Shown: positions 1-64,000 of the stretch, in pieces
Layout of the letters: the number at the start of each line of letters is the position of its first letter
How positions within the stretch are numbered: position 1 is the stretch's first letter
Source of the DNA: a virus
Strand: one strand, 5' to 3'
Virus record (IMG/VR): IMGVR_UViG_3300043399_000587
Coordinates: 1-64,000 of that record
Length of the DNA stretch: 64,000 nt
Program-made: the position numbers and the translations under genes
The notes under the pieces: model-generated
The model's input: only the letters and a program-made list of their open reading frames with translations
Told to the model about the DNA's origin: nothing
Database searches by the model: none

Positions 1-886
1 GGAAGCTGAAAAGAATCCTCATACAAGCGCATTAGGTAAAGCATTGTATCGTGACTTAAGCAAAGAGAAGAAGGCAAGCCCGCAACAAGTTCAACGCAAC
101 AAAGAGCGGTGGGCACAGCGCCAGGCAGATAAAGAGCAAGGTGTGGCGGAAGGTACTCCGACATCGCTGATGAGACAATACCGTTCAAATGAAAATAATA
201 ATAATCATTCAGAAAATATAGTGCTATTGGCAAAACATTTTGGTACACCAGGAGAACTGTCAGTCGCTCGACGGGCACTAAAATACAGAGATGAGAAGGG
301 TGGATTTGATTATAGTGATCCTAAAGCTAAAAAGTACACAGATTTTCAACTAATGATTCATGAAAAATATTTCCCTCTTCTTAGATTAAAGCAAGGTGTG
401 GCGGAAGGCTCCCTTAACGAGATTAGTCAAGACACTGCTATGTCATACATAAGCAAACGTAAGAACACTGATGTATCTGGCAAAACCCCACAACAGATAG
501 GAAAAATGATCAAGGGTCTCAAAGGTGCCGTAGCAAGAGCGTACGGTGAAAAGCCAACAAGCCCTGCTAAAAACAAAGAGCAAGGTGTGGCGGAAGGATA
601 CCATAACAATATAATGCATGCCTGGAACTCTGGAATGAGTGATGATGAATTAGTAAGAAAATTCGGGCAAGGTGCATTTAATCAATTAAAACGAAAATAC
701 GGTGCCGGTGCCATTCCAGTTCCTGATTTAGTAGGGTATAAGCCAAAAGAACCAGAAGATAAAAAAGTGAGATTGCATAGAGGTTTGGAAGGGCCCGGAA
801 AGGTACTTAAATCAATTATAAAACAGCAAGATGTGAAGGAGGGTCAAGAAGACCTTGATGCCATCAAGAAATTAATGGGTAAATAA
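1..886 (+). CDS. 5'-truncated modular probable internal head/virion polyprotein with QGVAEG repeats
   Basis: Frame is open from the window start (EAEKNPHTSALGKALYR...). It has three K/E-QGVAEG motifs plus a degenerate QQDVKEG, an LNEIS motif, and the C-terminus EDLDAIKKLMGK. Confidence 0.6.
   Translation, partial: EAEKNPHTSALGKALYRDLSKEKKASPQQVQRNKERWAQRQADKEQGVAEGTPTSLMRQYRSNENNNNHSENIVLLAKHFGTPGELSVARRALKYRDEKGGFDYSDPKAKKYTDFQLMIHEKYFPLLRLKQGVAEGSLNEISQDTAMSYISKRKNTDVSGKTPQQIGKMIKGLKGAVARAYGEKPTSPAKNKEQGVAEGYHNNIMHAWNSGMSDDELVRKFGQGAFNQLKRKYGAGAIPVPDLVGYKPKEPEDKKVRLHRGLEGPGKVLKSIIKQQDVKEGQEDLDAIKKLMGK
131..153 (+). repeat. GVAEG repeat copy 1 (AAAGAGCAAGGTGTGGCGGAAGG)
   Basis: Read directly; identical to the copy at 575-597. 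Confidence 0.95.
388..408 (+). repeat. GVAEG repeat copy 2 (AAAGCAAGGTGTGGCGGAAGG)
   Basis: Read directly; the core AGCAAGGTGTGGCGGAAGG is identical to copy 1. Confidence 0.95.
575..597 (+). repeat. GVAEG repeat copy 3
   Basis: Read directly. Confidence 0.95.
821..843 (+). repeat. Degenerate GVAEG repeat (AAACAGCAAGATGTGAAGGAGGG)
   Basis: Same frame and register as the other copies, with several mismatches. Confidence 0.6.
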
Positions 887-892
887 AATCAT

Positions 893-921
893 AAAAAACC
901 TCACTTTATAAAGTGAGGTTT
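893..921 (+). terminator. Hairpin terminator AAACCTCACTTT-AT-AAAGTGAGGTTT
   Basis: Inverted repeat immediately after the stop at 886. Confidence 0.7.
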
Positions 922-942
922 GCCATATCTGGAATAAATACA

Positions 943-971
943 TTGACGGCAGTAAGAAGATATGCTAAACT
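943..971 (+). promoter_or_regulatory. Sigma70-type promoter for the gp32-like gene (TTGACG-N17-TAAACT, extended TG)
   Basis: Consensus-like boxes with a 17-nt spacer. Confidence 0.55.
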
Positions 972-1049
972 TCATTCTGACGTTAGTTACACATAATGTG
1001 TAGCGACATTAAAAAACGAGACCATCTCAATTTTATAAGGAAATTAAAA

Positions 1050-2048
1050 ATGACGACATTAGCGGAAATAAGGGCTAGGATTAAAGCCCAAGAAAACAAA
1101 TCACAACAAAGTTCATCTGGTCCTAGCGACAATTCAATATATCCCCACTGGAACATGGACGAAGGTGCAACAGCTACCGTACGTTTTCTCCCAGACGCAG
1201 ATTCTAATAATACGTTCTTTTGGGTTGAACGACAAATCATCAAACTTGCTTTTAATGGAGTTAAGGGCGATCCTAATATCAAACAAACTGTTGTTCAAGT
1301 TCCATGCATGGAGATGTATGGTGACTCTTGTCCTATTCTTGCTGAAGTTCGTCCTTGGTATAAAGACGAAACTCTCAAAGAAATGGCAAACAAATATTGG
1401 AAAAAGCGTAGTTATCTATTCCAAGCCTTTGTTCGTCAAAATCCTCTTGGCGATGATAAGACTCCCGCAAATCCAATTCGCCGACTAATCATCAGTCCGC
1501 AAATCATTCCTATCATCCGTACAGGTTTGATGGATCCTGAACTGGTTGAACTACCAACTCATTATATGCGAGGTCTTGACTTCAACATTCGTAAGACCAG
1601 CAAGGGTGGCTATGCTGATTACAGCACAAGTACTTGGGCACGCCGTGAATCAGCATTAACGGAGGCAGAACAGGCTGCTATTGAAGCACATGGACTTTTC
1701 AATCTTGCTGATTTTCTTCCTAAGAAGCCGAATGAGGCTGAATTGCGCATCATCAAGGAAATGTTTGAAGCCTCAGTAGAAGGTAAGCCCTACGACAATG
1801 AACGTTGGGGTCAATATTATCGTCCATATGGACTTGAAGCTCCTACAGGTTCTACAACGGCAGAACAACCTGCGTCTACCACGAATAGCGCATCCGTTGC
1901 TCAGTCTGCAATTGATTCTTCACCCCCATGGGAAGATGAACCAACTGCATCGACACAACCTGTCAAGGTTCCAACTACTCCGCCAAGTGATAAGGCTCAG
2001 GACATTTTGGCACTAATTCGTTCTCGTCAAAATAAAACTAACTCTTAA
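1050..2048 (+). CDS. Single-stranded DNA-binding protein, T4 gp32-like
   Basis: VRFLP motif, C-x8-CP metal site, G.DFNIRK..KGGYADY.TS, acidic/Pro tail. AAGGA RBS precedes the ATG at 1050. Confidence 0.85.
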   Translation: MTTLAEIRARIKAQENKSQQSSSGPSDNSIYPHWNMDEGATATVRFLPDADSNNTFFWVERQIIKLAFNGVKGDPNIKQTVVQVPCMEMYGDSCPILAEVRPWYKDETLKEMANKYWKKRSYLFQAFVRQNPLGDDKTPANPIRRLIISPQIIPIIRTGLMDPELVELPTHYMRGLDFNIRKTSKGGYADYSTSTWARRESALTEAEQAAIEAHGLFNLADFLPKKPNEAELRIIKEMFEASVEGKPYDNERWGQYYRPYGLEAPTGSTTAEQPASTTNSASVAQSAIDSSPPWEDEPTASTQPVKVPTTPPSDKAQDILALIRSRQNKTNS

Positions 2049-2063
2049 TTACAATAGGGCACG

Positions 2064-2759
2064 GTGACAACTATAGCCTACTTATACAAATGGACTCATA
2101 TGCCTACAGGTATGTGGTATGTGGGTTCTCGGTCGGCAAAAGGTTGTCATCCTGATGATGGGTATTTGTGCTCAAGTGGTGTAGTTAAACCATTAATTTT
2201 AGAAAACCAAAATGAGTGGAAAAGAGATATTTTAATATTGGGTGATCCCGAATATATTATTAATTTAGAAAATAATTATTTACAAAAATTAGATGCCAAA
2301 AATGATCCAATGTCTTTTAACAAGCACAATGGAGATGGCATTTATGTAACATTGGGTGATAAGAATCCAATGAAAAATCCGTTAATTGCTAAAAAAGTTG
2401 CAAACGCAATACGAGGGGAAAATCATTGGACAAATCATTTAAATGGGGCTACTCATCCTCAGCAAGGTCAAAAAAGACCCAGTATTACTGGCGATAATCA
2501 TCCAAACAAGAAGAAAGAAAACGCATTAAAAATTAGTGATTCTCATAAAGGAAAAAAACATGAGTATGCGTTAGGTGATAAAAATGTAATGCGTGATCCC
2601 AAAATTGCTGCTAAACTTTCAGGTGAAAATCATTAGACAGTTAAAAAACAAAAATATCAATGCCCGCATTGCGGAATTTTATGTATTAAAAGTAACTACA
2701 CACGATGGCACGGCAAAAGTTGCAAAAAACAAAAAGGAGTCATATATGACATTACCTGA
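2064..2759 (+). pseudogene. GIY-YIG-like homing endonuclease interrupted by an in-frame TAG at 2634-2636
   Basis: N-terminal AYLYKW...WYVGSR and G(D/E)xNP/H NUMOD-like repeats. The frame continues past TAG into the CPHC...RWH...C finger and ends at TGA 2757-2759. Confidence 0.7.
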
Positions 2760-2982
2760 CGAACGCTACCGTGCTTTAAAGCAAGGTAAAAAACTGTTGG
2801 AAGAATTATGTGACCCGGGTAGAACTCCTCGGGTTCCTGCATTAGTAAGAGACAGAGCAAGGGGTGTTTTACGACATTATCCAAGTGATTATGAACTGGA
2901 AAGGATCGCCGACAACTGTCCAGAGTTCCTTGACAAAATCTCATTTGTCGATAAAATGTATATGAACATTCCACACAAATAA
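2746..2982 (+). CDS. Hypothetical phage protein (MTLPDERYRA...)
   Basis: AGGAG RBS precedes the ATG at 2746. Confidence 0.7.
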   Translation: MTLPDERYRALKQGKKLLEELCDPGRTPRVPALVRDRARGVLRHYPSDYELERIADNCPEFLDKISFVDKMYMNIPHK

Positions 2983-2994
2983 TAGGAGAATAAA

Positions 2995-4050
2995 TTGGGG
3001 AAACCATTCGATGTTAGCAAATTTAGAAAAGATATTACCAAATCCATTGAAGGACTTAGTATCGGATTTAACGACCCTACTGACTGGGTTAGTACAGGAA
3101 ATCACGCCCTTAATTATCTCATTAGCGGTGATTTTAATAAAGGTGTCCCTCTTGGTAAAGTTACTGTCTTTGCCGGAGAATCAGGATCAGGAAAATCATA
3201 TATCTGTTCCGGAAACCTTGTCCGACACGCACAACAACAGGGAATCTTTGTTGTCCTCATTGATTCAGAAAATGCCTTGGACGAAGATTGGCTAAAGGCA
3301 TTAGGTGTTGATACCAGTGAAGATAAGCTTCTTAAACTCAACATGGCAATGATTGATGACGTTGCCAAAACAATTAGTGAGTTTATGAAAAGTTACAAGG
3401 CACTCCCACCAGAAGATAAGCCTAAAGTTCTATTCATTATCGATTCACTAGGTATGCTATTAACACCTACCGATGTTAATCAGTTCGAAGCAGGCGACAT
3501 GAAAGGTGACATGGGTCGCAAGCCCAAAGCATTGACTAGTCTTGTTCGTAACTGTGTCAACATGTTCGGTAGTCATAACGTTGGATTAGTTGCTACTAAT
3601 CATACATACGCAAGCCAAGATATGTTTGATCCTGATGACAAAATTTCAGGTGGTCAAGGCTTCATTTATGCTTCAAGTATTGTTGTTGCTATGAAAAAAC
3701 TAAAACTTAAAGAAGATGAAGATGGTAACAAAGTAAGTAATGTACGTGGTATTCGTAGTGCATGCAAGGTTATGAAAACACGTTACGCTAAACCTTTTGA
3801 AAGTGTACAGGTTAAGATCCCGTATGATCAGGGAATGAGTCCATTCTCCGGTCTTACTGACTTGATTGAAGGAAAGGGTTTACTTTCAAAAGAAGGTAAT
3901 AGTTTGGTCTATACTACAAAAGACGGAGAAATTATCAAAAAGTTTCGCAAAGGTTGGGAACGAAATGACGATGAATGTCTGAATATTGTAATGAAAGATA
4001 TCATGCTTTCACCGAAAGAAGTTCAATCAGAACCTACTGACGAAAAATAA
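2995..4050 (+). CDS. uvsX: RecA/UvsX recombinase
   Basis: Walker A GESGSGKS, IDSENALD, Walker B FIIDSLG, ISGG.G..YASS. Confidence 0.92.
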   Translation: MGKPFDVSKFRKDITKSIEGLSIGFNDPTDWVSTGNHALNYLISGDFNKGVPLGKVTVFAGESGSGKSYICSGNLVRHAQQQGIFVVLIDSENALDEDWLKALGVDTSEDKLLKLNMAMIDDVAKTISEFMKSYKALPPEDKPKVLFIIDSLGMLLTPTDVNQFEAGDMKGDMGRKPKALTSLVRNCVNMFGSHNVGLVATNHTYASQDMFDPDDKISGGQGFIYASSIVVAMKKLKLKEDEDGNKVSNVRGIRSACKVMKTRYAKPFESVQVKIPYDQGMSPFSGLTDLIEGKGLLSKEGNSLVYTTKDGEIIKKFRKGWERNDDECLNIVMKDIMLSPKEVQSEPTDEK

Positions 4051-4064
4051 AAATTGTACCTACC

Positions 4065-4181
4065 ATGGAAAAGATTATGAGAAATAAAAAGATACCAACA
4101 CGCGGTTCATGTAAAGGCTGGTTTGTTGAAAAATCAGAAACTAAGCTAAGTACTCTATCAACTGAGGAGGAACATGAATAA
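4065..4181 (+). pseudogene. Short ORF, possible C-terminal remnant of a homing endonuclease
   Basis: MEKIMRNKKIPTRGSCKGWFVEK...; the C/Y-KGW motif also occurs in the endonucleases at 22.1-22.8 and 26.5-27.2 kb. Confidence 0.35.
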
Positions 4182-4426
4182 TGACATTGAATTTTGTTGC
4201 AGAAGTTTGGGACGCATTACGCAACCATATTGATTTCAACGAACGTAAAGAGGCAGCAGATTCACTAGTGAATCTGCTAATCGAAAACAATTATGAAGCC
4301 GATGAAATTAAAGAATCGTTTCGTGGTGAAAAAGAAATCCTTACAGCATTGAAAGATTATGTAAGTGAACACGAACAAGAAGAATTCGAAGATGACGAAG
4401 AAGAATCGGATGACGATGAATGGTGA
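4181..4426 (+). CDS. Acidic hypothetical protein
   Basis: GAGGAGG RBS; lies in the uvsX-uvsY operon. Confidence 0.75.
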   Translation: MTLNFVAEVWDALRNHIDFNERKEAADSLVNLLIENNYEADEIKESFRGEKEILTALKDYVSEHEQEEFEDDEEESDDDEW

Positions 4427-4429
4427 TAA

Positions 4430-4888
4430 ATGAATTGGTATAGCAGAATAACGCAAAACCTTACAATCATACCTGATTTTATTACACACTATGAAAACGA
4501 ATTAGCAGCGGCAAAGAACGAGGTGAAAATTTATGGCAATGTTGAAAAGAACATTGCCAATTTACCTGGTGTTACCGAACATCGTTTCAACCAATTACAA
4601 GAGATTGAGGCAGTATTAAATTATCTCAATATTCAATTACGGAAAATTCGCCGAAAACATTTTCAAAAATATTTAGAAGCGTATAATAGAGCACTGACCA
4701 GCCGTGACGCAGAAAAATATGTTGATGGTGAAGATGAGGTAATTGACTTTGAAACCATCATTAACGAAGTTGCATTGTTACGCAATCGTTGGTTAGGGAT
4801 TATGAAGGGTCTTGAAGCCAAACAATGGCAGATGGGTCATATTGTTCGCCTGCGTACAGCAGGTATGGAAGACATTACTATAGGATGA
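4430..4888 (+). CDS. uvsY: Recombination mediator, UvsY-like
   Basis: Helical protein of about 150 aa, DAEKYVDGED motif, located next to uvsX. Confidence 0.75.
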   Translation: MNWYSRITQNLTIIPDFITHYENELAAAKNEVKIYGNVEKNIANLPGVTEHRFNQLQEIEAVLNYLNIQLRKIRRKHFQKYLEAYNRALTSRDAEKYVDGEDEVIDFETIINEVALLRNRWLGIMKGLEAKQWQMGHIVRLRTAGMEDITIG

Positions 4889-4891
4889 TTT

Positions 4892-5695
4892 ATGAAATCA
4901 CAAGGATCAAAAGTTTTTAATTTACCGAAAATTCCAAAAATGAACGGTGCTATAGCTCCGTGGGCAGTAAAGTCAATACTAGGGGAATCTGATATATTTT
5001 CAGAAAAAAACATAATCATTAAGAAATATGAAATCGTAGAGATTCCCGAAGATTTGTTAGCGTTGAGTTGTGCATGGCATCGTATTCGCCAAAAAATTAA
5101 AAGTGGGGCCGATCACAATTATCATAGGATCACCTCTTTACTCGATGATAAATTATTTGATTTAGTCCAACAAGAGGATAAAGAGAAAGCAGATTCTATT
5201 AGAAATTATTATAGTAAAAAACTGATGATGCTGACTCTATTGGAAATTAAATTTACCCAATTCAGAGAAGACCTTAACGAATTTTTACAAGGTAACGGTA
5301 AGAAATTTAAAGAACAGTTTTTACCTATGGTATATAGGTTACCTGAATTCTACGAAACAGATTTGCAATTTGAAAATATCAAGTCCAATTTCGAATTGGA
5401 TATCAAAGAAGATAGCAGAAAATTTTTGAGGTCACGTGGAGTTGAAACTACCTTTGAATTTATGCCTATCGCATCTCTCAAAAAAGAAAATAAAAGTATG
5501 AAGCGTACAGAATACTGGTTAAAAACAAAATCAAATAAGTTTGGTTATGTGTTAGTATTAGATGACGTTAATCCACTAAAGTCATTATGGGAGCGTGAGT
5601 TTAAAAAACAAACAATTGTCATGGATGCGACAATGGTCCCAAAAATTCGTGATGGTCTATATTACTATGTATTGTATAATTATACCGTAATTTGA
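4892..5695 (+). CDS. Hypothetical protein
   Basis: 267-aa ORF; its stop TGA lies in the -35 box of the next promoter. Confidence 0.7.
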   Translation: MKSQGSKVFNLPKIPKMNGAIAPWAVKSILGESDIFSEKNIIIKKYEIVEIPEDLLALSCAWHRIRQKIKSGADHNYHRITSLLDDKLFDLVQQEDKEKADSIRNYYSKKLMMLTLLEIKFTQFREDLNEFLQGNGKKFKEQFLPMVYRLPEFYETDLQFENIKSNFELDIKEDSRKFLRSRGVETTFEFMPIASLKKENKSMKRTEYWLKTKSNKFGYVLVLDDVNPLKSLWEREFKKQTIVMDATMVPKIRDGLYYYVLYNYTVI

Positions 5696-5720
5696 CAATA
5701 AATCCACAGTGTTATATACT
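5692..5720 (+). promoter_or_regulatory. Early promoter repeat 1 (TTGACAATAAAT...TATACT)
   Basis: -35/-10 boxes with a 17-nt spacer. Confidence 0.85.
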
Positions 5721-5744
5721 GTGGGCACAGTAAGGAAAACAGTC

Positions 5745-5939
5745 ATGAAGACTTATCAAGAAGTGATTGAACGTGCTGCCCGCAGGATCTATGATGCTTA
5801 CATGGGCGGCACCTATGACTATTACAATGTGGTCCCCTGCAGTGAGATTGCTTTCATTTTTGAAAAGACCAGTGATGAAGTCCATGAGGATAGTGTAGAG
5901 GCCTTCAAGGCTATTAGCCTTCAAGGTTATTCTAGATAA
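5745..5939 (+). CDS. Small early protein (MKTYQEVIER...)
   Basis: TAAGGA RBS; follows the promoter. Confidence 0.7.
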   Translation: MKTYQEVIERAARRIYDAYMGGTYDYYNVVPCSEIAFIFEKTSDEVHEDSVEAFKAISLQGYSR

Positions 5940-5986
5940 CCCTGCATGGCGCTAGGTAAGCTTTCCGAGAAGTAAGGAGCACAGTT

Positions 5987-6154
5987 ATGAAGACCAACTT
6001 GTTCAACTCCCGTCATCACGCCCGCGTGGGCCCCGGCGGCTGGTTCTGCACTTGCTGCGGTCCGGCTCCTAAGAATCGCAAGGTTGTTGTCCGGCAGCAC
6101 AAGCGTAGGATCACCCGTATTTTGGATAAGCTTGAGCATGATGTTCAGGCTTGA
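5987..6154 (+). CDS. Small basic Cys-containing early protein, 55 aa (not in ORF track)
   Basis: TAAGGAG RBS; translates as MKTNLFNSRHHARVGPGGWFCTCCGPAPKNRK... Confidence 0.65.
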   Translation: MKTNLFNSRHHARVGPGGWFCTCCGPAPKNRKVVVRQHKRRITRILDKLEHDVQA

Positions 6155-6179
6155 CAATAAATGGGTTTGGGAATACAAT
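6151..6179 (+). promoter_or_regulatory. Early promoter repeat 2
   Basis: TTGACAATAAAT...TACAAT. Confidence 0.85.
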
Positions 6180-6208
6180 ACTTGTATTGATTGATCAAGG
6201 AGTCTGAT

Positions 6209-6451
6209 ATGACTATCAAGCGTTTCAAGCAATCCCAACGTTTTCGTGTTATTGTCGGTCCTGCGTGTTTCTATGCTACTGCCAAACAGATTCGCAATGG
6301 GGTTGGTGGTTTCATCAAGTGCAACGCCGCAACCCAAAAGGCTCTCGACGCCCTAGAATTTACCCGTTCGGGTAAAGGTCTTGCTGACCAGTGCGCCGTG
6401 GGTCTTGCTGGTACTTGGGAAGGTCTGCAAGTCCAGTTAGATTTGGCTTGA
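6209..6451 (+). CDS. Small early hypothetical protein
   Basis: AAGGAG RBS before the ATG at 6209. Confidence 0.7.
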   Translation: MTIKRFKQSQRFRVIVGPACFYATAKQIRNGVGGFIKCNAATQKALDALEFTRSGKGLADQCAVGLAGTWEGLQVQLDLA

Positions 6452-6476
6452 CAATAAATCCATAAGGCTCTATAAT
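6448..6476 (+). promoter_or_regulatory. Early promoter repeat 3
   Basis: TTGACAATAAAT...TATAAT. Confidence 0.85.
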
Positions 6477-6507
6477 AGAGTCTTATTCAGTCAGAAGGAG
6501 TCCTGTG

Positions 6508-6720
6508 ATGGGCTACAAGGTTCTTGGTCGTACTGATGAACTGCTCAAGGGGTACGGACCTCGTAAGGGCCTCGAAGGCCCCTTCATTTATATCAACGGT
6601 AGGATTCTGTACTACGATCCCAAAGCTGGTAAGTATTGGGACCCTCGCACCGACTTCTACGTTGAGCAGGACGAAATGGACCTGCTTAACAAAGAACTTG
6701 CTAGATTCCTTTCTCGGTAA
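6508..6720 (+). CDS. Small early hypothetical protein (YYDPK.GKYWDP.TDFY)
   Basis: AAGGAG RBS. Confidence 0.75.
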   Translation: MGYKVLGRTDELLKGYGPRKGLEGPFIYINGRILYYDPKAGKYWDPRTDFYVEQDEMDLLNKELARFLSR

Positions 6721-6722
6721 AT

Positions 6723-6751
6723 TTGACAATAAATCAGTTTGGGCATACAAT
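6723..6751 (+). promoter_or_regulatory. Early promoter repeat 4
   Basis: TTGACAATAAAT...TACAAT. Confidence 0.85.
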
Positions 6752-6777
6752 ACATGTATTCGTTAACAGGAGCATGT

Positions 6778-6963
6778 ATGCTTAATACACTTAATGATTT
6801 TATTCGTAAAGTAGAAAGTCTGAAAAACATTTCAGATGCCTACGATGTTTTTGAAGATGAATGCACGGACCAACTCCGTGATGAAATCTATAATTTTGCT
6901 GATCCTGAGGATTACGAACCTTTCCGCGCTGCCATGCACAATTTAGGTTTTGACACTTACTAA
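6778..6963 (+). CDS. Small acidic early protein
   Basis: AGGAG RBS before the ATG at 6778. Confidence 0.7.
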   Translation: MLNTLNDFIRKVESLKNISDAYDVFEDECTDQLRDEIYNFADPEDYEPFRAAMHNLGFDTY

Positions 6964-6981
6964 TTTGTTACATACCCGAAT

Positions 6982-7010
6982 TTGACAATAAATGGATTCG
7001 GGTATATAAT
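6982..7010 (+). promoter_or_regulatory. Early promoter repeat 5
   Basis: TTGACAATAAAT...TATAAT; a 10-bp inverted repeat flanks the -35 box. Confidence 0.85.
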
Positions 7011-7040
7011 AGAATCTTAGACAGTTGATTAACGGATTTT

Positions 7041-7208
7041 ATGTATCAAGTCGTTGTAAAGAAACTTATTGATGTTGGTATCAAAAAAGTCCGTTTTATC
7101 GGTACTAACGAAGAATGTGTGCGTTGGATGACCAATCATCGTTGGGGGTACTATGAACTCCTTGGGCCTGATGGGCGTCTTCGCTCTTATGTGCTTGGTA
7201 AAATCTAA
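7041..7208 (+). CDS. Small early protein, 55 aa (not in ORF track)
   Basis: MYQVVVKKLIDVGIKKVRFIG...; lies between promoters 5 and 6. Confidence 0.6.
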   Translation: MYQVVVKKLIDVGIKKVRFIGTNEECVRWMTNHRWGYYELLGPDGRLRSYVLGKI

Positions 7209-7216
7209 CCCAGAAT

Positions 7217-7245
7217 TTGACAATAAATCCCAATCCTGATATACT
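7217..7245 (+). promoter_or_regulatory. Early promoter repeat 6
   Basis: TTGACAATAAAT...TATACT. Confidence 0.85.
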
Positions 7246-7274
7246 GTATTCATAGTCAAGAAACGGAGCGAAAT

Positions 7275-7763
7275 ATGAAGATCGTCATCAGCACCCAGAT
7301 CCGCGAAAACTATGGCATCCACGATTGGGACGGTAAGGGCACTTGCCCGCAATACTGGAGGTGCAAGGGCGGTGACACCTACGTTGTCCCGAACCTGACG
7401 GTTGCTCAGGTCCTCAAGGTCAAGGATCAGGGCATCCCGACCCTGAAGGCTCTGATCGAATCCCGCAATGAGGGTTTCGAGGAGTACGTTGTTGATTGGT
7501 CGATCCTGGATGATGACGCCACTGTGTGTGAGCCGTGGGAAACCCCGTTCGAACTGTTCTGGGAACAGGGTCGCTGGGTCGCTCGGCGCACCGTCGAGAA
7601 CGGTGAGTACGGCTACATGCGCCGTGAGGTTGCTAGCAAGTCCGAGCAGTATGACATGCTGATGGCGGCCGGTCGTGAGAACTACCGTGTGGTCTATACG
7701 ATGCGTAACGGTGATTCGGTCACCGGTGAGCAGGTCTCGGAATATCTTTCGAAGGCTGCTTAA
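7275..7763 (+). CDS. Early hypothetical protein (TQ.RENYG.HDWDG.G.CPQYW)
   Basis: GGAG RBS; GC-rich codon usage. Confidence 0.8.
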   Translation: MKIVISTQIRENYGIHDWDGKGTCPQYWRCKGGDTYVVPNLTVAQVLKVKDQGIPTLKALIESRNEGFEEYVVDWSILDDDATVCEPWETPFELFWEQGRWVARRTVENGEYGYMRREVASKSEQYDMLMAAGRENYRVVYTMRNGDSVTGEQVSEYLSKAA

Positions 7764-7810
7764 GGTGTTGATCGCCGCAGCGAATACGGAATGGCATAAG
7801 GATTTATAAA

Positions 7811-7993
7811 ATGTCTGTCAACCAACTACTTATCACTGTCACTGATTTTGTAGACGAACACGCCAATGAGGCGATCTTTTGGCGCGATTACATTACGTTG
7901 CGACAAACCTACGACATTCGAACCAGTCTTGAAATGGCACTATCCAATCAAGGGTTCTCCCTTCCGGATGTAGAATCTAGCAATAATTCATGA
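7811..7993 (+). CDS. Small hypothetical protein
   Basis: TAAGGA RBS. Confidence 0.6.
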   Translation: MSVNQLLITVTDFVDEHANEAIFWRDYITLRQTYDIRTSLEMALSNQGFSLPDVESSNNS

Positions 7994-8000
7994 AAATTGT

Positions 8001-8029
8001 TTGACAATAAATGGATTTGGGTATATAAT
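8001..8029 (+). promoter_or_regulatory. Early promoter repeat 7
   Basis: Differs from repeat 5 at one of 31 nt. Confidence 0.85.
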
Positions 8030-8061
8030 ACATACATAGACAGTTGAGACACGGAGCAAAT

Positions 8062-9078
8062 ATGTCAACGATTCGCATTCTTTCTGGTTCTTATCGCAAC
8101 CAAGCCGTCAAGGGCGAGGTGTTTACTCTTGTCAAGGGTTTTCAGACTGGCAAGAAGGGCAATTATGTCACTGTTCAAAACGACGGTCAGTTTTCTGTTG
8201 ATATCCCTGTCGTCAAGGTCAAGGTCAACGGCATGTCTGACATCGAATTTCTGAACGGTGCCCCTGTGGCCCCGCAAGTGTCCGCGCCCGTGACCGCGAC
8301 CGAGACCGATGAACAGGCTATGAATCGCATCAAGGAGCGTTTTGACATTCTTGATGAAATGAGTCGTGCTTGCATCGCTGGTGACATCCGTTCAATGATT
8401 GTCACTGGACCTCCTGGAGTCGGCAAGTCGCATGGTGTTCACACCCAGCTGCAAAAGGCTGTCATGTTTGACAAGATTGCTGGCAATCAACCTCGCTTTG
8501 AAGTTGTCAAGGGTACTATGTCGGCTATCGGGCTGTTCGCCCTCTTGTACAAGTACTCCGACGCTAAGAACGTCCTGGTGTTTGATGACTGCGACATTTG
8601 GGAAGATCAGGATGCTATCAATATTCTGAAGGGTGCGTTGGATTCTGGCAAGACTCGTCGGATCTCTTACAACAAGGATTCTCGACTCCTGCGTGATGAA
8701 GGTGTCCCCAACACTTTCAACTTCAACGGTTCTATCATTTTCATCACCAACAAGACCTTCGACAACAAGCGTGCTACCAAGATTCAGCCTCACCTGGATG
8801 CTCTGCAGTCTCGCAGTCACTTTCTGGATCTGACTATCAACACCGAACGTGACAAGATGCTACGCATCCGTCAAGTGCATCGTGATGCTGATCCGGGTCT
8901 GTTTGTTGACTATGGCTTTAGCACGGAGCAGGAAGGTATGATTCTGACTCATATGTGGGATAACCATACTAAGATGCGTGAAATCAGTCTCCGTATGACT
9001 CTTAAGATTGCGGATCTGGTTAAGATCAGCCCGAACAACTGGCATAATCTGGCACGTGCTACTTGCATGAAGGATTGA
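8062..9078 (+). CDS. AAA+-type P-loop ATPase
   Basis: Walker A GPPGVGKS, Walker B VLVFDDCD, IIFITN sensor, ALQSR. Confidence 0.8.
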   Translation: MSTIRILSGSYRNQAVKGEVFTLVKGFQTGKKGNYVTVQNDGQFSVDIPVVKVKVNGMSDIEFLNGAPVAPQVSAPVTATETDEQAMNRIKERFDILDEMSRACIAGDIRSMIVTGPPGVGKSHGVHTQLQKAVMFDKIAGNQPRFEVVKGTMSAIGLFALLYKYSDAKNVLVFDDCDIWEDQDAINILKGALDSGKTRRISYNKDSRLLRDEGVPNTFNFNGSIIFITNKTFDNKRATKIQPHLDALQSRSHFLDLTINTERDKMLRIRQVHRDADPGLFVDYGFSTEQEGMILTHMWDNHTKMREISLRMTLKIADLVKISPNNWHNLARATCMKD

Positions 9079-9096
9079 TACTTCTCACACAATAAA

Positions 9097-9119
9097 GGGG
9101 ACTTCGGTCCCCTTTTTTT
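9097..9119 (+). terminator. Rho-independent terminator GGGGAC-TTCG-GTCCCC-T7
   Basis: UUCG hairpin plus T run, closing the early cluster. Confidence 0.9.
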
Positions 9120-9165
9120 GCCTTTATATTTGTATACTAGGTATCAGATATGCTATTATGTAGAA

Positions 9166-10170
9166 ATGATACCGATTCAAAATAAAGAACACCTTGTATA
9201 CTTCATGCAATGCGGCATGCTGCGTTTAAGTAGATATGACCTTAGGTTCATACAAAACTTACAAACACTTTCGAATCAGAATAGAAGTCTTACTACAAAC
9301 CAGATAGACCTTTTCAATAAATTAGTGAGTAAATATCAACGTCAATTAGCAAAGCATGGATTGACGATGGAAAAAATTAATGCACTTAAATGGGAAACAA
9401 ATATCATAGCCAGCGATAGACAATTTACAGAAGCATATATTTCTATCATTGATGATACCATCACTTTCAAAAGTCCATTCAATAAAAAGTTTTTAACCGA
9501 ATTTTCTAAGTTAGAGGTAAATAGTTATAAATGGAATAAGGAAGAAAAGGTATATCGTTCACCATTTTCAATTTATGCGCTCAAATACCTCAATGATTTG
9601 GCTAAAGGATTTTATCCTAAGATAAATTATTGCCCCGTAACAACAGACCTAATAAATAAACTAGAATCATATAGAGCCAAATATTGGAATCCTACGTTGG
9701 TGAAAATTAATGATCGCTATCTGATAGCGTGTACCAACCAATACCTCGATCTAGCACTAAAAGATATTGAGTTATCGGCTGATCCCGTGTGCTTATCAAA
9801 ATTAACTGAATTAGGAATAGAAATAGACAAAGATATTATTAACGACGATCCTTTATTGGAATTTTGTTCTAAGTACTATATTGATGCTGACACTAAAAAC
9901 TTAGATAAAATTATTGAATACCTTCTTGCTATTGGTTGTAAAAATGTTTTGATATACCCTGCTCCGTTGAACGTAAACATTAAGGAAAAGTTTTCTGTAT
10001 TCAACATCAATAAAAGTAAACTGTTTGGTACCGTTGATCCTGTGCAACAAGATATCGTTTACATATCAATGAGGTCAGCTGGTATGCTTAACACAGCAAA
10101 AAAAGGCAATTATATGAAAGTCATCAGAATGAACAACACATCACCTGTAATTTTTAATCTCAAACAATGA
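9166..10170 (+). CDS. Hypothetical protein
   Basis: Long ORF overlapping the uvsW start. Confidence 0.7.
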   Translation: MIPIQNKEHLVYFMQCGMLRLSRYDLRFIQNLQTLSNQNRSLTTNQIDLFNKLVSKYQRQLAKHGLTMEKINALKWETNIIASDRQFTEAYISIIDDTITFKSPFNKKFLTEFSKLEVNSYKWNKEEKVYRSPFSIYALKYLNDLAKGFYPKINYCPVTTDLINKLESYRAKYWNPTLVKINDRYLIACTNQYLDLALKDIELSADPVCLSKLTELGIEIDKDIINDDPLLEFCSKYYIDADTKNLDKIIEYLLAIGCKNVLIYPAPLNVNIKEKFSVFNINKSKLFGTVDPVQQDIVYISMRSAGMLNTAKKGNYMKVIRMNNTSPVIFNLKQ

Positions 10171-11624
10171 AGCAGTGCAAATTGATTATCAAAGATGAAG
10201 TCAACGTCAAGCTAGAAGGTCTTGACCTAGGCGACCGCAAAACATTGATGAAAATGTTTGAATATGAAAAGCCAGGTGCACGATATCAGCCTTCAGTGAG
10301 ATTAGGTAGATGGAGTGGTAAGATCAGTTATTTTAGTTTGGGTGGCACGACGTACATCAATTTATTACCTGAGATTCTTCCTTTACTTGATCAGGCAGGA
10401 TATGATATAGAACTGGATGATCAACGTACTTACAGGCAAACGTTCAACTTCACGCAAGTGTCCGAAGATACGTTTTCTGAGTACTCATGGCCCAAAGGTC
10501 ATCCTAAACAAGGAGAACAAATTGTATTGCGAGATTACCAAGTAGAGGTGATCAATCGATTTTTACAGAATCCGCAGTCAATACAAGAAGTAGCCACTGG
10601 CGCCGGCAAAACTATTACTACGGCTGCACTAAGTTATAGTGTAGAACAATATGGTCGTAGTATTGTTATAGTTCCTAATAAATCATTAGTCACACAAACA
10701 GAAGAAGATTACAAAAATGTAGGTCTTGATGTTGGAGTTTATTTTGGTGATAGAAAAGAATGGGGCAAGAAGCATACGATATGTACTTGGCAAAGTCTAA
10801 ACAATTTACTCAAAGATACACAAGCAGGTAATGCTGATTGTACTATACAAGAATTCATTGAAGATGTTGTTTGTGTAATGGTCGATGAAGTTCATATGGC
10901 AAAGGCAGATGCACTCAAGACTTTGTTAACAGGAGTATTTTCACAGGTTCCCATTCGTTGGGGTCTTACTGGAACAATACCCAAAGAAAAATATAATGCA
11001 CAAGCATTGTATGTTTCATTGGGTAACGTTATTGGAAAACTAAGTGCTAGCGAACTTCAGGAGAAGGGAGTACTTGCACAATGCCATGTTAATGTGATAC
11101 AATTACAAGATAAAGTAGAGTTCACCAACTATCAAAGTGAATTGAAATATCTACTTGAGGACAAACATCGGCTTGACACAGTTAGCGAACTGGTGTTAAA
11201 AATTAAAGAGTCAGGTAATACTTTGATTTTGGTTGATCGTGTAAACGCAGGTAAAGAATTGGTAGATAGATTGCCAGGAGCAGTATTTGTTAGTGGAGAA
11301 ACTAAACTGACAGAACGTAAAGAAGAATATGATGAAGTGGCAACTTCTGATGAAAAGATTATTGTGGCAACGTATGGTGTAGCTAGCGTGGGTATTAATA
11401 TTCCTAGGATTTTTAATTTGGTTCTCTTAGAGCCTGGAAAAAGCTTTGTTAGAGTTATTCAAAGTATCGGAAGGGGTATCCGAAAAGCTGAAGACAAAGA
11501 CTTCGTTCAAATTTGGGACATAACAAGTAGTTGCAAGTTCGCAAAACGACACCTCACACAAAGAAAATTGTTTTACAAAGAAGCCAAATATCCCTTCACA
11601 ATAGAAAAATTGGAATACAAATGA
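10167..11624 (+). CDS. uvsW: SF2 DNA helicase, UvsW-like
   Basis: LRDYQ, ATGAGKT, DEVH, GLTGT, QSIGRGIR. Confidence 0.9.
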   Translation: MKQCKLIIKDEVNVKLEGLDLGDRKTLMKMFEYEKPGARYQPSVRLGRWSGKISYFSLGGTTYINLLPEILPLLDQAGYDIELDDQRTYRQTFNFTQVSEDTFSEYSWPKGHPKQGEQIVLRDYQVEVINRFLQNPQSIQEVATGAGKTITTAALSYSVEQYGRSIVIVPNKSLVTQTEEDYKNVGLDVGVYFGDRKEWGKKHTICTWQSLNNLLKDTQAGNADCTIQEFIEDVVCVMVDEVHMAKADALKTLLTGVFSQVPIRWGLTGTIPKEKYNAQALYVSLGNVIGKLSASELQEKGVLAQCHVNVIQLQDKVEFTNYQSELKYLLEDKHRLDTVSELVLKIKESGNTLILVDRVNAGKELVDRLPGAVFVSGETKLTERKEEYDEVATSDEKIIVATYGVASVGINIPRIFNLVLLEPGKSFVRVIQSIGRGIRKAEDKDFVQIWDITSSCKFAKRHLTQRKLFYKEAKYPFTIEKLEYK

Positions 11625-12121
11625 ATATTCTATTATTAGATAATACAAAATACAATTTAGAAAATCTTCCAGATGAAGTAGATGACATTAGGTTTGCTAT
11701 TTTAGACAATAGCAATCCGTCTAATGTAGATTACCATTACATACCATTGATTTTTTTAGAATCATTTAGCTCACCTGCATTGGTATTGCGAGTCGGTGAC
11801 ACGACTATTAAAATGCCAGTCGATTGGCAAATCTTAATTGGTGAAAAAGAACACGGTGATTTAGAAACGCTACCACTAACTAGTATTAACGACAGAGGGT
11901 TTAGTGCGTTTGAATTTAATCCATTGACAGGTTTTAGACCTGACTTTTTGCCTATTGAAATTTTAGATATTTACCATGATGTAACTTGGTACGCACCTAG
12001 ATTGAAGAACGGACAATTTTTGTGTGTACCCATTGATGATGGTCCTAAGCCCAGATGTGTTTACTTTGTGAAAGAAATTAGTAGAAACTGTGAATTAGTA
12101 GATTACAATCAAGTGTTTTAA
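11621..12121 (+). CDS. Hypothetical phage protein
   Basis: ATGA overlap with uvsW. Confidence 0.7.
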   Translation: MNILLLDNTKYNLENLPDEVDDIRFAILDNSNPSNVDYHYIPLIFLESFSSPALVLRVGDTTIKMPVDWQILIGEKEHGDLETLPLTSINDRGFSAFEFNPLTGFRPDFLPIEILDIYHDVTWYAPRLKNGQFLCVPIDDGPKPRCVYFVKEISRNCELVDYNQVF

Positions 12122-12122
12122 T

Positions 12123-12719
12123 ATGGCAACTAAAAAACCACAGCTAGCTAAAGATGAAAAGTTTGAGAAGATTGATCTAGACCTTTTCGAAATTCTAACC
12201 GCGCTGGATAAAAAAGACTATGTGTACTACGATAGGCTTACGGAAGAACAAAAGAAAAAAGTTGTTCCTTTTATGCTCACACATTGGATGAGTGCTATAA
12301 AAGGTAGTGAAGGACTTTCTAGATATTATGTGATGAGTACAAACGAATATGCCAACAAGTATTTGTTTGCAGAGTTTGTACAAAAGCATCCTAAACTTCA
12401 ATGGCTAATGTTGTGTAGTGCTAGTCCAGGCTTAGGAAAACAATTTCATCAATGGATACCGCATATCCGTGATAAAGTAGGTAAATACAAAGAAGCAGCG
12501 ACAGTAAAAGAAATAAAAGAGTATTACACAAAAATATATCCTAAGGCAAATTCAAAAGACATTGAAGAACTATCAAAAGAATTTGTGAGCCAACAAAAGA
12601 GAAAAATGCATTTGGGTGAAATTTATCCCAATATGAAGATATCTGATCTTGAAACGTTAAATCAAATTATAACCGATAGTGATATAGAACAATATGAAAA
12701 AGACAGAGGAAACGGATAA
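12123..12719 (+). CDS. Putative clamp-loader small subunit (T4 gp62-like)
   Basis: FEILTALDKK...PFML...LQWLMLCS.SPG.GKQFHQW resembles the gp62 pattern by eye. Confidence 0.45.
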   Translation: MATKKPQLAKDEKFEKIDLDLFEILTALDKKDYVYYDRLTEEQKKKVVPFMLTHWMSAIKGSEGLSRYYVMSTNEYANKYLFAEFVQKHPKLQWLMLCSASPGLGKQFHQWIPHIRDKVGKYKEAATVKEIKEYYTKIYPKANSKDIEELSKEFVSQQKRKMHLGEIYPNMKISDLETLNQIITDSDIEQYEKDRGNG

Positions 12720-13395
12720 CAACAAATATGGATGTGAATTTTGTGGCAGAACATTCATACGTGAGTCTACCATACTAAAACATATCTGTGAATATAAACA
12801 CCGTTGGTTAGAAAAAGATAGACCATGCAATCGCATAGGGTTTCAAACATGGGTAGAATTCTATAAAAAGAATTCTGCAAGCAAAAAAACAAAAACATAC
12901 GATGAGTTTATCAAATCGGTATACTATTCAGCTTTTATTAAGTTCGGGCTATATTGTGTTGAGGTTGGGGTGATCAATGTACCTAGATATGCAGACTGGT
13001 TAGTCAAAAATCAGATAAAGATTGACACATGGAATACAGATAGTAATTACACAAAATTTCTTATTGAATATTTACGTATAGAAAATCCAATGGATGCTAT
13101 TGCAAGAAGTATAGAAACTACAATAGTCTTATCTGAAAAAGAAAAAATACTATCCAAAGATGTGCTGAGATTTGGTAACAAAAATAAAATCTGTTATGAA
13201 ATAACTAAAGGAAAAATAAGCCCATGGATGTTGTATCATAGTGCAAGTGGTCGAGAATTTTTAGACAGCTTAGATGAAACACAGGTTAAAATAATCTTAG
13301 ACTACATTAATCCTGAGCAATGGGCATTAAAACTACATAGGAATCCAGAAGATGTAAAAGAAGTGCAGAAACTTTTACTACTTGGCGGATATTAA
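12694..13395 (+). CDS. Hypothetical protein with N-terminal C2HC zinc finger
   Basis: CEFCGRTF...KHIC. Confidence 0.7.
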   Translation: MKKTEETDNNKYGCEFCGRTFIRESTILKHICEYKHRWLEKDRPCNRIGFQTWVEFYKKNSASKKTKTYDEFIKSVYYSAFIKFGLYCVEVGVINVPRYADWLVKNQIKIDTWNTDSNYTKFLIEYLRIENPMDAIARSIETTIVLSEKEKILSKDVLRFGNKNKICYEITKGKISPWMLYHSASGREFLDSLDETQVKIILDYINPEQWALKLHRNPEDVKEVQKLLLLGGY

Positions 13396-13641
13396 ATGGC
13401 ATATGTCAGTAATCATTATGATTATGTTAAAGGTTGGAATGATTCAACCCGATGGTTCGAATGTGTAATTACACCTTCAACTCAAACAAAGCACGAACAA
13501 ATGGTAGCATGGTTATACGAAAAACTTGATAATTGCGAAAGGCATTGCAGGTGGATAAAGAATTATGGTTTTGAAAACGAATCTAGATTTAAATTTAGAT
13601 ACGAACGTGATTACATACTTTTTACGTTGAGATGGTCCTGA
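13396..13641 (+). CDS. Hypothetical protein
   Basis: Abutting ORF ending F.LRWS. Confidence 0.6.
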   Translation: MAYVSNHYDYVKGWNDSTRWFECVITPSTQTKHEQMVAWLYEKLDNCERHCRWIKNYGFENESRFKFRYERDYILFTLRWS

Positions 13642-13983
13642 ATGCTTACAAAATCAAAACGCAGTAATGGGGAAGTTATTGTAGAATGGTCTAGACAAGG
13701 TCCATATCAACCAATGATAGATAAATTGCAGTTACTAAAAATTTTGTTTAATGAGATAAAATGCTATGACCAGGTTGGTATGTTGATACATTCTGTAGGA
13801 TCGCGTTATGATATACTCTGGGTCACAGCAAGTTTTTATTATCAGGATACTAAAAAATTATACTCAAACTACATACAAGATGAATACAACATAACAGGCA
13901 TAGTATTTGTTAATGAAGTAGATGCAGATAAATTTATAGAAATTTTAAATAAGAGGTATGTATGGCATCTTTTGCAGAACTAA
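13642..13983 (+). CDS. Hypothetical protein
   Basis: Abutting ORF. Confidence 0.55.
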   Translation: MLTKSKRSNGEVIVEWSRQGPYQPMIDKLQLLKILFNEIKCYDQVGMLIHSVGSRYDILWVTASFYYQDTKKLYSNYIQDEYNITGIVFVNEVDADKFIEILNKRYVWHLLQN

Positions 13984-14204
13984 GTCCTTATATAGAAATT
14001 ATTGAATCTCAAGTTGTAAATCCTAGAGACACAGACAAAGTAACCTTTAGGTGCAAAGATGATCCACACAGGGTCATTAAATGGTGTCGAAGAAATTTCG
14101 GTCCTCGCGGAGATGGTTGGGATTTCTCAGGCTCCGATAAGTCCGTAGACATTACGATATGGTCTACTAAATTAATAATGATGTATGAATTATGGCAAAA
14201 TTAA
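13962..14204 (+). CDS. Hypothetical protein
   Basis: GAGG RBS; overlapping operon arrangement. Confidence 0.6.
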   Translation: MASFAELSPYIEIIESQVVNPRDTDKVTFRCKDDPHRVIKWCRRNFGPRGDGWDFSGSDKSVDITIWSTKLIMMYELWQN

Positions 14205-14896
14205 TTAAACCAGAATTAACAGAAGGGCAAGGATATATCATACTAGAAAAGATTATACCTGAACCACTTATTGATTCGATAGTTGAAAAACTAACAACAT
14301 TGTATCCAGTACGAGCATCCAGTGCAAATAAAAAGTACGCCGAACGTGATGACATAAAAAAATTACCAGATATATCTGTATGGTGGAGTCAATTGGTTAT
14401 GGATTGGCCTGAAGTAAAGGAAATCAATAACATACTGGCATCAAAAATTTCAGATTACCTTACAGATCCTGTTTGGTATTCAAGTGATGTTGTTACCATC
14501 AACCCACACAGTAAATGGATCAATCCACATGTGGATACCCCTCATCGTTTCAAAAAATATAATTATGATAAACGTTTGTTGGGAATTCAAGCTATTTGTT
14601 CATTGTTTGCTTTAGATAAAGCAAATGGTGTTACTGGAATGGTCCCAAATAGTCAACGCATGGATTTTAATATCAATCTTTGTTATCAGGGGTTTTATAA
14701 TTCATGGTTTGAAAAAAATTGCATACAACCCATACTACCTAAAGGTAGTATACTATTCTATAACTGTAGAGTATTACATAGTAGTATGCCCAATACACTA
14801 ACAAAACCTAGACAGGCTCTATTGTTTAACTACCTGACAGGCAGTATAATAGATGATGTAAAGTCATTGGACAATATTTGGCAAAGTAACAATTGA
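14192..14896 (+). CDS. 2OG-Fe(II) dioxygenase, phytanoyl-CoA dioxygenase (PhyH)-like
   Basis: PHVD (HxD), NG.T..VP.S, GSILFYN..VLH.S..N...PR. Confidence 0.8.
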   Translation: MAKLIKPELTEGQGYIILEKIIPEPLIDSIVEKLTTLYPVRASSANKKYAERDDIKKLPDISVWWSQLVMDWPEVKEINNILASKISDYLTDPVWYSSDVVTINPHSKWINPHVDTPHRFKKYNYDKRLLGIQAICSLFALDKANGVTGMVPNSQRMDFNINLCYQGFYNSWFEKNCIQPILPKGSILFYNCRVLHSSMPNTLTKPRQALLFNYLTGSIIDDVKSLDNIWQSNN

Positions 14897-14921
14897 ATTG
14901 AGTTTTTAATAAAGGATTAAA

Positions 14922-15485
14922 ATGGCAAATGATATAATGATTGACTTGGAAACATTAGATACAAGTCCGAATTGTGTGATACTTACAATAGGTGCAGTTA
15001 GATTCGATCCTAAAGGAATGGGTATTGTAGAAAAGTTAGAACTACGTCCGACAATTGAAGATCAAACTGAAATACACAACAGGATTATAAATGAAGATAC
15101 ATTACGATGGTGGTCTACACAGAGCACTGCTGCACTTGAAGAAGCATTGGGAGACAGGGGACGAGAATCATTTAAGTCTTGCATGGAGACCCTTTACAAG
15201 TTTTGTTGGAACCGTCGTGCTATTTGGAGTAATGGTGCTAGCTTTGACGTAGTAGCATGTGAATCGGGATTCAGACAGACATTAACCGAATATCCCAATG
15301 CCATTCCTTGGCCATATTATACTGTACGTGATACACGAACTTTATATGAAATTGCAGGAGTTAGTCTTAAAGATAAGAAATATGGTAGTAAAACTACACA
15401 CAAAGCAGTAGAAGATGCAGAACATCAAGCAATAGTGGTCCAAGATGCGTACAAAAAATTAATCAAAGTAGGTTTGATAGCATGA
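14922..15485 (+). CDS. DEDDh 3'-5' exonuclease (Rv2179c/DexA-like)
   Basis: MIDLETL, WSNGASFD, RDTRT, HKAVEDA. Confidence 0.85.
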   Translation: MANDIMIDLETLDTSPNCVILTIGAVRFDPKGMGIVEKLELRPTIEDQTEIHNRIINEDTLRWWSTQSTAALEEALGDRGRESFKSCMETLYKFCWNRRAIWSNGASFDVVACESGFRQTLTEYPNAIPWPYYTVRDTRTLYEIAGVSLKDKKYGSKTTHKAVEDAEHQAIVVQDAYKKLIKVGLIA

Positions 15486-16063
15486 GATTTAATTCTGATA
15501 TAGATATTGATTTTGGTGACAGAGAAAAAATATTATCATTAATTGAACATATCCCTGCTGCCATGAGAAACGTACATCCAATACGTAAACATGCAACAGG
15601 AGTTTATGTCACTGAAATTCCATATGATCCCGTGAATGATATGGCATCAATTGACTATACAGTAGCAGAATCTCGTGGTTATCTTAAACTTGATATGTTA
15701 AATGTCCATGTTTATAACCAAGTTAGAAACGAACATCATCTAGTAGAATTAATGCGTGAGCCTAATTGGGACAATTTAAAAAACAAAGAGTTTGTAGAAA
15801 AATTAATTCATTTAGGAAATCATTATTCTACAATAAGAAGCATGCCCGAACCTGTCAATAGTATACCTAGATTAGCTATGCTACTAGCGATCATTAGGCC
15901 AGGCAAGAAACATTTGATAGGTAAGAGTTGGAAAGAGGTAGCTGAGACTGTGTGGGACAAAGATAACACAGGGTACTCGTTCAAGCGGTCGCATGCTTGC
16001 GCCTACGCACATCTAGTAGTAGTACATATGAATCTATTAGAAGAAACTACGGTAATCGTTTAA
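15482..16063 (+). CDS. DNA polymerase III alpha (DnaE)-like catalytic fragment
   Basis: DIDIDF, KHATGVYV, GYLKLDML, LAIIRPG, YSFKRSHACAYA. Confidence 0.8.
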   Translation: MRFNSDIDIDFGDREKILSLIEHIPAAMRNVHPIRKHATGVYVTEIPYDPVNDMASIDYTVAESRGYLKLDMLNVHVYNQVRNEHHLVELMREPNWDNLKNKEFVEKLIHLGNHYSTIRSMPEPVNSIPRLAMLLAIIRPGKKHLIGKSWKEVAETVWDKDNTGYSFKRSHACAYAHLVVVHMNLLEETTVIV

Positions 16064-16427
16064 CTAGTGTTATACTACGTCTTTTTGACCTACGTTTATG
16101 AAGTTCATTCATACTTGTTATAGGTCCGTGCAGGATTACCAAACTTTTATTAGCAAAAGTTTTCAGATAAGGTCTAAACTGAACCCATTCATCCTTTAAG
16201 AACAAATTAATAGGTATCAATCTATTACTTTCCCACCACCATATATCTCCTAATTCTAAAAATCTAGTTCGAACGTCTGATTCTACGATAGCCCCGTAAT
16301 CGTAAATAGTGGTAACATTGTCATCTCGATTTTGAATTATGCCTACATAGTCTTGATTAGCGTAGGAACAAACCGTTATGAACGGGTGATTTTCGCTAAG
16401 TTTTTTGAAAAACTCATTTTGTATCAT
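16047..16427 (-). CDS. Hypothetical phage protein
   Basis: 126-aa ORF convergent with the DnaE fragment. Confidence 0.7.
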   Translation of the reverse strand: MIQNEFFKKLSENHPFITVCSYANQDYVGIIQNRDDNVTTIYDYGAIVESDVRTRFLELGDIWWWESNRLIPINLFLKDEWVQFRPYLKTFANKSLVILHGPITSMNELHKRRSKRRSITLVKRLP

Positions 16428-16522
16428 GTAATTTATGTAAAATAATGATATATTTAATCGGTGTGACCCGAACTTAATAATTTAATATTTTCGGTACTAA
16501 ATACGTTAAAGGATTACATATT

Positions 16523-17305
16523 GTGTACTCAACCCCAGTTTTTATTTATACCCAAAGACAAATCGTTGTTTTGTTATTTGGTAACTCAGCGAGGAGATAT
16601 ATGCCAGTTTACGCCAAACCTTTAACTCTACATAAAGGTGTAGATAATCAAATACAGTTTCAATTTTTGGATCAAGAACAAAAACCGGTCAACATCACAG
16701 GTAAAGAAATTACATGTAGAATTATCAGTTATGATGGAACTGAAGTCTTATTAAGAAAAGCATTAACACCGACTTATGCACTGAATGGTCTTGCCGTGTT
16801 AACATTGAATGCAGCAGAAATAGAAAACATTCCTGCGCAGAAAGCACATTATTCATTAGAAATTCCCGTAGGAGAGTTTGGATTCCCTGTATTCGTAGAT
16901 CAAAACGCGGGAGCCCGTGGGGATATGAACATCGTTAATTCTGTATTACCTGCTTTTATACCTTCAGCTAACATATCCATCCCCACAGGGCAACCGTTCC
17001 CTAACTTAGATTCTAATAATAGCATTGCCAACGTATTACCTAATGCAAACGTTTATTATAGTAGCGTCATCAACACTGAAGACAATCCAATATTGACGTT
17101 GCAAACCTCATTCGTTGAATATAATGGATATGTAGGGATCGAAGGTTCTACTATTGTCAACGGTGATTGGTATCCTATTTTTACTTCTGATGAATATGCC
17201 AATAATAGCGATACTCAGGGTTATACTATACATGGGTTCCATCCCTACGTAAGAATGGTATTTACCAGCAATACAGGCGCTGTTACCAATATATTAGCTA
17301 GATAA
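16523..17305 (+). CDS. Probable virion/baseplate beta-sandwich protein
   Basis: KGVDN.IQFQF.DQEQKPVNITG motif; CTAAATA late-type box upstream. Confidence 0.55.
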   Translation: MYSTPVFIYTQRQIVVLLFGNSARRYMPVYAKPLTLHKGVDNQIQFQFLDQEQKPVNITGKEITCRIISYDGTEVLLRKALTPTYALNGLAVLTLNAAEIENIPAQKAHYSLEIPVGEFGFPVFVDQNAGARGDMNIVNSVLPAFIPSANISIPTGQPFPNLDSNNSIANVLPNANVYYSSVINTEDNPILTLQTSFVEYNGYVGIEGSTIVNGDWYPIFTSDEYANNSDTQGYTIHGFHPYVRMVFTSNTGAVTNILAR

Positions 17306-17353
17306 AAGTCCGACTTACTTGTACTCTGATACATACTATGTTAAACTTATAGT

Positions 17354-18325
17354 ATGTTTGATATCCTAACTGTTGTACCAGGCAAGAAAAAGCTGACCCA
17401 AAGTGGGTGGTACAGTTTCAATGCAATATGCTGTCAGCATCGAGGTCACAAGCCTGACAGAAGGGCTAGGGGCGGCATACGCATGGACGGGGATAACTGG
17501 AGCTTTCATTGTTTTAATTGTGGCTTCAAGTGCGGATTCACGATAGGCAAAAGTTTAACAAAAAACACAAAACAATTCTTAAAATGGTCAGGAATAGACG
17601 AACAGCAGATTAGTAAATGGAACTTAGAAAGTCTGCAAAATAAAGATTTGTTGAACTATGTGCAGGTTAAAAAAGCTAAAAAGAAAATCAAGTTCAAAGA
17701 CCATGAATTGCCTTTGGGAGAATTGCTTGACGTAAACAACATAGAACACAAAATATATGTTGATTACGTGCAATCTAGGGGAATAAATGTTAGTGATTAT
17801 CCCTTTATGATTACCCCTCATGAAAAAGGTCGACAAGGCAATAGGATAATTATTCCATATACTTATCACAATAAAATTGTAGGACATACCAGCCGATTTC
17901 TAGACAATAAAATACCTAAATACATAAAAGAGCAACAGCAAGGATATGTATTTGGTATAGATTTTCAAAAACCAAATTGGGAAGTATGTATTCTGGTAGA
18001 AGGAATATTTGATGCACTTAGTCTTAATGCATGTGCATTAACTCATAACACAATAAATGATGAGCAAGTTGAATTGCTAAGCCAATTAAACAGAAAAATA
18101 ATTTTTGTGCCTGATCATGATACAGCTGGTTTAGAAACTATAGATAGAGCATTAGAGTTGGGGTATAGTGTTAGTATACCTGATTGGGATCATGGTATAA
18201 AAGATGTGAATGATGCAGTTGTAAAATATGGAAAATTAACTACACTACTAAGTATTTTGCAAAGTGCTACAACTAGTAAAGTAAAGATAGAAATGCAAAG
18301 GAGAAAAATTGATAAAAGAATATAA
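17354..18325 (+). CDS. DNA primase (DnaG/gp61-like)
   Basis: Zn finger CC..H...HCFNCG; TOPRIM VEGIFDA, PDHDTAG, KDVND. Confidence 0.88.
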   Translation: MFDILTVVPGKKKLTQSGWYSFNAICCQHRGHKPDRRARGGIRMDGDNWSFHCFNCGFKCGFTIGKSLTKNTKQFLKWSGIDEQQISKWNLESLQNKDLLNYVQVKKAKKKIKFKDHELPLGELLDVNNIEHKIYVDYVQSRGINVSDYPFMITPHEKGRQGNRIIIPYTYHNKIVGHTSRFLDNKIPKYIKEQQQGYVFGIDFQKPNWEVCILVEGIFDALSLNACALTHNTINDEQVELLSQLNRKIIFVPDHDTAGLETIDRALELGYSVSIPDWDHGIKDVNDAVVKYGKLTTLLSILQSATTSKVKIEMQRRKIDKRI

Positions 18326-19736
18326 TTCGGATATGCAAATGCTGTTTTTGAGAATGATGGTCACCAACTCAGAGTTGTATACGCGAGTGATGAACATTAT
18401 GAATCCATCGAATTTCGAAAAAAGATTAAAACCTGTAGCAGAATTTATAGTCGAGCATTCAAAAAAATATAATATGATGCCTGAACCTACACAGATAAAG
18501 GCAGTTACTGGCATCGAAGTAGATTCTATTCCCGAACTTGATGATGGACATAATGATTGGTTCTTAGAAGAATTTGAACAATTCACTAAAAGACAGGAAC
18601 TTGAACGTGCTATTCTGAAAAGTGCAGACTTATTAGAAAAGGGAGAATATGGTCCTGTAGAAAAACTGATCAAAGATGCTGTACAAATCAGTCTACAAAA
18701 AGACATGGGTACAGATTACTTTGCTGATCCTAGGGCTAGGCTTATGGCACTAAAGTCTAATAATGGTCAGTTGAGTACAGGTTGGCCTACTATGGATCAA
18801 AAACTCTATGGTGGGTTCAATCGTGGCGAACTACAGATTTTTGCAGGGGGTTCAGGTTCTGGTAAGAGTTTGTTTATGCAAAATCTTGCAGTCAACTGGG
18901 CACAAGCAGGACTAAACGGTGCTTACATTACGCTAGAACTTAGTGAAGGTCTTTGTTCTATGCGTATTGATAGTATGATGACCGATACTAGTAGCAGAGA
19001 AATCTTTAAAGACATTGACAATGTTGAAATGAAGGTTAAACTACATGCAAAGAAAGCAGGTAAGTTGCGTATCAAATACATGCCTGCGCAAAGCACTGTA
19101 AATGACCTACGTGCGTACTGTAAAGAATTGCAAATACAAACAGGAGTCAAAATAGACTTTTTGTGTGTAGATTATCTTGACCTGCTCATGCCTGTTAGCG
19201 CAAAGGTCAGTCCAAGCGATTTGTTTGTTAAAGATAAGTATGTTTCGGAAGAATTGCGTAATCTAGCAAAAGAATTGAACGTACTATTTGTTACTGCTTC
19301 ACAATTGAACCGTTCAGCCGTTGAAGAAATTGAATTCGATCATAGTCACATTTCAGGTGGTATCTCAAAGATTAACACAGCAGATAATGTATTCGGCATT
19401 TTTACAAGCCGTAGTATGCGTGAGCGTGGTCAGTATCAACTGCAATTAATGAAAACACGGTCGAGTTCGGGTGTGGGGCAAAAGATAGAATTAGAATTTA
19501 ATGTAGAAACGTTGAGGATTACAGATCCAAATCCCGAAGGTGATAGCCAAAGTTATCAACCAACCAAACCTCAGCCTAGTCCAAATGATTTAATGAGTAA
19601 ATTAAAACCACAATCCACTGTGACGGAAAAAATCGATCCTATAACAGGGGAAATTGAACCGACTGAGAAAAGAGTAGTAGCCAACGTACAAAATACAAAA
19701 TTAAAGACTCTACTCAATTCACTAAGAAGTAATTAA
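18309..19736 (+). CDS. Replicative helicase (gp41/DnaB-like)
   Basis: GGSGSGKS, ITLEL, VDYLDL, TASQLNR, KTR. Confidence 0.9.
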   Translation: MIKEYNSDMQMLFLRMMVTNSELYTRVMNIMNPSNFEKRLKPVAEFIVEHSKKYNMMPEPTQIKAVTGIEVDSIPELDDGHNDWFLEEFEQFTKRQELERAILKSADLLEKGEYGPVEKLIKDAVQISLQKDMGTDYFADPRARLMALKSNNGQLSTGWPTMDQKLYGGFNRGELQIFAGGSGSGKSLFMQNLAVNWAQAGLNGAYITLELSEGLCSMRIDSMMTDTSSREIFKDIDNVEMKVKLHAKKAGKLRIKYMPAQSTVNDLRAYCKELQIQTGVKIDFLCVDYLDLLMPVSAKVSPSDLFVKDKYVSEELRNLAKELNVLFVTASQLNRSAVEEIEFDHSHISGGISKINTADNVFGIFTSRSMRERGQYQLQLMKTRSSSGVGQKIELEFNVETLRITDPNPEGDSQSYQPTKPQPSPNDLMSKLKPQSTVTEKIDPITGEIEPTEKRVVANVQNTKLKTLLNSLRSN

Positions 19737-19760
19737 CTGAAATCAGCATAAATACAGATT

Positions 19761-20006
19761 ATGCAAAAGAAAACACGATCCCTTTTGGAAGAATTAGAGG
19801 CTATTGGAAATAACCGTGATATTACTCACGTTATTGAAAGCAGAGCCCACAATATCATTACAAGTGCTATAAATTTATTAGAATTAATAAACAAGCATTA
19901 TGATAAAAATACCTCCGAGATATTAGAACGCAAACTTTTGGGAGCCATAAAAGGCCGTGATCAAACTAAATTTGCAAAAAGTATAAGGAAAAATCATGAA
20001 GCGTAA
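19761..20006 (+). CDS. Hypothetical late protein
   Basis: CATAAATA 6 nt upstream. Confidence 0.7.
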   Translation: MQKKTRSLLEELEAIGNNRDITHVIESRAHNIITSAINLLELINKHYDKNTSEILERKLLGAIKGRDQTKFAKSIRKNHEA

Positions 20007-20952
20007 GCCATTAAAAAATGATATTCCGAAAAAAATAGAAGAACGATTATCTAATTGGACCGGCGACTATGGATCTGCTGTGTTAAAACAACTTGGAAAT
20101 CGTCTCAGGGGTAATCCAGAAGGTTACCTGTCTATATCGGATAAAATGCACAAAGAAAAATTTATTAATAATTTTTTGAGTGCTGCATACAAATCTTTGA
20201 ATAGTGAAATTGCCGCTGGTAGAGTTGATCCCAATTTATCCGGAGTGACTTCAGCACCACAAGAAAAACCAACCGCATCTACACAACAAAGTCAGGGGCA
20301 AGCGTTAGATTTAGACGCATTAAAACAACGCAGAGAGGCTGAAAAAGCTGCAGGTATACAGTCACAGCAAACTGCACAAGCTCAAATGAAAGCAACAGCA
20401 GCTTCAAATGCCGCAACGGCTGCAGCAGATAATCAATTAGTAGCAAGAGTACGTGCTGAAAAGCAAAAACCAGGATTTCAACAAAATAAAGGTTTGATTC
20501 GTCAAGCTGCAGCTAAAGGAATACATGAATCCAAGTATGAAAAATTAAATGCTATATTTGAAAGTATACTACAGGAAGCAGAATCAATAGAGCAATGGTT
20601 AAATAGGTGGTTACCTTCCTATCTTCGTGGTATACCCATGAACGATACACATTCTAAATCACTAATAAAAGCAGTAGGTGATACTTATGCTAGAGATAAA
20701 GGCAAAGCAGCATTAGAAAAATTAGCTATGGCTGCATTTGCAGCTTCACAGAGTCCAGGTTATGGATTAGCCGCAGACAATACAAGAGATACATCTTCAA
20801 CTGTTAATACGCCTGCAGCAGTTTCGAATACAACTACTTCTACTAATAATGCAACTCAAATAGCAGGAAGCATCAAATCTCAAATGGCTAGACTTAAGCA
20901 AGTTGATCCTACAGCATACGCTAACTTAATAAAAGATTTGTCATCGGTGTAA
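19996..20952 (+). CDS. Ala/Gln-rich probable internal virion protein
   Basis: Low-complexity helical protein with IEE/IHE/IFE/LQE candidate cleavage motifs. Confidence 0.55.
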   Translation: MKRKPLKNDIPKKIEERLSNWTGDYGSAVLKQLGNRLRGNPEGYLSISDKMHKEKFINNFLSAAYKSLNSEIAAGRVDPNLSGVTSAPQEKPTASTQQSQGQALDLDALKQRREAEKAAGIQSQQTAQAQMKATAASNAATAAADNQLVARVRAEKQKPGFQQNKGLIRQAAAKGIHESKYEKLNAIFESILQEAESIEQWLNRWLPSYLRGIPMNDTHSKSLIKAVGDTYARDKGKAALEKLAMAAFAASQSPGYGLAADNTRDTSSTVNTPAAVSNTTTSTNNATQIAGSIKSQMARLKQVDPTAYANLIKDLSSV

Positions 20953-20956
20953 CAAA

Positions 20957-22123
20957 ATGAAATTAAATGAATCATTATCCTATTTAAGAAACGTTTTAAC
21001 TGACATTGAAACGTTTCAGAGACCATCATTAAAAGAAGATAAAGGGCACCTAGACCATCCTGAAGATTTAGTTTTTTTAGGTGGTAGTCAAGGTGCCGCA
21101 CGTGCTGTGCAATCTTCAATGGACACTGTACAAAATCCCGGTAAAGTCACAATCAAATGGGACGGATATCCAGCATTAATATTTGGGCGTGATGATCAGG
21201 GCCGTTTTAGCATTATGGATAAACACATGTTCAATAAAAAAGACGGTTCAGGTCGACAAGTTTATAGCCCTGAGCAATTTGTTCAATACGACCAAGCTCG
21301 GGGTGTTGATAGAACAGAATTACATCAACTAATTGCTAATATTTGGCCCGGGCTAGAAAAATCAGACCGTAATAAAGGTTATTACTGGGGAGATTTGTTG
21401 TTCAGTCAGCCATTACGCCCCGGCAGTGATAAACTATATAGATTTAGAGCTAATCCAAATGGAATTACTTATACAGTAGATCCTAACAGTGAAGTAGGAA
21501 AAGAACTTACAGGAAAAACAGCAGGTATTGTTGTGCATCAATTTATTGATGCTAGCGCAGCGTCAACAGATGATGCAGTTCCGCTAGATGGAACTATAGG
21601 AAAATTGAAGAACAATAGCAACGTCGCAATAGTACCTGCTAAGATGCCAATAACACCCAAATTGAAATTAAACAATGGACTGGTAAGAAAGGCTAATGCA
21701 GCAATAAAACAATATGGTCCTGCTGTAGACCAGATGTTAGATTCTGCGCCTCAGGCACGTAATACATTCAATCAATTGTTTACTACATATATTAACAAAA
21801 AAATTGTTCAAGGTGATTTAAATAATCTATTGCCAGACTTCATGAAATACTTGCAAACTAAACCCATGACTGATTCGATGCGCAGTAAGATAATGACTCA
21901 TTTGGAGCAAAATCCAAACGGACTAAAAGGTGCTTTTGAAATATGGGCTGCAATCTATGCATTGAAAATGTCAATTGTAACACAGTTAAACAAAGCAGCA
22001 GAATCAAGTCCAGTAAAAGGTTATCTGCAAAATGGTACTCAAACTCAAGAAGGTTTTGTCAGTCATGGACTAAAATTTGTGGATCGTATGGGGTTTAGTC
22101 GTCAGAACCTCCAGGGCCGCTAA
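20957..22123 (+). CDS. Phage protein with H.DHPED and TIKWDG motifs (DUF6267-like; KxDG ligase-like motif)
   Basis: Motifs read from the translation. Confidence 0.55.
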   Translation: MKLNESLSYLRNVLTDIETFQRPSLKEDKGHLDHPEDLVFLGGSQGAARAVQSSMDTVQNPGKVTIKWDGYPALIFGRDDQGRFSIMDKHMFNKKDGSGRQVYSPEQFVQYDQARGVDRTELHQLIANIWPGLEKSDRNKGYYWGDLLFSQPLRPGSDKLYRFRANPNGITYTVDPNSEVGKELTGKTAGIVVHQFIDASAASTDDAVPLDGTIGKLKNNSNVAIVPAKMPITPKLKLNNGLVRKANAAIKQYGPAVDQMLDSAPQARNTFNQLFTTYINKKIVQGDLNNLLPDFMKYLQTKPMTDSMRSKIMTHLEQNPNGLKGAFEIWAAIYALKMSIVTQLNKAAESSPVKGYLQNGTQTQEGFVSHGLKFVDRMGFSRQNLQGR

Positions 22124-22787
22124 ATAATCTCCATCCTTTGTAATTTTTTCTGTCACCTCTTGCCAGTGCAGAAGTATGTCCTTGCCCTAGATTATATTTT
22201 TTCCTTAATTCCCATTGGGTGCAATGTTCTTCAGTTCCGTTAGCGTGGATAAAGTAGTATACAGTGTGATCATATCTGCTACTAGTTTTGCTTTTAAATT
22301 CTTTATAATCTACATCTTTATTTTTATATAACCTCCATCCATTATATACAATCCAATTACCATGAATTAAGGTGTGAAGGTTTCCGGTGGATACCTTAAA
22401 TTCTTTGACGAATTCCTGTCTAGTACATATCCTTTCTATGCCGCTTTCATGAATAAAATGATATTGATTATGGTCATATCCTGGATGCTCAGAACCTAGC
22501 TTAGGTGGTGTCCAACCATGCTTGCCGGATTCTGGTTTTAGATTGGCCCATTCGTCACTTCGTACAACGTTCCATAAGTTAGAATAATATTTCCCCCATT
22601 CTTCTACTTCGGCCATGGAATCGCATTCCCGGAGAATTTCTGTAGTTACATCATATCCGTGTTTAGCAATATGTAATCTCCAATACTTACCTGAGCCTGG
22701 ATACGAGTAGGGATCTTGCTTTTTTGTTTGGCCCAGGTATTTGAGGCCAGTTATATTGTGGGTTTTTTTATATAGATAAATAATCAT
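22095..22787 (-). mobile_element. Free-standing GIY-YIG homing endonuclease
   Basis: IYLYKK...KYLGQT...Y.GSG.YW; two tandem C-terminal DNA-binding repeats ending GWRL; GAGGAG RBS. Confidence 0.8.
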
Positions 22788-22931
22788 GCTGATGCTCCTC
22801 AATAGCGTTAGAGTAGTTGGGGACTGCAATCCCGCGAACTACACTAATATTTATACCAAAACCCATGTTTTTTTGTTTCTGGAATAAATAAATGTAGAGC
22901 CCTGGCTCATATAACATAAAGGAATAAGAAA

Positions 22932-23306
22932 ATGGCACAATTTACAAGAGTCAATGGTGACTTAAAACCCCTAATCAACTATGATAGTTTTGCTTACACC
23001 AATACAGGTGTAAACGCTGTTACTTCAGCAGCAACAGTTCAACCACAAGGTCCTAAGCTAGATTTCTTCACATACACCGCAGCAGGTGCATTGACAACTA
23101 CAGAAATCGCACAAGGCGTACAGACAATTCAGCAACTTGCTACAATCTACTTGTACGAGTACACAGATGCATCTTCTGATACACTTGCATTCGCAGTATA
23201 TCCAGTTGGTGCATGGACAACTGGTACACTAGACACAGCACTGCAGGCACTAGGTGGCGGTTGGGCAGGTGGTTCTACAGCAGCATCCGCAACATTCACT
23301 GGTTAA
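22932..23306 (+). CDS. Probable virion structural protein
   Basis: AATAAATA late box, AAGGA RBS, own terminator, Thr/Ala/Gly-rich. Confidence 0.6.
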   Translation: MAQFTRVNGDLKPLINYDSFAYTNTGVNAVTSAATVQPQGPKLDFFTYTAAGALTTTEIAQGVQTIQQLATIYLYEYTDASSDTLAFAVYPVGAWTTGTLDTALQALGGGWAGGSTAASATFTG

Positions 23307-23324
23307 TTTTAAAATTAACTAACG

Positions 23325-23352
23325 AAACCCGAGAATTTTCTCGGGTTTTTTT
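23325..23352 (+). terminator. Rho-independent terminator
   Basis: AAACCCGAGAA-TT-TTCTCGGGTTT followed by a T run. Confidence 0.85.
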
Positions 23353-23369
23353 ACCACATAAATAAAGCT

Positions 23370-23825
23370 ATGAGTTTTAACGTTACATGTTATACATTGT
23401 TTGATATTACACAAACAGGTGTGCTAAACAGGTCCAAACCTATTACAGACATGGATCCAAAAATTTGGGTGTATATGAGAAATACACAATGTAATTTTGA
23501 CACAGTTTTGCAAGTAATATCTCTGAGAGCGCAGCCTGAGGGAATCACTACACCGCAAAAAATTTCAATACGATTTGACACATTTGAAAATTTTGGATTT
23601 TTGTTCACTCAAGAAGAAGATAACACATATCCTTGTTGGAAGTTTACGTTTGAAATAAATCATCCAGCAGTTTTTCATGATGGTATAAATGATTTAGGAA
23701 ATCTATATAAAGATTGCCATAATGTACCAATGATGCTATGTGGTACTGAATGGAACAAGCTACCATCTTTTTTAGACGGGTCTCCAGAATTAAAGAATAT
23801 ATACTTTGAAATCAACCATGCATAA
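23370..23825 (+). CDS. Hypothetical late protein
   Basis: CATAAATA 5 nt upstream. Confidence 0.7.
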   Translation: MSFNVTCYTLFDITQTGVLNRSKPITDMDPKIWVYMRNTQCNFDTVLQVISLRAQPEGITTPQKISIRFDTFENFGFLFTQEEDNTYPCWKFTFEINHPAVFHDGINDLGNLYKDCHNVPMMLCGTEWNKLPSFLDGSPELKNIYFEINHA

Positions 23826-24282
23826 TAAATTATTAACAAAAATCGACCAATTTTTGAATCAAGAGTTTATTCAAAATATAAATGATATTGCTATCTTTCA
23901 GAATGAAGATGGCAGTTATGAACTCTTTAACAGGTACCGTATTGTTAAGGATAGTTTAGGTTATAAAGTTACGACAAACACTTCAGTTGAGGTGTTATTT
24001 TCTTCATTAAAATTTGCTGTATCTTGGTGCATTCTCGAAACCAGAAACAAATACGTTAAAGCAAAAAGAATAGAGTATTTGGATCAAATGTTAGCAGGAG
24101 TTGATGTTTCTATAGAAATGCATAAACATCTTATTAAAAAATCTAAAGAAACTGAAACTAAACTCATTTATATTGCTAAGCTTAGTGAGGAACAGTCTAA
24201 GAGAAAGAAAATACTGGGTGAACTACATACCTACATCAATGAATCTAAATCGCTTCAAATTCAAAAGTTTGCAGCTAAATGA
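23818..24282 (+). CDS. Hypothetical protein
   Basis: ORF in the late operon. Confidence 0.65.
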   Translation: MHNKLLTKIDQFLNQEFIQNINDIAIFQNEDGSYELFNRYRIVKDSLGYKVTTNTSVEVLFSSLKFAVSWCILETRNKYVKAKRIEYLDQMLAGVDVSIEMHKHLIKKSKETETKLIYIAKLSEEQSKRKKILGELHTYINESKSLQIQKFAAK

Positions 24283-24312
24283 TAAATAATAGATAACGTT
24301 TGGAATAAACCT

Positions 24313-25041
24313 ATGAAACTTACCGATTTTGACAAAAAAAATTTTGCCCCTAAAGCTTTGGCAGAAACCTATAAAGTAAATTTTGATGTATCCAGTTTGA
24401 ATAAAATTGCTACTCAAAATATGCTTAGAAAAATTAGAACACTAGCAATGGAAGCAAAAGAAGCTCCTGATTTTCAACGAAATCAAACTAGTCCATCTTA
24501 TATGAAACTAGTGTTTATGGAACAAGCTTTAGTAGAACATTATAACTATTTGCTATCCAAACCATCTTCACGAATCGTTTTTGAAAACGAGGAAGTTGAA
24601 AAGTCGCAAGTAGTGCTTGCAGCACAAGATATGGTAGACACTATACAAAAGATGCTTGAAGATATTGGACAGATGCAAGTTAAAGAATTACCTGCGTTAG
24701 TCGATTCTATCGAATCTGAAATAGGAGTCAATGAAGCAGAATCATACAACGACCAAGTTTCATCTCAACTAGATACACTAAGTGGTGCATTGAAAGCTGC
24801 ATTTGCTGCAATGAAAGCAGCAAGAAATTCTATAACAGGTCAGGGAAGTAGTAGCTTTACTGAACCAGAAGTTGATACAGCAATGGGTGATGAAATGGAT
24901 GGTATGGGTGATGAAATGGCTGGTATGGATGCAGGCGCTGATGCAGCGGCTGATGCTGACATGGCTGCACCAGCATTAGACATGCCCCCGGAAGAACCTG
25001 AAGCAGAACCTACAGGTGGAGTTGGTAGATCAAAGAGGTAA
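24313..25041 (+). CDS. Probable prohead core/scaffold-type protein
   Basis: Late box upstream, coiled-coil body, acidic Asp/Met/Ala tail ending GRSKR. Confidence 0.5.
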   Translation: MKLTDFDKKNFAPKALAETYKVNFDVSSLNKIATQNMLRKIRTLAMEAKEAPDFQRNQTSPSYMKLVFMEQALVEHYNYLLSKPSSRIVFENEEVEKSQVVLAAQDMVDTIQKMLEDIGQMQVKELPALVDSIESEIGVNEAESYNDQVSSQLDTLSGALKAAFAAMKAARNSITGQGSSSFTEPEVDTAMGDEMDGMGDEMAGMDAGADAAADADMAAPALDMPPEEPEAEPTGGVGRSKR

Positions 25042-25045
25042 TTCA

Positions 25046-25375
25046 ATGAGACTCTACGAGTTCGCTGGTCCTGATCCAATGGTTACGAAACTCGTAGCAG
25101 TCACGGATCAGTTTAAAACAGATTTAGAAAAGGGGAAAGCTAATTCCAATATGTCGATTCCCGATTTCTTGCAATATCTAAAGAAATTTGATATTATAAT
25201 TGATAAGACAGACCTGTACGACATGATCAAAAAAATGCCTTTAAAAAATCTCATTTCCAATATTCAAGGGGATAAGATTACATTTAAAGGCTTAGAAAAT
25301 CCAGAGACTCCACCGGATGAAGAAAGTAAAAAAATTGTTGCAGGTATGGCTAAAAAAGCTGTAGGTCAACAATAA
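25046..25375 (+). CDS. Hypothetical protein (MRLYEF...)
   Basis: GAGG RBS before the ATG at 25046. Confidence 0.65.
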   Translation: MRLYEFAGPDPMVTKLVAVTDQFKTDLEKGKANSNMSIPDFLQYLKKFDIIIDKTDLYDMIKKMPLKNLISNIQGDKITFKGLENPETPPDEESKKIVAGMAKKAVGQQ

Positions 25376-25696
25376 ATGTTAACTGCTACTGAATCCGCAA
25401 TCAAAAAAATAAAACAACAGTTAGAACGACGAGGCAAAGGTCTAGGCATACGTATTGGTGTCAAAACTACCGGTTGCTCCGGCTTAGCATATGTGTTAGA
25501 ATATGTTGATAATCCATCCGAAATAGATTATGCTATTGATTGTAATGGATGCTACATTTATGTAAATCCAAAAAGTTGTCCCTACATTCAAGGACTTACT
25601 ATTGATTACGTTAAGAATGGGCTTAATGAAGGCTTCGAATTTATCAATCCCAACGAAAAAGATAGATGTGGATGCGGAGAAAGTTTTAGAGTTTAA
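25376..25696 (+). CDS. iscA: A-type Fe-S cluster carrier, IscA/HesB family
   Basis: GIRIGVKTTGCSGLAY, GLNEGFEF.NPN, CGCGESF. Confidence 0.92.
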   Translation: MLTATESAIKKIKQQLERRGKGLGIRIGVKTTGCSGLAYVLEYVDNPSEIDYAIDCNGCYIYVNPKSCPYIQGLTIDYVKNGLNEGFEFINPNEKDRCGCGESFRV

Positions 25697-25732
25697 AACC
25701 TAATTTAGATACCAAAATCAAATTTTTAAATA

Positions 25733-26416
25733 ATGCTAATTAAGAAATACATATATACTCCAATTAATCGAATCGACACCGCCGAAGGACGTAGATATGT
25801 TACACCTGATGGAGAAAAATTACCTAGTGTAACAACAATCTTAGATGCAACTAAAACAGAAGAATCTAAAAAAGCGTTGCAAGAATGGCGTAAACGTGTA
25901 GGTCCACAAAAAGCGCAAGAAATTACGACTGAGGCTGCGGGACGAGGCACACGAATGCATAAGTGGCTTGAGAACTATATAAAGACGGGTGAAACAGGAG
26001 AACCCGGTACTAATCCATATAGTATTCAGAGCCATGACATGGCACAGTCTATTATTACTCACGGGCTTAGTAAATGCAACGAATATTGGGGTACAGAAAT
26101 CCCATTATATTTTCCTAAAGTGTATGCAGGAACCACAGACCTAGTAGGTGTACATGATGGTGTTCCTGCCATCATGGATCACAAGCAATCTAACAAGCTT
26201 AAAAAGCGTGAATGGATTGATGATTATTTCATTCAGCTAGCCGCATATGCTACTGCACATAATGAAGTATATGGAACAAATATACGAAAAGGTGTAATTT
26301 TTATGTGTACTCAGGATAATATCTATCAAGAATTTATCATTGAGGGAACCGAATTTGACAATTGGGTAAACAGGTGGTTCAGTCGAATTGAACAATATTA
26401 CATGAAGTTCCTATAA
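25733..26416 (+). CDS. PD-(D/E)XK exonuclease
   Basis: LPSVTTIL, RGTRMH, AGTTD, IMDHK, QLAAYA. Confidence 0.85.
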   Translation: MLIKKYIYTPINRIDTAEGRRYVTPDGEKLPSVTTILDATKTEESKKALQEWRKRVGPQKAQEITTEAAGRGTRMHKWLENYIKTGETGEPGTNPYSIQSHDMAQSIITHGLSKCNEYWGTEIPLYFPKVYAGTTDLVGVHDGVPAIMDHKQSNKLKKREWIDDYFIQLAAYATAHNEVYGTNIRKGVIFMCTQDNIYQEFIIEGTEFDNWVNRWFSRIEQYYMKFL

Positions 26417-26461
26417 TGGTTTAGTGATAAATAAGTGTATTACTGTTAAAAGAATACACTT

Positions 26462-27157
26462 ATGGTCATATATAAAACGGTCAACCAAATCAACGGCAAA
26501 TGGTATATTGGCAAAGATGCAAGAAATAGGTCTTACTATTTAGGATCAGGAAAAGCATTGGTCAATGCTTTGAGAAAGTACGGAAAACAAAACTTTATAA
26601 AAATCATTCTTGAAGAATGCAATGATCTTTCGCATCTCGCATTACGAGAAAAACATTGGATAGAATATACTTCTGCTACTAATGATCCAATGAGTTATAA
26701 TATTGCTCCCGGTGGAGAAGGCGGGGCCCGTAATGGATTAGTTGACTATGAAAAAATAGATTACAGCAATCATAAAATGACTGAAGCTATTAAATGGTTC
26801 AATTCTCTTACTGAATCTGAAAAAAAATCCTTTCATGCTAAACAAGCGGAAAGTAGATGTAAAGGTTGGTATGTTAGCAGAGTTGACGATTCCGCAGAAA
26901 CATACATACTTAATATTTCCCAATGGTGCAAAGACAACAATATAGACACCGGAATAGTATCAAGACTAACAAATCCCAAACATGCACTATTCCAAAAACA
27001 AGTCAAGGGATGGAGGTTCAAAAAAGAAAGGCAAAATCCTTTACCTAAATACATCAATCGCCAAAAAATAGGGCATCCTAATATTGCCTGCCAGGGTAAA
27101 TCATGGAAAATGGTTAACGGCAAACGAGTTTGGGTAAGTAAGGAGAATGCACAATGA
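26462..27157 (+). mobile_element. Free-standing GIY-YIG (Seg-like) homing endonuclease
   Basis: VIYKTVN.INGKWYIGK...YLGSG...E..WI...YNI..GG.G. Confidence 0.85.
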
Positions 27158-30100
27158 GTATCATCCAGATTTCAAAAATACAACAAAGATCAGGAAACAT
27201 CGTTGACTTACCTCAACTTGATGAGGCTGAATTTGGATTTGCGTCTGATGCTAAGAGACTTTACATTGGTAAAGTCTCTCCCAATGAGAATATTGAAGTT
27301 CTTACTTCTTATTCTAACATTTCTTTTAGCCAAATTGAAGGAGCTGTAGGTAACTTAGACATTTCTGCGATATCCGCAGATAACGGTCAAGTATTAACCT
27401 ATGATGGAACTAATTGGGTTAATCGTGGCGGAGATGCAGGTGGTGTAATAGATTTAGGAGATGTTTCAAACGTTAGAATAGACGGCGGCGCAATTGGATA
27501 TGTATTAGAAACTGACGGTACCGGTAATTTATCATGGACACCCAAATCTACAATCGTAGCTTATATTGCAAATATTTCCAATGCAAGCCCTGCAGTAGTT
27601 ACAACAACCGAAGATAATTTCTTTACAGACGGTGCAGCAGTAACATTTACAAATTTGCCTGGAATTTCAGGAAGTGTTGGTTTTAATTTAAATGGTGATA
27701 CACTTTATGCTAACGTATTAACATCCAATACTTTTTCTTTGTATACTGATTCAGGATTAACCACCCCATATAACGCTTCAGGTGATACAGCGTTTCCTAA
27801 TACAACAGTAACAGATACATCTGCTTCTAACAATAGAGTAACTGTAGGTTCATCTACACCATTTTCTTTGAATGATCCTATAAAATTTATAGGAACAATG
27901 TTTGGTGTTTTAGATTCTAACACTACTTATTATGTTAAAGCTAAACCAACCTCTACTACGATTACTTTATCATTAGAACCCGGTGGCACTACATTAATAC
28001 TTACAACTGCATCTGGTTCTTGTAGGGTTTATGCTACCGGTGGCAGAGTAATTACTGATGTCGGTGGATCAGGTACTACTTTAATTGCAGCCGGCGCCTC
28101 TCAAACGGTGCAATTTAATAATTCAGGGGTCCTAACAGGATCTAGTGATTTTACATTCACATCAGGTGCTACAAGCATTTTGGCATTAAATGGTAATGCA
28201 AACGTAGGTAATTTGAATGCAACAAGTTCAGTCATCGCATCCACCTTAACTTCAAATATAAGCACGGGTACAGCTCCATTAACAGTCACAAGCACTACAC
28301 GTGTTGCTAATTTAAATGTTTCATACTCAAACGTTAGTGATTTTGGTGTAGTAACTGCGCAAACTACAGGTACATTTTTTCCAGTTTTTGTTAATGGAAG
28401 TTCAACAGCAAATAGAGCACTCGGTGCAAATGCTAATTTAGGGTTTAATGCAGCTACCGGCAATCTTTCTGCTACAGTACTCTATGCAAATAGTACAATT
28501 ACCGCAGTTGGTAATATAGTTGGTGCTAATGTAAATACTGCAGGAAATGTTACAGCAAGTAGATTAATTTCAAATGTAGCTACAGGTACAGCTCCATTAA
28601 CAGTCACTAGTACTACACGTGTTGCTAATTTGAATGTTGCTCATGCTAACGTAGCAGATTTTGTAAATATCGCAGATGTAACAACTGGTACATTTTATCC
28701 AATATTAGCAAATGCTGCAACAGGTAATATTTCTGAAGGATCAAATGCGAATTTAACATTTAACGCAGCGACAGGAGCATTAAATGCCACTTTATTAGGT
28801 GGTACATTGACAACTGCTGCACAACCAAACATTACTAGTTTAGGAACATTAACATCATTAACAGTATCGGGCACGATGACTGCTAATGACATTGCAACAT
28901 TTGGTACTGCAGGTGATACATTAAACATCACAGGCGCCGGCAACACCAACGTTAATGGTGCTGGCGGCATCATTAATATTGCTGCAGCGCAAGGTAATGG
29001 TACAGGTCAGGGTGGTAATTTAACGTTAGCAGGCGGAAGTGCAAATAGTTCAGGTAATGCAGCAGGTGGTTTGGCAACTTTAACTGCAGGAAATGGTTAT
29101 GGACAAGGACAGGGCGGCACAGTAGGTATCTATTCTGGAGCCTCAGCAAATACATACGGTGCTAAAGGAGGTAACATTGTCATAACCGGTGGTACTTATG
29201 ACGGTGCCGGCGGCGACATGGAATTATCCGGTGGCGAAGCCGCTGGTCAAAATCATGTTGGTGGCGATATAACAATCAAGTCCGGCGCAAGTACAGGAAG
29301 TGCAGCAGTTGGTAGAATTATATTCCAAACTTCCACTGTAGGTAGTACAGGAAATACAGTACAAACATTGTCGGATAGAATCATAATAGATGATACCCAA
29401 ATGAATGTACGATTTACTACCGCATCTTCATCAACTACTACAGGTGCATTAGAAGTTGCAGGTGGAGTAGGTGTTGGTGGTAACGTTTATGCATTAGCAT
29501 TTTATGGTGCAGCGACTGGACTAACTTCTATACCAGGCGCAAATGTTTCAGGAACTGTTGCAAATGCAACTCATGCTTCGACTGCAAATACGGTAACCAA
29601 CTCTACACAATCGAACATCACTAGTGTAGGTACGTTATTAGGATTAAATGTAAGTACAGGGTCATTAACAGCAACTACACCTATTTTAATTGAACAAACA
29701 TGGAATAATTCTAGTGTTGCATTTACCGGCATCAGAGAAAACATCACTGATACTTCAAGTGCGGCAGGTAGTTTTTTACTTGATTTGCAAGTGGGTGGGA
29801 CCAGTCAGTTTGTTGTATATAAAAACGGTAATCTAAACGTCGGGCCTAGTAGCACCGGTAATATCGCAGCAGCCTCTATACAAGTTACAACATTAACAAC
29901 AGGTGCAAATACTACAGCAGGAAGTGTTACTGGTAATTGGACATTAACAGCAGGTTCACGATTCAATGCTACATATGCTGACTTGGCTGAATATTATGAA
30001 GCCGATCGTGAGTATGAAGCAGGTACTGTATTAGAGTTTGGTGGAGATAAGGAAGTTACATTGGCTGAAGATGCAACTACAAGAGTCGCTGGAGTTGTAT

Positions 30101-30345
30101 CTACTGATCCAGCATTTGCAATGAACGCTAAATGTCAAGGCATGGCTGTTCCTATAGCTCTACAAGGTCGTGTGCCTGTAAAAGTTAGAGGTAACATACG
30201 AAAAGGCGATATGATGATAAGTGGTGGAAATGGGTATGCAAGACCTGCTCCATCAAATCCAATAATTGGAACAATTATTGGTAAAGCACTAGAAAACTTT
30301 AATGGCGCCGATGGTGTCATAGAAATAGCAATAGGAAGATTATAA
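27154..30345 (+). CDS. Tail fibre/spike-like protein with C-terminal intramolecular chaperone/autocleavage domain
   Basis: N-terminus IQ.RSG...LPQL..AEFG...D..RLYIG; T/G/N-rich beta repeats; C-terminus ADLAEYY...VAGVVST.P...IALQGRVP.KV.G...KGD. Confidence 0.75.
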   Translation: MSIIQISKIQQRSGNIVDLPQLDEAEFGFASDAKRLYIGKVSPNENIEVLTSYSNISFSQIEGAVGNLDISAISADNGQVLTYDGTNWVNRGGDAGGVIDLGDVSNVRIDGGAIGYVLETDGTGNLSWTPKSTIVAYIANISNASPAVVTTTEDNFFTDGAAVTFTNLPGISGSVGFNLNGDTLYANVLTSNTFSLYTDSGLTTPYNASGDTAFPNTTVTDTSASNNRVTVGSSTPFSLNDPIKFIGTMFGVLDSNTTYYVKAKPTSTTITLSLEPGGTTLILTTASGSCRVYATGGRVITDVGGSGTTLIAAGASQTVQFNNSGVLTGSSDFTFTSGATSILALNGNANVGNLNATSSVIASTLTSNISTGTAPLTVTSTTRVANLNVSYSNVSDFGVVTAQTTGTFFPVFVNGSSTANRALGANANLGFNAATGNLSATVLYANSTITAVGNIVGANVNTAGNVTASRLISNVATGTAPLTVTSTTRVANLNVAHANVADFVNIADVTTGTFYPILANAATGNISEGSNANLTFNAATGALNATLLGGTLTTAAQPNITSLGTLTSLTVSGTMTANDIATFGTAGDTLNITGAGNTNVNGAGGIINIAAAQGNGTGQGGNLTLAGGSANSSGNAAGGLATLTAGNGYGQGQGGTVGIYSGASANTYGAKGGNIVITGGTYDGAGGDMELSGGEAAGQNHVGGDITIKSGASTGSAAVGRIIFQTSTVGSTGNTVQTLSDRIIIDDTQMNVRFTTASSSTTTGALEVAGGVGVGGNVYALAFYGAATGLTSIPGANVSGTVANATHASTANTVTNSTQSNITSVGTLLGLNVSTGSLTATTPILIEQTWNNSSVAFTGIRENITDTSSAAGSFLLDLQVGGTSQFVVYKNGNLNVGPSSTGNIAAASIQVTTLTTGANTTAGSVTGNWTLTAGSRFNATYADLAEYYEADREYEAGTVLEFGGDKEVTLAEDATTRVAGVVSTDPAFAMNAKCQGMAVPIALQGRVPVKVRGNIRKGDMMISGGNGYARPAPSNPIIGTIIGKALENFNGADGVIEIAIGRL

Positions 30346-30632
30346 TGGCAGCATACATCTATACAGCAACAGGATCAAGTCAAAAATCAGCAGCTATACA
30401 AACAGACAAAGTAAGAATTTCTACTACAACATCTGCGATAGCAATTGCTGTTGGTGACGCTAATGTTACTGCAAACACAACAGCATGTGAAATTATTCCT
30501 GCAAATACAGTAATGAATAGCTTTATTGTGGGGCAGGATAATTACATTGCCTTTATAAATGTCGCAGGTACAGCCGGGGCCTTTAGTATAACAGAATTAG
30601 GAATGCCTCACGAAAACACTGGCACTGAATAA
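30345..30632 (+). CDS. Small probable virion protein
   Basis: TAATG overlap with the previous gene. Confidence 0.6.
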   Translation: MAAYIYTATGSSQKSAAIQTDKVRISTTTSAIAIAVGDANVTANTTACEIIPANTVMNSFIVGQDNYIAFINVAGTAGAFSITELGMPHENTGTE

Positions 30633-30751
30633 AACCCCATGTTGTTTTTTCAAAAAAAATATAAATACTTTGTTCAATATGAATCTATATTGACTTATGC
30701 GGTCCCCGCCGCGTAGTGGCTAAAACCCACAAATTATAAAGGAGAAAACAA

Positions 30752-32002
30752 ATGGGAAGACCTCTTAAAATAGCAAAAGCACAGGCAGTTATTACATTAA
30801 CTGCTACCAATGGTACTACCGAAGTGGTAACTACTAGTGCAAACTTTACAAATTTAGGCATAATTGCAGGAATGAGTTTTATACCTGCAAGCAGCGTAGG
30901 TAACTTGGTAGCTGGCACAACATATTGGATTCTTGAAGTAATAAATTCTGGAAACAATAGCACGTTTACTGTGTCGGAAACACAATTATCAGCTAATCCA
31001 AATTATACAAAATTTAATTTAGGTACAACTGCAGCACAATCTGTTGCATTGACAGTTAATGTAGTAGATGGATATTTCAATAATCCATTAGGTGGTGATG
31101 GATATCCAGCAACTAATTCTAATACATATAGCGTAGTAGGCGGTAACACTGCAATATATGGCAATCAAGTGTTATGCAATGTAGCTATAGGTATCACTGG
31201 AACAGGTACATTATATGGAACTAATACTAGTAATGTAGTAGGTGGATTGGGAACTGATTTGGCAAACATAGCAGCAGATTCAGTTATTCAATACATTGAT
31301 TCAACTGGCACTGCAGTCACACTAGGATATGTAGATACTGCAACAGGTACTGCTAATATTGAAATTTCAAATGCAACTGCAACTGGCAATTTCTTGACAA
31401 CAGTAGGTAATGCACAAACACTATACGCAAATCTACCTGTTGTATTGACAGATGATATAGGTGGTTTGACTGCAGGAACAACATATTTCGTTAAGGCAAT
31501 TCCTAACGCTGCTGCGTTTACTGTTTCATTAGCACCAGGTGGCGCAAACGTTGCTCTATCAGATGAAGACGCAGAATCATATGCACTTCAAGATACTACA
31601 TTGTTGACTGCTAATGCATCAGCTAACATTTCAGGTGCATCATTCATTTATGCTACACCAGAATCCGGATATATTGTTCGTCAAAAAGGCAAACAAAAAT
31701 ATCTAGTTAAAGGAGCTTCATCAGGATTAGTAGGAGCATGTTATACAGCAAACGTGGCTAATACAGCGATGTTACCTAATACAATGACTATTACTGCAAC
31801 ATATGCAAATGCAGCAACTGTTTTAGTACAATCATTGAGTGACCATACTGCTGAATTGTTTACATCTACTTCAGGTCCAGTAGCTACAGGTAATATTGTT
31901 CTTTCTAATGCTGATCCGGCATTTGGCACGTTCAATACTGCTTATGCTGCTAATACATATGGTGGCCAACCTTACCCAATCGTTACTATCGCAGGATCTT
32001 AA
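30752..32002 (+). CDS. Probable virion structural protein (MGRPLK...)
   Basis: TATAAATA late promoter, AAGGAG RBS, Thr/Ala/Asn-rich, YIVRQKG..KYLV motif. Confidence 0.65.
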   Translation: MGRPLKIAKAQAVITLTATNGTTEVVTTSANFTNLGIIAGMSFIPASSVGNLVAGTTYWILEVINSGNNSTFTVSETQLSANPNYTKFNLGTTAAQSVALTVNVVDGYFNNPLGGDGYPATNSNTYSVVGGNTAIYGNQVLCNVAIGITGTGTLYGTNTSNVVGGLGTDLANIAADSVIQYIDSTGTAVTLGYVDTATGTANIEISNATATGNFLTTVGNAQTLYANLPVVLTDDIGGLTAGTTYFVKAIPNAAAFTVSLAPGGANVALSDEDAESYALQDTTLLTANASANISGASFIYATPESGYIVRQKGKQKYLVKGASSGLVGACYTANVANTAMLPNTMTITATYANAATVLVQSLSDHTAELFTSTSGPVATGNIVLSNADPAFGTFNTAYAANTYGGQPYPIVTIAGS

Positions 32003-32007
32003 TAATC

Positions 32008-32316
32008 ATGACGGCTGTTCCTATTAAAACGCAGAAAACTGAAACTGATATCGCAGTCCTACAAGTTAAAGTTGAAACTATTGAAGATAAATTGGGTGAC
32101 CTAAAATCTGATATAAAGGACGTGCGTGAAGCTTTGGATAAACATTCTCAAGATCACAGCCTTATGATTAAAAATATGCAGGATTCCAATTCAAGTGCCC
32201 ACAAGTCAATGGCCGAAAAAATCTCTAGTTTAGAAAAATGGCGTTGGATGATGATGGGAGCAGGAATAGTGATAGGTTCGTTAGGGTACGATACAATTGC
32301 AAAACTACTAAAATAA
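32008..32316 (+). CDS. Coiled-coil protein with a C-terminal TM helix (holin/XhlA-like?)
   Basis: Heptad pattern followed by WRWMMMGAGIVIGSLG. Confidence 0.45.
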   Translation: MTAVPIKTQKTETDIAVLQVKVETIEDKLGDLKSDIKDVREALDKHSQDHSLMIKNMQDSNSSAHKSMAEKISSLEKWRWMMMGAGIVIGSLGYDTIAKLLK

Positions 32317-32338
32317 AAGGGGCTTAGGCCCCTTTTTT
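32315..32338. terminator. Bidirectional terminator
   Basis: AAAAGGGGC-TTAG-GCCCCTTTT between convergent genes. Confidence 0.85.
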
Positions 32339-32737
32339 AATCAGTGATTTGATCTTTTCTTGAACTACGTCAAAATTGATAGTGTTAAATAAACCCGGAT
32401 GTAGTGGCTTAGGATACACCGAACTATCGATCCAAGAATAACCTAAATGTTCATCATTTAATATAGGAATAAATTCTTCTTTTACTGTACAAAAAAATGT
32501 ATGATACACGAAAGAATTATTTACAAACTTCTGAATGGGTATCAGCTTGGCATCAGTGGGAAAGAATCCTATTTCTTCTGTACATTCTCTGTATAGACCT
32601 TCTAACAAGGTTTCTTCTTTCTCTATTTTCCCACCCGGAATACCCCAAGAACCAAAATTCTTTTCATCACTACGTAATAGGTACAAGAATCTTTTGGTGT
32701 TTTCTGTATAAAAGAATATGCCGGCTGAAACACTCAT
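32324..32737 (-). CDS. Nudix hydrolase
   Basis: GGKIEKEETLLEGLYRECTEEIG Nudix box. Confidence 0.9.
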   Translation of the reverse strand: MSVSAGIFFYTENTKRFLYLLRSDEKNFGSWGIPGGKIEKEETLLEGLYRECTEEIGFFPTDAKLIPIQKFVNNSFVYHTFFCTVKEEFIPILNDEHLGYSWIDSSVYPKPLHPGLFNTINFDVVQEKIKSLIKKGA

Positions 32738-32761
32738 GATGAAATAATATAGGAATTTGAA

Positions 32762-34129
32762 TCAAATGACAATACTATAGTCACCCTGTTCGTACCATCC
32801 TTCATATGACTTCATCCAAGCACCTTCTTCATTGGCGTATCTGTATTGTACATTTGTAGTAAGGTTGGTAACATATTCCACTGTTGTTGCTTCCGATGCG
32901 TCAAATGCTACTTCCCATTCTGTTCCATTGAATTCTATAATATCATTTGCTTTGGCTACTAGACTGCCCCATGCTACAGTAGGTGCTGTTCCTCCTATGC
33001 TTTCTGCGATTAGATATCTACGACCAGTGACTGGTGGAGGCAATCCATAATTAGGAGCAGACGTTAACGGATTAATAACACTGTCTACAGGGTCTAGCGT
33101 GTTCTGTGGAAGTGTGTCAGGATCAATGTTATAAATTAGTATCCTATCGTCTAATGGATCTATAACAATAGTTCCTACGATTTCAGTATCCATATATGGA
33201 TTCTGCAACCAAATCTGAGAGACGCCAGGTTTATATGCACCATATGCATTCAACAATGCAGACCAATACAATGATGTGTTAGGAGGATTTGGTAGATTTA
33301 ATTCTGAATTAGGTGGTTGAAATGTTTGATTAGCAGGTAATAATTGCAAGGTGTTATTCAACAACAATAATTTGTATCCATATGGAGTAATTTTTTGCCT
33401 AGTGCCTAGTAATAAATCATCGTTTGCAGTTGATTGTAGCGATACCTCAGTGAAAATACTAGAAATAATTTTTTGAATGACACCATATTTCTTTAATTTA
33501 CTTGCCGTACTTAACCATATAGGCATATAGAATTTCCATGTCATAACATCAATAGGATTACCTGTACCTTGTGGAATACTTCTACTGCTGAATGTCAATC
33601 CATCTTGATATACTACTGACAGGCTAGTCCAATCGATAAAGTTATCTGTACTTTGAATTTCTAGTGCAGGATTAAAAAGCGTACCCAACTGTTCAATTAA
33701 TTCTAATTTTTGATTATAGTTTGTAGTCCAAAAATCTACTGTAATTCTCAACGTGTAAGGAACAGGCATTAATCGCTCGACAGTAAATGCTTGTCCTTGA
33801 GTCGTTTCATAACTTTGAGTAGATGCATTGTAAGCTCGCTGTCTTACATTTAATTTGTCAACGAAGGTTGGATCTTGTGTTCTCTGTTGATTATATTCTA
33901 ACCCACTAATGTAATACGTGATTAATGGTGCACTTGGTAAATTACTCGCACTATTGTTTGCAATGATTGTACTTGCTTGTCTGGAACTGTCACCATACAT
34001 GATAGGAACACGTACTAAAATTTCGTTACCTGCAGGGTCTTTGCCCTTTGTAACATACCAATTACTAAAAATCTTTGCGAACTGTAACAGAAATCTACGT
34101 ATCTGTCCGTCATAAAAAAATTGTGCCAT
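32762..34129 (-). CDS. Tail completion/sheath stabiliser (T4 gp15-like)
   Basis: FFYD.QIRR....F...FSN, VPIMYG, MPVPY.L, EQ....FNP. Confidence 0.7.
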   Translation of the reverse strand: MAQFFYDGQIRRFLLQFAKIFSNWYVTKGKDPAGNEILVRVPIMYGDSSRQASTIIANNSASNLPSAPLITYYISGLEYNQQRTQDPTFVDKLNVRQRAYNASTQSYETTQGQAFTVERLMPVPYTLRITVDFWTTNYNQKLELIEQLGTLFNPALEIQSTDNFIDWTSLSVVYQDGLTFSSRSIPQGTGNPIDVMTWKFYMPIWLSTASKLKKYGVIQKIISSIFTEVSLQSTANDDLLLGTRQKITPYGYKLLLLNNTLQLLPANQTFQPPNSELNLPNPPNTSLYWSALLNAYGAYKPGVSQIWLQNPYMDTEIVGTIVIDPLDDRILIYNIDPDTLPQNTLDPVDSVINPLTSAPNYGLPPPVTGRRYLIAESIGGTAPTVAWGSLVAKANDIIEFNGTEWEVAFDASEATTVEYVTNLTTNVQYRYANEEGAWMKSYEGWYEQGDYSIVI

Positions 34130-34131
34130 AA

Positions 34132-36249
34132 TTATTCAACCGGTGGTAAAGAATCTGGTTCTATCGTTAATATTTTTGATAGTGGTTGTGCTTCGGGAAT
34201 CAATTCGCCCTGAGCCTCGCTATAAATTTCATTAGTATCATTGATGAACGTCGATAATAATGATTTATCATTTTCTGTATACCCCGTTTCCGTTCTTACA
34301 TTTTCTGATATTTTAACCCAAATTTCTCCGTCCCAACGGAATAAAATTTGCGGTGAATAGTCAGTTCTCAAAAAGAAATTACCTACTTCAGGTGTAAGCG
34401 GGAATGAAATACCTGCTGCTGCTGGGAATCCATTTGGTGCCGTGCCATCACCAGTCATGTAACCATTAGTATAACTAGTGCTTCTAGGTGTGTATGCCGG
34501 GATGTAGATGTATTCAGTATCTCCTTCGACAGTGATAACTTGTTGGTGTACTAATCCTACAGAAATAGTTCCAGGTTCTAAATCTAAAATACTAGATAAA
34601 GGCTGAGATTCTGGTACTAATTTATTCTCTTGCTGCAAGAATATTTCTTGTTTATCATTAATAAAACTTGACAACAAAGACTTGTTATCTTCGCCGAATC
34701 CAGTATCTGTTCTAACATCAGATGACATGCGAACCCAAATAGTTCCGTCCCAGCGAAATAAAACATTAGGGAGATAATCTATGCGTAAAAAATAATCACC
34801 AACTTGTGGGTTTTGTGGAAAGGCTATTCCCGTCCCAGTTGGTAATCCATTTGGTGCTGTACCATCTCCTGTTAAATAACCATTTGTATATGAAAAACTT
34901 CTAGGGGTGTATCTTCGGATATATTGGAATCTAGGATCACAATCTGCACGATAGTCCATTTGTGGTGTTATCGTACCTGTAAATCCAGATTGTTCTGGGT
35001 CTTGATCCGCAGTAGCATACGTATTATCTGCTGTTCCATATGGCCCGGTGATTACTCCTAAATTTTTTATCGTTAATATTGTGTCACCTTTAACAGGACC
35101 TGAATTGGTTGCAGTTCGTTGTGGGGCAGTTTCTATAAGCTGTAAGCTAGCTTGTACGAATTTATCTAACAATGTATGATCTGCATCTATTGTAGTGTCC
35201 CATATACTTTGTACAGAAGCTTTAGGAATACGAATATATGGGCTAGAATTTTTATATTTCTTATCTCGTAACATGCCGACACTACCGGGTAATCCACTGC
35301 TAGAAATAATGATATTTTCAGGCGGCGCCGGCTGATCTATCTTGTTAGACAATACACCGTTTTCTTCCCAAACTCCATACGTTGGAACAACATATAAATT
35401 ACTAGTGTCATACCCTGATTTAGGTACAATACGTTTTGCTTCTTGTAACTGTGCATCATTGATTTGAATATTTTTATTGTACGTTGCAAGAATATCCTTA
35501 AGATTATCAGCAGTATCCAATTCCCAGTATGTTTCATTGGGAGGAGTTGTTCCTATAGGTACATCTGTCTTAGCAACATAATTTTTATCACCATAAGTAA
35601 TTACGTATCCTGCAGGATACGTTTTATCTTTATCCCAAAAGCCAAGATAGGTATCTTTGTTAATTGGTTCTTGTAATATCTGACTGAATTCTTCACTATC
35701 TACTAGTGGTTCGCACTTAATACGCCACAGATGCGGGAACCAAGTTTGACTGAACCCTTCACTTGCATAGTTTGCATCAGTAATTTGCATAAACCTTTTT
35801 AATGCAACAGGAATAGTTTCTTTCAATGGGTTATAATCTAATAAGTGCGGTAATTCAATAACGTCACCGACCATCAATTTTCTTCCCAAAATTTCAATCA
35901 TGTCATTATAGTGAACTGTTATAAAAACAATATCGTTGTTTAAGAACAATCCAAACTGACTCAAATCAAAATCTAGATTCTGTACGTTGTAATGTCCCCT
36001 CAATCGATAAATATTAGGATCGTATGTCCTATCTCTGTTTTCTAAAAACAGTAAATCCTGTATATTCGTAGGATCTAATTTATCATACTGAGGTTGTGTG
36101 TAATCAATACTTGGACCCTGATCAGTTGGACCTAAATATTTGTGAATATACAAATCAGTACCGCCTACCGTCAATTGTTCAGAAATGGTTCTGTCCAAAA
36201 ATCGGTAGTCGTTTTGCTTATTTTCTCGGTAAAGGCTTAATCTTGGCAT
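34132..36249 (-). CDS. Neck/head-closure protein (gp14-like) with a duplicated C-terminal domain
   Basis: DLLFLENRDR.Y, LSQFGLF, GDVIELPH; adjacent to the gp15-like gene; GATAAATA just upstream. Confidence 0.6.
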   Translation of the reverse strand: MPRLSLYRENKQNDYRFLDRTISEQLTVGGTDLYIHKYLGPTDQGPSIDYTQPQYDKLDPTNIQDLLFLENRDRTYDPNIYRLRGHYNVQNLDFDLSQFGLFLNNDIVFITVHYNDMIEILGRKLMVGDVIELPHLLDYNPLKETIPVALKRFMQITDANYASEGFSQTWFPHLWRIKCEPLVDSEEFSQILQEPINKDTYLGFWDKDKTYPAGYVITYGDKNYVAKTDVPIGTTPPNETYWELDTADNLKDILATYNKNIQINDAQLQEAKRIVPKSGYDTSNLYVVPTYGVWEENGVLSNKIDQPAPPENIIISSSGLPGSVGMLRDKKYKNSSPYIRIPKASVQSIWDTTIDADHTLLDKFVQASLQLIETAPQRTATNSGPVKGDTILTIKNLGVITGPYGTADNTYATADQDPEQSGFTGTITPQMDYRADCDPRFQYIRRYTPRSFSYTNGYLTGDGTAPNGLPTGTGIAFPQNPQVGDYFLRIDYLPNVLFRWDGTIWVRMSSDVRTDTGFGEDNKSLLSSFINDKQEIFLQQENKLVPESQPLSSILDLEPGTISVGLVHQQVITVEGDTEYIYIPAYTPRSTSYTNGYMTGDGTAPNGFPAAAGISFPLTPEVGNFFLRTDYSPQILFRWDGEIWVKISENVRTETGYTENDKSLLSTFINDTNEIYSEAQGELIPEAQPLSKILTIEPDSLPPVE

Positions 36250-36272
36250 AAAGTATTTATCGTGGATGAGGC

Positions 36273-36301
36273 TTGACATTAAATGGTTTTTAATATAGAA
36301 T
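36273..36301 (+). promoter_or_regulatory. Early promoter of the same family (TTGACATTAAAT...TAGAAT)
   Basis: 17-nt spacer; drives GC-richer genes. Confidence 0.7.
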
Positions 36302-36332
36302 GTGCATTCTCGTTACTTTAAGGATTGGATCA

Positions 36333-36512
36333 ATGCTGTTCGACGTCGGAAACATCTTTCTGTCTATGATCAACGAACTTGAGCGTCGGGTGAAGATCGA
36401 GAAGCAGGGCGACTTGTTCGCAGTCATCATCGACGGGGAAACTGTCACTTGGTCAGTGTCTGACCAGCGTGCCCGTGAAGTTGCGATCAAGCTTATTGAC
36501 GCAGGATTTTAA
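36333..36512 (+). CDS. Small early hypothetical protein
   Basis: AAGGA/GGA upstream; GC-rich codon usage. Confidence 0.55.
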   Translation: MLFDVGNIFLSMINELERRVKIEKQGDLFAVIIDGETVTWSVSDQRAREVAIKLIDAGF

Positions 36513-36525
36513 AAAGGATAAGTAT

Positions 36526-37731
36526 ATGGTGACTCGTAAATCTTCTAAAACGGCTAAATCGAAGAATCTTGTTGATACTTCTATGGTCAAAGCACTTGAC
36601 CCTCGGGACATTGATACTAAATATGTCGGTCCCGAGCCACTTTTTATGGAAGAGTCTAAGAATCGAAATTCGGACATGATTGCTGCCTTTAACTGGTACA
36701 GTCGATTTTATGGACGAAAAAAAGCCAAAGAGATGATGATCCAATATTTGGATCTGTCTGGAAATCAGGGACTAGCTAAAGTTATTCGTAAGGTTGAGGA
36801 AAGCAACCTCAACCCAACTATGTGCTGGCTCGCACGTATGACCCTACGTGGGTTCAAACTGAATCCAACTGAACAAAAGCGATTGACTGACGAAATTAAT
36901 CGTTTGGTTATGACTGTTCAAAACCCCAAAATTAAAGAATCTACTACGGGTAAGAAAGCCGTGGTCAAGAAAGAAACGAACCGCCCCAACGTGCAAGAAA
37001 TCATGAAGGAAAAAGCACGTGAGGCTGCAGGTGAAATTGAAGGTATGTACGATGACTACATACTAGCAGGTGCCAAATCTTCGTTCAATTTCAAACCTGT
37101 TGATTTGCTTGCAAAATATAACGTTTTGCCACAACATATTAACATCGTCACCGATGCATGGAAACGCAAACGTAATGAAATTGAGGAAGTTATTAAAGGT
37201 AAAGATGCCCAGCTTGTTCAGAGTTACAACCATTACACCAAAACTCAACTCAAGAACATCCTTAAATTTATTGATCAATTCCTCAGCGACTTTAATAGCT
37301 ATGTAAGTGTCAAGAAAGCAACCAAGGCACCCCGCAAGCGTAAGGTTGTTCCTGTAGAAAAGCAGGTTGCTAAAATGAAGTTCCTGAAGGAATTTAAAGA
37401 TACTGCAACAAAGTTGGATCTTGTTAGTTTGCATCCTGTCAAACTTCATGGGGCCAGTGAATGTTATCTGTACGATACGGCTAAGCGTAAATTGATTTAC
37501 ATGGTAGCAGATGAGTACAGCAAAACCTTTTCAGTTAAAGGCACTACATTGCTTGGCTTCGACAACGTTAAAAGTCAGACCAAAACGCTTCGCAAGCCTG
37601 CTGAGCAGATTGCTCAAATTTTGAAATTGGGTAAACCAGCTGGAAGAAAATACTTCAACGAGATTCGTGCAGTAGCAACTACGCCAAATGGACGAACTAA
37701 TGACAATATGATTATCCTTAAAGCTTGGTAA
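36526..37731 (+). CDS. Basic hypothetical phage protein
   Basis: AAGGA RBS; C-terminus KTLRKP...PNGRTN...IILKA. Confidence 0.75.
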   Translation: MVTRKSSKTAKSKNLVDTSMVKALDPRDIDTKYVGPEPLFMEESKNRNSDMIAAFNWYSRFYGRKKAKEMMIQYLDLSGNQGLAKVIRKVEESNLNPTMCWLARMTLRGFKLNPTEQKRLTDEINRLVMTVQNPKIKESTTGKKAVVKKETNRPNVQEIMKEKAREAAGEIEGMYDDYILAGAKSSFNFKPVDLLAKYNVLPQHINIVTDAWKRKRNEIEEVIKGKDAQLVQSYNHYTKTQLKNILKFIDQFLSDFNSYVSVKKATKAPRKRKVVPVEKQVAKMKFLKEFKDTATKLDLVSLHPVKLHGASECYLYDTAKRKLIYMVADEYSKTFSVKGTTLLGFDNVKSQTKTLRKPAEQIAQILKLGKPAGRKYFNEIRAVATTPNGRTNDNMIILKAW

Positions 37732-37737
37732 TCATTA

Positions 37738-37771
37738 AACCCCTATAGTAAAATATAGGGGTTAATTTTTT
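37738..37771 (+). terminator. Hairpin terminator
   Basis: AACCCCTATA-GTAAAA-TATAGGGGTT followed by a T run. Confidence 0.7.
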
Positions 37772-37783
37772 TATGGAGAAAAT

Positions 37784-38218
37784 ATGCAAATTGACTTAAA
37801 TAAGTACCAATCTTTTGTAAAGGCAGTAACTAGTGAACCTAGCAACGATTTAACAACATTTATAAATCGCTGTGATACATTAGACGGCAACTATGATTTC
37901 ACAAACAATCAGCATGGGCCTGATATTAACGTTCCATTATTGCTTACTGCATGTCTGGGACTTGCCGCAGAAAGCGGGGAATTCATTGAGATACCCAAGA
38001 AGATTTTCTTTCAGGGTAAGCCTCTTAATGAAGAAAATCGTTTCCATATGAAGCGTGAGTTGGGTGACATTATTTGGTATTGGATCAATGCTTGTAGGGC
38101 ACTTGGATACGATCCAAATGATGTCATTGCCGAGAATGTTAAAAAGTTAGAATCAAGGTATCCGGGAGGTCACTTTGATCCTCACTATTCAGAGAATCGT
38201 AAAGTAGGGGACCTCTGA
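37784..38218 (+). CDS. MazG-like nucleotide pyrophosphohydrolase
   Basis: LGLAAESGE..E..KK, ELGDIIWY, N..KL..RYP. Confidence 0.88.
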   Translation: MQIDLNKYQSFVKAVTSEPSNDLTTFINRCDTLDGNYDFTNNQHGPDINVPLLLTACLGLAAESGEFIEIPKKIFFQGKPLNEENRFHMKRELGDIIWYWINACRALGYDPNDVIAENVKKLESRYPGGHFDPHYSENRKVGDL

Positions 38219-38219
38219 T

Positions 38220-38438
38220 ATGGTTTTTTGGGAAGACGGACTTTATTTGTTTACTCCCGAAGAGTTTGATCAGCTTCCCGATGGGATAGAGTTATTTTCT
38301 ATTAATGGACATTCTGCAATTAAGGGAAAAGACTACATTGATCAAGATGTTAGATATGGGCATCTTGCTTTTGGGGTAAAAGATCCCTGGAATCATGAAT
38401 TAAAAAACCTGTTCTTGCTTTTCAAACTAAAGCAGTAA
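38220..38438 (+). CDS. Hypothetical protein
   Basis: ORF following the MazG-like gene. Confidence 0.6.
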   Translation: MVFWEDGLYLFTPEEFDQLPDGIELFSINGHSAIKGKDYIDQDVRYGHLAFGVKDPWNHELKNLFLLFKLKQ

Positions 38439-38478
38439 GAACAGATTCCTGATAAATACTCGATATTAGGAATTAATC

Positions 38479-39276
38479 ATGACTGTCAGTTCAATAGCAA
38501 CCCCAATGAGTACTCCTTCTAGTCTAACACTAGATGAGTTAAAAGAAGCACTATTCAATAATATTCGCCTACGTTTAGGTGGCGATATTATTGACCTAGA
38601 ACTTGACCCCCAGCACTATGAAGCAGCGTTTAATTATGCAATAAAAATTTATCGCCAAAGAGCGCAAAATGCTACAGTCGAATCGTATACGTTGATGACA
38701 GTTAATAAAAACGTAGATACTTATACGTTACCTAGCGAATTTATCAATGTTAGATGTCTGTATCGTAGAACAGTTGGATTAGAAACAGGTCCTAGTTCTA
38801 CCTCATTTGATCCATTTAGTAGTGCTATTCTTAATACCTATTTGTTGAACTATAATTATACTGGTGGTATGGCTACATACGATTTCTACGCAGGGTATGT
38901 AGAATTAGCAGCACGTATGTTTGGTGGATATGTCAATTATACATTTAATCCAGTAACCAAAGTACTAAGAGTTGTTCGTGATTTTAAGGGTAGCGGAGAA
39001 CGAATATTAATTTGGGCAGACGTTCAAAGACCTATAGAAGAATTGTTGCAGGATCCAGGCGCTGGCGTTTGGATTGGTGATTTCACATTAGCAGTACTTA
39101 AAGGTATCATTGGTGAAGCGCGTGAAAAGTTTGGTAGTATTGCAGGCCCGGGCGGAGGTACCACATTAAATGGCACTGCTATGAAGAATGAATCAAAAAC
39201 ACTACAAGACGCACTTATAGAAGATTTACGAAGATATCAGGATTATTCACAACCATTGACATGGATACAAGGTTAA
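38479..39276 (+). CDS. Neck protein (T4 gp13-like)
   Basis: LRLG..IIDLEL, IGEAREKF..I.GPGGGTTLNG. Confidence 0.75.
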   Translation: MTVSSIATPMSTPSSLTLDELKEALFNNIRLRLGGDIIDLELDPQHYEAAFNYAIKIYRQRAQNATVESYTLMTVNKNVDTYTLPSEFINVRCLYRRTVGLETGPSSTSFDPFSSAILNTYLLNYNYTGGMATYDFYAGYVELAARMFGGYVNYTFNPVTKVLRVVRDFKGSGERILIWADVQRPIEELLQDPGAGVWIGDFTLAVLKGIIGEAREKFGSIAGPGGGTTLNGTAMKNESKTLQDALIEDLRRYQDYSQPLTWIQG

Positions 39277-39288
39277 TTTAAGAGGATT

Positions 39289-39900
39289 ATGATAATAGGT
39301 TTATCTGGAAGAATAGGTTCCGGCAAAGACACTGTTGCTGATTACTTAGAAAAACAACACGGCTTTAACCGATACAGTTATGCAAATGCAGTAAAAGATT
39401 GCCTTTCATTATTATTTGGATGGGACCGTGAATTATTAAATGGGTACACAAAAGAAAGTAGAACTTTTAGAGAACAACCTGATGTATGGTGGTCTAAACG
39501 TCTGGGCATAGAAAATTTTTCACCTAGATTTGCAATGCAATATATTGCCACTGATGTATTTAGGAAACATTTTCATGATCAAATTTGGGTAGCCAGCTTA
39601 GAAAAGAAACTTCAAAGCGAAACAAAAAACTGTGTTGTTACTGATTGTAGGTTTGTAAATGAATTTTATAGCATCAAAAGTTTGAATGGATTGACAATTA
39701 GAATTGAACGCGGTGAAAATCCAGACTGGTATCAATATGCCAAAGATTTAACAAATTCATATAATTTAGAAAAGCTACGTGAATTTAATGTACATGCTAG
39801 TGAATATGAAAGTGTTTATTTACCTTATGATCATATTATTAATAATGACGAAACACTTGAAGATTTGTATAAAAAAATAGAATCAGTGATCAACAATTAA
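39289..39900 (+). CDS. Deoxynucleoside monophosphate kinase (T4 gp1-like)
   Basis: GLSGRIGSGKDT, SPR..MQ...TD, VTDCRF.NE, HASE. Confidence 0.88.
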   Translation: MIIGLSGRIGSGKDTVADYLEKQHGFNRYSYANAVKDCLSLLFGWDRELLNGYTKESRTFREQPDVWWSKRLGIENFSPRFAMQYIATDVFRKHFHDQIWVASLEKKLQSETKNCVVTDCRFVNEFYSIKSLNGLTIRIERGENPDWYQYAKDLTNSYNLEKLREFNVHASEYESVYLPYDHIINNDETLEDLYKKIESVINN

Positions 39901-40236
39901 ATCACCACGTTTCCAAGTAACCTCATTTTTCTTAACGACTTCTACACAATTGAGGCATATGCTACGAAGATTACTTGGAGCTATGTTTTCTAATTGCCCA
40001 TCTACATGAAAAACTATTATTTGTGATTGCAGTAAACTTCTGAAACCGCACAAATCACAGTTAGTTTTCTTTTTATAGCCCCCTTTCGACCACAAGGATT
40101 TACGGGGCTTTAATTTTTTTTTCTTACGGCCGCACTCATCACAGATACTTCTGTAATGAGTAACTCCTTCACGGATGTAGTTTATTGCTTTGTAATTTTT
40201 ATTACATTCGTTGCACATAGGACGTTTGGTAGGCAT
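39883..40236 (-). CDS. Zn-binding protein with a degenerate HNH-like C-terminal domain
   Basis: Four CxxC pairs; VFHVDG...N....NL..ICLNC. Confidence 0.6.
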   Translation of the reverse strand: MPTKRPMCNECNKNYKAINYIREGVTHYRSICDECGRKKKKLKPRKSLWSKGGYKKKTNCDLCGFRSLLQSQIIVFHVDGQLENIAPSNLRSICLNCVEVVKKNEVTWKRGDLIVDH

Positions 40237-40357
40237 ATAGTATTTATAGCAGCTAACCTTCGAAGGTACATCAACTCCATATTTTTTTGTTTTTTTCATA
40301 AATAATAGTATGCATTTTAGGTGGTAAACCTCATAATTTTACATAAAGGAAAACAAA

Positions 40358-43300
40358 ATGGCATTAACATCTCCAGGCGTAGAAGTTACAGTAATTGATC
40401 AGAGTCAGTATCTTCCAGCCGCACCAGGTTCCGTACCGTTCGTTCTATTAGCTACAGCACAAAATAAAGCCGATCCAAATGGCGCAGGCATAGCTCAAGG
40501 AACGACCGCAGCAAACGCAAATAAATTATACCAAGTTACAAGTCAACGTGATCTTGTAACTCTATTTGGAAATCCAACGTTCTATACTACCAGTAATGGT
40601 ACACCTATTCAAGGATATGAACTCAATGAATATGGTCTTTTAGCTGCTTACTCTGTATTAGGCGTTACAAATCGTTGCTATGTATTAAGAGCAGATATTG
40701 ATTTAGCAAGTCTTGTTGGACAAACAGGTCGTCCAGTTGGATCTCCTACAAATGGCACATATTGGTTAGACACTACCTCATCTCAATGGGGCATTTATGA
40801 ATTCAATGCTACTACTGGAAACTTCACACTACAAGATCCTATCGTCATTACAGATGCTGCAGATTTATCCGGTGGTGTTCCTTTAGCATCAATTGGAAAC
40901 ATAGGCGATTATGCAGTAGTTGCAAGTTCATTATATAACTTAACCCCTTTAGCTGCACAACAATTTTTTTATAAAACAACCAACAATGGTTGGGTAGAAA
41001 TAGGAACCGCTAATTGGAGAGATGATTGGCCTACAGCACAAGGAACAGAATCTAATCCAACATTGACAGCAGGTGATTCCTTCGACTTGAACATAACAGG
41101 ACAAGCAACAGTAACAATTACTGTTCCTGACGCTGGTGGAGGTGTTGGTACTGTTGCTGGAGTAGCCAACGAAATAAATTCTTTGAGTTGGGGATATTTA
41201 TCTGCTGCAGTGCGCGATGGCAAATTATGTATCTTCTTAGATTTTCCAGAAGGACAGGCTGCACCACCGAGGTATGTTGGTTTAACTAACAACACTAATT
41301 CTCCATTGGATGACATGGGAATCGACGAGGGTAATTATTACCAACCAATACTTGTTTGGGGAACAGGTGCTCAACAACCAACATGGCAGCAAGGTCAGAC
41401 TTTTCCTAGACCTACTGGTTCTGTTTGGATGAAAGCAGGTGGCACAGGGTTGGCTCCTGTAGTAGAAGAATGGGATAGCACACTGCAAGATTGGGTAACT
41501 AAAGAAGTACAGCTCTACACTTCTGATGCTGCTGCAAATGCGGGATTAGATCCAACCGGTGGGCAAGCAATACCTGCAGGCACAATTTATGGACAGTACA
41601 ATTTTAACAATAACTTAAGAAATTCTCCTGTGTATTTATGGAAACGTGCAGCTACTGGACCTACAGTAGTAACTGGAACTAACACAAGCCCAGATTTTTC
41701 AAGTTTAGCTCCATTAGGAACAGGGCCATATACATTGCGAGTTTCAGTAACCCAGCCAAACTCACCTACGTTATCACCTGCATATACGGTGACAATTCCT
41801 GAAGGTTCGGATGCAACAGATTTTGTTACGGCATGGATCGGAGCAGGTATTCCTTATACTTCGGCTTCAGTGGCTTCGTCTGGTGCTATACAATTGACTC
41901 ATAATTTAGGTGGATCAATTTTAATAACAGATCAGATACAATCAGGACCTAATTTTGGATATTCTAATGGGGTATTAGTAGAAGCAGGATTCATTGCCGG
42001 AACAACTGAAGGTGTAAAATATTATAACTCTTTGTTAACTAATTTTACAGGTATTGCACAGTCTTCAACTTCAGGCAGTGGAACAGGATGCACTTTTTCT
42101 GTAACTACTTCATACGATGTATACGTACCAGTACAAACATTCGGTGGAGGAGGTGGCTCAGGTTATGCAGTGGGCGACGTCGTAACTATTGATGGTACAG
42201 ATTTGGGCGGTGCATCCCCAGCTAATGATTTAGAATTAATAGTTGCTCAAGTTGGTGTGGGTGGCGCAATTCAGGCTGTGCAATACAGCACAGGTGTATC
42301 AAGCACTTTATATTTGATTGAATTGAGTAACTGGAGAGAGTTTGATTATACTGCAAACGAAGGTGCACCAGTAGCAAATCCAGCAAATAACACCAATTGG
42401 TTCTATAGCGTTGTCGATGAAGTTGATATTATGGTCAACTACAATGGTAACTGGAAAGGTTATAAGAATCAGAATTATGACTTAAATGGATTCCCAACAC
42501 CAAGTGGTGTTAACGCAACTGATCCTAATGGTCCTATCGTAAGTGCTAGTGCTCCGGAAACTCAAAGTGATGGTACTGCATTAGTATATGGTGACTTATG
42601 GATTGATACAAGCAACCTAGAAAATTATCCTGTGATTTACCGTTGGCAATCAGTAAATGGTGAAAATCAGTGGGTATTAATTGATAATTCAGATCAATTA
42701 AATCCAAATGGTGTTGTGTTTGCAGATGCACGCTGGGCTACAAATGGAACAACCAGTGTTACAAATGATCCTATCCCAACAATTCAAAGCCTACTAACAA
42801 GTAATTATCTAGATTTAGATGCTCCAGAATCAAGCTTATATCCAACTGGCATGTTGTTATTCAACACACGCCGTTCAGGGTACAATGTCAAGCAATTCAA
42901 ACAGAATTACTTCAACAGTACTAATTTCCCAGGTGCATCTCTACCAACAGAAAGAAATGCTTGGGTATCAGTAAGTGGTCTACAAAGCAACGGTGCACCA
43001 TATATGGGTCGTAAGGCACAACGTGCAATGGTAGTAGAAGCATTGCGTAGTGCAATTGACACTAACACAGACATCCGTGATGAAGATAACTTCTTCAACC
43101 TAATGGCAACTCCTAACTATCCAGAACTACAACCTAACATGGTTGTATTGAATGCAGATCGTGGCGAAACTGGATATATCTTAGGTGACACTCCAATGGG
43201 TCTAAGTGATAGTGCTACTGCAATTCAAGCATGGGCTACTAACGCAGCAGGTGCAGCAAGCACTGGTGAAGATGGGTGTGTTACACGTAACACATACTTA

Positions 43301-43945
43301 GGTCTATTCTATCCAAGTGGAATTACAAATGACTTAAGTGGAAACTTAGTTGCAGTTCCTGCGTCACACATGATGCTAAGAACATTCATTAGAAACGATA
43401 CAATCGCTTATCCTTGGTTAGCTGCTGCTGGTACTCGTCGTGGTATCATCGACAATGCTGCAAACATTGGTTATGTAAATCGTCAAACTGGTGAATTCCA
43501 AGTTATCAAAACACGTATAGGCATTCGTGATGTGTTGTATGTAAACTTCATTAACCCATTAGTGTTCTTCACTGGTCAGGGTCTATTGAACTACGGTAAC
43601 AAGACTAGCTTCAACTCTCAAAGTGCGTTAGACAGAACTAACGTTGCACGTTTAGTTGCTTACATTCGTAGACAATTAACTCTTGCCGGCAGACCATACG
43701 TCTTTGAACCTAACGATGCATTTACACGTGGTCAGATTAAGAATACATGTGAATCTCTAATGTTAGATTTGGTTGCTAAACGCGGTGTTTATGACTTCTT
43801 GGTAGTTTGTGATGAGAGTAATAACACCCCTGCTAGAATTGACAGAAATGAACTTTGGGTTGATATTGCAATTGAACCTGTTAAGGCAGTTGAATTTATC
43901 TACATCCCAGTTCGTATCTTGAACACAGGAGAACTAGGAGCCTAA
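40358..43945 (+). CDS. Contractile tail sheath protein (gp18-like), 1195 aa
   Basis: SPGVEVTVID, PWLAAAG.RRG, INP, SALDR.NV.RL, FEPND, VCDESNNTP.RIDRNEL, PVKAVEFI. Confidence 0.95.
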   Translation: MALTSPGVEVTVIDQSQYLPAAPGSVPFVLLATAQNKADPNGAGIAQGTTAANANKLYQVTSQRDLVTLFGNPTFYTTSNGTPIQGYELNEYGLLAAYSVLGVTNRCYVLRADIDLASLVGQTGRPVGSPTNGTYWLDTTSSQWGIYEFNATTGNFTLQDPIVITDAADLSGGVPLASIGNIGDYAVVASSLYNLTPLAAQQFFYKTTNNGWVEIGTANWRDDWPTAQGTESNPTLTAGDSFDLNITGQATVTITVPDAGGGVGTVAGVANEINSLSWGYLSAAVRDGKLCIFLDFPEGQAAPPRYVGLTNNTNSPLDDMGIDEGNYYQPILVWGTGAQQPTWQQGQTFPRPTGSVWMKAGGTGLAPVVEEWDSTLQDWVTKEVQLYTSDAAANAGLDPTGGQAIPAGTIYGQYNFNNNLRNSPVYLWKRAATGPTVVTGTNTSPDFSSLAPLGTGPYTLRVSVTQPNSPTLSPAYTVTIPEGSDATDFVTAWIGAGIPYTSASVASSGAIQLTHNLGGSILITDQIQSGPNFGYSNGVLVEAGFIAGTTEGVKYYNSLLTNFTGIAQSSTSGSGTGCTFSVTTSYDVYVPVQTFGGGGGSGYAVGDVVTIDGTDLGGASPANDLELIVAQVGVGGAIQAVQYSTGVSSTLYLIELSNWREFDYTANEGAPVANPANNTNWFYSVVDEVDIMVNYNGNWKGYKNQNYDLNGFPTPSGVNATDPNGPIVSASAPETQSDGTALVYGDLWIDTSNLENYPVIYRWQSVNGENQWVLIDNSDQLNPNGVVFADARWATNGTTSVTNDPIPTIQSLLTSNYLDLDAPESSLYPTGMLLFNTRRSGYNVKQFKQNYFNSTNFPGASLPTERNAWVSVSGLQSNGAPYMGRKAQRAMVVEALRSAIDTNTDIRDEDNFFNLMATPNYPELQPNMVVLNADRGETGYILGDTPMGLSDSATAIQAWATNAAGAASTGEDGCVTRNTYLGLFYPSGITNDLSGNLVAVPASHMMLRTFIRNDTIAYPWLAAAGTRRGIIDNAANIGYVNRQTGEFQVIKTRIGIRDVLYVNFINPLVFFTGQGLLNYGNKTSFNSQSALDRTNVARLVAYIRRQLTLAGRPYVFEPNDAFTRGQIKNTCESLMLDLVAKRGVYDFLVVCDESNNTPARIDRNELWVDIAIEPVKAVEFIYIPVRILNTGELGA

Positions 43946-43948
43946 TTT

Positions 43949-43970
43949 AGAAGGGGATTCTTCCCCTTCT
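43949..43970 (+). terminator. Hairpin after the sheath gene
   Basis: AGAAGGGGA-TTCT-TCCCCTTCT. Confidence 0.65.
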
Positions 43971-44017
43971 ATCTTAACTTTAGTTAGAGATAAATAATAT
44001 AAACAGGAGAAATAAAA

Positions 44018-44710
44018 ATGGCAGCAGCCTCATATTCATTAAGTAACTTATCGGTAAAGCCAGATGGTCAAGAGAACCAAGGCTTATTGATGCCGAAGTT
44101 ACAATTCAGATTTAGAATGACATTTTTTAACTTTGGTTTGGGTGATAATGACTTGCAACTAACAAGACAAGTCATCGATCTTTCTCGTCCAAACTTGTCA
44201 TTTGCTAAAATCACATTACCTGTATACAACTCAACATTGTATATGGCTGGTAAACACACATGGCAACCGATGACAGTTAACTTACGTGATGACGCGGGTG
44301 GCAACGTTTCTAGATTGGTTGGCGAACAACTACAAAAACAATTAGACTTCGTAGAACAAGCAAGCGCATCAGCAGCAAGTGATTATAAGTTTTCTGCTTA
44401 TATTGACATTCTTGACGGTGGAAACGGTGCATATGAAGCAAACATCCTAGAACGTTGGGAACTATATGGATGCTACCTTGAATCCGTAAACTGGAATACA
44501 TTGAACTACGGCACTTCAGAAGATGTAAGAATTGCATTAACAATTCAATTTGATAATGCTGTTCAATCCGATGGTTCTGATGGATTAGATGGAGCTCCAG
44601 CAGGTGTTGGTATCGGTGCAGGTGGAATTAATGGTCGTCAACCTACAGTAGGTGACGTTGGTTTGACAACTGGCGTGGGTGAAGGCGGCACAGCCGGCGC
44701 ACTAGGATAA
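44018..44710 (+). CDS. Tail tube protein (gp19-like)
   Basis: PKLQFRFR, YMAGKHTW.P, WELYGC, IQFDNA; directly after the sheath gene. Confidence 0.85.
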   Translation: MAAASYSLSNLSVKPDGQENQGLLMPKLQFRFRMTFFNFGLGDNDLQLTRQVIDLSRPNLSFAKITLPVYNSTLYMAGKHTWQPMTVNLRDDAGGNVSRLVGEQLQKQLDFVEQASASAASDYKFSAYIDILDGGNGAYEANILERWELYGCYLESVNWNTLNYGTSEDVRIALTIQFDNAVQSDGSDGLDGAPAGVGIGAGGINGRQPTVGDVGLTTGVGEGGTAGALG

Positions 44711-44743
44711 TTTCAGGTTGATAATCGGCCGAGTTTATAATCA

Positions 44744-45706
44744 ATGGCATATTACGGTGACAATATTCAAAAGCCGAACTTAGGTTCGGCTTATTTGAGA
44801 GACTTTACACATGCTGCTAAGATATTTAGGCCAGGGTCGTATGACGTTGCGCCTAAATTTAAATTCCTGTTTCATACGTTTTTTGATATAAATCCCGTAG
44901 CTTATAATCGAAATGCTAACACCGGAGATAACTTCGGTGTGTTAGTTAAGAGTGTTAGGTTACCTTCTTTTAGTATAAAAACTCAAGAGTTAAATCAATA
45001 CAATCGAAAACGAATTATTCAAACTAAAATAAATTACGAACCCATAAACATCACGTTTCATGATGACAACATTAACATGATTACGAAATTATGGGATGCA
45101 TATTATACATATTATTACAAAGATGCTACCAATTTTAATGGATTAATTAATGGAAGCAGAACTAACAATACAGAAAATGCACAAGTTAATAATAATGCCA
45201 ATTGGAATACTCGAAATATATATGATGGTGATTTGACTGGGGAAAACAATTGGGGTTACATTGGTGAAAATTTTGGCGCCGGTGGTATTACCAAAGCACC
45301 TTTTTTTAGAAACATTACGATATTCGGATTTAATAGGCATAACTTTACTGCATACACTTTGATTAATCCTATGATTACAAAAATGGATCATGATACATAT
45401 AATTATAGTGAAGCGGCAGGAACTATGGAAATTAAAATGGATATAAACTATGAAACCGTAGTTTATAATGAAGGTGCTATGGATGGTAAAACACCAGATA
45501 ATATTGTTCAAAGTTTCGGATTAGATGCATTCTATGATAAAACACTAAGTACTATAACTCCAGCTGGTGCCAATTCCGCAGAAACAGGTCCTGGTGGGTA
45601 TAAAGATGCAAACGGTGGTTCTATTAGAACTATGAATCCTAGAAATCAAAATAGATCAGGTAACCTACCAAGTAATTATCCTTATAGCATATACGGAAGG
45701 GGATGA
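44744..45706 (+). CDS. Tail-tube-fold protein (baseplate/tube initiator-like)
   Basis: VKSVRLP.F....NQYNRKR....INYEP..ITFHDD. Confidence 0.6.
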   Translation: MAYYGDNIQKPNLGSAYLRDFTHAAKIFRPGSYDVAPKFKFLFHTFFDINPVAYNRNANTGDNFGVLVKSVRLPSFSIKTQELNQYNRKRIIQTKINYEPINITFHDDNINMITKLWDAYYTYYYKDATNFNGLINGSRTNNTENAQVNNNANWNTRNIYDGDLTGENNWGYIGENFGAGGITKAPFFRNITIFGFNRHNFTAYTLINPMITKMDHDTYNYSEAAGTMEIKMDINYETVVYNEGAMDGKTPDNIVQSFGLDAFYDKTLSTITPAGANSAETGPGGYKDANGGSIRTMNPRNQNRSGNLPSNYPYSIYGRG

Positions 45707-45707
45707 T

Positions 45708-45980
45708 ATGTCATCAATCAATACAGCCAACAATCCTAACGTATCATATAACTATCAAAAGAATCCTAATTTAACTGCATCAAATTTTGCACAATCACAA
45801 GCAGGATTGATTATATCTAATAGAGATAGACCTAATGTAAATAGAAATGCAAGATTCATTTTTCCAGCAAACATGAGTACTCCTAATTATGGTGCAGGTT
45901 CACCGACTCTTTTAGCAAGAACAGGCCCCGCTACAATTGATGGAGAATTTTTATACGCAGGACGTCAGGTGACAGCATAA
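45708..45980 (+). CDS. Hypothetical protein
   Basis: ORF in the tail operon. Confidence 0.5.
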   Translation: MSSINTANNPNVSYNYQKNPNLTASNFAQSQAGLIISNRDRPNVNRNARFIFPANMSTPNYGAGSPTLLARTGPATIDGEFLYAGRQVTA

Positions 45981-45981
45981 T

Positions 45982-46350
45982 ATGGCAAGAATTATTGATG
46001 ATCGATCAACCTCACTAGATAGAACTGTACAAATCTTTGATTCATTCTATCAAACCGATTTAAAAGTTGGCGCAAGCCAATTTGACATTGTGCATGGCTA
46101 CTTTACTAGTGTATGTGGCACAAAAAACATAGCGGATAACTTTACTACCGTATTATTTAGAATATCTACGCAAACGGGTGTTGATGTCTTAACTCTACTT
46201 GATGAGTTAAAAGGCAAAAACACAAACAAATTACAAATGAATCAGCAAATTTGTTACTGGTTGAACAGTTTAAAATCTAAAACTTCATTATACGGAATCG
46301 CAGTGATTCCTCAGCCAGTAGTTCCTGTTGCAAGAAACGTAGTTTTATGA
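45982..46350 (+). CDS. Hypothetical protein
   Basis: ORF in the tail operon. Confidence 0.65.
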   Translation: MARIIDDRSTSLDRTVQIFDSFYQTDLKVGASQFDIVHGYFTSVCGTKNIADNFTTVLFRISTQTGVDVLTLLDELKGKNTNKLQMNQQICYWLNSLKSKTSLYGIAVIPQPVVPVARNVVL

Positions 46351-46351
46351 T

Positions 46352-46789
46352 ATGGCAAAATGGGCGCAAGGCATCTACACTCCCAAAAACCCTCAAAAAT
46401 ATATAGGGAATCATAATCCCAAATATAGATCGGGTTGGGAACTTACGTTTATGACGTTTTGTGATAGTCATAAAAATGTGTTGTATTGGGCCAGTGAAGC
46501 ATTAAGAATCCCCTACAAAAATCCCCTAACAGGAAAACAAACTATATATGTTCCTGATTTCTTCGTTGTTTATCAAAACAAGTACGGCAAGCAAATTGCT
46601 GAAGTCGTAGAAATAAAACCTAAAAAACAAAGTCTAATTGAAAGTAAAGTTTCTAACGCCAAAGATAGAGCGATTGTAGCTATTAATCATGCTAAGTGGG
46701 CTTCGGCTATGGCATATTGTAAAAGTCAAGGTTATACTTTTAGAGTAATTACAGAAGACGACCTTTTCTATAATGGACGCAACCGTTAA
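46352..46789 (+). CDS. Head completion nuclease (T4 gp4-like, TnsA-like PD-(D/E)XK)
   Basis: PKNPQKY.G, YRSGWE, WASE...IPY, YVPDF, EIKP, FRVITE. Confidence 0.85.
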   Translation: MAKWAQGIYTPKNPQKYIGNHNPKYRSGWELTFMTFCDSHKNVLYWASEALRIPYKNPLTGKQTIYVPDFFVVYQNKYGKQIAEVVEIKPKKQSLIESKVSNAKDRAIVAINHAKWASAMAYCKSQGYTFRVITEDDLFYNGRNR

Positions 46790-46800
46790 TAAATACGGGT

Positions 46801-47283
46801 ATGACTAAGAAACTTGAAGAACTGTTTGAATTTCCTTCTGACGATAAGGAAGCCAACGAATCTATATTAGAAAAGGTAGCTGCTGATTCTATAACTCAGG
46901 ATGCACTTTCAAACATTGAGAAGATAGAAAACGCATTACCTCAGGTCCGCGGTTTAGAAGCCACAGATACTGAGATGGATGATCTAGCTGAATTAGCAAA
47001 GAATAGTTATAAAGATTTGATGGATTTGGGTATGCAAGTCGATAGCAGGTTTAGTGCTGAAATTTTTGGAATAGCTGGCAACATGTTAGGTCATGCTATA
47101 ACTGCTAAGACAGCAAAAGTCAATAAAAAGCTTAAAATGATTGAGCTACAACTTAAAAAAGCAGCATTAGATCACAAGCTAGCAGTTAAGAATGAAGAAG
47201 TAGAAGCTACACCATTAGGCGACGGACAACTTTTAGACCGAAACGAACTGCTTAAAATATTGGCTAACAAAAAAGACAAATAA
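46801..47283 (+). CDS. Hypothetical late protein, possibly terminase small subunit
   Basis: Helical, 160 aa, weak by-eye similarity to gp16 (SRFSAEIF; DRNELL). Confidence 0.35.
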   Translation: MTKKLEELFEFPSDDKEANESILEKVAADSITQDALSNIEKIENALPQVRGLEATDTEMDDLAELAKNSYKDLMDLGMQVDSRFSAEIFGIAGNMLGHAITAKTAKVNKKLKMIELQLKKAALDHKLAVKNEEVEATPLGDGQLLDRNELLKILANKKDK

Positions 47284-47312
47284 TGATAAATATAAGATAA
47301 TTGAGGAATAAT

Positions 47313-47948
47313 ATGATCAAGCATAGTTTAAAACACTATATAACCGAAAGTGTAAAGCTTTACGATTATACTATCAAAATCGCCGGAGAAGTAGATAAAA
47401 ACTTCTGTGATTTGTTTTGTCATAATCTTAAAGAGAAATTTGATGCGGTTGAAATAAGTAAACCTGTAACTACACCTATACAAAAAGATCCATATGGATT
47501 TCCTGATTTGCGTAATCAATCTATAACTATAATCAAAGCAAATTTCAGATACCCTGCTACTGAACCAATGATTCAACAAATCGCACAATTGTTAGGTTAT
47601 AACGTAAATTTGGTTCGTGCTGTGCAAACTAATTACAACGACAGCATCAATAGCGAGGCAGAAGGTTATGCTAATGAAGGTAGCCACAGTCCTCTATTAA
47701 ATCATACTGAACTAGAAGAACAGCCAGGCGCTAAAGAAGCAAATAAAGCATACGGCGACTCATATCGCCAAAGCATCAAAGATCAAATGAAGGGTAATGA
47801 AATACAAATGCAATATGCAGGTAAGCAAACACCCAATGCATTTGATCCTTTCAAGGCTATTCCACAAGATCCAAAAGGTGGCAATAGCCCTATGAGTAAA
47901 ATTACAAGACCAGCCAAACCAAAAACTGGGGCTGCTTTTAACAAATAA
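47313..47948 (+). CDS. Hypothetical late protein
   Basis: GATAAATA box and GAGGA RBS. Confidence 0.7.
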   Translation: MIKHSLKHYITESVKLYDYTIKIAGEVDKNFCDLFCHNLKEKFDAVEISKPVTTPIQKDPYGFPDLRNQSITIIKANFRYPATEPMIQQIAQLLGYNVNLVRAVQTNYNDSINSEAEGYANEGSHSPLLNHTELEEQPGAKEANKAYGDSYRQSIKDQMKGNEIQMQYAGKQTPNAFDPFKAIPQDPKGGNSPMSKITRPAKPKTGAAFNK

Positions 47949-47962
47949 TAAGGAAATAAAAA

Positions 47963-50902
47963 ATGGATTTCAAATCAATGTTACAACAGTTGAGCCAGTT
48001 AAGTGAGGCTACTAAAGAAACTGAAAAAGGTCGCATACACAAAGCTGATCCAGGTGGGTACGGTCGTAAGTTTGACACTGATGAAGAAGGTGATGAAAAT
48101 AAAGACGACAAGAAAAAAGAACCAGCAGTAAAGCGTGGGCGCGGTCGTCCTAAAAAGGGTGCTGATAGCGAAACTGGTCAAGTTGCAAAATATGATAATG
48201 CAAAGGCATTGCAAAGTTTTATGGTTGGTAATTTACCTAAAGGTAAATTGCCGGGTAAGCCAGGTAAAAAACACACGTTAAAGGACTGGGTCGAACAAAT
48301 AGAAGCAGAGTATGTTGCTGAAGCAGCTCCTGGACAGCAATTAACAGTTAAGCCAATGCCAGGAGCTGCTCAACTAGTAGATCCTTCAACACAAAGAGTT
48401 ATGGCAACAGGTGATGCGGCAGCCGTTAAGAATATACAAGGTGCAGTAGCACAGGGTAAAGTTCAAATGCGAGGCCCCGGTCCACAAGAAATGGCTGAAG
48501 AAGGTGATTATTCTGCTAAAAAAGCAAGAGCAGGAAAAGATATCGGTAAGCCAGGTAAGCAATTCAGTAAGATCGCTAAAAGCGCAGGTGAACGTTATGG
48601 TTCAAAGGCAGCAGGCGAACGTGTTGCAGGCGCTGTTCTTAAAAATCTAAGAAAAGCGGATGAAGGCGTTTCAGAAGCCTCAAAGAAGATTCCGGCAAGC
48701 AACAAACCAGTTAAGCCAGAAGATTTATATGTTTCACTAAAAGATATTCCAGCCAAAAAGCCGCGTGGACATACCCAATATGATCCCGCTAAAGAGTTTC
48801 CTGGGGTAAAAGCATTTAAAAAGCAAGGTGTGGCTGAAGGCTATTCACTGAAGAAAACTAATGTTGAAAAAACATTTCATCCAGGTGACCCAGAGGATTA
48901 CGGCAGTGTTGATATGACACGAAAAGATACGGATTACGAAATTATCAACAACAAAACAGGTCAAGTAGTAGGTACTGCGAGTTGGACTACTAATGATTAT
49001 TTTGGTCCAGGCGCACTAAAGATTACTATGAAGAATGGTGCCACACGCTGGATAGATATTTGGGAGCGTGAAAAAGGCAACCCACAAAGTGCTTTCAATC
49101 GCTTTGTGAAAGACCCAAAAACAGCCAAAAAATATAAAGAGCAAGGTGTGGCGGAAGCATCAAATGGTTTATATCAAAAAGCCATTCGCAAGTATGCCCA
49201 ACAAGTAGCAAATGATTATCTAGGCGGCGGAGACGAACATCTTTATGGTGCCAACAAGTTTGATGCTGAAATGTTTGGTGTAAGCCGAGAACAAGCAAAT
49301 AAAGACTTTAAGACATTGTTTAACATAATTGTACGTGCTCAAGCAGTAAAACAACGACAAGGTATGAAAGAGTCAGACACGGCAGAAAAAAAGAAAAATC
49401 CATGGAATGAAGGATATTGGGCAGGACATAGACAGGAAGATAGAGATTGCCCATATCCACCTGAGTCATCTGCCGCAGAATTCTGGGAACTTGGTTATTA
49501 TCAAGGCAACAAAGACAGAAAAGATGAGATGACAGGTCGTGTGATAGAAGCTGATATTCCATCTGATCAAATGGACATGGGTGCAGGCCTAGGTGCTGGA
49601 CGTAGTTCTAAAACTTTCGAAAGTACAAAAGCAAAACCAGATTTCTTAGATTTAGATAAAGATAAGAATAGAAAAGAGTCTATGAAAGATGCTGCTGCTC
49701 ACGCAAAACAAGGAAAGAAAAAGAAAATGAATGAAAGTTCACATAGACATTCTGCTGCTAGACTTATGGGCAAATCACATGCACTAGCAAAAGAAGGATA
49801 TAATTGCCGTTATGAAGATATGGATGAGGCAAGAGAATATCATGAAGGTTTCAAAGAAGGTTTGGACGAATGCTATGGACAAGGTGTGTATGAAATGGCA
49901 CCTTCGACCCCACCCATGACTATGGGCGGAATGGCAAATCAAGCTATGCCTGCAATGGAAGATGACATGGAAGAAGGTAATGCATTTACTGCTGCACTTG
50001 CAAGAACACCACGTGGCGGTGAGTTCAGTGTAGGCGGTAGATCATTTACTGATAGATCAGGATATGATGCAAAATTAGATGAATTAGCATTTGAAAGTTT
50101 AGATAACCAATTGAATGCATTATTAAATGAAGATGCTGTAGCAGAAGGCATGACTGTTTCTATAAGTAAAGGTCAACAAGGAATGCCTGATAGTGTTACA
50201 GTGTCAGCACAAGATAATGAAGCAGATGCATTGTTAGGTTTAATTAAACAAGCTGGTTTGGGTTTGTTCGGGGACGACCAACCCAATGGATATGAAGCTT
50301 CAGACGGGGATCAAGTTACATCTCATGGAGACATAAAAGTTGTAGGTGATCATGATGGTATGATGTCTTTGATTAAGAAAGTATCAGGTGGATCACAAGG
50401 TGATAGTGAAGACTATGCTGATGAAGAAGGTCACGAAGGTCATGATCACGCAGAAGATGAAGTATGCGATGACTGTGGTTCCGCAGACTGCCAATGTGAT
50501 GAAAAGGTAGATGAGGTTGAATCTTACGATCAAGAAGAAGAACAAGTAGCTGAAAATAATCCACCGGACAGTGACGCAGCCGAAACTACTGCAGATGAAA
50601 ATGCTGAAGCAGAAGAAGATATGGCTCTTGCCGCTACCAATGAAGGTGGTGATGGAAGTGAAGCCAGTGAAGAGGGCGAAGAACAAGTAACTGAATGGGC
50701 AAATGATGCAGGGAAAAGAGCAGAAGACTTTGATGATGAATCATTTAACACTGATATAGATTTTATTACAAAGGTAATTTCTGGTGGTTTAAACAAGCCA
50801 AAATCAACTGGTCAAACGACAGTACCCGTGGTTGCTAGTCAACATGATAGAATGGTAACACACGAATCTATTGCTGATTGGAAAAAATTAGCAGGATTGT
50901 GA
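47963..50902 (+). CDS. Large modular probable internal head polyprotein
   Basis: AT-hook KRGRGRPKK, QGVAE repeats, many hydrophobic-x-E motifs, acidic C-terminal half, ends WKKLAGL. Confidence 0.65.
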   Translation: MDFKSMLQQLSQLSEATKETEKGRIHKADPGGYGRKFDTDEEGDENKDDKKKEPAVKRGRGRPKKGADSETGQVAKYDNAKALQSFMVGNLPKGKLPGKPGKKHTLKDWVEQIEAEYVAEAAPGQQLTVKPMPGAAQLVDPSTQRVMATGDAAAVKNIQGAVAQGKVQMRGPGPQEMAEEGDYSAKKARAGKDIGKPGKQFSKIAKSAGERYGSKAAGERVAGAVLKNLRKADEGVSEASKKIPASNKPVKPEDLYVSLKDIPAKKPRGHTQYDPAKEFPGVKAFKKQGVAEGYSLKKTNVEKTFHPGDPEDYGSVDMTRKDTDYEIINNKTGQVVGTASWTTNDYFGPGALKITMKNGATRWIDIWEREKGNPQSAFNRFVKDPKTAKKYKEQGVAEASNGLYQKAIRKYAQQVANDYLGGGDEHLYGANKFDAEMFGVSREQANKDFKTLFNIIVRAQAVKQRQGMKESDTAEKKKNPWNEGYWAGHRQEDRDCPYPPESSAAEFWELGYYQGNKDRKDEMTGRVIEADIPSDQMDMGAGLGAGRSSKTFESTKAKPDFLDLDKDKNRKESMKDAAAHAKQGKKKKMNESSHRHSAARLMGKSHALAKEGYNCRYEDMDEAREYHEGFKEGLDECYGQGVYEMAPSTPPMTMGGMANQAMPAMEDDMEEGNAFTAALARTPRGGEFSVGGRSFTDRSGYDAKLDELAFESLDNQLNALLNEDAVAEGMTVSISKGQQGMPDSVTVSAQDNEADALLGLIKQAGLGLFGDDQPNGYEASDGDQVTSHGDIKVVGDHDGMMSLIKKVSGGSQGDSEDYADEEGHEGHDHAEDEVCDDCGSADCQCDEKVDEVESYDQEEEQVAENNPPDSDAAETTADENAEAEEDMALAATNEGGDGSEASEEGEEQVTEWANDAGKRAEDFDDESFNTDIDFITKVISGGLNKPKSTGQTTVPVVASQHDRMVTHESIADWKKLAGL
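48818..48840 (+). repeat. GVAEG repeat copy 4 (AAAAAGCAAGGTGTGGCTGAAGG)
   Basis: Read directly. Confidence 0.9.
49136..49157 (+). repeat. GVAEG repeat copy 5 (AAAGAGCAAGGTGTGGCGGAAG)
   Basis: 22/22 identical to copy 1, 49 kb away. Confidence 0.95.
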
Positions 50903-50918
50903 TATTCTAATATCATTT

Positions 50919-50947
50919 TAGCCCGACTATAGTCGGGCTATTTTTTT
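50919..50947 (+). terminator. Rho-independent terminator
   Basis: TAGCCCGAC-TATA-GTCGGGCTA followed by a T run. Confidence 0.85.
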
Positions 50948-50999
50948 GGCTATATCGTTTACGTTAAAACGATAAATACTTAATAAGGTGACATAAAAC

Positions 51000-53723
51000 A
51001 TGGCGCAACAAAATATAGACTTCGGTACCTTTCCTGATGATCCAGATGCAGATGCGATACGAACGGCATTTCAGAAAGTACAACAAAACTTTACAGAAAT
51101 TTATAATGGTTTCGCCGGGGGATCCGTCGTATCTGTTAACAGGACTCCGGGCGCAGGCATAACGGTAAGTTCACCAACCGGTAACGTTATCATTACAGCA
51201 AATATAGCTTGTGTTCAAGTGCACACAAGTACGTTAAGTATTGGCCGTGATTCTAATGGATCACAAGATACATCTATTACTTCTAGCTCACAAACACTTT
51301 GGATAGATTTACCAGCTACAATTGCAAACGTCACAAATATTAATATAACCGGACAATTAGCCGCATCCGGTATTTCAGGGTACACCGGTGTATTAGGTAA
51401 TTTAACAGTTTCAGGTACTATTAATACAGGTAATCTAAGCGCCACAAGTAATATTAGTGGCGGTAGTGGAGTATTTGGTAATTTAACAATAACAGGTAAT
51501 GTAACATCATCTGGTAATCTTGTTGTAACAGGTGTTGCAAACTTAATCAACGCCAGCAACGTTTCATTAGGTGCTGTAGGTAACGTGCGTATTACTGGTG
51601 GTTCTGCCAATCAATTCTTAAAAACAAATGGTGCAGGTACTTTAGTTTGGGATGATCCAGGAAACTTTTCGGGATTTAGCGGATATAGTGGTTGGAGTGG
51701 TATATCGGGATTCACCGGCGTAAGTGGATTTAGTGGAACATCAGGAGTAAGTGGTTGGAGTGGTGCAAGTGGTAGGTCAGGATGGAGTGGCACTAGTGGT
51801 TGGAGTGGTACTTCAGGTATATCCGGATGGAGTGGTGTTACTGGTGTAAGTGGATTCAGCGGTACAACAGGTATATCAGGTACTACTGGTGTAAGTGGTT
51901 TTAGTGGCATAAGCGGATGGAGTGGTGTTACTGGTGTAAGTGGCTTTAGTGGCACAACTGGTGTTTCTGGAACTACCGGTGTAAGTGGCTTTAGTGGCAT
52001 AAGCGGATGGAGTGGTGTTACTGGTAGATCAGGATGGAGCGGTACTTCAGGATTCACCGGTGTAAGTGGATTTAGTGGCACTTCAGGATGGTCAGGTACC
52101 ACTGGTGTAAGTGGTTTAAGCGGCACATCGGGTATTAGTGGTTGGAGTGGTGTATCAGGTATCAGTGGAACTTCCGGTACCACAGGGGTGAGTGGATTTA
52201 GTGGTATATCAGGTACAAGTGGTATATCAGGTACATCTGGATTCACCGGGGTATCAGGTTGGAGCGGTATATCAGGTATATCAGGTACTACTGGAGTATC
52301 CGGAACTTCTGGCTGGAGCGGTATAAGTGGACAATCAGGCACATCAGGATGGTCAGGTGCTACAGGTATATCAGGATGGAGTGGTACAACTGGTATAAGT
52401 GGTACTACAGGTGTAAGTGGTAGATCAGGATGGAGTGGCTTTAGTGGCTTTAGTGGTATTAGCGGATTCAGTGGTATTAGCGGATTTAGTGGTATATCAG
52501 GAACAACAGGTATTAGTGGATTTAGTGGTACTAGTGGCCGTTCAGGATATTCAGGTCAGTCAGTATTACTTTCGGGCTCTGTTGCTAATTCAACCTTATT
52601 ACCAACAGGTACTCCGTCAGGTACGTTATATCTCGTATTAAATGCAGGTGGTGGATATAATGCAGGAGACGGAGCTATCTCAGATGGTGCAAATAACTGG
52701 ACTAACGTAGGACCTATTCAAGGGCCATCTGGATTTAGCGGAGCCTCAGGAAGTTCAGGTGTAAGCGGATGGTCGGGTACTAGTGGAACATCAGGTACTA
52801 CAGGCGTAAGTGGATTCAGTGGTACTTCAGGCACAACCGGTGTAAGTGGATTTAGTGGTAGATCAGGATTTAGCGGTTCAGGAGTAAGTGGTTGGAGTGG
52901 CTTTAGTGGTTGGAGTGGCAGTGGTATAAGTGGATTTAGTGGCACTTCAGGATGGTCAGGTACTACAGGCGTAAGTGGATTTAGTGGCACTTTAGGCACA
53001 ACCGGTGTAAGTGGATTTAGTGGTACTTCAGGTACTACTGGTGTAAGTGGCTTTAGTGGCACAACTGGTGTTTCTGGAACTACTGGTGTAAGTGGATTTA
53101 GTGGCACAACTGGTGTTTCTGGAACTACTGGTGTAAGTGGATTTAGTGGTTCAAGTGGTACTACAGGTGTAAGCGGATTTAGTGGTAGATCAGGATTTAG
53201 CGGTTCAGGAGTAAGTGGTTGGAGTGGCTTTAGTGGTTGGAGTGGCTGGTCTGGAACTAGTGGTGCTTCAGGAGCAAGCCCAACTAGTATAAGTAACGGT
53301 ACAAGTAATGTATCAGTCGCACTGAATAGTATTGTTACCGTTGGTATTAGTGGCATCGCTAATGTAACTTCATTTGGACCTAGTGGTTTAACGATTAACG
53401 AATATGTCATGTACTCTGTACAAACAGGTATATCAGCAGCAGGCACAACACAAGGCACAGCCACACCATTAGGAAACATAATGAATATTGTTAATACTGT
53501 ATCCTCAGGAGCCAATGGAGTTGTGTTGCCAGCAGCTTCAGCAGGTATGATACTATATATTACGAACTCTAGTGCCAACACATTAAATGTATTCCCTGCT
53601 AGCGGCGCAGCAATTAATTCTGGAGCAACTAATTCTGCCCTATCACAGGGTCCCGGCGCAACTCTACAATTTATAGCACCAACTACAACACAATGGTACT
53701 CAGTTGGTGCTACATATGCATAA
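51000..53723 (+). CDS. Fibre protein with a gp9/gp10-like N-terminus and long Gly-X-Ser/Thr collagen-like repeats
   Basis: QNIDFG..PDD..AD.IR.AF.K...NF.EIY; long runs of SG-x triplets. Confidence 0.75.
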   Translation: MAQQNIDFGTFPDDPDADAIRTAFQKVQQNFTEIYNGFAGGSVVSVNRTPGAGITVSSPTGNVIITANIACVQVHTSTLSIGRDSNGSQDTSITSSSQTLWIDLPATIANVTNINITGQLAASGISGYTGVLGNLTVSGTINTGNLSATSNISGGSGVFGNLTITGNVTSSGNLVVTGVANLINASNVSLGAVGNVRITGGSANQFLKTNGAGTLVWDDPGNFSGFSGYSGWSGISGFTGVSGFSGTSGVSGWSGASGRSGWSGTSGWSGTSGISGWSGVTGVSGFSGTTGISGTTGVSGFSGISGWSGVTGVSGFSGTTGVSGTTGVSGFSGISGWSGVTGRSGWSGTSGFTGVSGFSGTSGWSGTTGVSGLSGTSGISGWSGVSGISGTSGTTGVSGFSGISGTSGISGTSGFTGVSGWSGISGISGTTGVSGTSGWSGISGQSGTSGWSGATGISGWSGTTGISGTTGVSGRSGWSGFSGFSGISGFSGISGFSGISGTTGISGFSGTSGRSGYSGQSVLLSGSVANSTLLPTGTPSGTLYLVLNAGGGYNAGDGAISDGANNWTNVGPIQGPSGFSGASGSSGVSGWSGTSGTSGTTGVSGFSGTSGTTGVSGFSGRSGFSGSGVSGWSGFSGWSGSGISGFSGTSGWSGTTGVSGFSGTLGTTGVSGFSGTSGTTGVSGFSGTTGVSGTTGVSGFSGTTGVSGTTGVSGFSGSSGTTGVSGFSGRSGFSGSGVSGWSGFSGWSGWSGTSGASGASPTSISNGTSNVSVALNSIVTVGISGIANVTSFGPSGLTINEYVMYSVQTGISAAGTTQGTATPLGNIMNIVNTVSSGANGVVLPAASAGMILYITNSSANTLNVFPASGAAINSGATNSALSQGPGATLQFIAPTTTQWYSVGATYA
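51660..53275 (+). repeat. Coding 9-bp-period tandem repeat (AGTGGN-NNN)n in two blocks
   Basis: Read directly; interrupted at about 52560-52720 by a non-repeat segment. Confidence 0.9.
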
Positions 53724-53735
53724 GAAAGGTGATAT

Positions 53736-54359
53736 ATGGTAACATTAGAATTATTACAAACAATATGCCCTAAAACTAAGAAAACAATCTTAGAAGGGTA
53801 TGTAGAACCATTAAACACAGTGGGACGATATTATGAAATGTTTGACAATCCTAAACGAATTGCAGGTTTTTTGGCACAAATAGCACATGAGTCAGGTGGT
53901 TTCAACGCAACTATCGAAAATTTAAATTACAGTGCTAAAGGACTAATGACGACATTTAGAAAATATTTCCCTACAGAAGAACTAGCAAAACAGTATGAGC
54001 GTAAACCGCAAATGATTGCTAATCGAGTATACGCAAACCGTATGAAAAACGGAGATGAAGCTAGCGGAGATGGGTGGAAGTTTCGTGGTCGAGGATTAAT
54101 ACAATTGACCGGGCGTGATAATTATACAAAATTTGCTGCCTCACTTGATATGGATATAGAAAGTACTATTGCATATTTAGAAACACCAAACGGTGCAGTT
54201 GCAAGTGCTGGCTGGTTTTGGGACAACAACAAGTTAAACCAATACTGTGATCGTGATGATTTTGTAACATTAACAAAAAGAATTAATGGTGGTACAATTG
54301 GATTGGCAGACAGACAACATCATTATCATTTAGCATTGAAACATTTGGGCATACATTAA
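53736..54359 (+). CDS. Glycoside hydrolase family 19 lysin (endolysin or baseplate lysozyme)
   Basis: FLAQIAHESGGF, ENLNYS, FRGRGLIQLTGRDNY, TKRINGG..GL.DR. Confidence 0.92.
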   Translation: MVTLELLQTICPKTKKTILEGYVEPLNTVGRYYEMFDNPKRIAGFLAQIAHESGGFNATIENLNYSAKGLMTTFRKYFPTEELAKQYERKPQMIANRVYANRMKNGDEASGDGWKFRGRGLIQLTGRDNYTKFAASLDMDIESTIAYLETPNGAVASAGWFWDNNKLNQYCDRDDFVTLTKRINGGTIGLADRQHHYHLALKHLGIH

Positions 54360-54360
54360 C

Positions 54361-56874
54361 ATGGCGCAACCTATATGGAATACCCCTGCAGGTTCTATAG
54401 GCACCTTTCCATCAGAAGTGCCTGTGTTGTTTGCTTTATCTGCTACAGCAGTTTTACCGGCCGTATCACTAACATATGCTATTATTAGTGGTAATCTACC
54501 AGCCGGTTTACTAATGAATGAAAATGGTATTATAAATGGAACTCCTTTGTTAGTAACTGGGGAAACCAATTCAACGTTTGTGGTTCGTATTACTGATAAT
54601 TATGGTAACATACGGGATAGAACATTTAGTATGACTGTAACAGGGTATGCAATCCCTTCATTTACTACATCTCCGGGAACTATATTAAGTACAAACGATA
54701 GTGTTTGGGTGAGTACACAAATAGCATATGACAATCCTAGTCCTAATAATCCCGTTACTATAACAGTATTAGAAGGATCATTACCTCCTGGATTAGAAAT
54801 AAATGAAAATGGATTAATCAGAGGATATGCTGACCCACCTACAGTAACTGTAACAGTTCCTGCAGTATCTACTGCAGCTACTGTCACAGAAACAACCAAT
54901 ATTATAACTTGCTTAAGCACTACCGGGTTTACGGTAGGTCGTCCTGTTACATTTAGCGGTACTGTTATGTTTGGTGGATTAGAAGAAAATGTAACATATT
55001 ACATAAAATCTGTAATTAACAGCACTAGTTTTACGATAAGTTCTACCCCCAATGGTTCTACATTTATATTAAGCAGTGGTACTGGATTTATGACTATTAA
55101 TTTACCCGCAATTTCTACGGGTCAACCAACAATAAGAACGTATAATTTCACACTACAACTCAATAGCCCATTAGGAGGAGGAATCGGCACATATTCAATA
55201 ACCGTAATAAATCAAAATACTCCCGCAAGTCAAGGTGGACCTGGTTTTCCAGCAAATACTAGGGTACCCGCAATATTGAATACACGTCCTGAAACTTTTA
55301 CTATTAACAACGATAATTCATATTATGGATATTATGTGCTACCACCTAATGATAGTAATTATAACACATATCCACCATCAATTCCAGCATTCATAGGAAC
55401 AATTCAAAGTGATAATTATTTTGCTTTTAAAATAATAGGTAAAGATTTTGACAATAACGGACTAACATATCAATATGCCGGACTGCCATTAGGTTTAACA
55501 GGTGATCCTTCGACAGGTTGGATAACTGGGACACCTTTTATATCTACTGAAGGTATAAATCAATATTCGTTCAGTGCATCAGTGTATAAAACTGCTAACC
55601 CATCTATAGCATCTCCGTTTATCAATTTTTCATTTAATTTGGCTAATACCATTACAGGCTTAATCACTTGGGTTACCCCTAACAATTTAGGTACACTTTT
55701 CAACGGTACTATAAGTACTAAAAGCGTTTTAGCCACATCTGATGTTTCACTACGTTATAGGGTAACTAGTGGTTTATTACCTCCCAATTTAACATTGTTA
55801 GATAGTGGTGAAATAACAGGATATGTTGCCAATCAACCCACATCAGAGCTTTTACCGCTGAATGCAGAAACAACCTTCAAATTTACAATTCAAGCGTACT
55901 CTCCTGAGTATCCCATTATTGTTTCAGAAAAAGAATTTACACTTACTATAATTCAAGCCTATACACAACCAACTGACATTTTGTATATCAAAGCAACTCC
56001 TAGTATTGCTGATAGAGAAATTATTAATACTTTGTTAAATAACGAAACATTAATACCTTATAATTATCTATATAGACCAAACGATGTTTATTTCGGTAAA
56101 GCAACCGAAGTAATTTACGAACACGCATTTGGAATATATGCAAGTGATATTGATGAATATATCGCAGCAGTGACAAAAAATCATTACTGGAGAAATATTA
56201 CTTTAGGTGAGTTAAAAACAGCACAAGCAAGAGATGAAAATGGTCAAATTATCTATGAAGTTGTTTACAGTCAAGTAATTGACAATTTACAGAATCCCCA
56301 AGGAGTCAGTGTAGCTCAAGAAATCACTTGGCCAAGACCGATTAATTTGTTTTTAGGTCCATGGTATACGAGTGTAACCAATATCTATACAAGTTATGAA
56401 GACATATTAGGACAAGAATATTATACTAGTTTATCTTCTGGCTTTGTAAGACAACTATATCCTAACAGTCTATTCAATATGCGTAAAAGAGTAGGTCAAG
56501 TATTGGGGCAAGAGTTTGATAGTACACTATTACCAAAATGGATGACTAGCCAACAAGAAAACGGTAGTACCTTAGGATATACTCAGGCTTGGGTAATTTG
56601 TTATACTAAACCAGGATATGCGGAAATTATTAAAAACAACATAAACACATTATGGTTAAAACCAGAAGGTACACCGTATACACTCAATCAAATTAACTTT
56701 AAGATTGATAGGTTTTCAGTTAACAAGAGTATTACATATAACTATGATAAAAATACAAGTCCTCCTGCTTGGACAGGGTTACCTAGTGCTACACCCGTGC
56801 CAAATCCGTTAGATAGTAAAAATTTCTATGTACTGTTTCCTAGAAAAACTATTTTGCCCAATGAAACAGAATAA
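54361..56874 (+). CDS. Baseplate/virion protein with putative Ig (He_PIG-like) repeats
   Basis: Repeated G.LP.GL.L...G.I.G.P motifs. Confidence 0.7.
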   Translation: MAQPIWNTPAGSIGTFPSEVPVLFALSATAVLPAVSLTYAIISGNLPAGLLMNENGIINGTPLLVTGETNSTFVVRITDNYGNIRDRTFSMTVTGYAIPSFTTSPGTILSTNDSVWVSTQIAYDNPSPNNPVTITVLEGSLPPGLEINENGLIRGYADPPTVTVTVPAVSTAATVTETTNIITCLSTTGFTVGRPVTFSGTVMFGGLEENVTYYIKSVINSTSFTISSTPNGSTFILSSGTGFMTINLPAISTGQPTIRTYNFTLQLNSPLGGGIGTYSITVINQNTPASQGGPGFPANTRVPAILNTRPETFTINNDNSYYGYYVLPPNDSNYNTYPPSIPAFIGTIQSDNYFAFKIIGKDFDNNGLTYQYAGLPLGLTGDPSTGWITGTPFISTEGINQYSFSASVYKTANPSIASPFINFSFNLANTITGLITWVTPNNLGTLFNGTISTKSVLATSDVSLRYRVTSGLLPPNLTLLDSGEITGYVANQPTSELLPLNAETTFKFTIQAYSPEYPIIVSEKEFTLTIIQAYTQPTDILYIKATPSIADREIINTLLNNETLIPYNYLYRPNDVYFGKATEVIYEHAFGIYASDIDEYIAAVTKNHYWRNITLGELKTAQARDENGQIIYEVVYSQVIDNLQNPQGVSVAQEITWPRPINLFLGPWYTSVTNIYTSYEDILGQEYYTSLSSGFVRQLYPNSLFNMRKRVGQVLGQEFDSTLLPKWMTSQQENGSTLGYTQAWVICYTKPGYAEIIKNNINTLWLKPEGTPYTLNQINFKIDRFSVNKSITYNYDKNTSPPAWTGLPSATPVPNPLDSKNFYVLFPRKTILPNETE

Positions 56875-56898
56875 TAAATACTATATGGAAATTAATTT

Positions 56899-58182
56899 AT
56901 GAGCGCAATTAATACTAACGGAATAGATGTCAATTATCCTATCCCAGGACAAAATAACAGTTCGCAGGGATTTAGAGATAATTTTGCCAGTATAAAAACA
57001 AATTTGAATACTGCCGGCGACGAAATCTCTGACCTTCAAAATAAAGTAGTTGTCAAATCAGCACTAGATAACACAGTCATTAATAATGACATGGGAAATA
57101 CTTTAATTAGCAACTGTGCTACTAGAAGTTTCAGAGCAACAACATACAATCTTGGAAATGCACTTTCTGGCACTGTTGCGGTCGACGTAAGTTTAGGTGA
57201 TGTGCAATATGGCACTGTTGCGGGAAATGTTCAATTTACATTTGGTAATTGGGCACCTTACGGAACTCAAAGTAATGTCGAGTTACAGTTAGCAGTTAGT
57301 AATTCATCAGCAGTTGTTAGTTGGCCTGCAGAAGTTGTATCTTCCAATAATAATTTTGGATTGACCACTTTAGAAAATTATGGAGGATCAGCTGGGTCTG
57401 GTAATATAAGTGTACCATATGGTGTCACGCAACTAAATTATAGACTCAGTTCTACAGACTGTGGAAACACTATTATCATAGAGCCCATCAACAGGCCTAG
57501 ACAATCAACTCAACTACAACAACGCAATCCTGCTCCTACCGGCTATCAAGGTGATGTGGCAGGAACTGTAGCGTTAGGTGATACGTATGCTCAATTAGAT
57601 ATATCTAGTACAAATTCATCTGATTATTTTACTACAGGAAATACCTCACAGTTATACACTGATTTACCTATAGTATTTACAGGTGTGAGTATGGAAGCCA
57701 ACATTACTATTGGCACTACTTATTACGTTCGTAACGTGGTTTCTAGTACAAATTTTACAGTTTCATCTACCTTAGGCGGAGCCAACGTTAATTTAGCCGG
57801 CAATTCTAGCCCAACAAGTTCAATGTATGGAAATCCAGTATCATATGCGTATGTATGCACAGACACATATAACTCCACAGCATACAGTAAAACTGTTACT
57901 GATACTACAACAAGTACTAATGTAATAACCCTTAATAATACTACGAGTTTGACATTAAATTCTCCTATCGTATTTTCAGGAACTACGTTTGGTGGAATTG
58001 TTGCAGGGGTAGTTTATTACATAAAATCTATTCCAAGCGGTACTACAATAACTGTTAGTCGTTCTAGAACAAATGGTGTTGCAGATTCCACAGTACTCTT
58101 GACTACTGCTAGTGGTAGTTGTTCAGCTACATCATATGTTGGTTCGGACATATGGAAAAGACTAACACTAAATGCATGGTGA
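56899..58182 (+). CDS. Virion fibre/baseplate-associated protein
   Basis: YP.PGQ.N.SQGFRDNF N-terminus; two copies of the shared beta module; ends IWKR..L..W. Confidence 0.65.
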   Translation: MSAINTNGIDVNYPIPGQNNSSQGFRDNFASIKTNLNTAGDEISDLQNKVVVKSALDNTVINNDMGNTLISNCATRSFRATTYNLGNALSGTVAVDVSLGDVQYGTVAGNVQFTFGNWAPYGTQSNVELQLAVSNSSAVVSWPAEVVSSNNNFGLTTLENYGGSAGSGNISVPYGVTQLNYRLSSTDCGNTIIIEPINRPRQSTQLQQRNPAPTGYQGDVAGTVALGDTYAQLDISSTNSSDYFTTGNTSQLYTDLPIVFTGVSMEANITIGTTYYVRNVVSSTNFTVSSTLGGANVNLAGNSSPTSSMYGNPVSYAYVCTDTYNSTAYSKTVTDTTTSTNVITLNNTTSLTLNSPIVFSGTTFGGIVAGVVYYIKSIPSGTTITVSRSRTNGVADSTVLLTTASGSCSATSYVGSDIWKRLTLNAW

Positions 58183-58193
58183 TAAATATTTAG

Positions 58194-58424
58194 GTGCAAC
58201 ATCCATTTATATCAAACTTATCAGATAAGAGTTTAGAAGAACTTCAAAAAACTTTATCTGAACTTACAACCAAATTAAATTTTGCCTATCGTATGGGCAA
58301 TGGGCCTCTAATCCACCAAATCAATATGGTTATTGAAAGCTATAGGGACGCATATAACAAAAAAATGGATGAAATGGTTAAAGCACAAAAAATAAACACC
58401 AAAATAAACATAGACAAAAAATGA
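58194..58424 (+). CDS. Hypothetical protein
   Basis: GTG start 5 nt after GATAAATA. Confidence 0.6.
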   Translation: MQHPFISNLSDKSLEELQKTLSELTTKLNFAYRMGNGPLIHQINMVIESYRDAYNKKMDEMVKAQKINTKINIDKK

Positions 58425-59011
58425 GTGCTAGGATCTCTAAAAAATTCTTTTTTCAAGCTGCCGTACATCACGAAAAAATATTTTTGATAAATGACTATGA
58501 AGTAGAATTGCATATGACAGTTCAAACAGATGATATGTATGAACAAAATATAGCAATGGATAGAATCAAATATCTATTTGAATTCAAATTTGACAATGCG
58601 TTATTTATAAATGCTAATGAACACAAGTCGTTGGATTTGTATTCAAAAGCAAATATCAGAGTATGTCCACTACCAGAAGATCCTTATGATCAAATCATAG
58701 GGATTCTTATTATGAATAAATGCAATGTCATTACTGAAAATAGATTAGCGATAACATCAGTACAAATTAAATCAAAACTATGTGATGATGTTATTTTTGA
58801 TATTTTTGCCGATGAGGAAACCGAGTTCCTACGACAAACAAACGTTTGGTGGAATGAAAATAATCTAAATATTGGAAATAAAACACATAAAAAAGAAAAA
58901 ATCGTAGAACTCAAAAAAGAACATAAGGATTGGAATAGTGTTGGATTGAGTTGGAAAAAAGAAAAAAAATGTGATACGGGAGAAATTCTTTTTATTCCTA
59001 TTGACAAATGA
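58421..59011 (+). CDS. Hypothetical protein
   Basis: ATGA overlap with the previous gene. Confidence 0.65.
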   Translation: MSARISKKFFFQAAVHHEKIFLINDYEVELHMTVQTDDMYEQNIAMDRIKYLFEFKFDNALFINANEHKSLDLYSKANIRVCPLPEDPYDQIIGILIMNKCNVITENRLAITSVQIKSKLCDDVIFDIFADEETEFLRQTNVWWNENNLNIGNKTHKKEKIVELKKEHKDWNSVGLSWKKEKKCDTGEILFIPIDK

Positions 59012-59029
59012 CAACGTTTGTACTATCAT
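59001..59029 (+). promoter_or_regulatory. Sigma70 promoter (TTGACA-N17-TATCAT) 6 nt before an ATG
   Basis: Read directly. Confidence 0.65.
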
Positions 59030-59035
59030 GTCGTT

Positions 59036-59542
59036 ATGAAGATAGATAATTATGGACAACATATATATTCAGAAGACGACATCTGTGGACTTTATATGTC
59101 CGATACTAACATCAAACTTAAAAAGGTCATTGTTGACCGAGAGATAAAAATATCGGATATAATTGACACTAGTTCTCTCCCAAAATTTATATTGAATACC
59201 CATAATGGTTGTTCTATAAAAGAATTTGATAGCAATTTACAATCAAAATGGTTTTTGCCTGAATCTTACAAAAACTTTGATATTGCCAAATACATATTAG
59301 ACAAGTGCAACACTGATGCTGAACTGCAGCGCGCCGGAGAAGAACTTTTACTCTTTCAAGAAAGAGATATGTTTCCGTTACTAATATATTTAAAATTTTT
59401 GGTAGATACATTACGGAATAACAATATTGTTTGGGGTGTAGGAAGAGGAAGTTCTGTGGCGAGCTTTGTGCTTTTTCTTTTGGGAGTACATAAAATTAAT
59501 TCGTTGTATTATGATCTAAATATTGATGAATTCTTGAAATAA
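59036..59542 (+). CDS. DNA polymerase III alpha (DnaE)-like N-terminal palm fragment
   Basis: R...EL......LLIYLKFLVD......I.WGVGRGSSVAS.V.FLLG...I....YDL.IDEFL. Confidence 0.8.
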   Translation: MKIDNYGQHIYSEDDICGLYMSDTNIKLKKVIVDREIKISDIIDTSSLPKFILNTHNGCSIKEFDSNLQSKWFLPESYKNFDIAKYILDKCNTDAELQRAGEELLLFQERDMFPLLIYLKFLVDTLRNNNIVWGVGRGSSVASFVLFLLGVHKINSLYYDLNIDEFLK

Positions 59543-59556
59543 TTAAGGAGAAGAAT

Positions 59557-59955
59557 ATGGGAAAATACCGCACTGCAATGGGCAGGACTGTAGATATGAC
59601 AGAACTTATGGCTAAGAATGAACGAACTAGAGCTGTAGGTAATATGAAGGTAAATGCACGTGGAGATACTATTGATGCTCACGGAAAAATTATAGAACCA
59701 ATAACAAGTAAAGTTAATAACCAATATGCAAAAACTGTCGGGAATAAAACAGCGCAACCTATTAAAGGTCAACGAGTAGTCAAACCACCTAGAAAAGGAA
59801 ATGATCCTTTACCTGAAGTGCAAAAACAAGCATCAGTAAAAACACCTACACCTGAACCAGAACTTACTAAATACGAACGTGAATTAGAAGAAGACATGCA
59901 GGATGATTTAGAAATAGAACAAATTAAAGCAAAGGGAAACAAAAATGGAATCTAA
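59557..59955 (+). CDS. Hypothetical protein (AVGNM.VNARGD)
   Basis: AAGGAG RBS. Confidence 0.7.
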   Translation: MGKYRTAMGRTVDMTELMAKNERTRAVGNMKVNARGDTIDAHGKIIEPITSKVNNQYAKTVGNKTAQPIKGQRVVKPPRKGNDPLPEVQKQASVKTPTPEPELTKYERELEEDMQDDLEIEQIKAKGNKNGI

Positions 59956-60310
59956 AGCAGCTTTTGCTCCTTATAAAATAAAAGGGTTACATCCATTACG
60001 TGATACTATCATTGTTTCTGATATGTTGTTTGATGAACGTATCAGCAGTGGCGGAATAGTTCTTATTAATGACGATATGAAAAGTTCTGGAATTCGTCCA
60101 CGTTGGGCAAAAGTATTTGCAGTAGGACCTGAACAAAAGGACGTAAAGGTAGGGCAATATATCCTAATTAGTCACGGTCGTTGGACTAGAGGCATTAGAA
60201 TAGAAGACGAACACGGTGAACACACAATACGTAAAGTTGACAACAATGATGTATTGATGGTAAGTGATGAACCTGTTAACGATCAAACAATGAGTGATAA
60301 AGTATATTAA
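59945..60310 (+). CDS. groES: Co-chaperonin GroES-like
   Basis: LHPLRD.I.V, SSGGIVL, V.AVGP...DVKVG..IL. Confidence 0.8.
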   Translation: MESKAAFAPYKIKGLHPLRDTIIVSDMLFDERISSGGIVLINDDMKSSGIRPRWAKVFAVGPEQKDVKVGQYILISHGRWTRGIRIEDEHGEHTIRKVDNNDVLMVSDEPVNDQTMSDKVY

Positions 60311-60319
60311 GGTAAAAAA

Positions 60320-60610
60320 ATGAAATGGTTTAATAAATGGTTTGCTAAGAAATGCAAACAAGCATGGGAAGATTCACGTGCGGAGGAGCCAATTAGAGAT
60401 CCTTCTTCATCACTAGGTTCAACTAAGGTTATTCACAGCCATGGCATGAATTTTACAATCTATCGTGCAAACGGTGGTTATGTAATTGAGACTAGAACAT
60501 ATGATAAGAAGCGTGATTCTATTGATCACAATCTTCACATCATCACTGACGATAAAGAGTTAGGTGAGGAACTGGGTAAAATAATCGCATATCAATCATT
60601 AAGGAGTTAA
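60320..60610 (+). CDS. Hypothetical protein
   Basis: AAGG RBS. Confidence 0.65.
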   Translation: MKWFNKWFAKKCKQAWEDSRAEEPIRDPSSSLGSTKVIHSHGMNFTIYRANGGYVIETRTYDKKRDSIDHNLHIITDDKELGEELGKIIAYQSLRS

Positions 60611-60613
60611 TAT

Positions 60614-61297
60614 ATGGAAGCAACAATCAACACATATCGAAGTGCAAGTGCCATTAACACTAGTATGGCAAGGGTGTATAAACATACCGGGCTAGCAATT
60701 TTAGTCAGTATGCTAGTTAGTTATTTTGTAGGTAATAGTCCAGAACTACTACGATTTTTCTTTACTGGTATTACTAAATGGATTGTAATTTTTGCCCCAT
60801 TAGTAGCAGTATTTGGAATTTCAATGGCATTGAATGCAAATCCTCCAAAGTCTATTGCGCAATTGATGTTATATGGATTTGCGGCACTTATGGGTTTAAG
60901 TTTTTCTACTATCTTTGCGGTATACCAACTAGGTAGTATTTTTACAGCATTTATGGGTGCAGCCGTTTTATTTGGCGTAATGAGCATTTACGGATACTTT
61001 ACTAAAACTAGTTTGGATAGTATTGGTAAATTCATGTTTGTAGGTCTTATTGCTATAATCATTGCAAGTATTATCAACATTTTTATCGGCAGTAGCGTAT
61101 TTGCTATGGTAATTAGCGCATTGGCTATTATCATTTTCTTGGGATTAACTGCATATGACACACAAAGGATTCGTGAAATGGTTAGTATAGATAGAGAATC
61201 CGGGTCAATTGAAATCCAAGGTGCCTTGTCATTGTATATTAATTTCATTAATATATTCCTATCTCTACTACAACTATTTGGTGATAAAAAAGAATGA
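60614..61297 (+). CDS. Bax inhibitor-1/YccA family membrane protein
   Basis: About 7 hydrophobic segments; F.GLTAYDTQ.I; GAL.LY.NFINIFL.LL. Confidence 0.9.
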   Translation: MEATINTYRSASAINTSMARVYKHTGLAILVSMLVSYFVGNSPELLRFFFTGITKWIVIFAPLVAVFGISMALNANPPKSIAQLMLYGFAALMGLSFSTIFAVYQLGSIFTAFMGAAVLFGVMSIYGYFTKTSLDSIGKFMFVGLIAIIIASIINIFIGSSVFAMVISALAIIIFLGLTAYDTQRIREMVSIDRESGSIEIQGALSLYINFINIFLSLLQLFGDKKE

Positions 61298-62220
61298 AGA
61301 ACACACTTTGGGTTGAATCGTACCGTCCGAAAACAATAGATGAATATGTTTTCGTGGATGAACGTCAAAAGCAACAAGTCCAACAATGGATTCGTGATGA
61401 AAGTATCCCGCATCTATTACTCAGTGGTGACCCGGGTACGGGAAAAACAACTTTGGCTAAAGTTCTTATCAATGAACTTAAAGTTGAAGATTACGATGTA
61501 CTTGAAATTAATGCGTCACGTGAAAACGGCATTGATAATTTGCGTGAAAAAATCAATGGATTCGTGCAAACTATGCCGTTTGGGCAATTCAAGATTGTAT
61601 TGTTGGACGAGGCTGATTATCTAACTCAACCTGCACAAGCAGCATTGCGTAATGATATGGAAGCATATCATCAGACAGTTAGGTACATTCTTACTTGTAA
61701 TTATCAATACAAGATTATCCCTGCACTTAAGAGTCGTTGTCATGAATTCCATATCAGTAAAACAGATATGACAGAATTTACAGCACGTGCAGCTACAGTA
61801 TTGGTAAGTGAGAATGTAGAGTTTGATTTAGATACATTGGATACATATGTTCGTGGAACATATCCCGATTTACGTAAATGTTTGAACCAACTACAAGTAA
61901 ACAGTAATACTGGTAAACTATTGCCACCAAAAACGCAAGAATCAGGTGAGAATTCGTTCTTGCTAGATGCGACTGCATTATTCAAACAAGGTAAAATCCT
62001 AGAAGGTCGTCAGCAATTGATGCAATATCTGTCACTATATCCAACACGTATTGAAGAAGTGTATCGTTGGATGTATGACAATCTAGACCTTTGGGGTAAA
62101 GAACAAGAAAAGAAAGATGCAGCTATCATTACTATTAGAAATGGTTTAGCGAATCTACCATTGGTAGGTATTCCTGAAATCTGTTTGGCAGCAACATTGT
62201 GTGAACTCACTACACCTTAA
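61294..62220 (+). CDS. Clamp loader large subunit (gp44/RFC-like AAA+)
   Basis: WVE.YRPK, GDPGTGKT, EINAS, LLDEAD, SRC. Confidence 0.92.
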   Translation: MKNTLWVESYRPKTIDEYVFVDERQKQQVQQWIRDESIPHLLLSGDPGTGKTTLAKVLINELKVEDYDVLEINASRENGIDNLREKINGFVQTMPFGQFKIVLLDEADYLTQPAQAALRNDMEAYHQTVRYILTCNYQYKIIPALKSRCHEFHISKTDMTEFTARAATVLVSENVEFDLDTLDTYVRGTYPDLRKCLNQLQVNSNTGKLLPPKTQESGENSFLLDATALFKQGKILEGRQQLMQYLSLYPTRIEEVYRWMYDNLDLWGKEQEKKDAAIITIRNGLANLPLVGIPEICLAATLCELTTP

Positions 62221-62242
62221 CTGCTACTTTTCAGTGGAAACT

Positions 62243-62356
62243 ATGTCCATACTAGAAAATTTACAAATAATGCCTTGGAAAGACAACTTGCACAAGTCCA
62301 ATAAACATTCAGAAAATGAAGAAATATTAAACATGTTACTAGAAGGAAATAAATAA
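62243..62356 (+). pseudogene. Short ORF, possible C-terminal remnant of an HNH endonuclease
   Basis: ENLQIMPWKDNLHKSNK matches the NLQ....N..K.NK end of HNH domains. Confidence 0.4.
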
Positions 62357-62360
62357 ACGC

Positions 62361-62612
62361 ATGAGATATTTATTAATAACTTTTTTAAGAAAGCCTGGCG
62401 GGCAGATTGATGAGCAAGTGCAAGTATCTAAACGTGTCAGAGCTAGTGACAATCAAATGTGTAATGTCATTTTAGATTTTGCAAACAAAAAAGTAGAAAA
62501 GTGTGTTATTGAGGGTAAAGTAGTAGAAACTGATTTTTATCGAATGGTAGAATATTACAAAAAGATTTATCCTAACTTGGTAGCACAGTTAGAACAAGAA
62601 AACAACAAATAA
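62361..62612 (+). CDS. Hypothetical protein
   Basis: 83-aa ORF. Confidence 0.65.
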   Translation: MRYLLITFLRKPGGQIDEQVQVSKRVRASDNQMCNVILDFANKKVEKCVIEGKVVETDFYRMVEYYKKIYPNLVAQLEQENNK

Positions 62613-62632
62613 ATGGGGCTTAAGCCCCATTT
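62611..62632. terminator. Bidirectional terminator
   Basis: AAATGGGGC-TTAA-GCCCCATTT between convergent genes. Confidence 0.8.
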
Positions 62633-62633
62633 A

Positions 62634-63416
62634 TTAGCCATACAATTTTAGTATGTGTTCAATGATCTTATGTCTTTGGACATCTTTTACCTCAAATTTG
62701 CATAGGCTTAGCCCCGGAACTTGATAATGATTTAATTTCTCTATAAGATCCATTAAACCGTTTTGTGCAGTTTTTCTATCTGTTTGTTCGATATCCCCTG
62801 TAATAATTAATTTACTACCCTCACCTATCCTAGTCATGATCATTTTTAGTTGACTTGGGGTGCAGTTTTGTGACTCATCAAGAATAATCCAGCTATGCTT
62901 GAAATTCCTTCCTCGGCAAAATGCTAGGGGTGCAATTTCAATAATTTGTTCTTCTAGCATTGTTTGTATTTCTTTAACTGAGTAATATTCTTTGAGTACA
63001 TCTAATAATGGACGAGTCCATGGTTCCATTTTGGCATTTAAATCGCCAGGTAAAAATCCATGCTTCTCATCATCGACACCCACTGCAGGTCTGGTCAAAA
63101 TAATCTGATTACATTCTCCTGTTCTTAGAGCCTTAATAGCGGCCTGCATAGCCAAATACGTTTTTCCCGTACCTGCAGGCCCTGAAACTACGACAATATC
63201 GGTTTCATCGTCTAGAAGGGAAATAATGTATTTTTCTTGGTTGATCGATTTAGGAATAAGTTCGATCGGCTTTCTCAATTTTTTCGGCTGTGCTTGGCTG
63301 AAATCTATTGTTTTCGACTGATTAATATAGAAGGTTTTCGCTTCATTTCTCGGGAACTCTGTATATCTAGATGAATTTTCTTTACTGCGTAATGCGCCGG
63401 TTTTACGTTTGCTCAA
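62634..63416 (-). CDS. phoH: PhoH family ATPase
   Basis: GPAGTGKT, TRPAV, GFLPG, LAFCRGR, LDESQN, TRIG, GD..Q.D; TTG start after AGGAG. Confidence 0.92.
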   Translation of the reverse strand: MSKRKTGALRSKENSSRYTEFPRNEAKTFYINQSKTIDFSQAQPKKLRKPIELIPKSINQEKYIISLLDDETDIVVVSGPAGTGKTYLAMQAAIKALRTGECNQIILTRPAVGVDDEKHGFLPGDLNAKMEPWTRPLLDVLKEYYSVKEIQTMLEEQIIEIAPLAFCRGRNFKHSWIILDESQNCTPSQLKMIMTRIGEGSKLIITGDIEQTDRKTAQNGLMDLIEKLNHYQVPGLSLCKFEVKDVQRHKIIEHILKLYG

Positions 63417-63583
63417 GTTGTTCTCCTTTTCTAGAGCTATGAATGCTTTGCATTCAAAAATATTTAAACTACTTGTAGTGCAGGATACTAGCATACTTAA
63501 AACGCAACGATCATAGATAAATATTAGGCTATCCTCTAATTTTTTTGATTTCAACAAATAATCTCTTTAGTGATAAATACTAG

Positions 63584-64000
63584 ATGAAGAATAAAACCGC
63601 AGACAATTTTTTTGACGATATTGACTTTGTAAGTATTATAAGCAACGTCAAGGGTATCATGACCAGTGATGGTTCTATGTCTACATTATTGGATTTTGAG
63701 CGTGTGCTAGACGAAGCAGATTTATACGCTTTTAAGAATTGGATCTATGGGGAACTAGTTCAAGGTCCGGATTCAGGTAGATATTCAGTAACATGCACAT
63801 TCATGTGGCCATATAAATTAATGCCTGATCCTAGTGGTGTGAAACGTCTAGCATCAATTGGATGTAGCATATCTTTTGCTAAAGGTAAAATAAAAGTTCC
63901 CATTGAAGTTAAAAACTATGATGACTTTGTGCAAGGAACTAGATATCCTAAAGGTGTTGAGAAAAAAGTTTGGTTTGTACAGATTGAAGTGCCCAAGGCA
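63584..64000 (+). CDS. 3'-truncated conserved hypothetical late protein
   Basis: ATG 4 nt after GATAAATA; open to the window end (LLDFERVLDE.DLY.FKNW..GELV.GP). Confidence 0.7.
   Translation, partial: MKNKTADNFFDDIDFVSIISNVKGIMTSDGSMSTLLDFERVLDEADLYAFKNWIYGELVQGPDSGRYSVTCTFMWPYKLMPDPSGVKRLASIGCSISFAKGKIKVPIEVKNYDDFVQGTRYPKGVEKKVWFVQIEVPKA

Follow-up and report, generated by a model that had tools for sequence, protein, structure and literature searches.

What is a short DNA repeat doing when it recurs in one reading frame between protein segments that look unrelated to each other? The question is raised by the window analyzed here, the first 64,000 nt of a 124,789-bp contig from an uncultured giant phage (IMG/VR record IMGVR_UViG_3300043399_000587), in which the 22-mer AAAGAGCAAGGTGTGGCGGAAG occurs exactly three times (131-152, 575-596, and 49136-49157). 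Near copies lie at 386-407 (three mismatches, with the 16-nt core from 392 exact) and 48818-48839 (two mismatches), and a worn copy, AAACAGCAAGATGTGAAGGAGGGT, encodes KQQDVKEG; 100 dinucleotide-preserving shuffles gave no match to the 22-mer. Every copy in the window is in frame as (K/E)QGVAE(G/A), and the segments between these joints are 43-100 aa long and mutually unrelated (best E 0.16 in all-against-all blastp). The copies reported by the initial annotation, one of them at about 388, their common frame, and the unrelatedness of the segments were therefore all recovered. Its statement that the repeat occurs only within two ORFs holds for the window, where copies are confined to ORF1 (5'-open at the contig end) and ORF2, but not for the contig, in which three further ORFs carry related copies (Table 1).

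Table 1. Features of the two joint-bearing ORFs and related copies elsewhere in the contig.
Feature	Start	End	Strand	Description
ORF1	2	886	+	Multi-module protein, 294 aa visible
Module M1	8	130	+	EKNPHTSALG...RQAD, pI 10.0
Joint 1	131	154	+	KEQGVAEG, exact 22-mer
Module M2	155	385	+	pI 9.6
Joint 2	386	409	+	LKQGVAEG; 20-nt consensus AGCAAGGTGTGGCGGAAGGC exact
Module M3	410	574	+	pI 9.9
Joint 3	575	598	+	KEQGVAEG, exact 22-mer
Module M4	599	820	+	YHNNIMHAWNSG..., pI 9.8
Worn joint	821	844	+	KQQDVKEG; V-K-E-G kept
ORF1 C-terminal tail	845	886	+	QEDLDAIKKLMGK + stop; weak variant of scaffold-type tail
ORF2	47963	50902	+	979 aa; conserved N- and C-terminal parts, cassette slot in center
ORF2 conserved N-terminal part	47963	48508	+	Starts MDFKSMLQQLSQLSEA, ends QEMAEEGD
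Cassette S1	48509	48658	+	YSAKKARAGKDIGKPGKQF..., pI 10.5
Worn joint	48659	48679	+	DEGVSEA, spelled GAA GGC GTT TCA GAA GCC
Cassette S2	48680	48817	+	SKKIPASN...GVKAF, pI 9.9; 96% identical in L084
Joint 4	48818	48841	+	KKQGVAEG; GCT in place of GCG
Cassette A	48842	49135	+	Predicted beta-rich autonomous domain (AF2 pLDDT 90.2, modelled alone)
Joint 5	49136	49159	+	KEQGVAEA, exact 22-mer
Cassette B	49160	49354	+	SNGLYQKAIRKY..., pI 9.4
Worn joint	49355	49375	+	RQGMKES
Cassette C	49376	49534	+	RMF-like, pI 4.8
Worn joint	49535	49552	+	GRVIEA, border to conserved C-terminal part
ORF2 conserved acidic C-terminal part	49553	50902	+	pI 4.3; ends ...ESIADWKKLAGL
Related copy	73912			IGVAEG, 14-nt core exact; outside window, same contig
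Related copy	75152			QGVSEE; outside window, same contig
Related copy	101535		-	EGVAEA; outside window, same contig

The N-terminus of ORF1 is lost because the contig starts inside a joint (GGAAGCT, the end of ...E-A). Eight of the nine cassettes in the two ORFs have a pI of 9.1-10.5. Three further sites in ORF2, DEGVSEA, RQGMKES, and GRVIEA, were recognized as decayed joints by comparison with relatives: where ORF2 has RQGMKES, a contig from run X3 has an intact joint and then another module, and where it has GRVIEA, L084 has an intact QGVAEA. Family searches gave no match for M3, a weak sub-threshold match of M2 to DUF2719 (18.4 bits, cut-off 26), and a match of cassette C to Pfam RMF that also fell under the cut-off (24.1 against 27.9 bits).

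The initial annotation had proposed that constraint acts on the DNA of the joint as well as on its peptide, and codon usage bears this out. GTG makes up 11.7% of the valine codons and GCG 7.0% of the alanine codons of the contig, and its codon use gives QGVAE a probability of 0.0025 of being spelled CAA GGT GTG GCG GAA. Among the 21 V-A-E tripeptides in the called ORFs, GTG-GCG spells five, all in joints; it is used at 5 of 7 G-V-A-E sites versus none of the 14 V-A-E sites without a preceding glycine, three of which are in ORF2 (p ~0.001, hypergeometric). A conserved [VI]-x-E-G site in the C-terminal part of ORF2 (DAVAEGM, 50132-50152) is spelled GTA GCA. Outside this contig, the exact 17-mer was found in at least 120 viral contigs with unrelated flanks, and all 155 full-flank copies among the matches listed are in the QGVAEG frame. 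With one ascertained copy per locus taken out first, 39 copies had the exact spelling and 15 another. When loci were instead found through protein patterns away from the joint, by homology alone, the same 12 bases, GGTGTGGCGGAA, spelled 42 of 51 distinct xGVAEx sites, with varying codons on either side. The codon before the core stays xAG (A 81%, G 71%) while the residue it encodes can be E, K, or Q, giving the consensus AG CAA GGT GTG GCG GAA GGC. The DNA spelling of the joint is fixed even at silent positions. The joint was present in none of 50,697 GenBank phage records, neither ORF1 nor ORF2 had a tblastn match among the GenBank phages, and the literature searched yielded no published description of the joint or of a silent-site-conserved linker.

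Fixed silent positions might be explained if the word acts in the mRNA, as a translational pause, as an internal start (AAGGUG then GUG), or as a site of ribosome hopping between identical joints, and the word does hold a Shine-Dalgarno-like AAGGUG. However, a start codon at the proper distance is not consistently present, the joint has no stable structure (z -0.97), genes persist although their resident joints decay, and the pile-up of homology breaks at the joint, described below, would go unexplained. We consider a role in the mRNA highly improbable.

Orthologues of ORF2 in L248-L251 and L084 have the N- and C-terminal parts in common (42-71% identity, the range also obtained for the N-terminal part in L248, L249, L084, and L251) but differ in the cassettes of the slot. 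S1 is 98% identical in L084, where the N-terminal part is only 46% identical, and a different module occupies its position in L248. Cassette A turned up in 36 cluster representatives, which range from 107 to 1601 aa, and its position differs among them; cassette B has other neighbors in L252, L253, L254, and L107. Cassettes A, B, and C sit together in another host protein in L252-L254 with C upstream of B and A, the reverse of their order in ORF2. M1 recurs in 15 loci at 83-98% identity and in 14 ORF contexts; its boundaries are joints, intact or worn, except in one context, where it ends at the locus edge. M4 has one relative (53% identity), within a 983-aa protein of L259. The ends of homology coincide with the joint as well. 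Between L324 and the window, homology (94%) breaks off at base 152, with which the joint ends. Contigs of runs X3 and X4, from two studies of which neither was marked as a potential source, carry single window modules at ~90-91% identity and diverge from the window at 48839, 49139/49157, 49143, and 49363. Overall, 512 of 4,818 homology end points fell within 5 nt of a joint core, compared with 0.83% of random positions. Because window modules recur in other genes, orders, and neighborhoods, with homology ending at the joint, these comparisons support the gain, loss, replacement, and reordering of modules at an in-frame, DNA-conserved joint, as the initial annotation had suggested.

Mosaics of this kind could be false if assemblers, misled by a short repeat in common, had fused unrelated phages. 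The contig itself ends inside a joint, so the repeat or its neighboring module does disturb assembly. Nevertheless, the repeat is only 20-22 nt, below the word sizes with which assemblers usually finish; common modules have diverged (83-98% protein and ~90-94% DNA identity) rather than being identical; independent records repeat the same architectures (L260, L261, and L262; L253 and L254); and all copies keep the reading frame. An assembly artefact is thus the least probable explanation, and we give it almost no credence.

How might modules be exchanged at the joint? The joint is a short identity patch common to many genes and phages. Homologous exchange beginning and ending there would carry whole modules, with the frame kept, to other positions, genes, and genomes. 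Cassettes with intact joints would spread while resident joints decay in situ, a dynamic that would account for the silent-site lock as well as for the worn copies. A patch of 12-22 nt is short for homologous recombination, which counts against this explanation; recombination patches under 50 bp are cited in the available text of the PeSL paper (PMC2839356). PeSLs, conserved elements made of a promoter and a stem-loop, are the motifs through which modules are shuffled in T4-type phages (available text of PMC2839356; see also PMC4122927). As described there, they resemble the joint in being short conserved DNA linkers that flank variable units in T4-type genomes, with relatives differing at precisely these linkers, where units have been inserted, deleted, or replaced (PMC2839356); the engine proposed is general phage recombination, and the authors compare PeSLs with integrons (PMC2839356). 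PeSLs are, however, intergenic and ~100 bp long, carry a promoter and a terminator, and move whole genes (PMC2839356, same text), whereas the joint is 12-22 nt and intragenic, is always read in one frame, and moves protein modules. Mini-circles have been demonstrated for PeSLs (PMC2839356, same text); for the joint, neither an excised circle nor a junction variant appeared in the contigs that the analysis covered. Separately, the window holds PeSL-like repeated early promoters at 5689-8068.

The fixed word could instead be the target of a dedicated phage or host nuclease or recombinase that drives the cassettes by homing or site-specific recombination. Conservation is sharp and limited to ~12-20 nt, a length typical of a protein recognition site, and it holds the silent sites more firmly than the flanking residues; general recombination, moreover, works poorly on so short a patch. 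The same possibility was raised for PeSLs in the available text of PMC2839356. However, a tyrosine recombinase or integrase was absent from the three records examined, of which two are 97-99% complete, the joint has neither palindromic or dyad symmetry nor a stable structure, an unsystematic look noticed no gene traveling with the joints, and resident joints decay in place, which would be unexpected if the phage needed each site. A dedicated enzyme therefore appears improbable to us. The same observations bear on the description of the array as integron-like. Integrons, for which PMC2839356 cites Mazel 2006, are arrays of unrelated gene cassettes delimited by a recurring site, with gain, loss, and reordering there, and the joint shares these features; but with no integrase or attC-like structure found, and with cassettes that are in-frame protein segments, the term does not hold beyond analogy: by this comparison, the joint resembles integrons in outcome, not machinery. 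In cassette-type antigenic variation loci such as Borrelia vlsE (17-bp direct repeats) and Neisseria pilE/pilS, in-frame repeats bound segments exchanged by recombination. These systems are like the joint in that short conserved intragenic DNA repeats bound the exchanged segment and frame is kept, but they draw variants of a single domain from silent copies in the same genome, whereas the joint exchanges unrelated domains between different genes and phages.

The peptide encoded by the joint looks like the cutting site of a head-maturation protease. The T4 capsid-targeting sequence is MKTYQEFIAE (available text of PMC8442874), and gp21 cleaves after L/I-x-E (available text of PMC9026906); the joint spells a hydrophobic-x-Glu followed by a small residue, which would fit the gp21-family prohead protease, though Val in place of the Leu/Ile of T4 at P3 speaks against it. 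It would also fit the end of the T4-like leaders present on many such proteins. The start pattern M..[EDQ][hydrophobic]..E was found in 36 of 82 joint-bearing ORFs versus 109 of 926 other ORFs (p = 8e-12, a value that overstates independence because six-frame ORFs and related contigs were used), with leaders such as MKLREFITEA and MRFTEFISEA close to that of T4; the N-terminus of ORF2 falls outside this pattern. A gp21-family protease was found in 7 of 10 large relatives and a T4-type major capsid protein (MCP) in 6 of 9, with L-A-E just before the conserved MCP core; both genes are absent from the window's contig, a 36% fragment. The C-terminal tail of the ORF2 family, ...K(K/R)LAG(L/I), is also that of the scaffold proteins in relatives, and in the contig this motif occurs only at the ends of ORF1 and ORF2. 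The tail is an ORF2-family trait rather than a general one (1 of 126 joint-bearing versus 8 of 1,798 proteins) and is absent from the joint ORFs of G001, a 97%-complete relative.

Alternatively, the joint may be a recombination site and flexible linker only, leaving the chains uncut as large multi-domain, or polyvalent, proteins that need not enter the capsid. The DNA-level and shuffling evidence fits this explanation equally well, the silent-site lock is not accounted for by a cleavage role, the neighbors of ORF2 are tail and neck genes (sheath, tube, head closure, collagen-like fiber, and lysozyme), and many of the host proteins reach 800-1600 aa and have large stretches outside the cassettes. 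Against this explanation, the worn joints of the window have lost the DNA identity but kept hydrophobic-x-E-small (V-K-E-G, V-S-E-A, M-K-E-S, and V-I-E-A), and [LIVMF]-x-E-[GAS] directly precedes module A in 27 of 29 cluster representatives, the hydrophobic-x-E-G outlasting decay of the joint DNA, although E-G could there be part of the fold. Among these representatives are stand-alone forms of module A, proteins of 107-128 aa in which a leader (MKLTEILSEG, MRAKEFITEG) takes the place of the joint and which end where the next joint would start. Together with the enrichment of leaders and the scaffold-type tail on ORF2, these observations argue against a linker alone, which we regard as rather unlikely but the most serious of the alternatives. 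Cleavage after V-A-E and capsid packaging are plausible candidate roles.

Polyvalent proteins of phages and conjugative elements, reportedly described by Iyer et al. in 2017, carry many unrelated domains per chain and are thought to be delivered into the host, and viral polyproteins are divided at a recurring site by a viral protease, which yields separate products. ORF1 and ORF2 share the many unrelated domains of the one or, putatively, the recurring cut site of the other, but in neither do we know of a linker whose silent codon positions are conserved from genome to genome. Another parallel is with the internal proteins of T4, small, basic, and highly diverse cargo with only a short leader ending in hydrophobic-x-Glu in common, which the modules would resemble; the T4-type MCP and gp21-family protease of the relatives and the leader-plus-module forms of module A add to the likeness. 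T4 cargo, though, is encoded by separate genes with one leader each, whereas here unrelated cargo-like modules are fused in one frame, with a putative cut site repeated internally and fixed at the DNA level across phages.

On balance, we lean toward reading ORF1 and ORF2 as strings, in T4-type giant phages, of small, mostly basic, self-folding modules whose joint serves both exchange and putative cleavage. With a joint that matches both the protease pattern and the leader ends, the chains would load into the prohead and be cut apart there, and the small proteins so freed could be ejected with the DNA, as the internal proteins of T4 are.

The 22-mer AAAGAGCAAGGTGTGGCGGAAG occurs three times exactly in the window and has two near copies and one worn copy (Table); no match to it arose in 100 shuffled sequences. 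All copies in the window, which encode the joint (K/E)QGVAE(G/A), lie in frame within ORF1 or ORF2, as the initial annotation had described, and the modules between them are mutually unrelated (blastp, best E 0.16), again as it had proposed. Three decayed joints in ORF2 were recognised by comparison with relatives (DEGVSEA, RQGMKES and GRVIEA), and related joint copies are present in three further ORFs of the contig beyond the window. In this contig, GTG accounts for 11.7% of valine codons and GCG for 7.0% of alanine codons. Among the 21 V-A-E tripeptides in contig ORFs, GTG-GCG is found in five, all of them G-V-A-E-G joints, and at none of 14 other V-A-E sites, three of which are in ORF2 itself (GTT-GCT, GTA-GCA and GTA-GCT). 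The earlier claim that the constraint acts on DNA as well as on peptide is thus upheld: the silent-site lock is real and specific to the joint.

Coordinates of the joint copies and other features (window positions; positions beyond 64,000 refer to the whole contig)
Feature	Coordinates	Remarks
ORF1	2-886	modules M1-M4
Exact 22-mer joint copies	131, 575, 49136	
Near joint copy, ORF1	386	three mismatches, 16-nt core exact
Worn joint copy	821	
C-terminal tail, ORF1	845-883	weaker, ...AIKKLMGK
gp32-like SSB gene	996-2048	by eye
ORF downstream of the SSB gene	2064-2636	GIY-YIG homing endonuclease look, repeated NUMOD-like motifs; by eye
Early-promoter region	5689-8068	
Early promoter copies	5692, 6151, 6448, 6723, 6982, 7217, 8001	each ahead of one or two small ORFs
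ORF2	47963-50902	979 aa
Near joint copy, ORF2 (joint 4)	48818	two mismatches
Cassette C	49376-49534	
C-terminal tail, ORF2	50864-50899	
Collagen-repeat tail-fibre-like protein	51000-53723	907 aa; Pfam Collagen, E 8e-65
Lysozyme/chitinase-like endolysin	53736-54359	phrog_181, E 5e-77
T4-CTS-like leader cluster	73183-80655, 100456-101850 (minus)	
Leader-headed genes with kinase-like matches	76134, 78345	

The exact 17-mer CAAGGTGTGGCGGAAGG is present in at least 120 viral contig stretches, many of which hold 2-4 copies per 1-2 kb, and all 155 fully flanked copies among the matches listed read QGVAEG in diverse flanks. A control scan with preferred-codon spellings was compared with the 17-mer scan by content rather than by count, both counts being lower bounds; among the matches listed, it returned one copy per locus, in-frame stops in 22 of 117 sites and one large unrelated conserved family, with joint-like sites in the minority. 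This phage family (L130, L136, L138 and about 30 other control-scan loci) has QGVAEG (…AFGGSRQGVAEGVMAGEYGR…) once per locus and encodes it in common codons, so the peptide does not by itself bring the codon lock. Unbiased spelling counts were taken from two samples. Within the 120 loci listed, the exact spelling was used in 156 of 171 open-frame QGVAEG sites, and once one ascertained copy per locus was removed, 39 sites were exact versus 15 otherwise spelled. In 23 loci chosen solely through protein patterns remote from the joint, the GGTGTGGCGGAA spelling occurred in 42 and the GGTGTGGCGGAR spelling in 46 of 51 distinct xGVAEx sites, and the codons either side of the GVAE word varied freely.

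Conservation of the DNA reaches the AG ahead of the word and the C behind it. The residue before the word may be glutamic acid, lysine or glutamine, yet its last two bases are fixed (A 81%, G 71%), and flanks farther out carry ~0.1 bit per position. Six distinct copies of module M1 of ORF1 showed synonymous variation in about 20 of 41 module codons versus one of five joint codons. Both the word count in relatives and the synonymous-site comparison, which the initial annotation had suggested, favour conservation at the DNA level. Cellular genomes (596 Gb) almost lack the 20-mer: six stretches were found, two of them short MAG contigs of phage look.

Orthologues of ORF2 were found at five related loci (L248, L249, L250, L251 and L084), with 42-71% identity in the N-terminal part and 51-64% in the acidic C-terminal part, and the slot between QEMAEEGD and DIPSDQ holds different modules in them. 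The N-terminal part of the L084 orthologue is just 46% identical to that of ORF2, yet its cassette S1 is 98% and its cassette S2 96% identical; joint 4 is followed there by a different 107-aa cassette, and the slot ends in an intact QGVAEA at the place of the window's worn GRVIEA. The window's cassettes A, B and C recur at three other loci (L252-L254) within another protein of 1145-1339 aa, in the order C..B..A. Module M1 was found in 14 different ORF contexts, with intact or worn joints as borders in all but one, which is cut by the locus end, and a metagenome contig (L324) matches window bases 1-152 at 94%, the match ending at the last base of joint 1. For module A, 36 relatives were detected among cluster representatives (E ≤ 1e-3), 29 of them at 1e-10 or better, in host proteins of 107-1601 aa and at module positions from 7 to 1072.

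The window was also compared with contigs assembled from metagenome runs X3, X4 and X5, over the covered parts of the stretch. Contigs of X3 and X4, which come from two studies and of which neither is flagged as a possible source, carry single window modules at ~90-91% identity and diverge from the window at 48839, 49139/49157, 49143 and 49363, positions that all coincide with joint edges. Opposite the window's worn RQGMKES, at 49363, the X3 contig continues with an intact joint and then a different module. Of 4818 distinct homology end points across all loci, 512 fell within 5 nt of a joint core, compared with 0.83% of random positions. Two apparent variants in the possible source run were discarded as cross-mapping of the repeat: a skip from 48842 to 49136 was anchored on one of its sides by only 22 nt, and what looked like a loose end (49157) corresponded to ORF1's own repeat copy. 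Taken together, these comparisons bear out the earlier expectations that modules change exactly at the repeat and that the same module occurs in different host genes, and the reading of the repeat as a recombination joint is well supported by them. Resident joints at orthologous sites are often worn, which suggests that the lock is kept by the spread of cassettes rather than by the phage's need at each site. A Chi-like or RegB-like site, considered by eye only, was dropped as a reading of the joint.

The initial annotation had called the array integron-like. Although the outcome of gain and shuffling is similar, the joint system is not an integron: a tyrosine recombinase (IntI, PF00589) was found in none of three records (the contig itself and relatives rated 97% and 99% complete), with the control positive in 14 of 14 genomes, no attC-type imperfect palindrome was found, and the 20-nt consensus has no inverted repeat. 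The fold of positions 120-165 was no better than that of shuffles (z -0.97). The integron comparison thus holds as an analogy only. The outcome also resembles the in-frame cassette recombination of antigenic variation.

The closest known systems are the T4 system of internal proteins, capsid-targeting leader (CTS) and prohead protease gp21, and the modular shuffling mediated by PeSLs, the promoter/stem-loop linkers of T4-type phages (PMC2839356). In PeSLs as in joints, conserved DNA linkers border units that differ between relatives; however, PeSLs are intergenic and hold a promoter and a stem-loop, whereas the joint lies within ORFs, where it is translated in frame, and shows no stable fold. 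Classing the joint as a PeSL element was rejected, since it is translated and has neither promoter nor stem-loop. The window also contains seven sigma-70-like early promoter copies (TTGACAATAAAT ... TATAAT/TATACT), an array with a PeSL-like arrangement, so the genome would have two kinds of shuffling linker, one intergenic and one intragenic. No description of such a joint was found in a literature search that covered sources other than subscription journals and supplements. What is new is that the linker is in frame and gene-internal, that its silent sites are fixed across at least 120 contigs, and that unrelated domains are exchanged between different genes.

The contig of which the window forms the first 64 kb is 124,789 bp long, and its completeness is put at 36% by CheckV. 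Its RecA/UvsX-like gene is ~70-71% identical at the DNA level to those of jumbo phages such as Cronobacter phage GAP32, the window contains tail sheath, tail tube and head-closure genes, and related records of 338-343 kb, rated 97-99% complete, have about half of their ORFs in common with the contig at ~50% identity. This gene content and the related records identify the contig as a piece of an uncultured giant phage of T4 type. Two metagenome runs flagged as its possible source (X1 and X2) bear a freshwater-metagenome label. A gp32-like SSB gene and an endonuclease-like ORF follow ORF1, and a collagen-repeat protein and an endolysin gene come directly after ORF2 (Table). No joint-bearing cultured relative was found, and the joint is absent from 50,697 GenBank phage records. 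The window opens with GGAAGCT (bases 1-7), with which a joint ends (...GCG GAA GCT, A-E-A), the assembly having broken within the repeat or its adjoining high-copy module. Because the contig starts inside a joint, the N-terminus of ORF1 is missing from it, and a scan of metagenome contigs for the window's first module returned one other context (L324) and no extension of ORF1.

The leader of T4 internal proteins is MKTYQEFIAE (PMC8442874), gp21 cleaves after L/I-x-E (PMC9026906), and T-even internal proteins are diverse except for their leader (PMC3012670, PMC12373910). The start of ORF2, MDFKSMLQQLSQLSEA (L-S-E-A at 13-16), falls outside the leader pattern M..[EDQ][hydrophobic]..E. In the related loci, this pattern opens 36 of 82 joint-bearing ORFs (with leaders such as MKLREFITEA and MRFTEFISEA) versus 109 of 926 other ORFs, and in some ORFs the leader continues directly into a joint, as in MRATEFIIEGVAEG. 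T4-CTS-like leaders also cluster on the contig outside the window (MKINQIIINE, MSNILRGLKE, MKIVELLNE, MRALEFITE, MRATEFITE, MKANDFVNE and MKYIELMEGAEP); two of the genes they head weakly match a T7-gp0.7-like protein kinase in PHROGs, and their products are candidate capsid-delivered enzymes. An [LIVMF]-x-E-[GAS] site stands ahead of module A in 27 of 29 cluster representatives, while stand-alone module A proteins of 107-128 aa have a leader in place of the joint and a stop codon at the place expected for the start of the next one. The window's worn joints retain V-K-E-G, V-S-E-A, M-K-E-S and V-I-E-A, and a [VI]-x-E-G site in the conserved part of ORF2 is kept across orthologues in ordinary codons.

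A gp21-family protease (PF03420) was detected in 7 of 10 large related records and a T4-type major capsid protein (MCP; PF07068) in 6 of 9, the head genes of relatives being ordered protease, scaffold, MCP; neither protein was found on the window's own contig, itself 36% complete. G007, the record of locus L048 and rated 99% complete, also has no MCP and no protease, but its two ends map either side of a relative's head cluster. The two genes are thus absent because the record ends where relatives hold the head-gene cluster, and its completeness estimate hides a missing core module. The MCPs of relatives have an L-A-E shortly ahead of the conserved core, although assigning it as their cut site is a guess since the known L-T-E|A site of T4 aligns to a segment that the relatives lack.

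ORF2 and its orthologues end in ...DWKKLAGL and the scaffold proteins of relatives (L271-L279) in ...IKRLAGL, giving the consensus (S/N)(I/V)x(D/E)(I/W/F)K(K/R)LAG(L/I), which ORF1 matches weakly. A six-frame search of the entire contig located this tail motif nowhere but at the ends of ORF2 and ORF1. Across loci, only scaffolds and the ORF2 family have the scaffold-type tail; it occurs in 1 of 126 joint ORFs and is absent from those of G001, a 97%-complete relative. T4 gp68 ends in ...RRKALGLS. The shared C-terminal tail may be a prohead-binding tail. The neighbours of ORF2 are tail and neck genes, which speaks against a head protein, although in T4 the prohead-core genes come after sheath, tube and portal. 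ORF2 is charged and acidic, and the possibility that it encodes a tape measure protein was rejected on inspection of its sequence, which has no such features. Eight of nine small cassettes are basic, with 43-100 aa and a pI of 9.1-10.5; cassette C has a pI of 4.8. We consider cleavage at the joint together with a capsid-cargo role plausible and lean towards it; the neighbourhood and start of ORF2, the narrow distribution of the scaffold-type tail and the lack of protease and MCP genes on this contig count against it.

Searches with single modules returned few leads to function. Across ten pieces, Pfam gave two sub-threshold matches, DUF2719 (M2) and RMF (cassette C); the latter scored 24.1 bits, under the gathering cut-off of 27.9, and cassette C had no match among PDB solved-structure sequences. 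If the RMF likeness is real, cassette C could be an injected ribosome-hibernation-like factor. PHROGs gave no match for ORF1 and one weak family of unknown function for ORF2. Module A is predicted to fold alone (pLDDT 90.2), and its model had no informative structural neighbour in Foldseek PDB, BFVD or VIA-align searches: the best PDB match was a uracil-DNA glycosylase inhibitor (E 0.1, TM 0.35), the best BFVD match had an E value of 1.3e-2, and the VIA-align Z of 6.2 is at background level. A protein atlas gave no usable match for M2 or B.

The overall reading that we put forward, tentatively and at slightly less than an even chance, is that giant T4-type phages possess a gene-internal, in-frame cassette exchange system in which one 20-nt word would have two readings, as DNA an address for recombination and as protein a cut site for a protease. 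Every joint of every cargo gene would then accept any cassette, and an inserted cassette would automatically be packaged, cut free and delivered. The phages would hold a common, rapidly reshuffled pool of small injected effectors, and the cassettes would act as semi-selfish mobile units with the joints as their 'ends'.

As natural examples go, the joint shows with unusual clarity how silent codon positions are selected for a reason outside translation. One word of 17-20 nt also provides a sequence handle by which hundreds of candidate injected effectors, which could include anti-defence or host-takeover factors, are retrievable from metagenomes, and the connector could serve the engineering of phage cargo. 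If the proposed system is real, two known ideas, hypervariable internal proteins as in T4 and modular shuffling by linkers, would be extended into the interior of genes. Large phages would diversify their injected proteins by trading ready-made modules rather than by evolving each gene separately, by way of a standard connector in which the reading frame and, probably, the processing signal are preserved.
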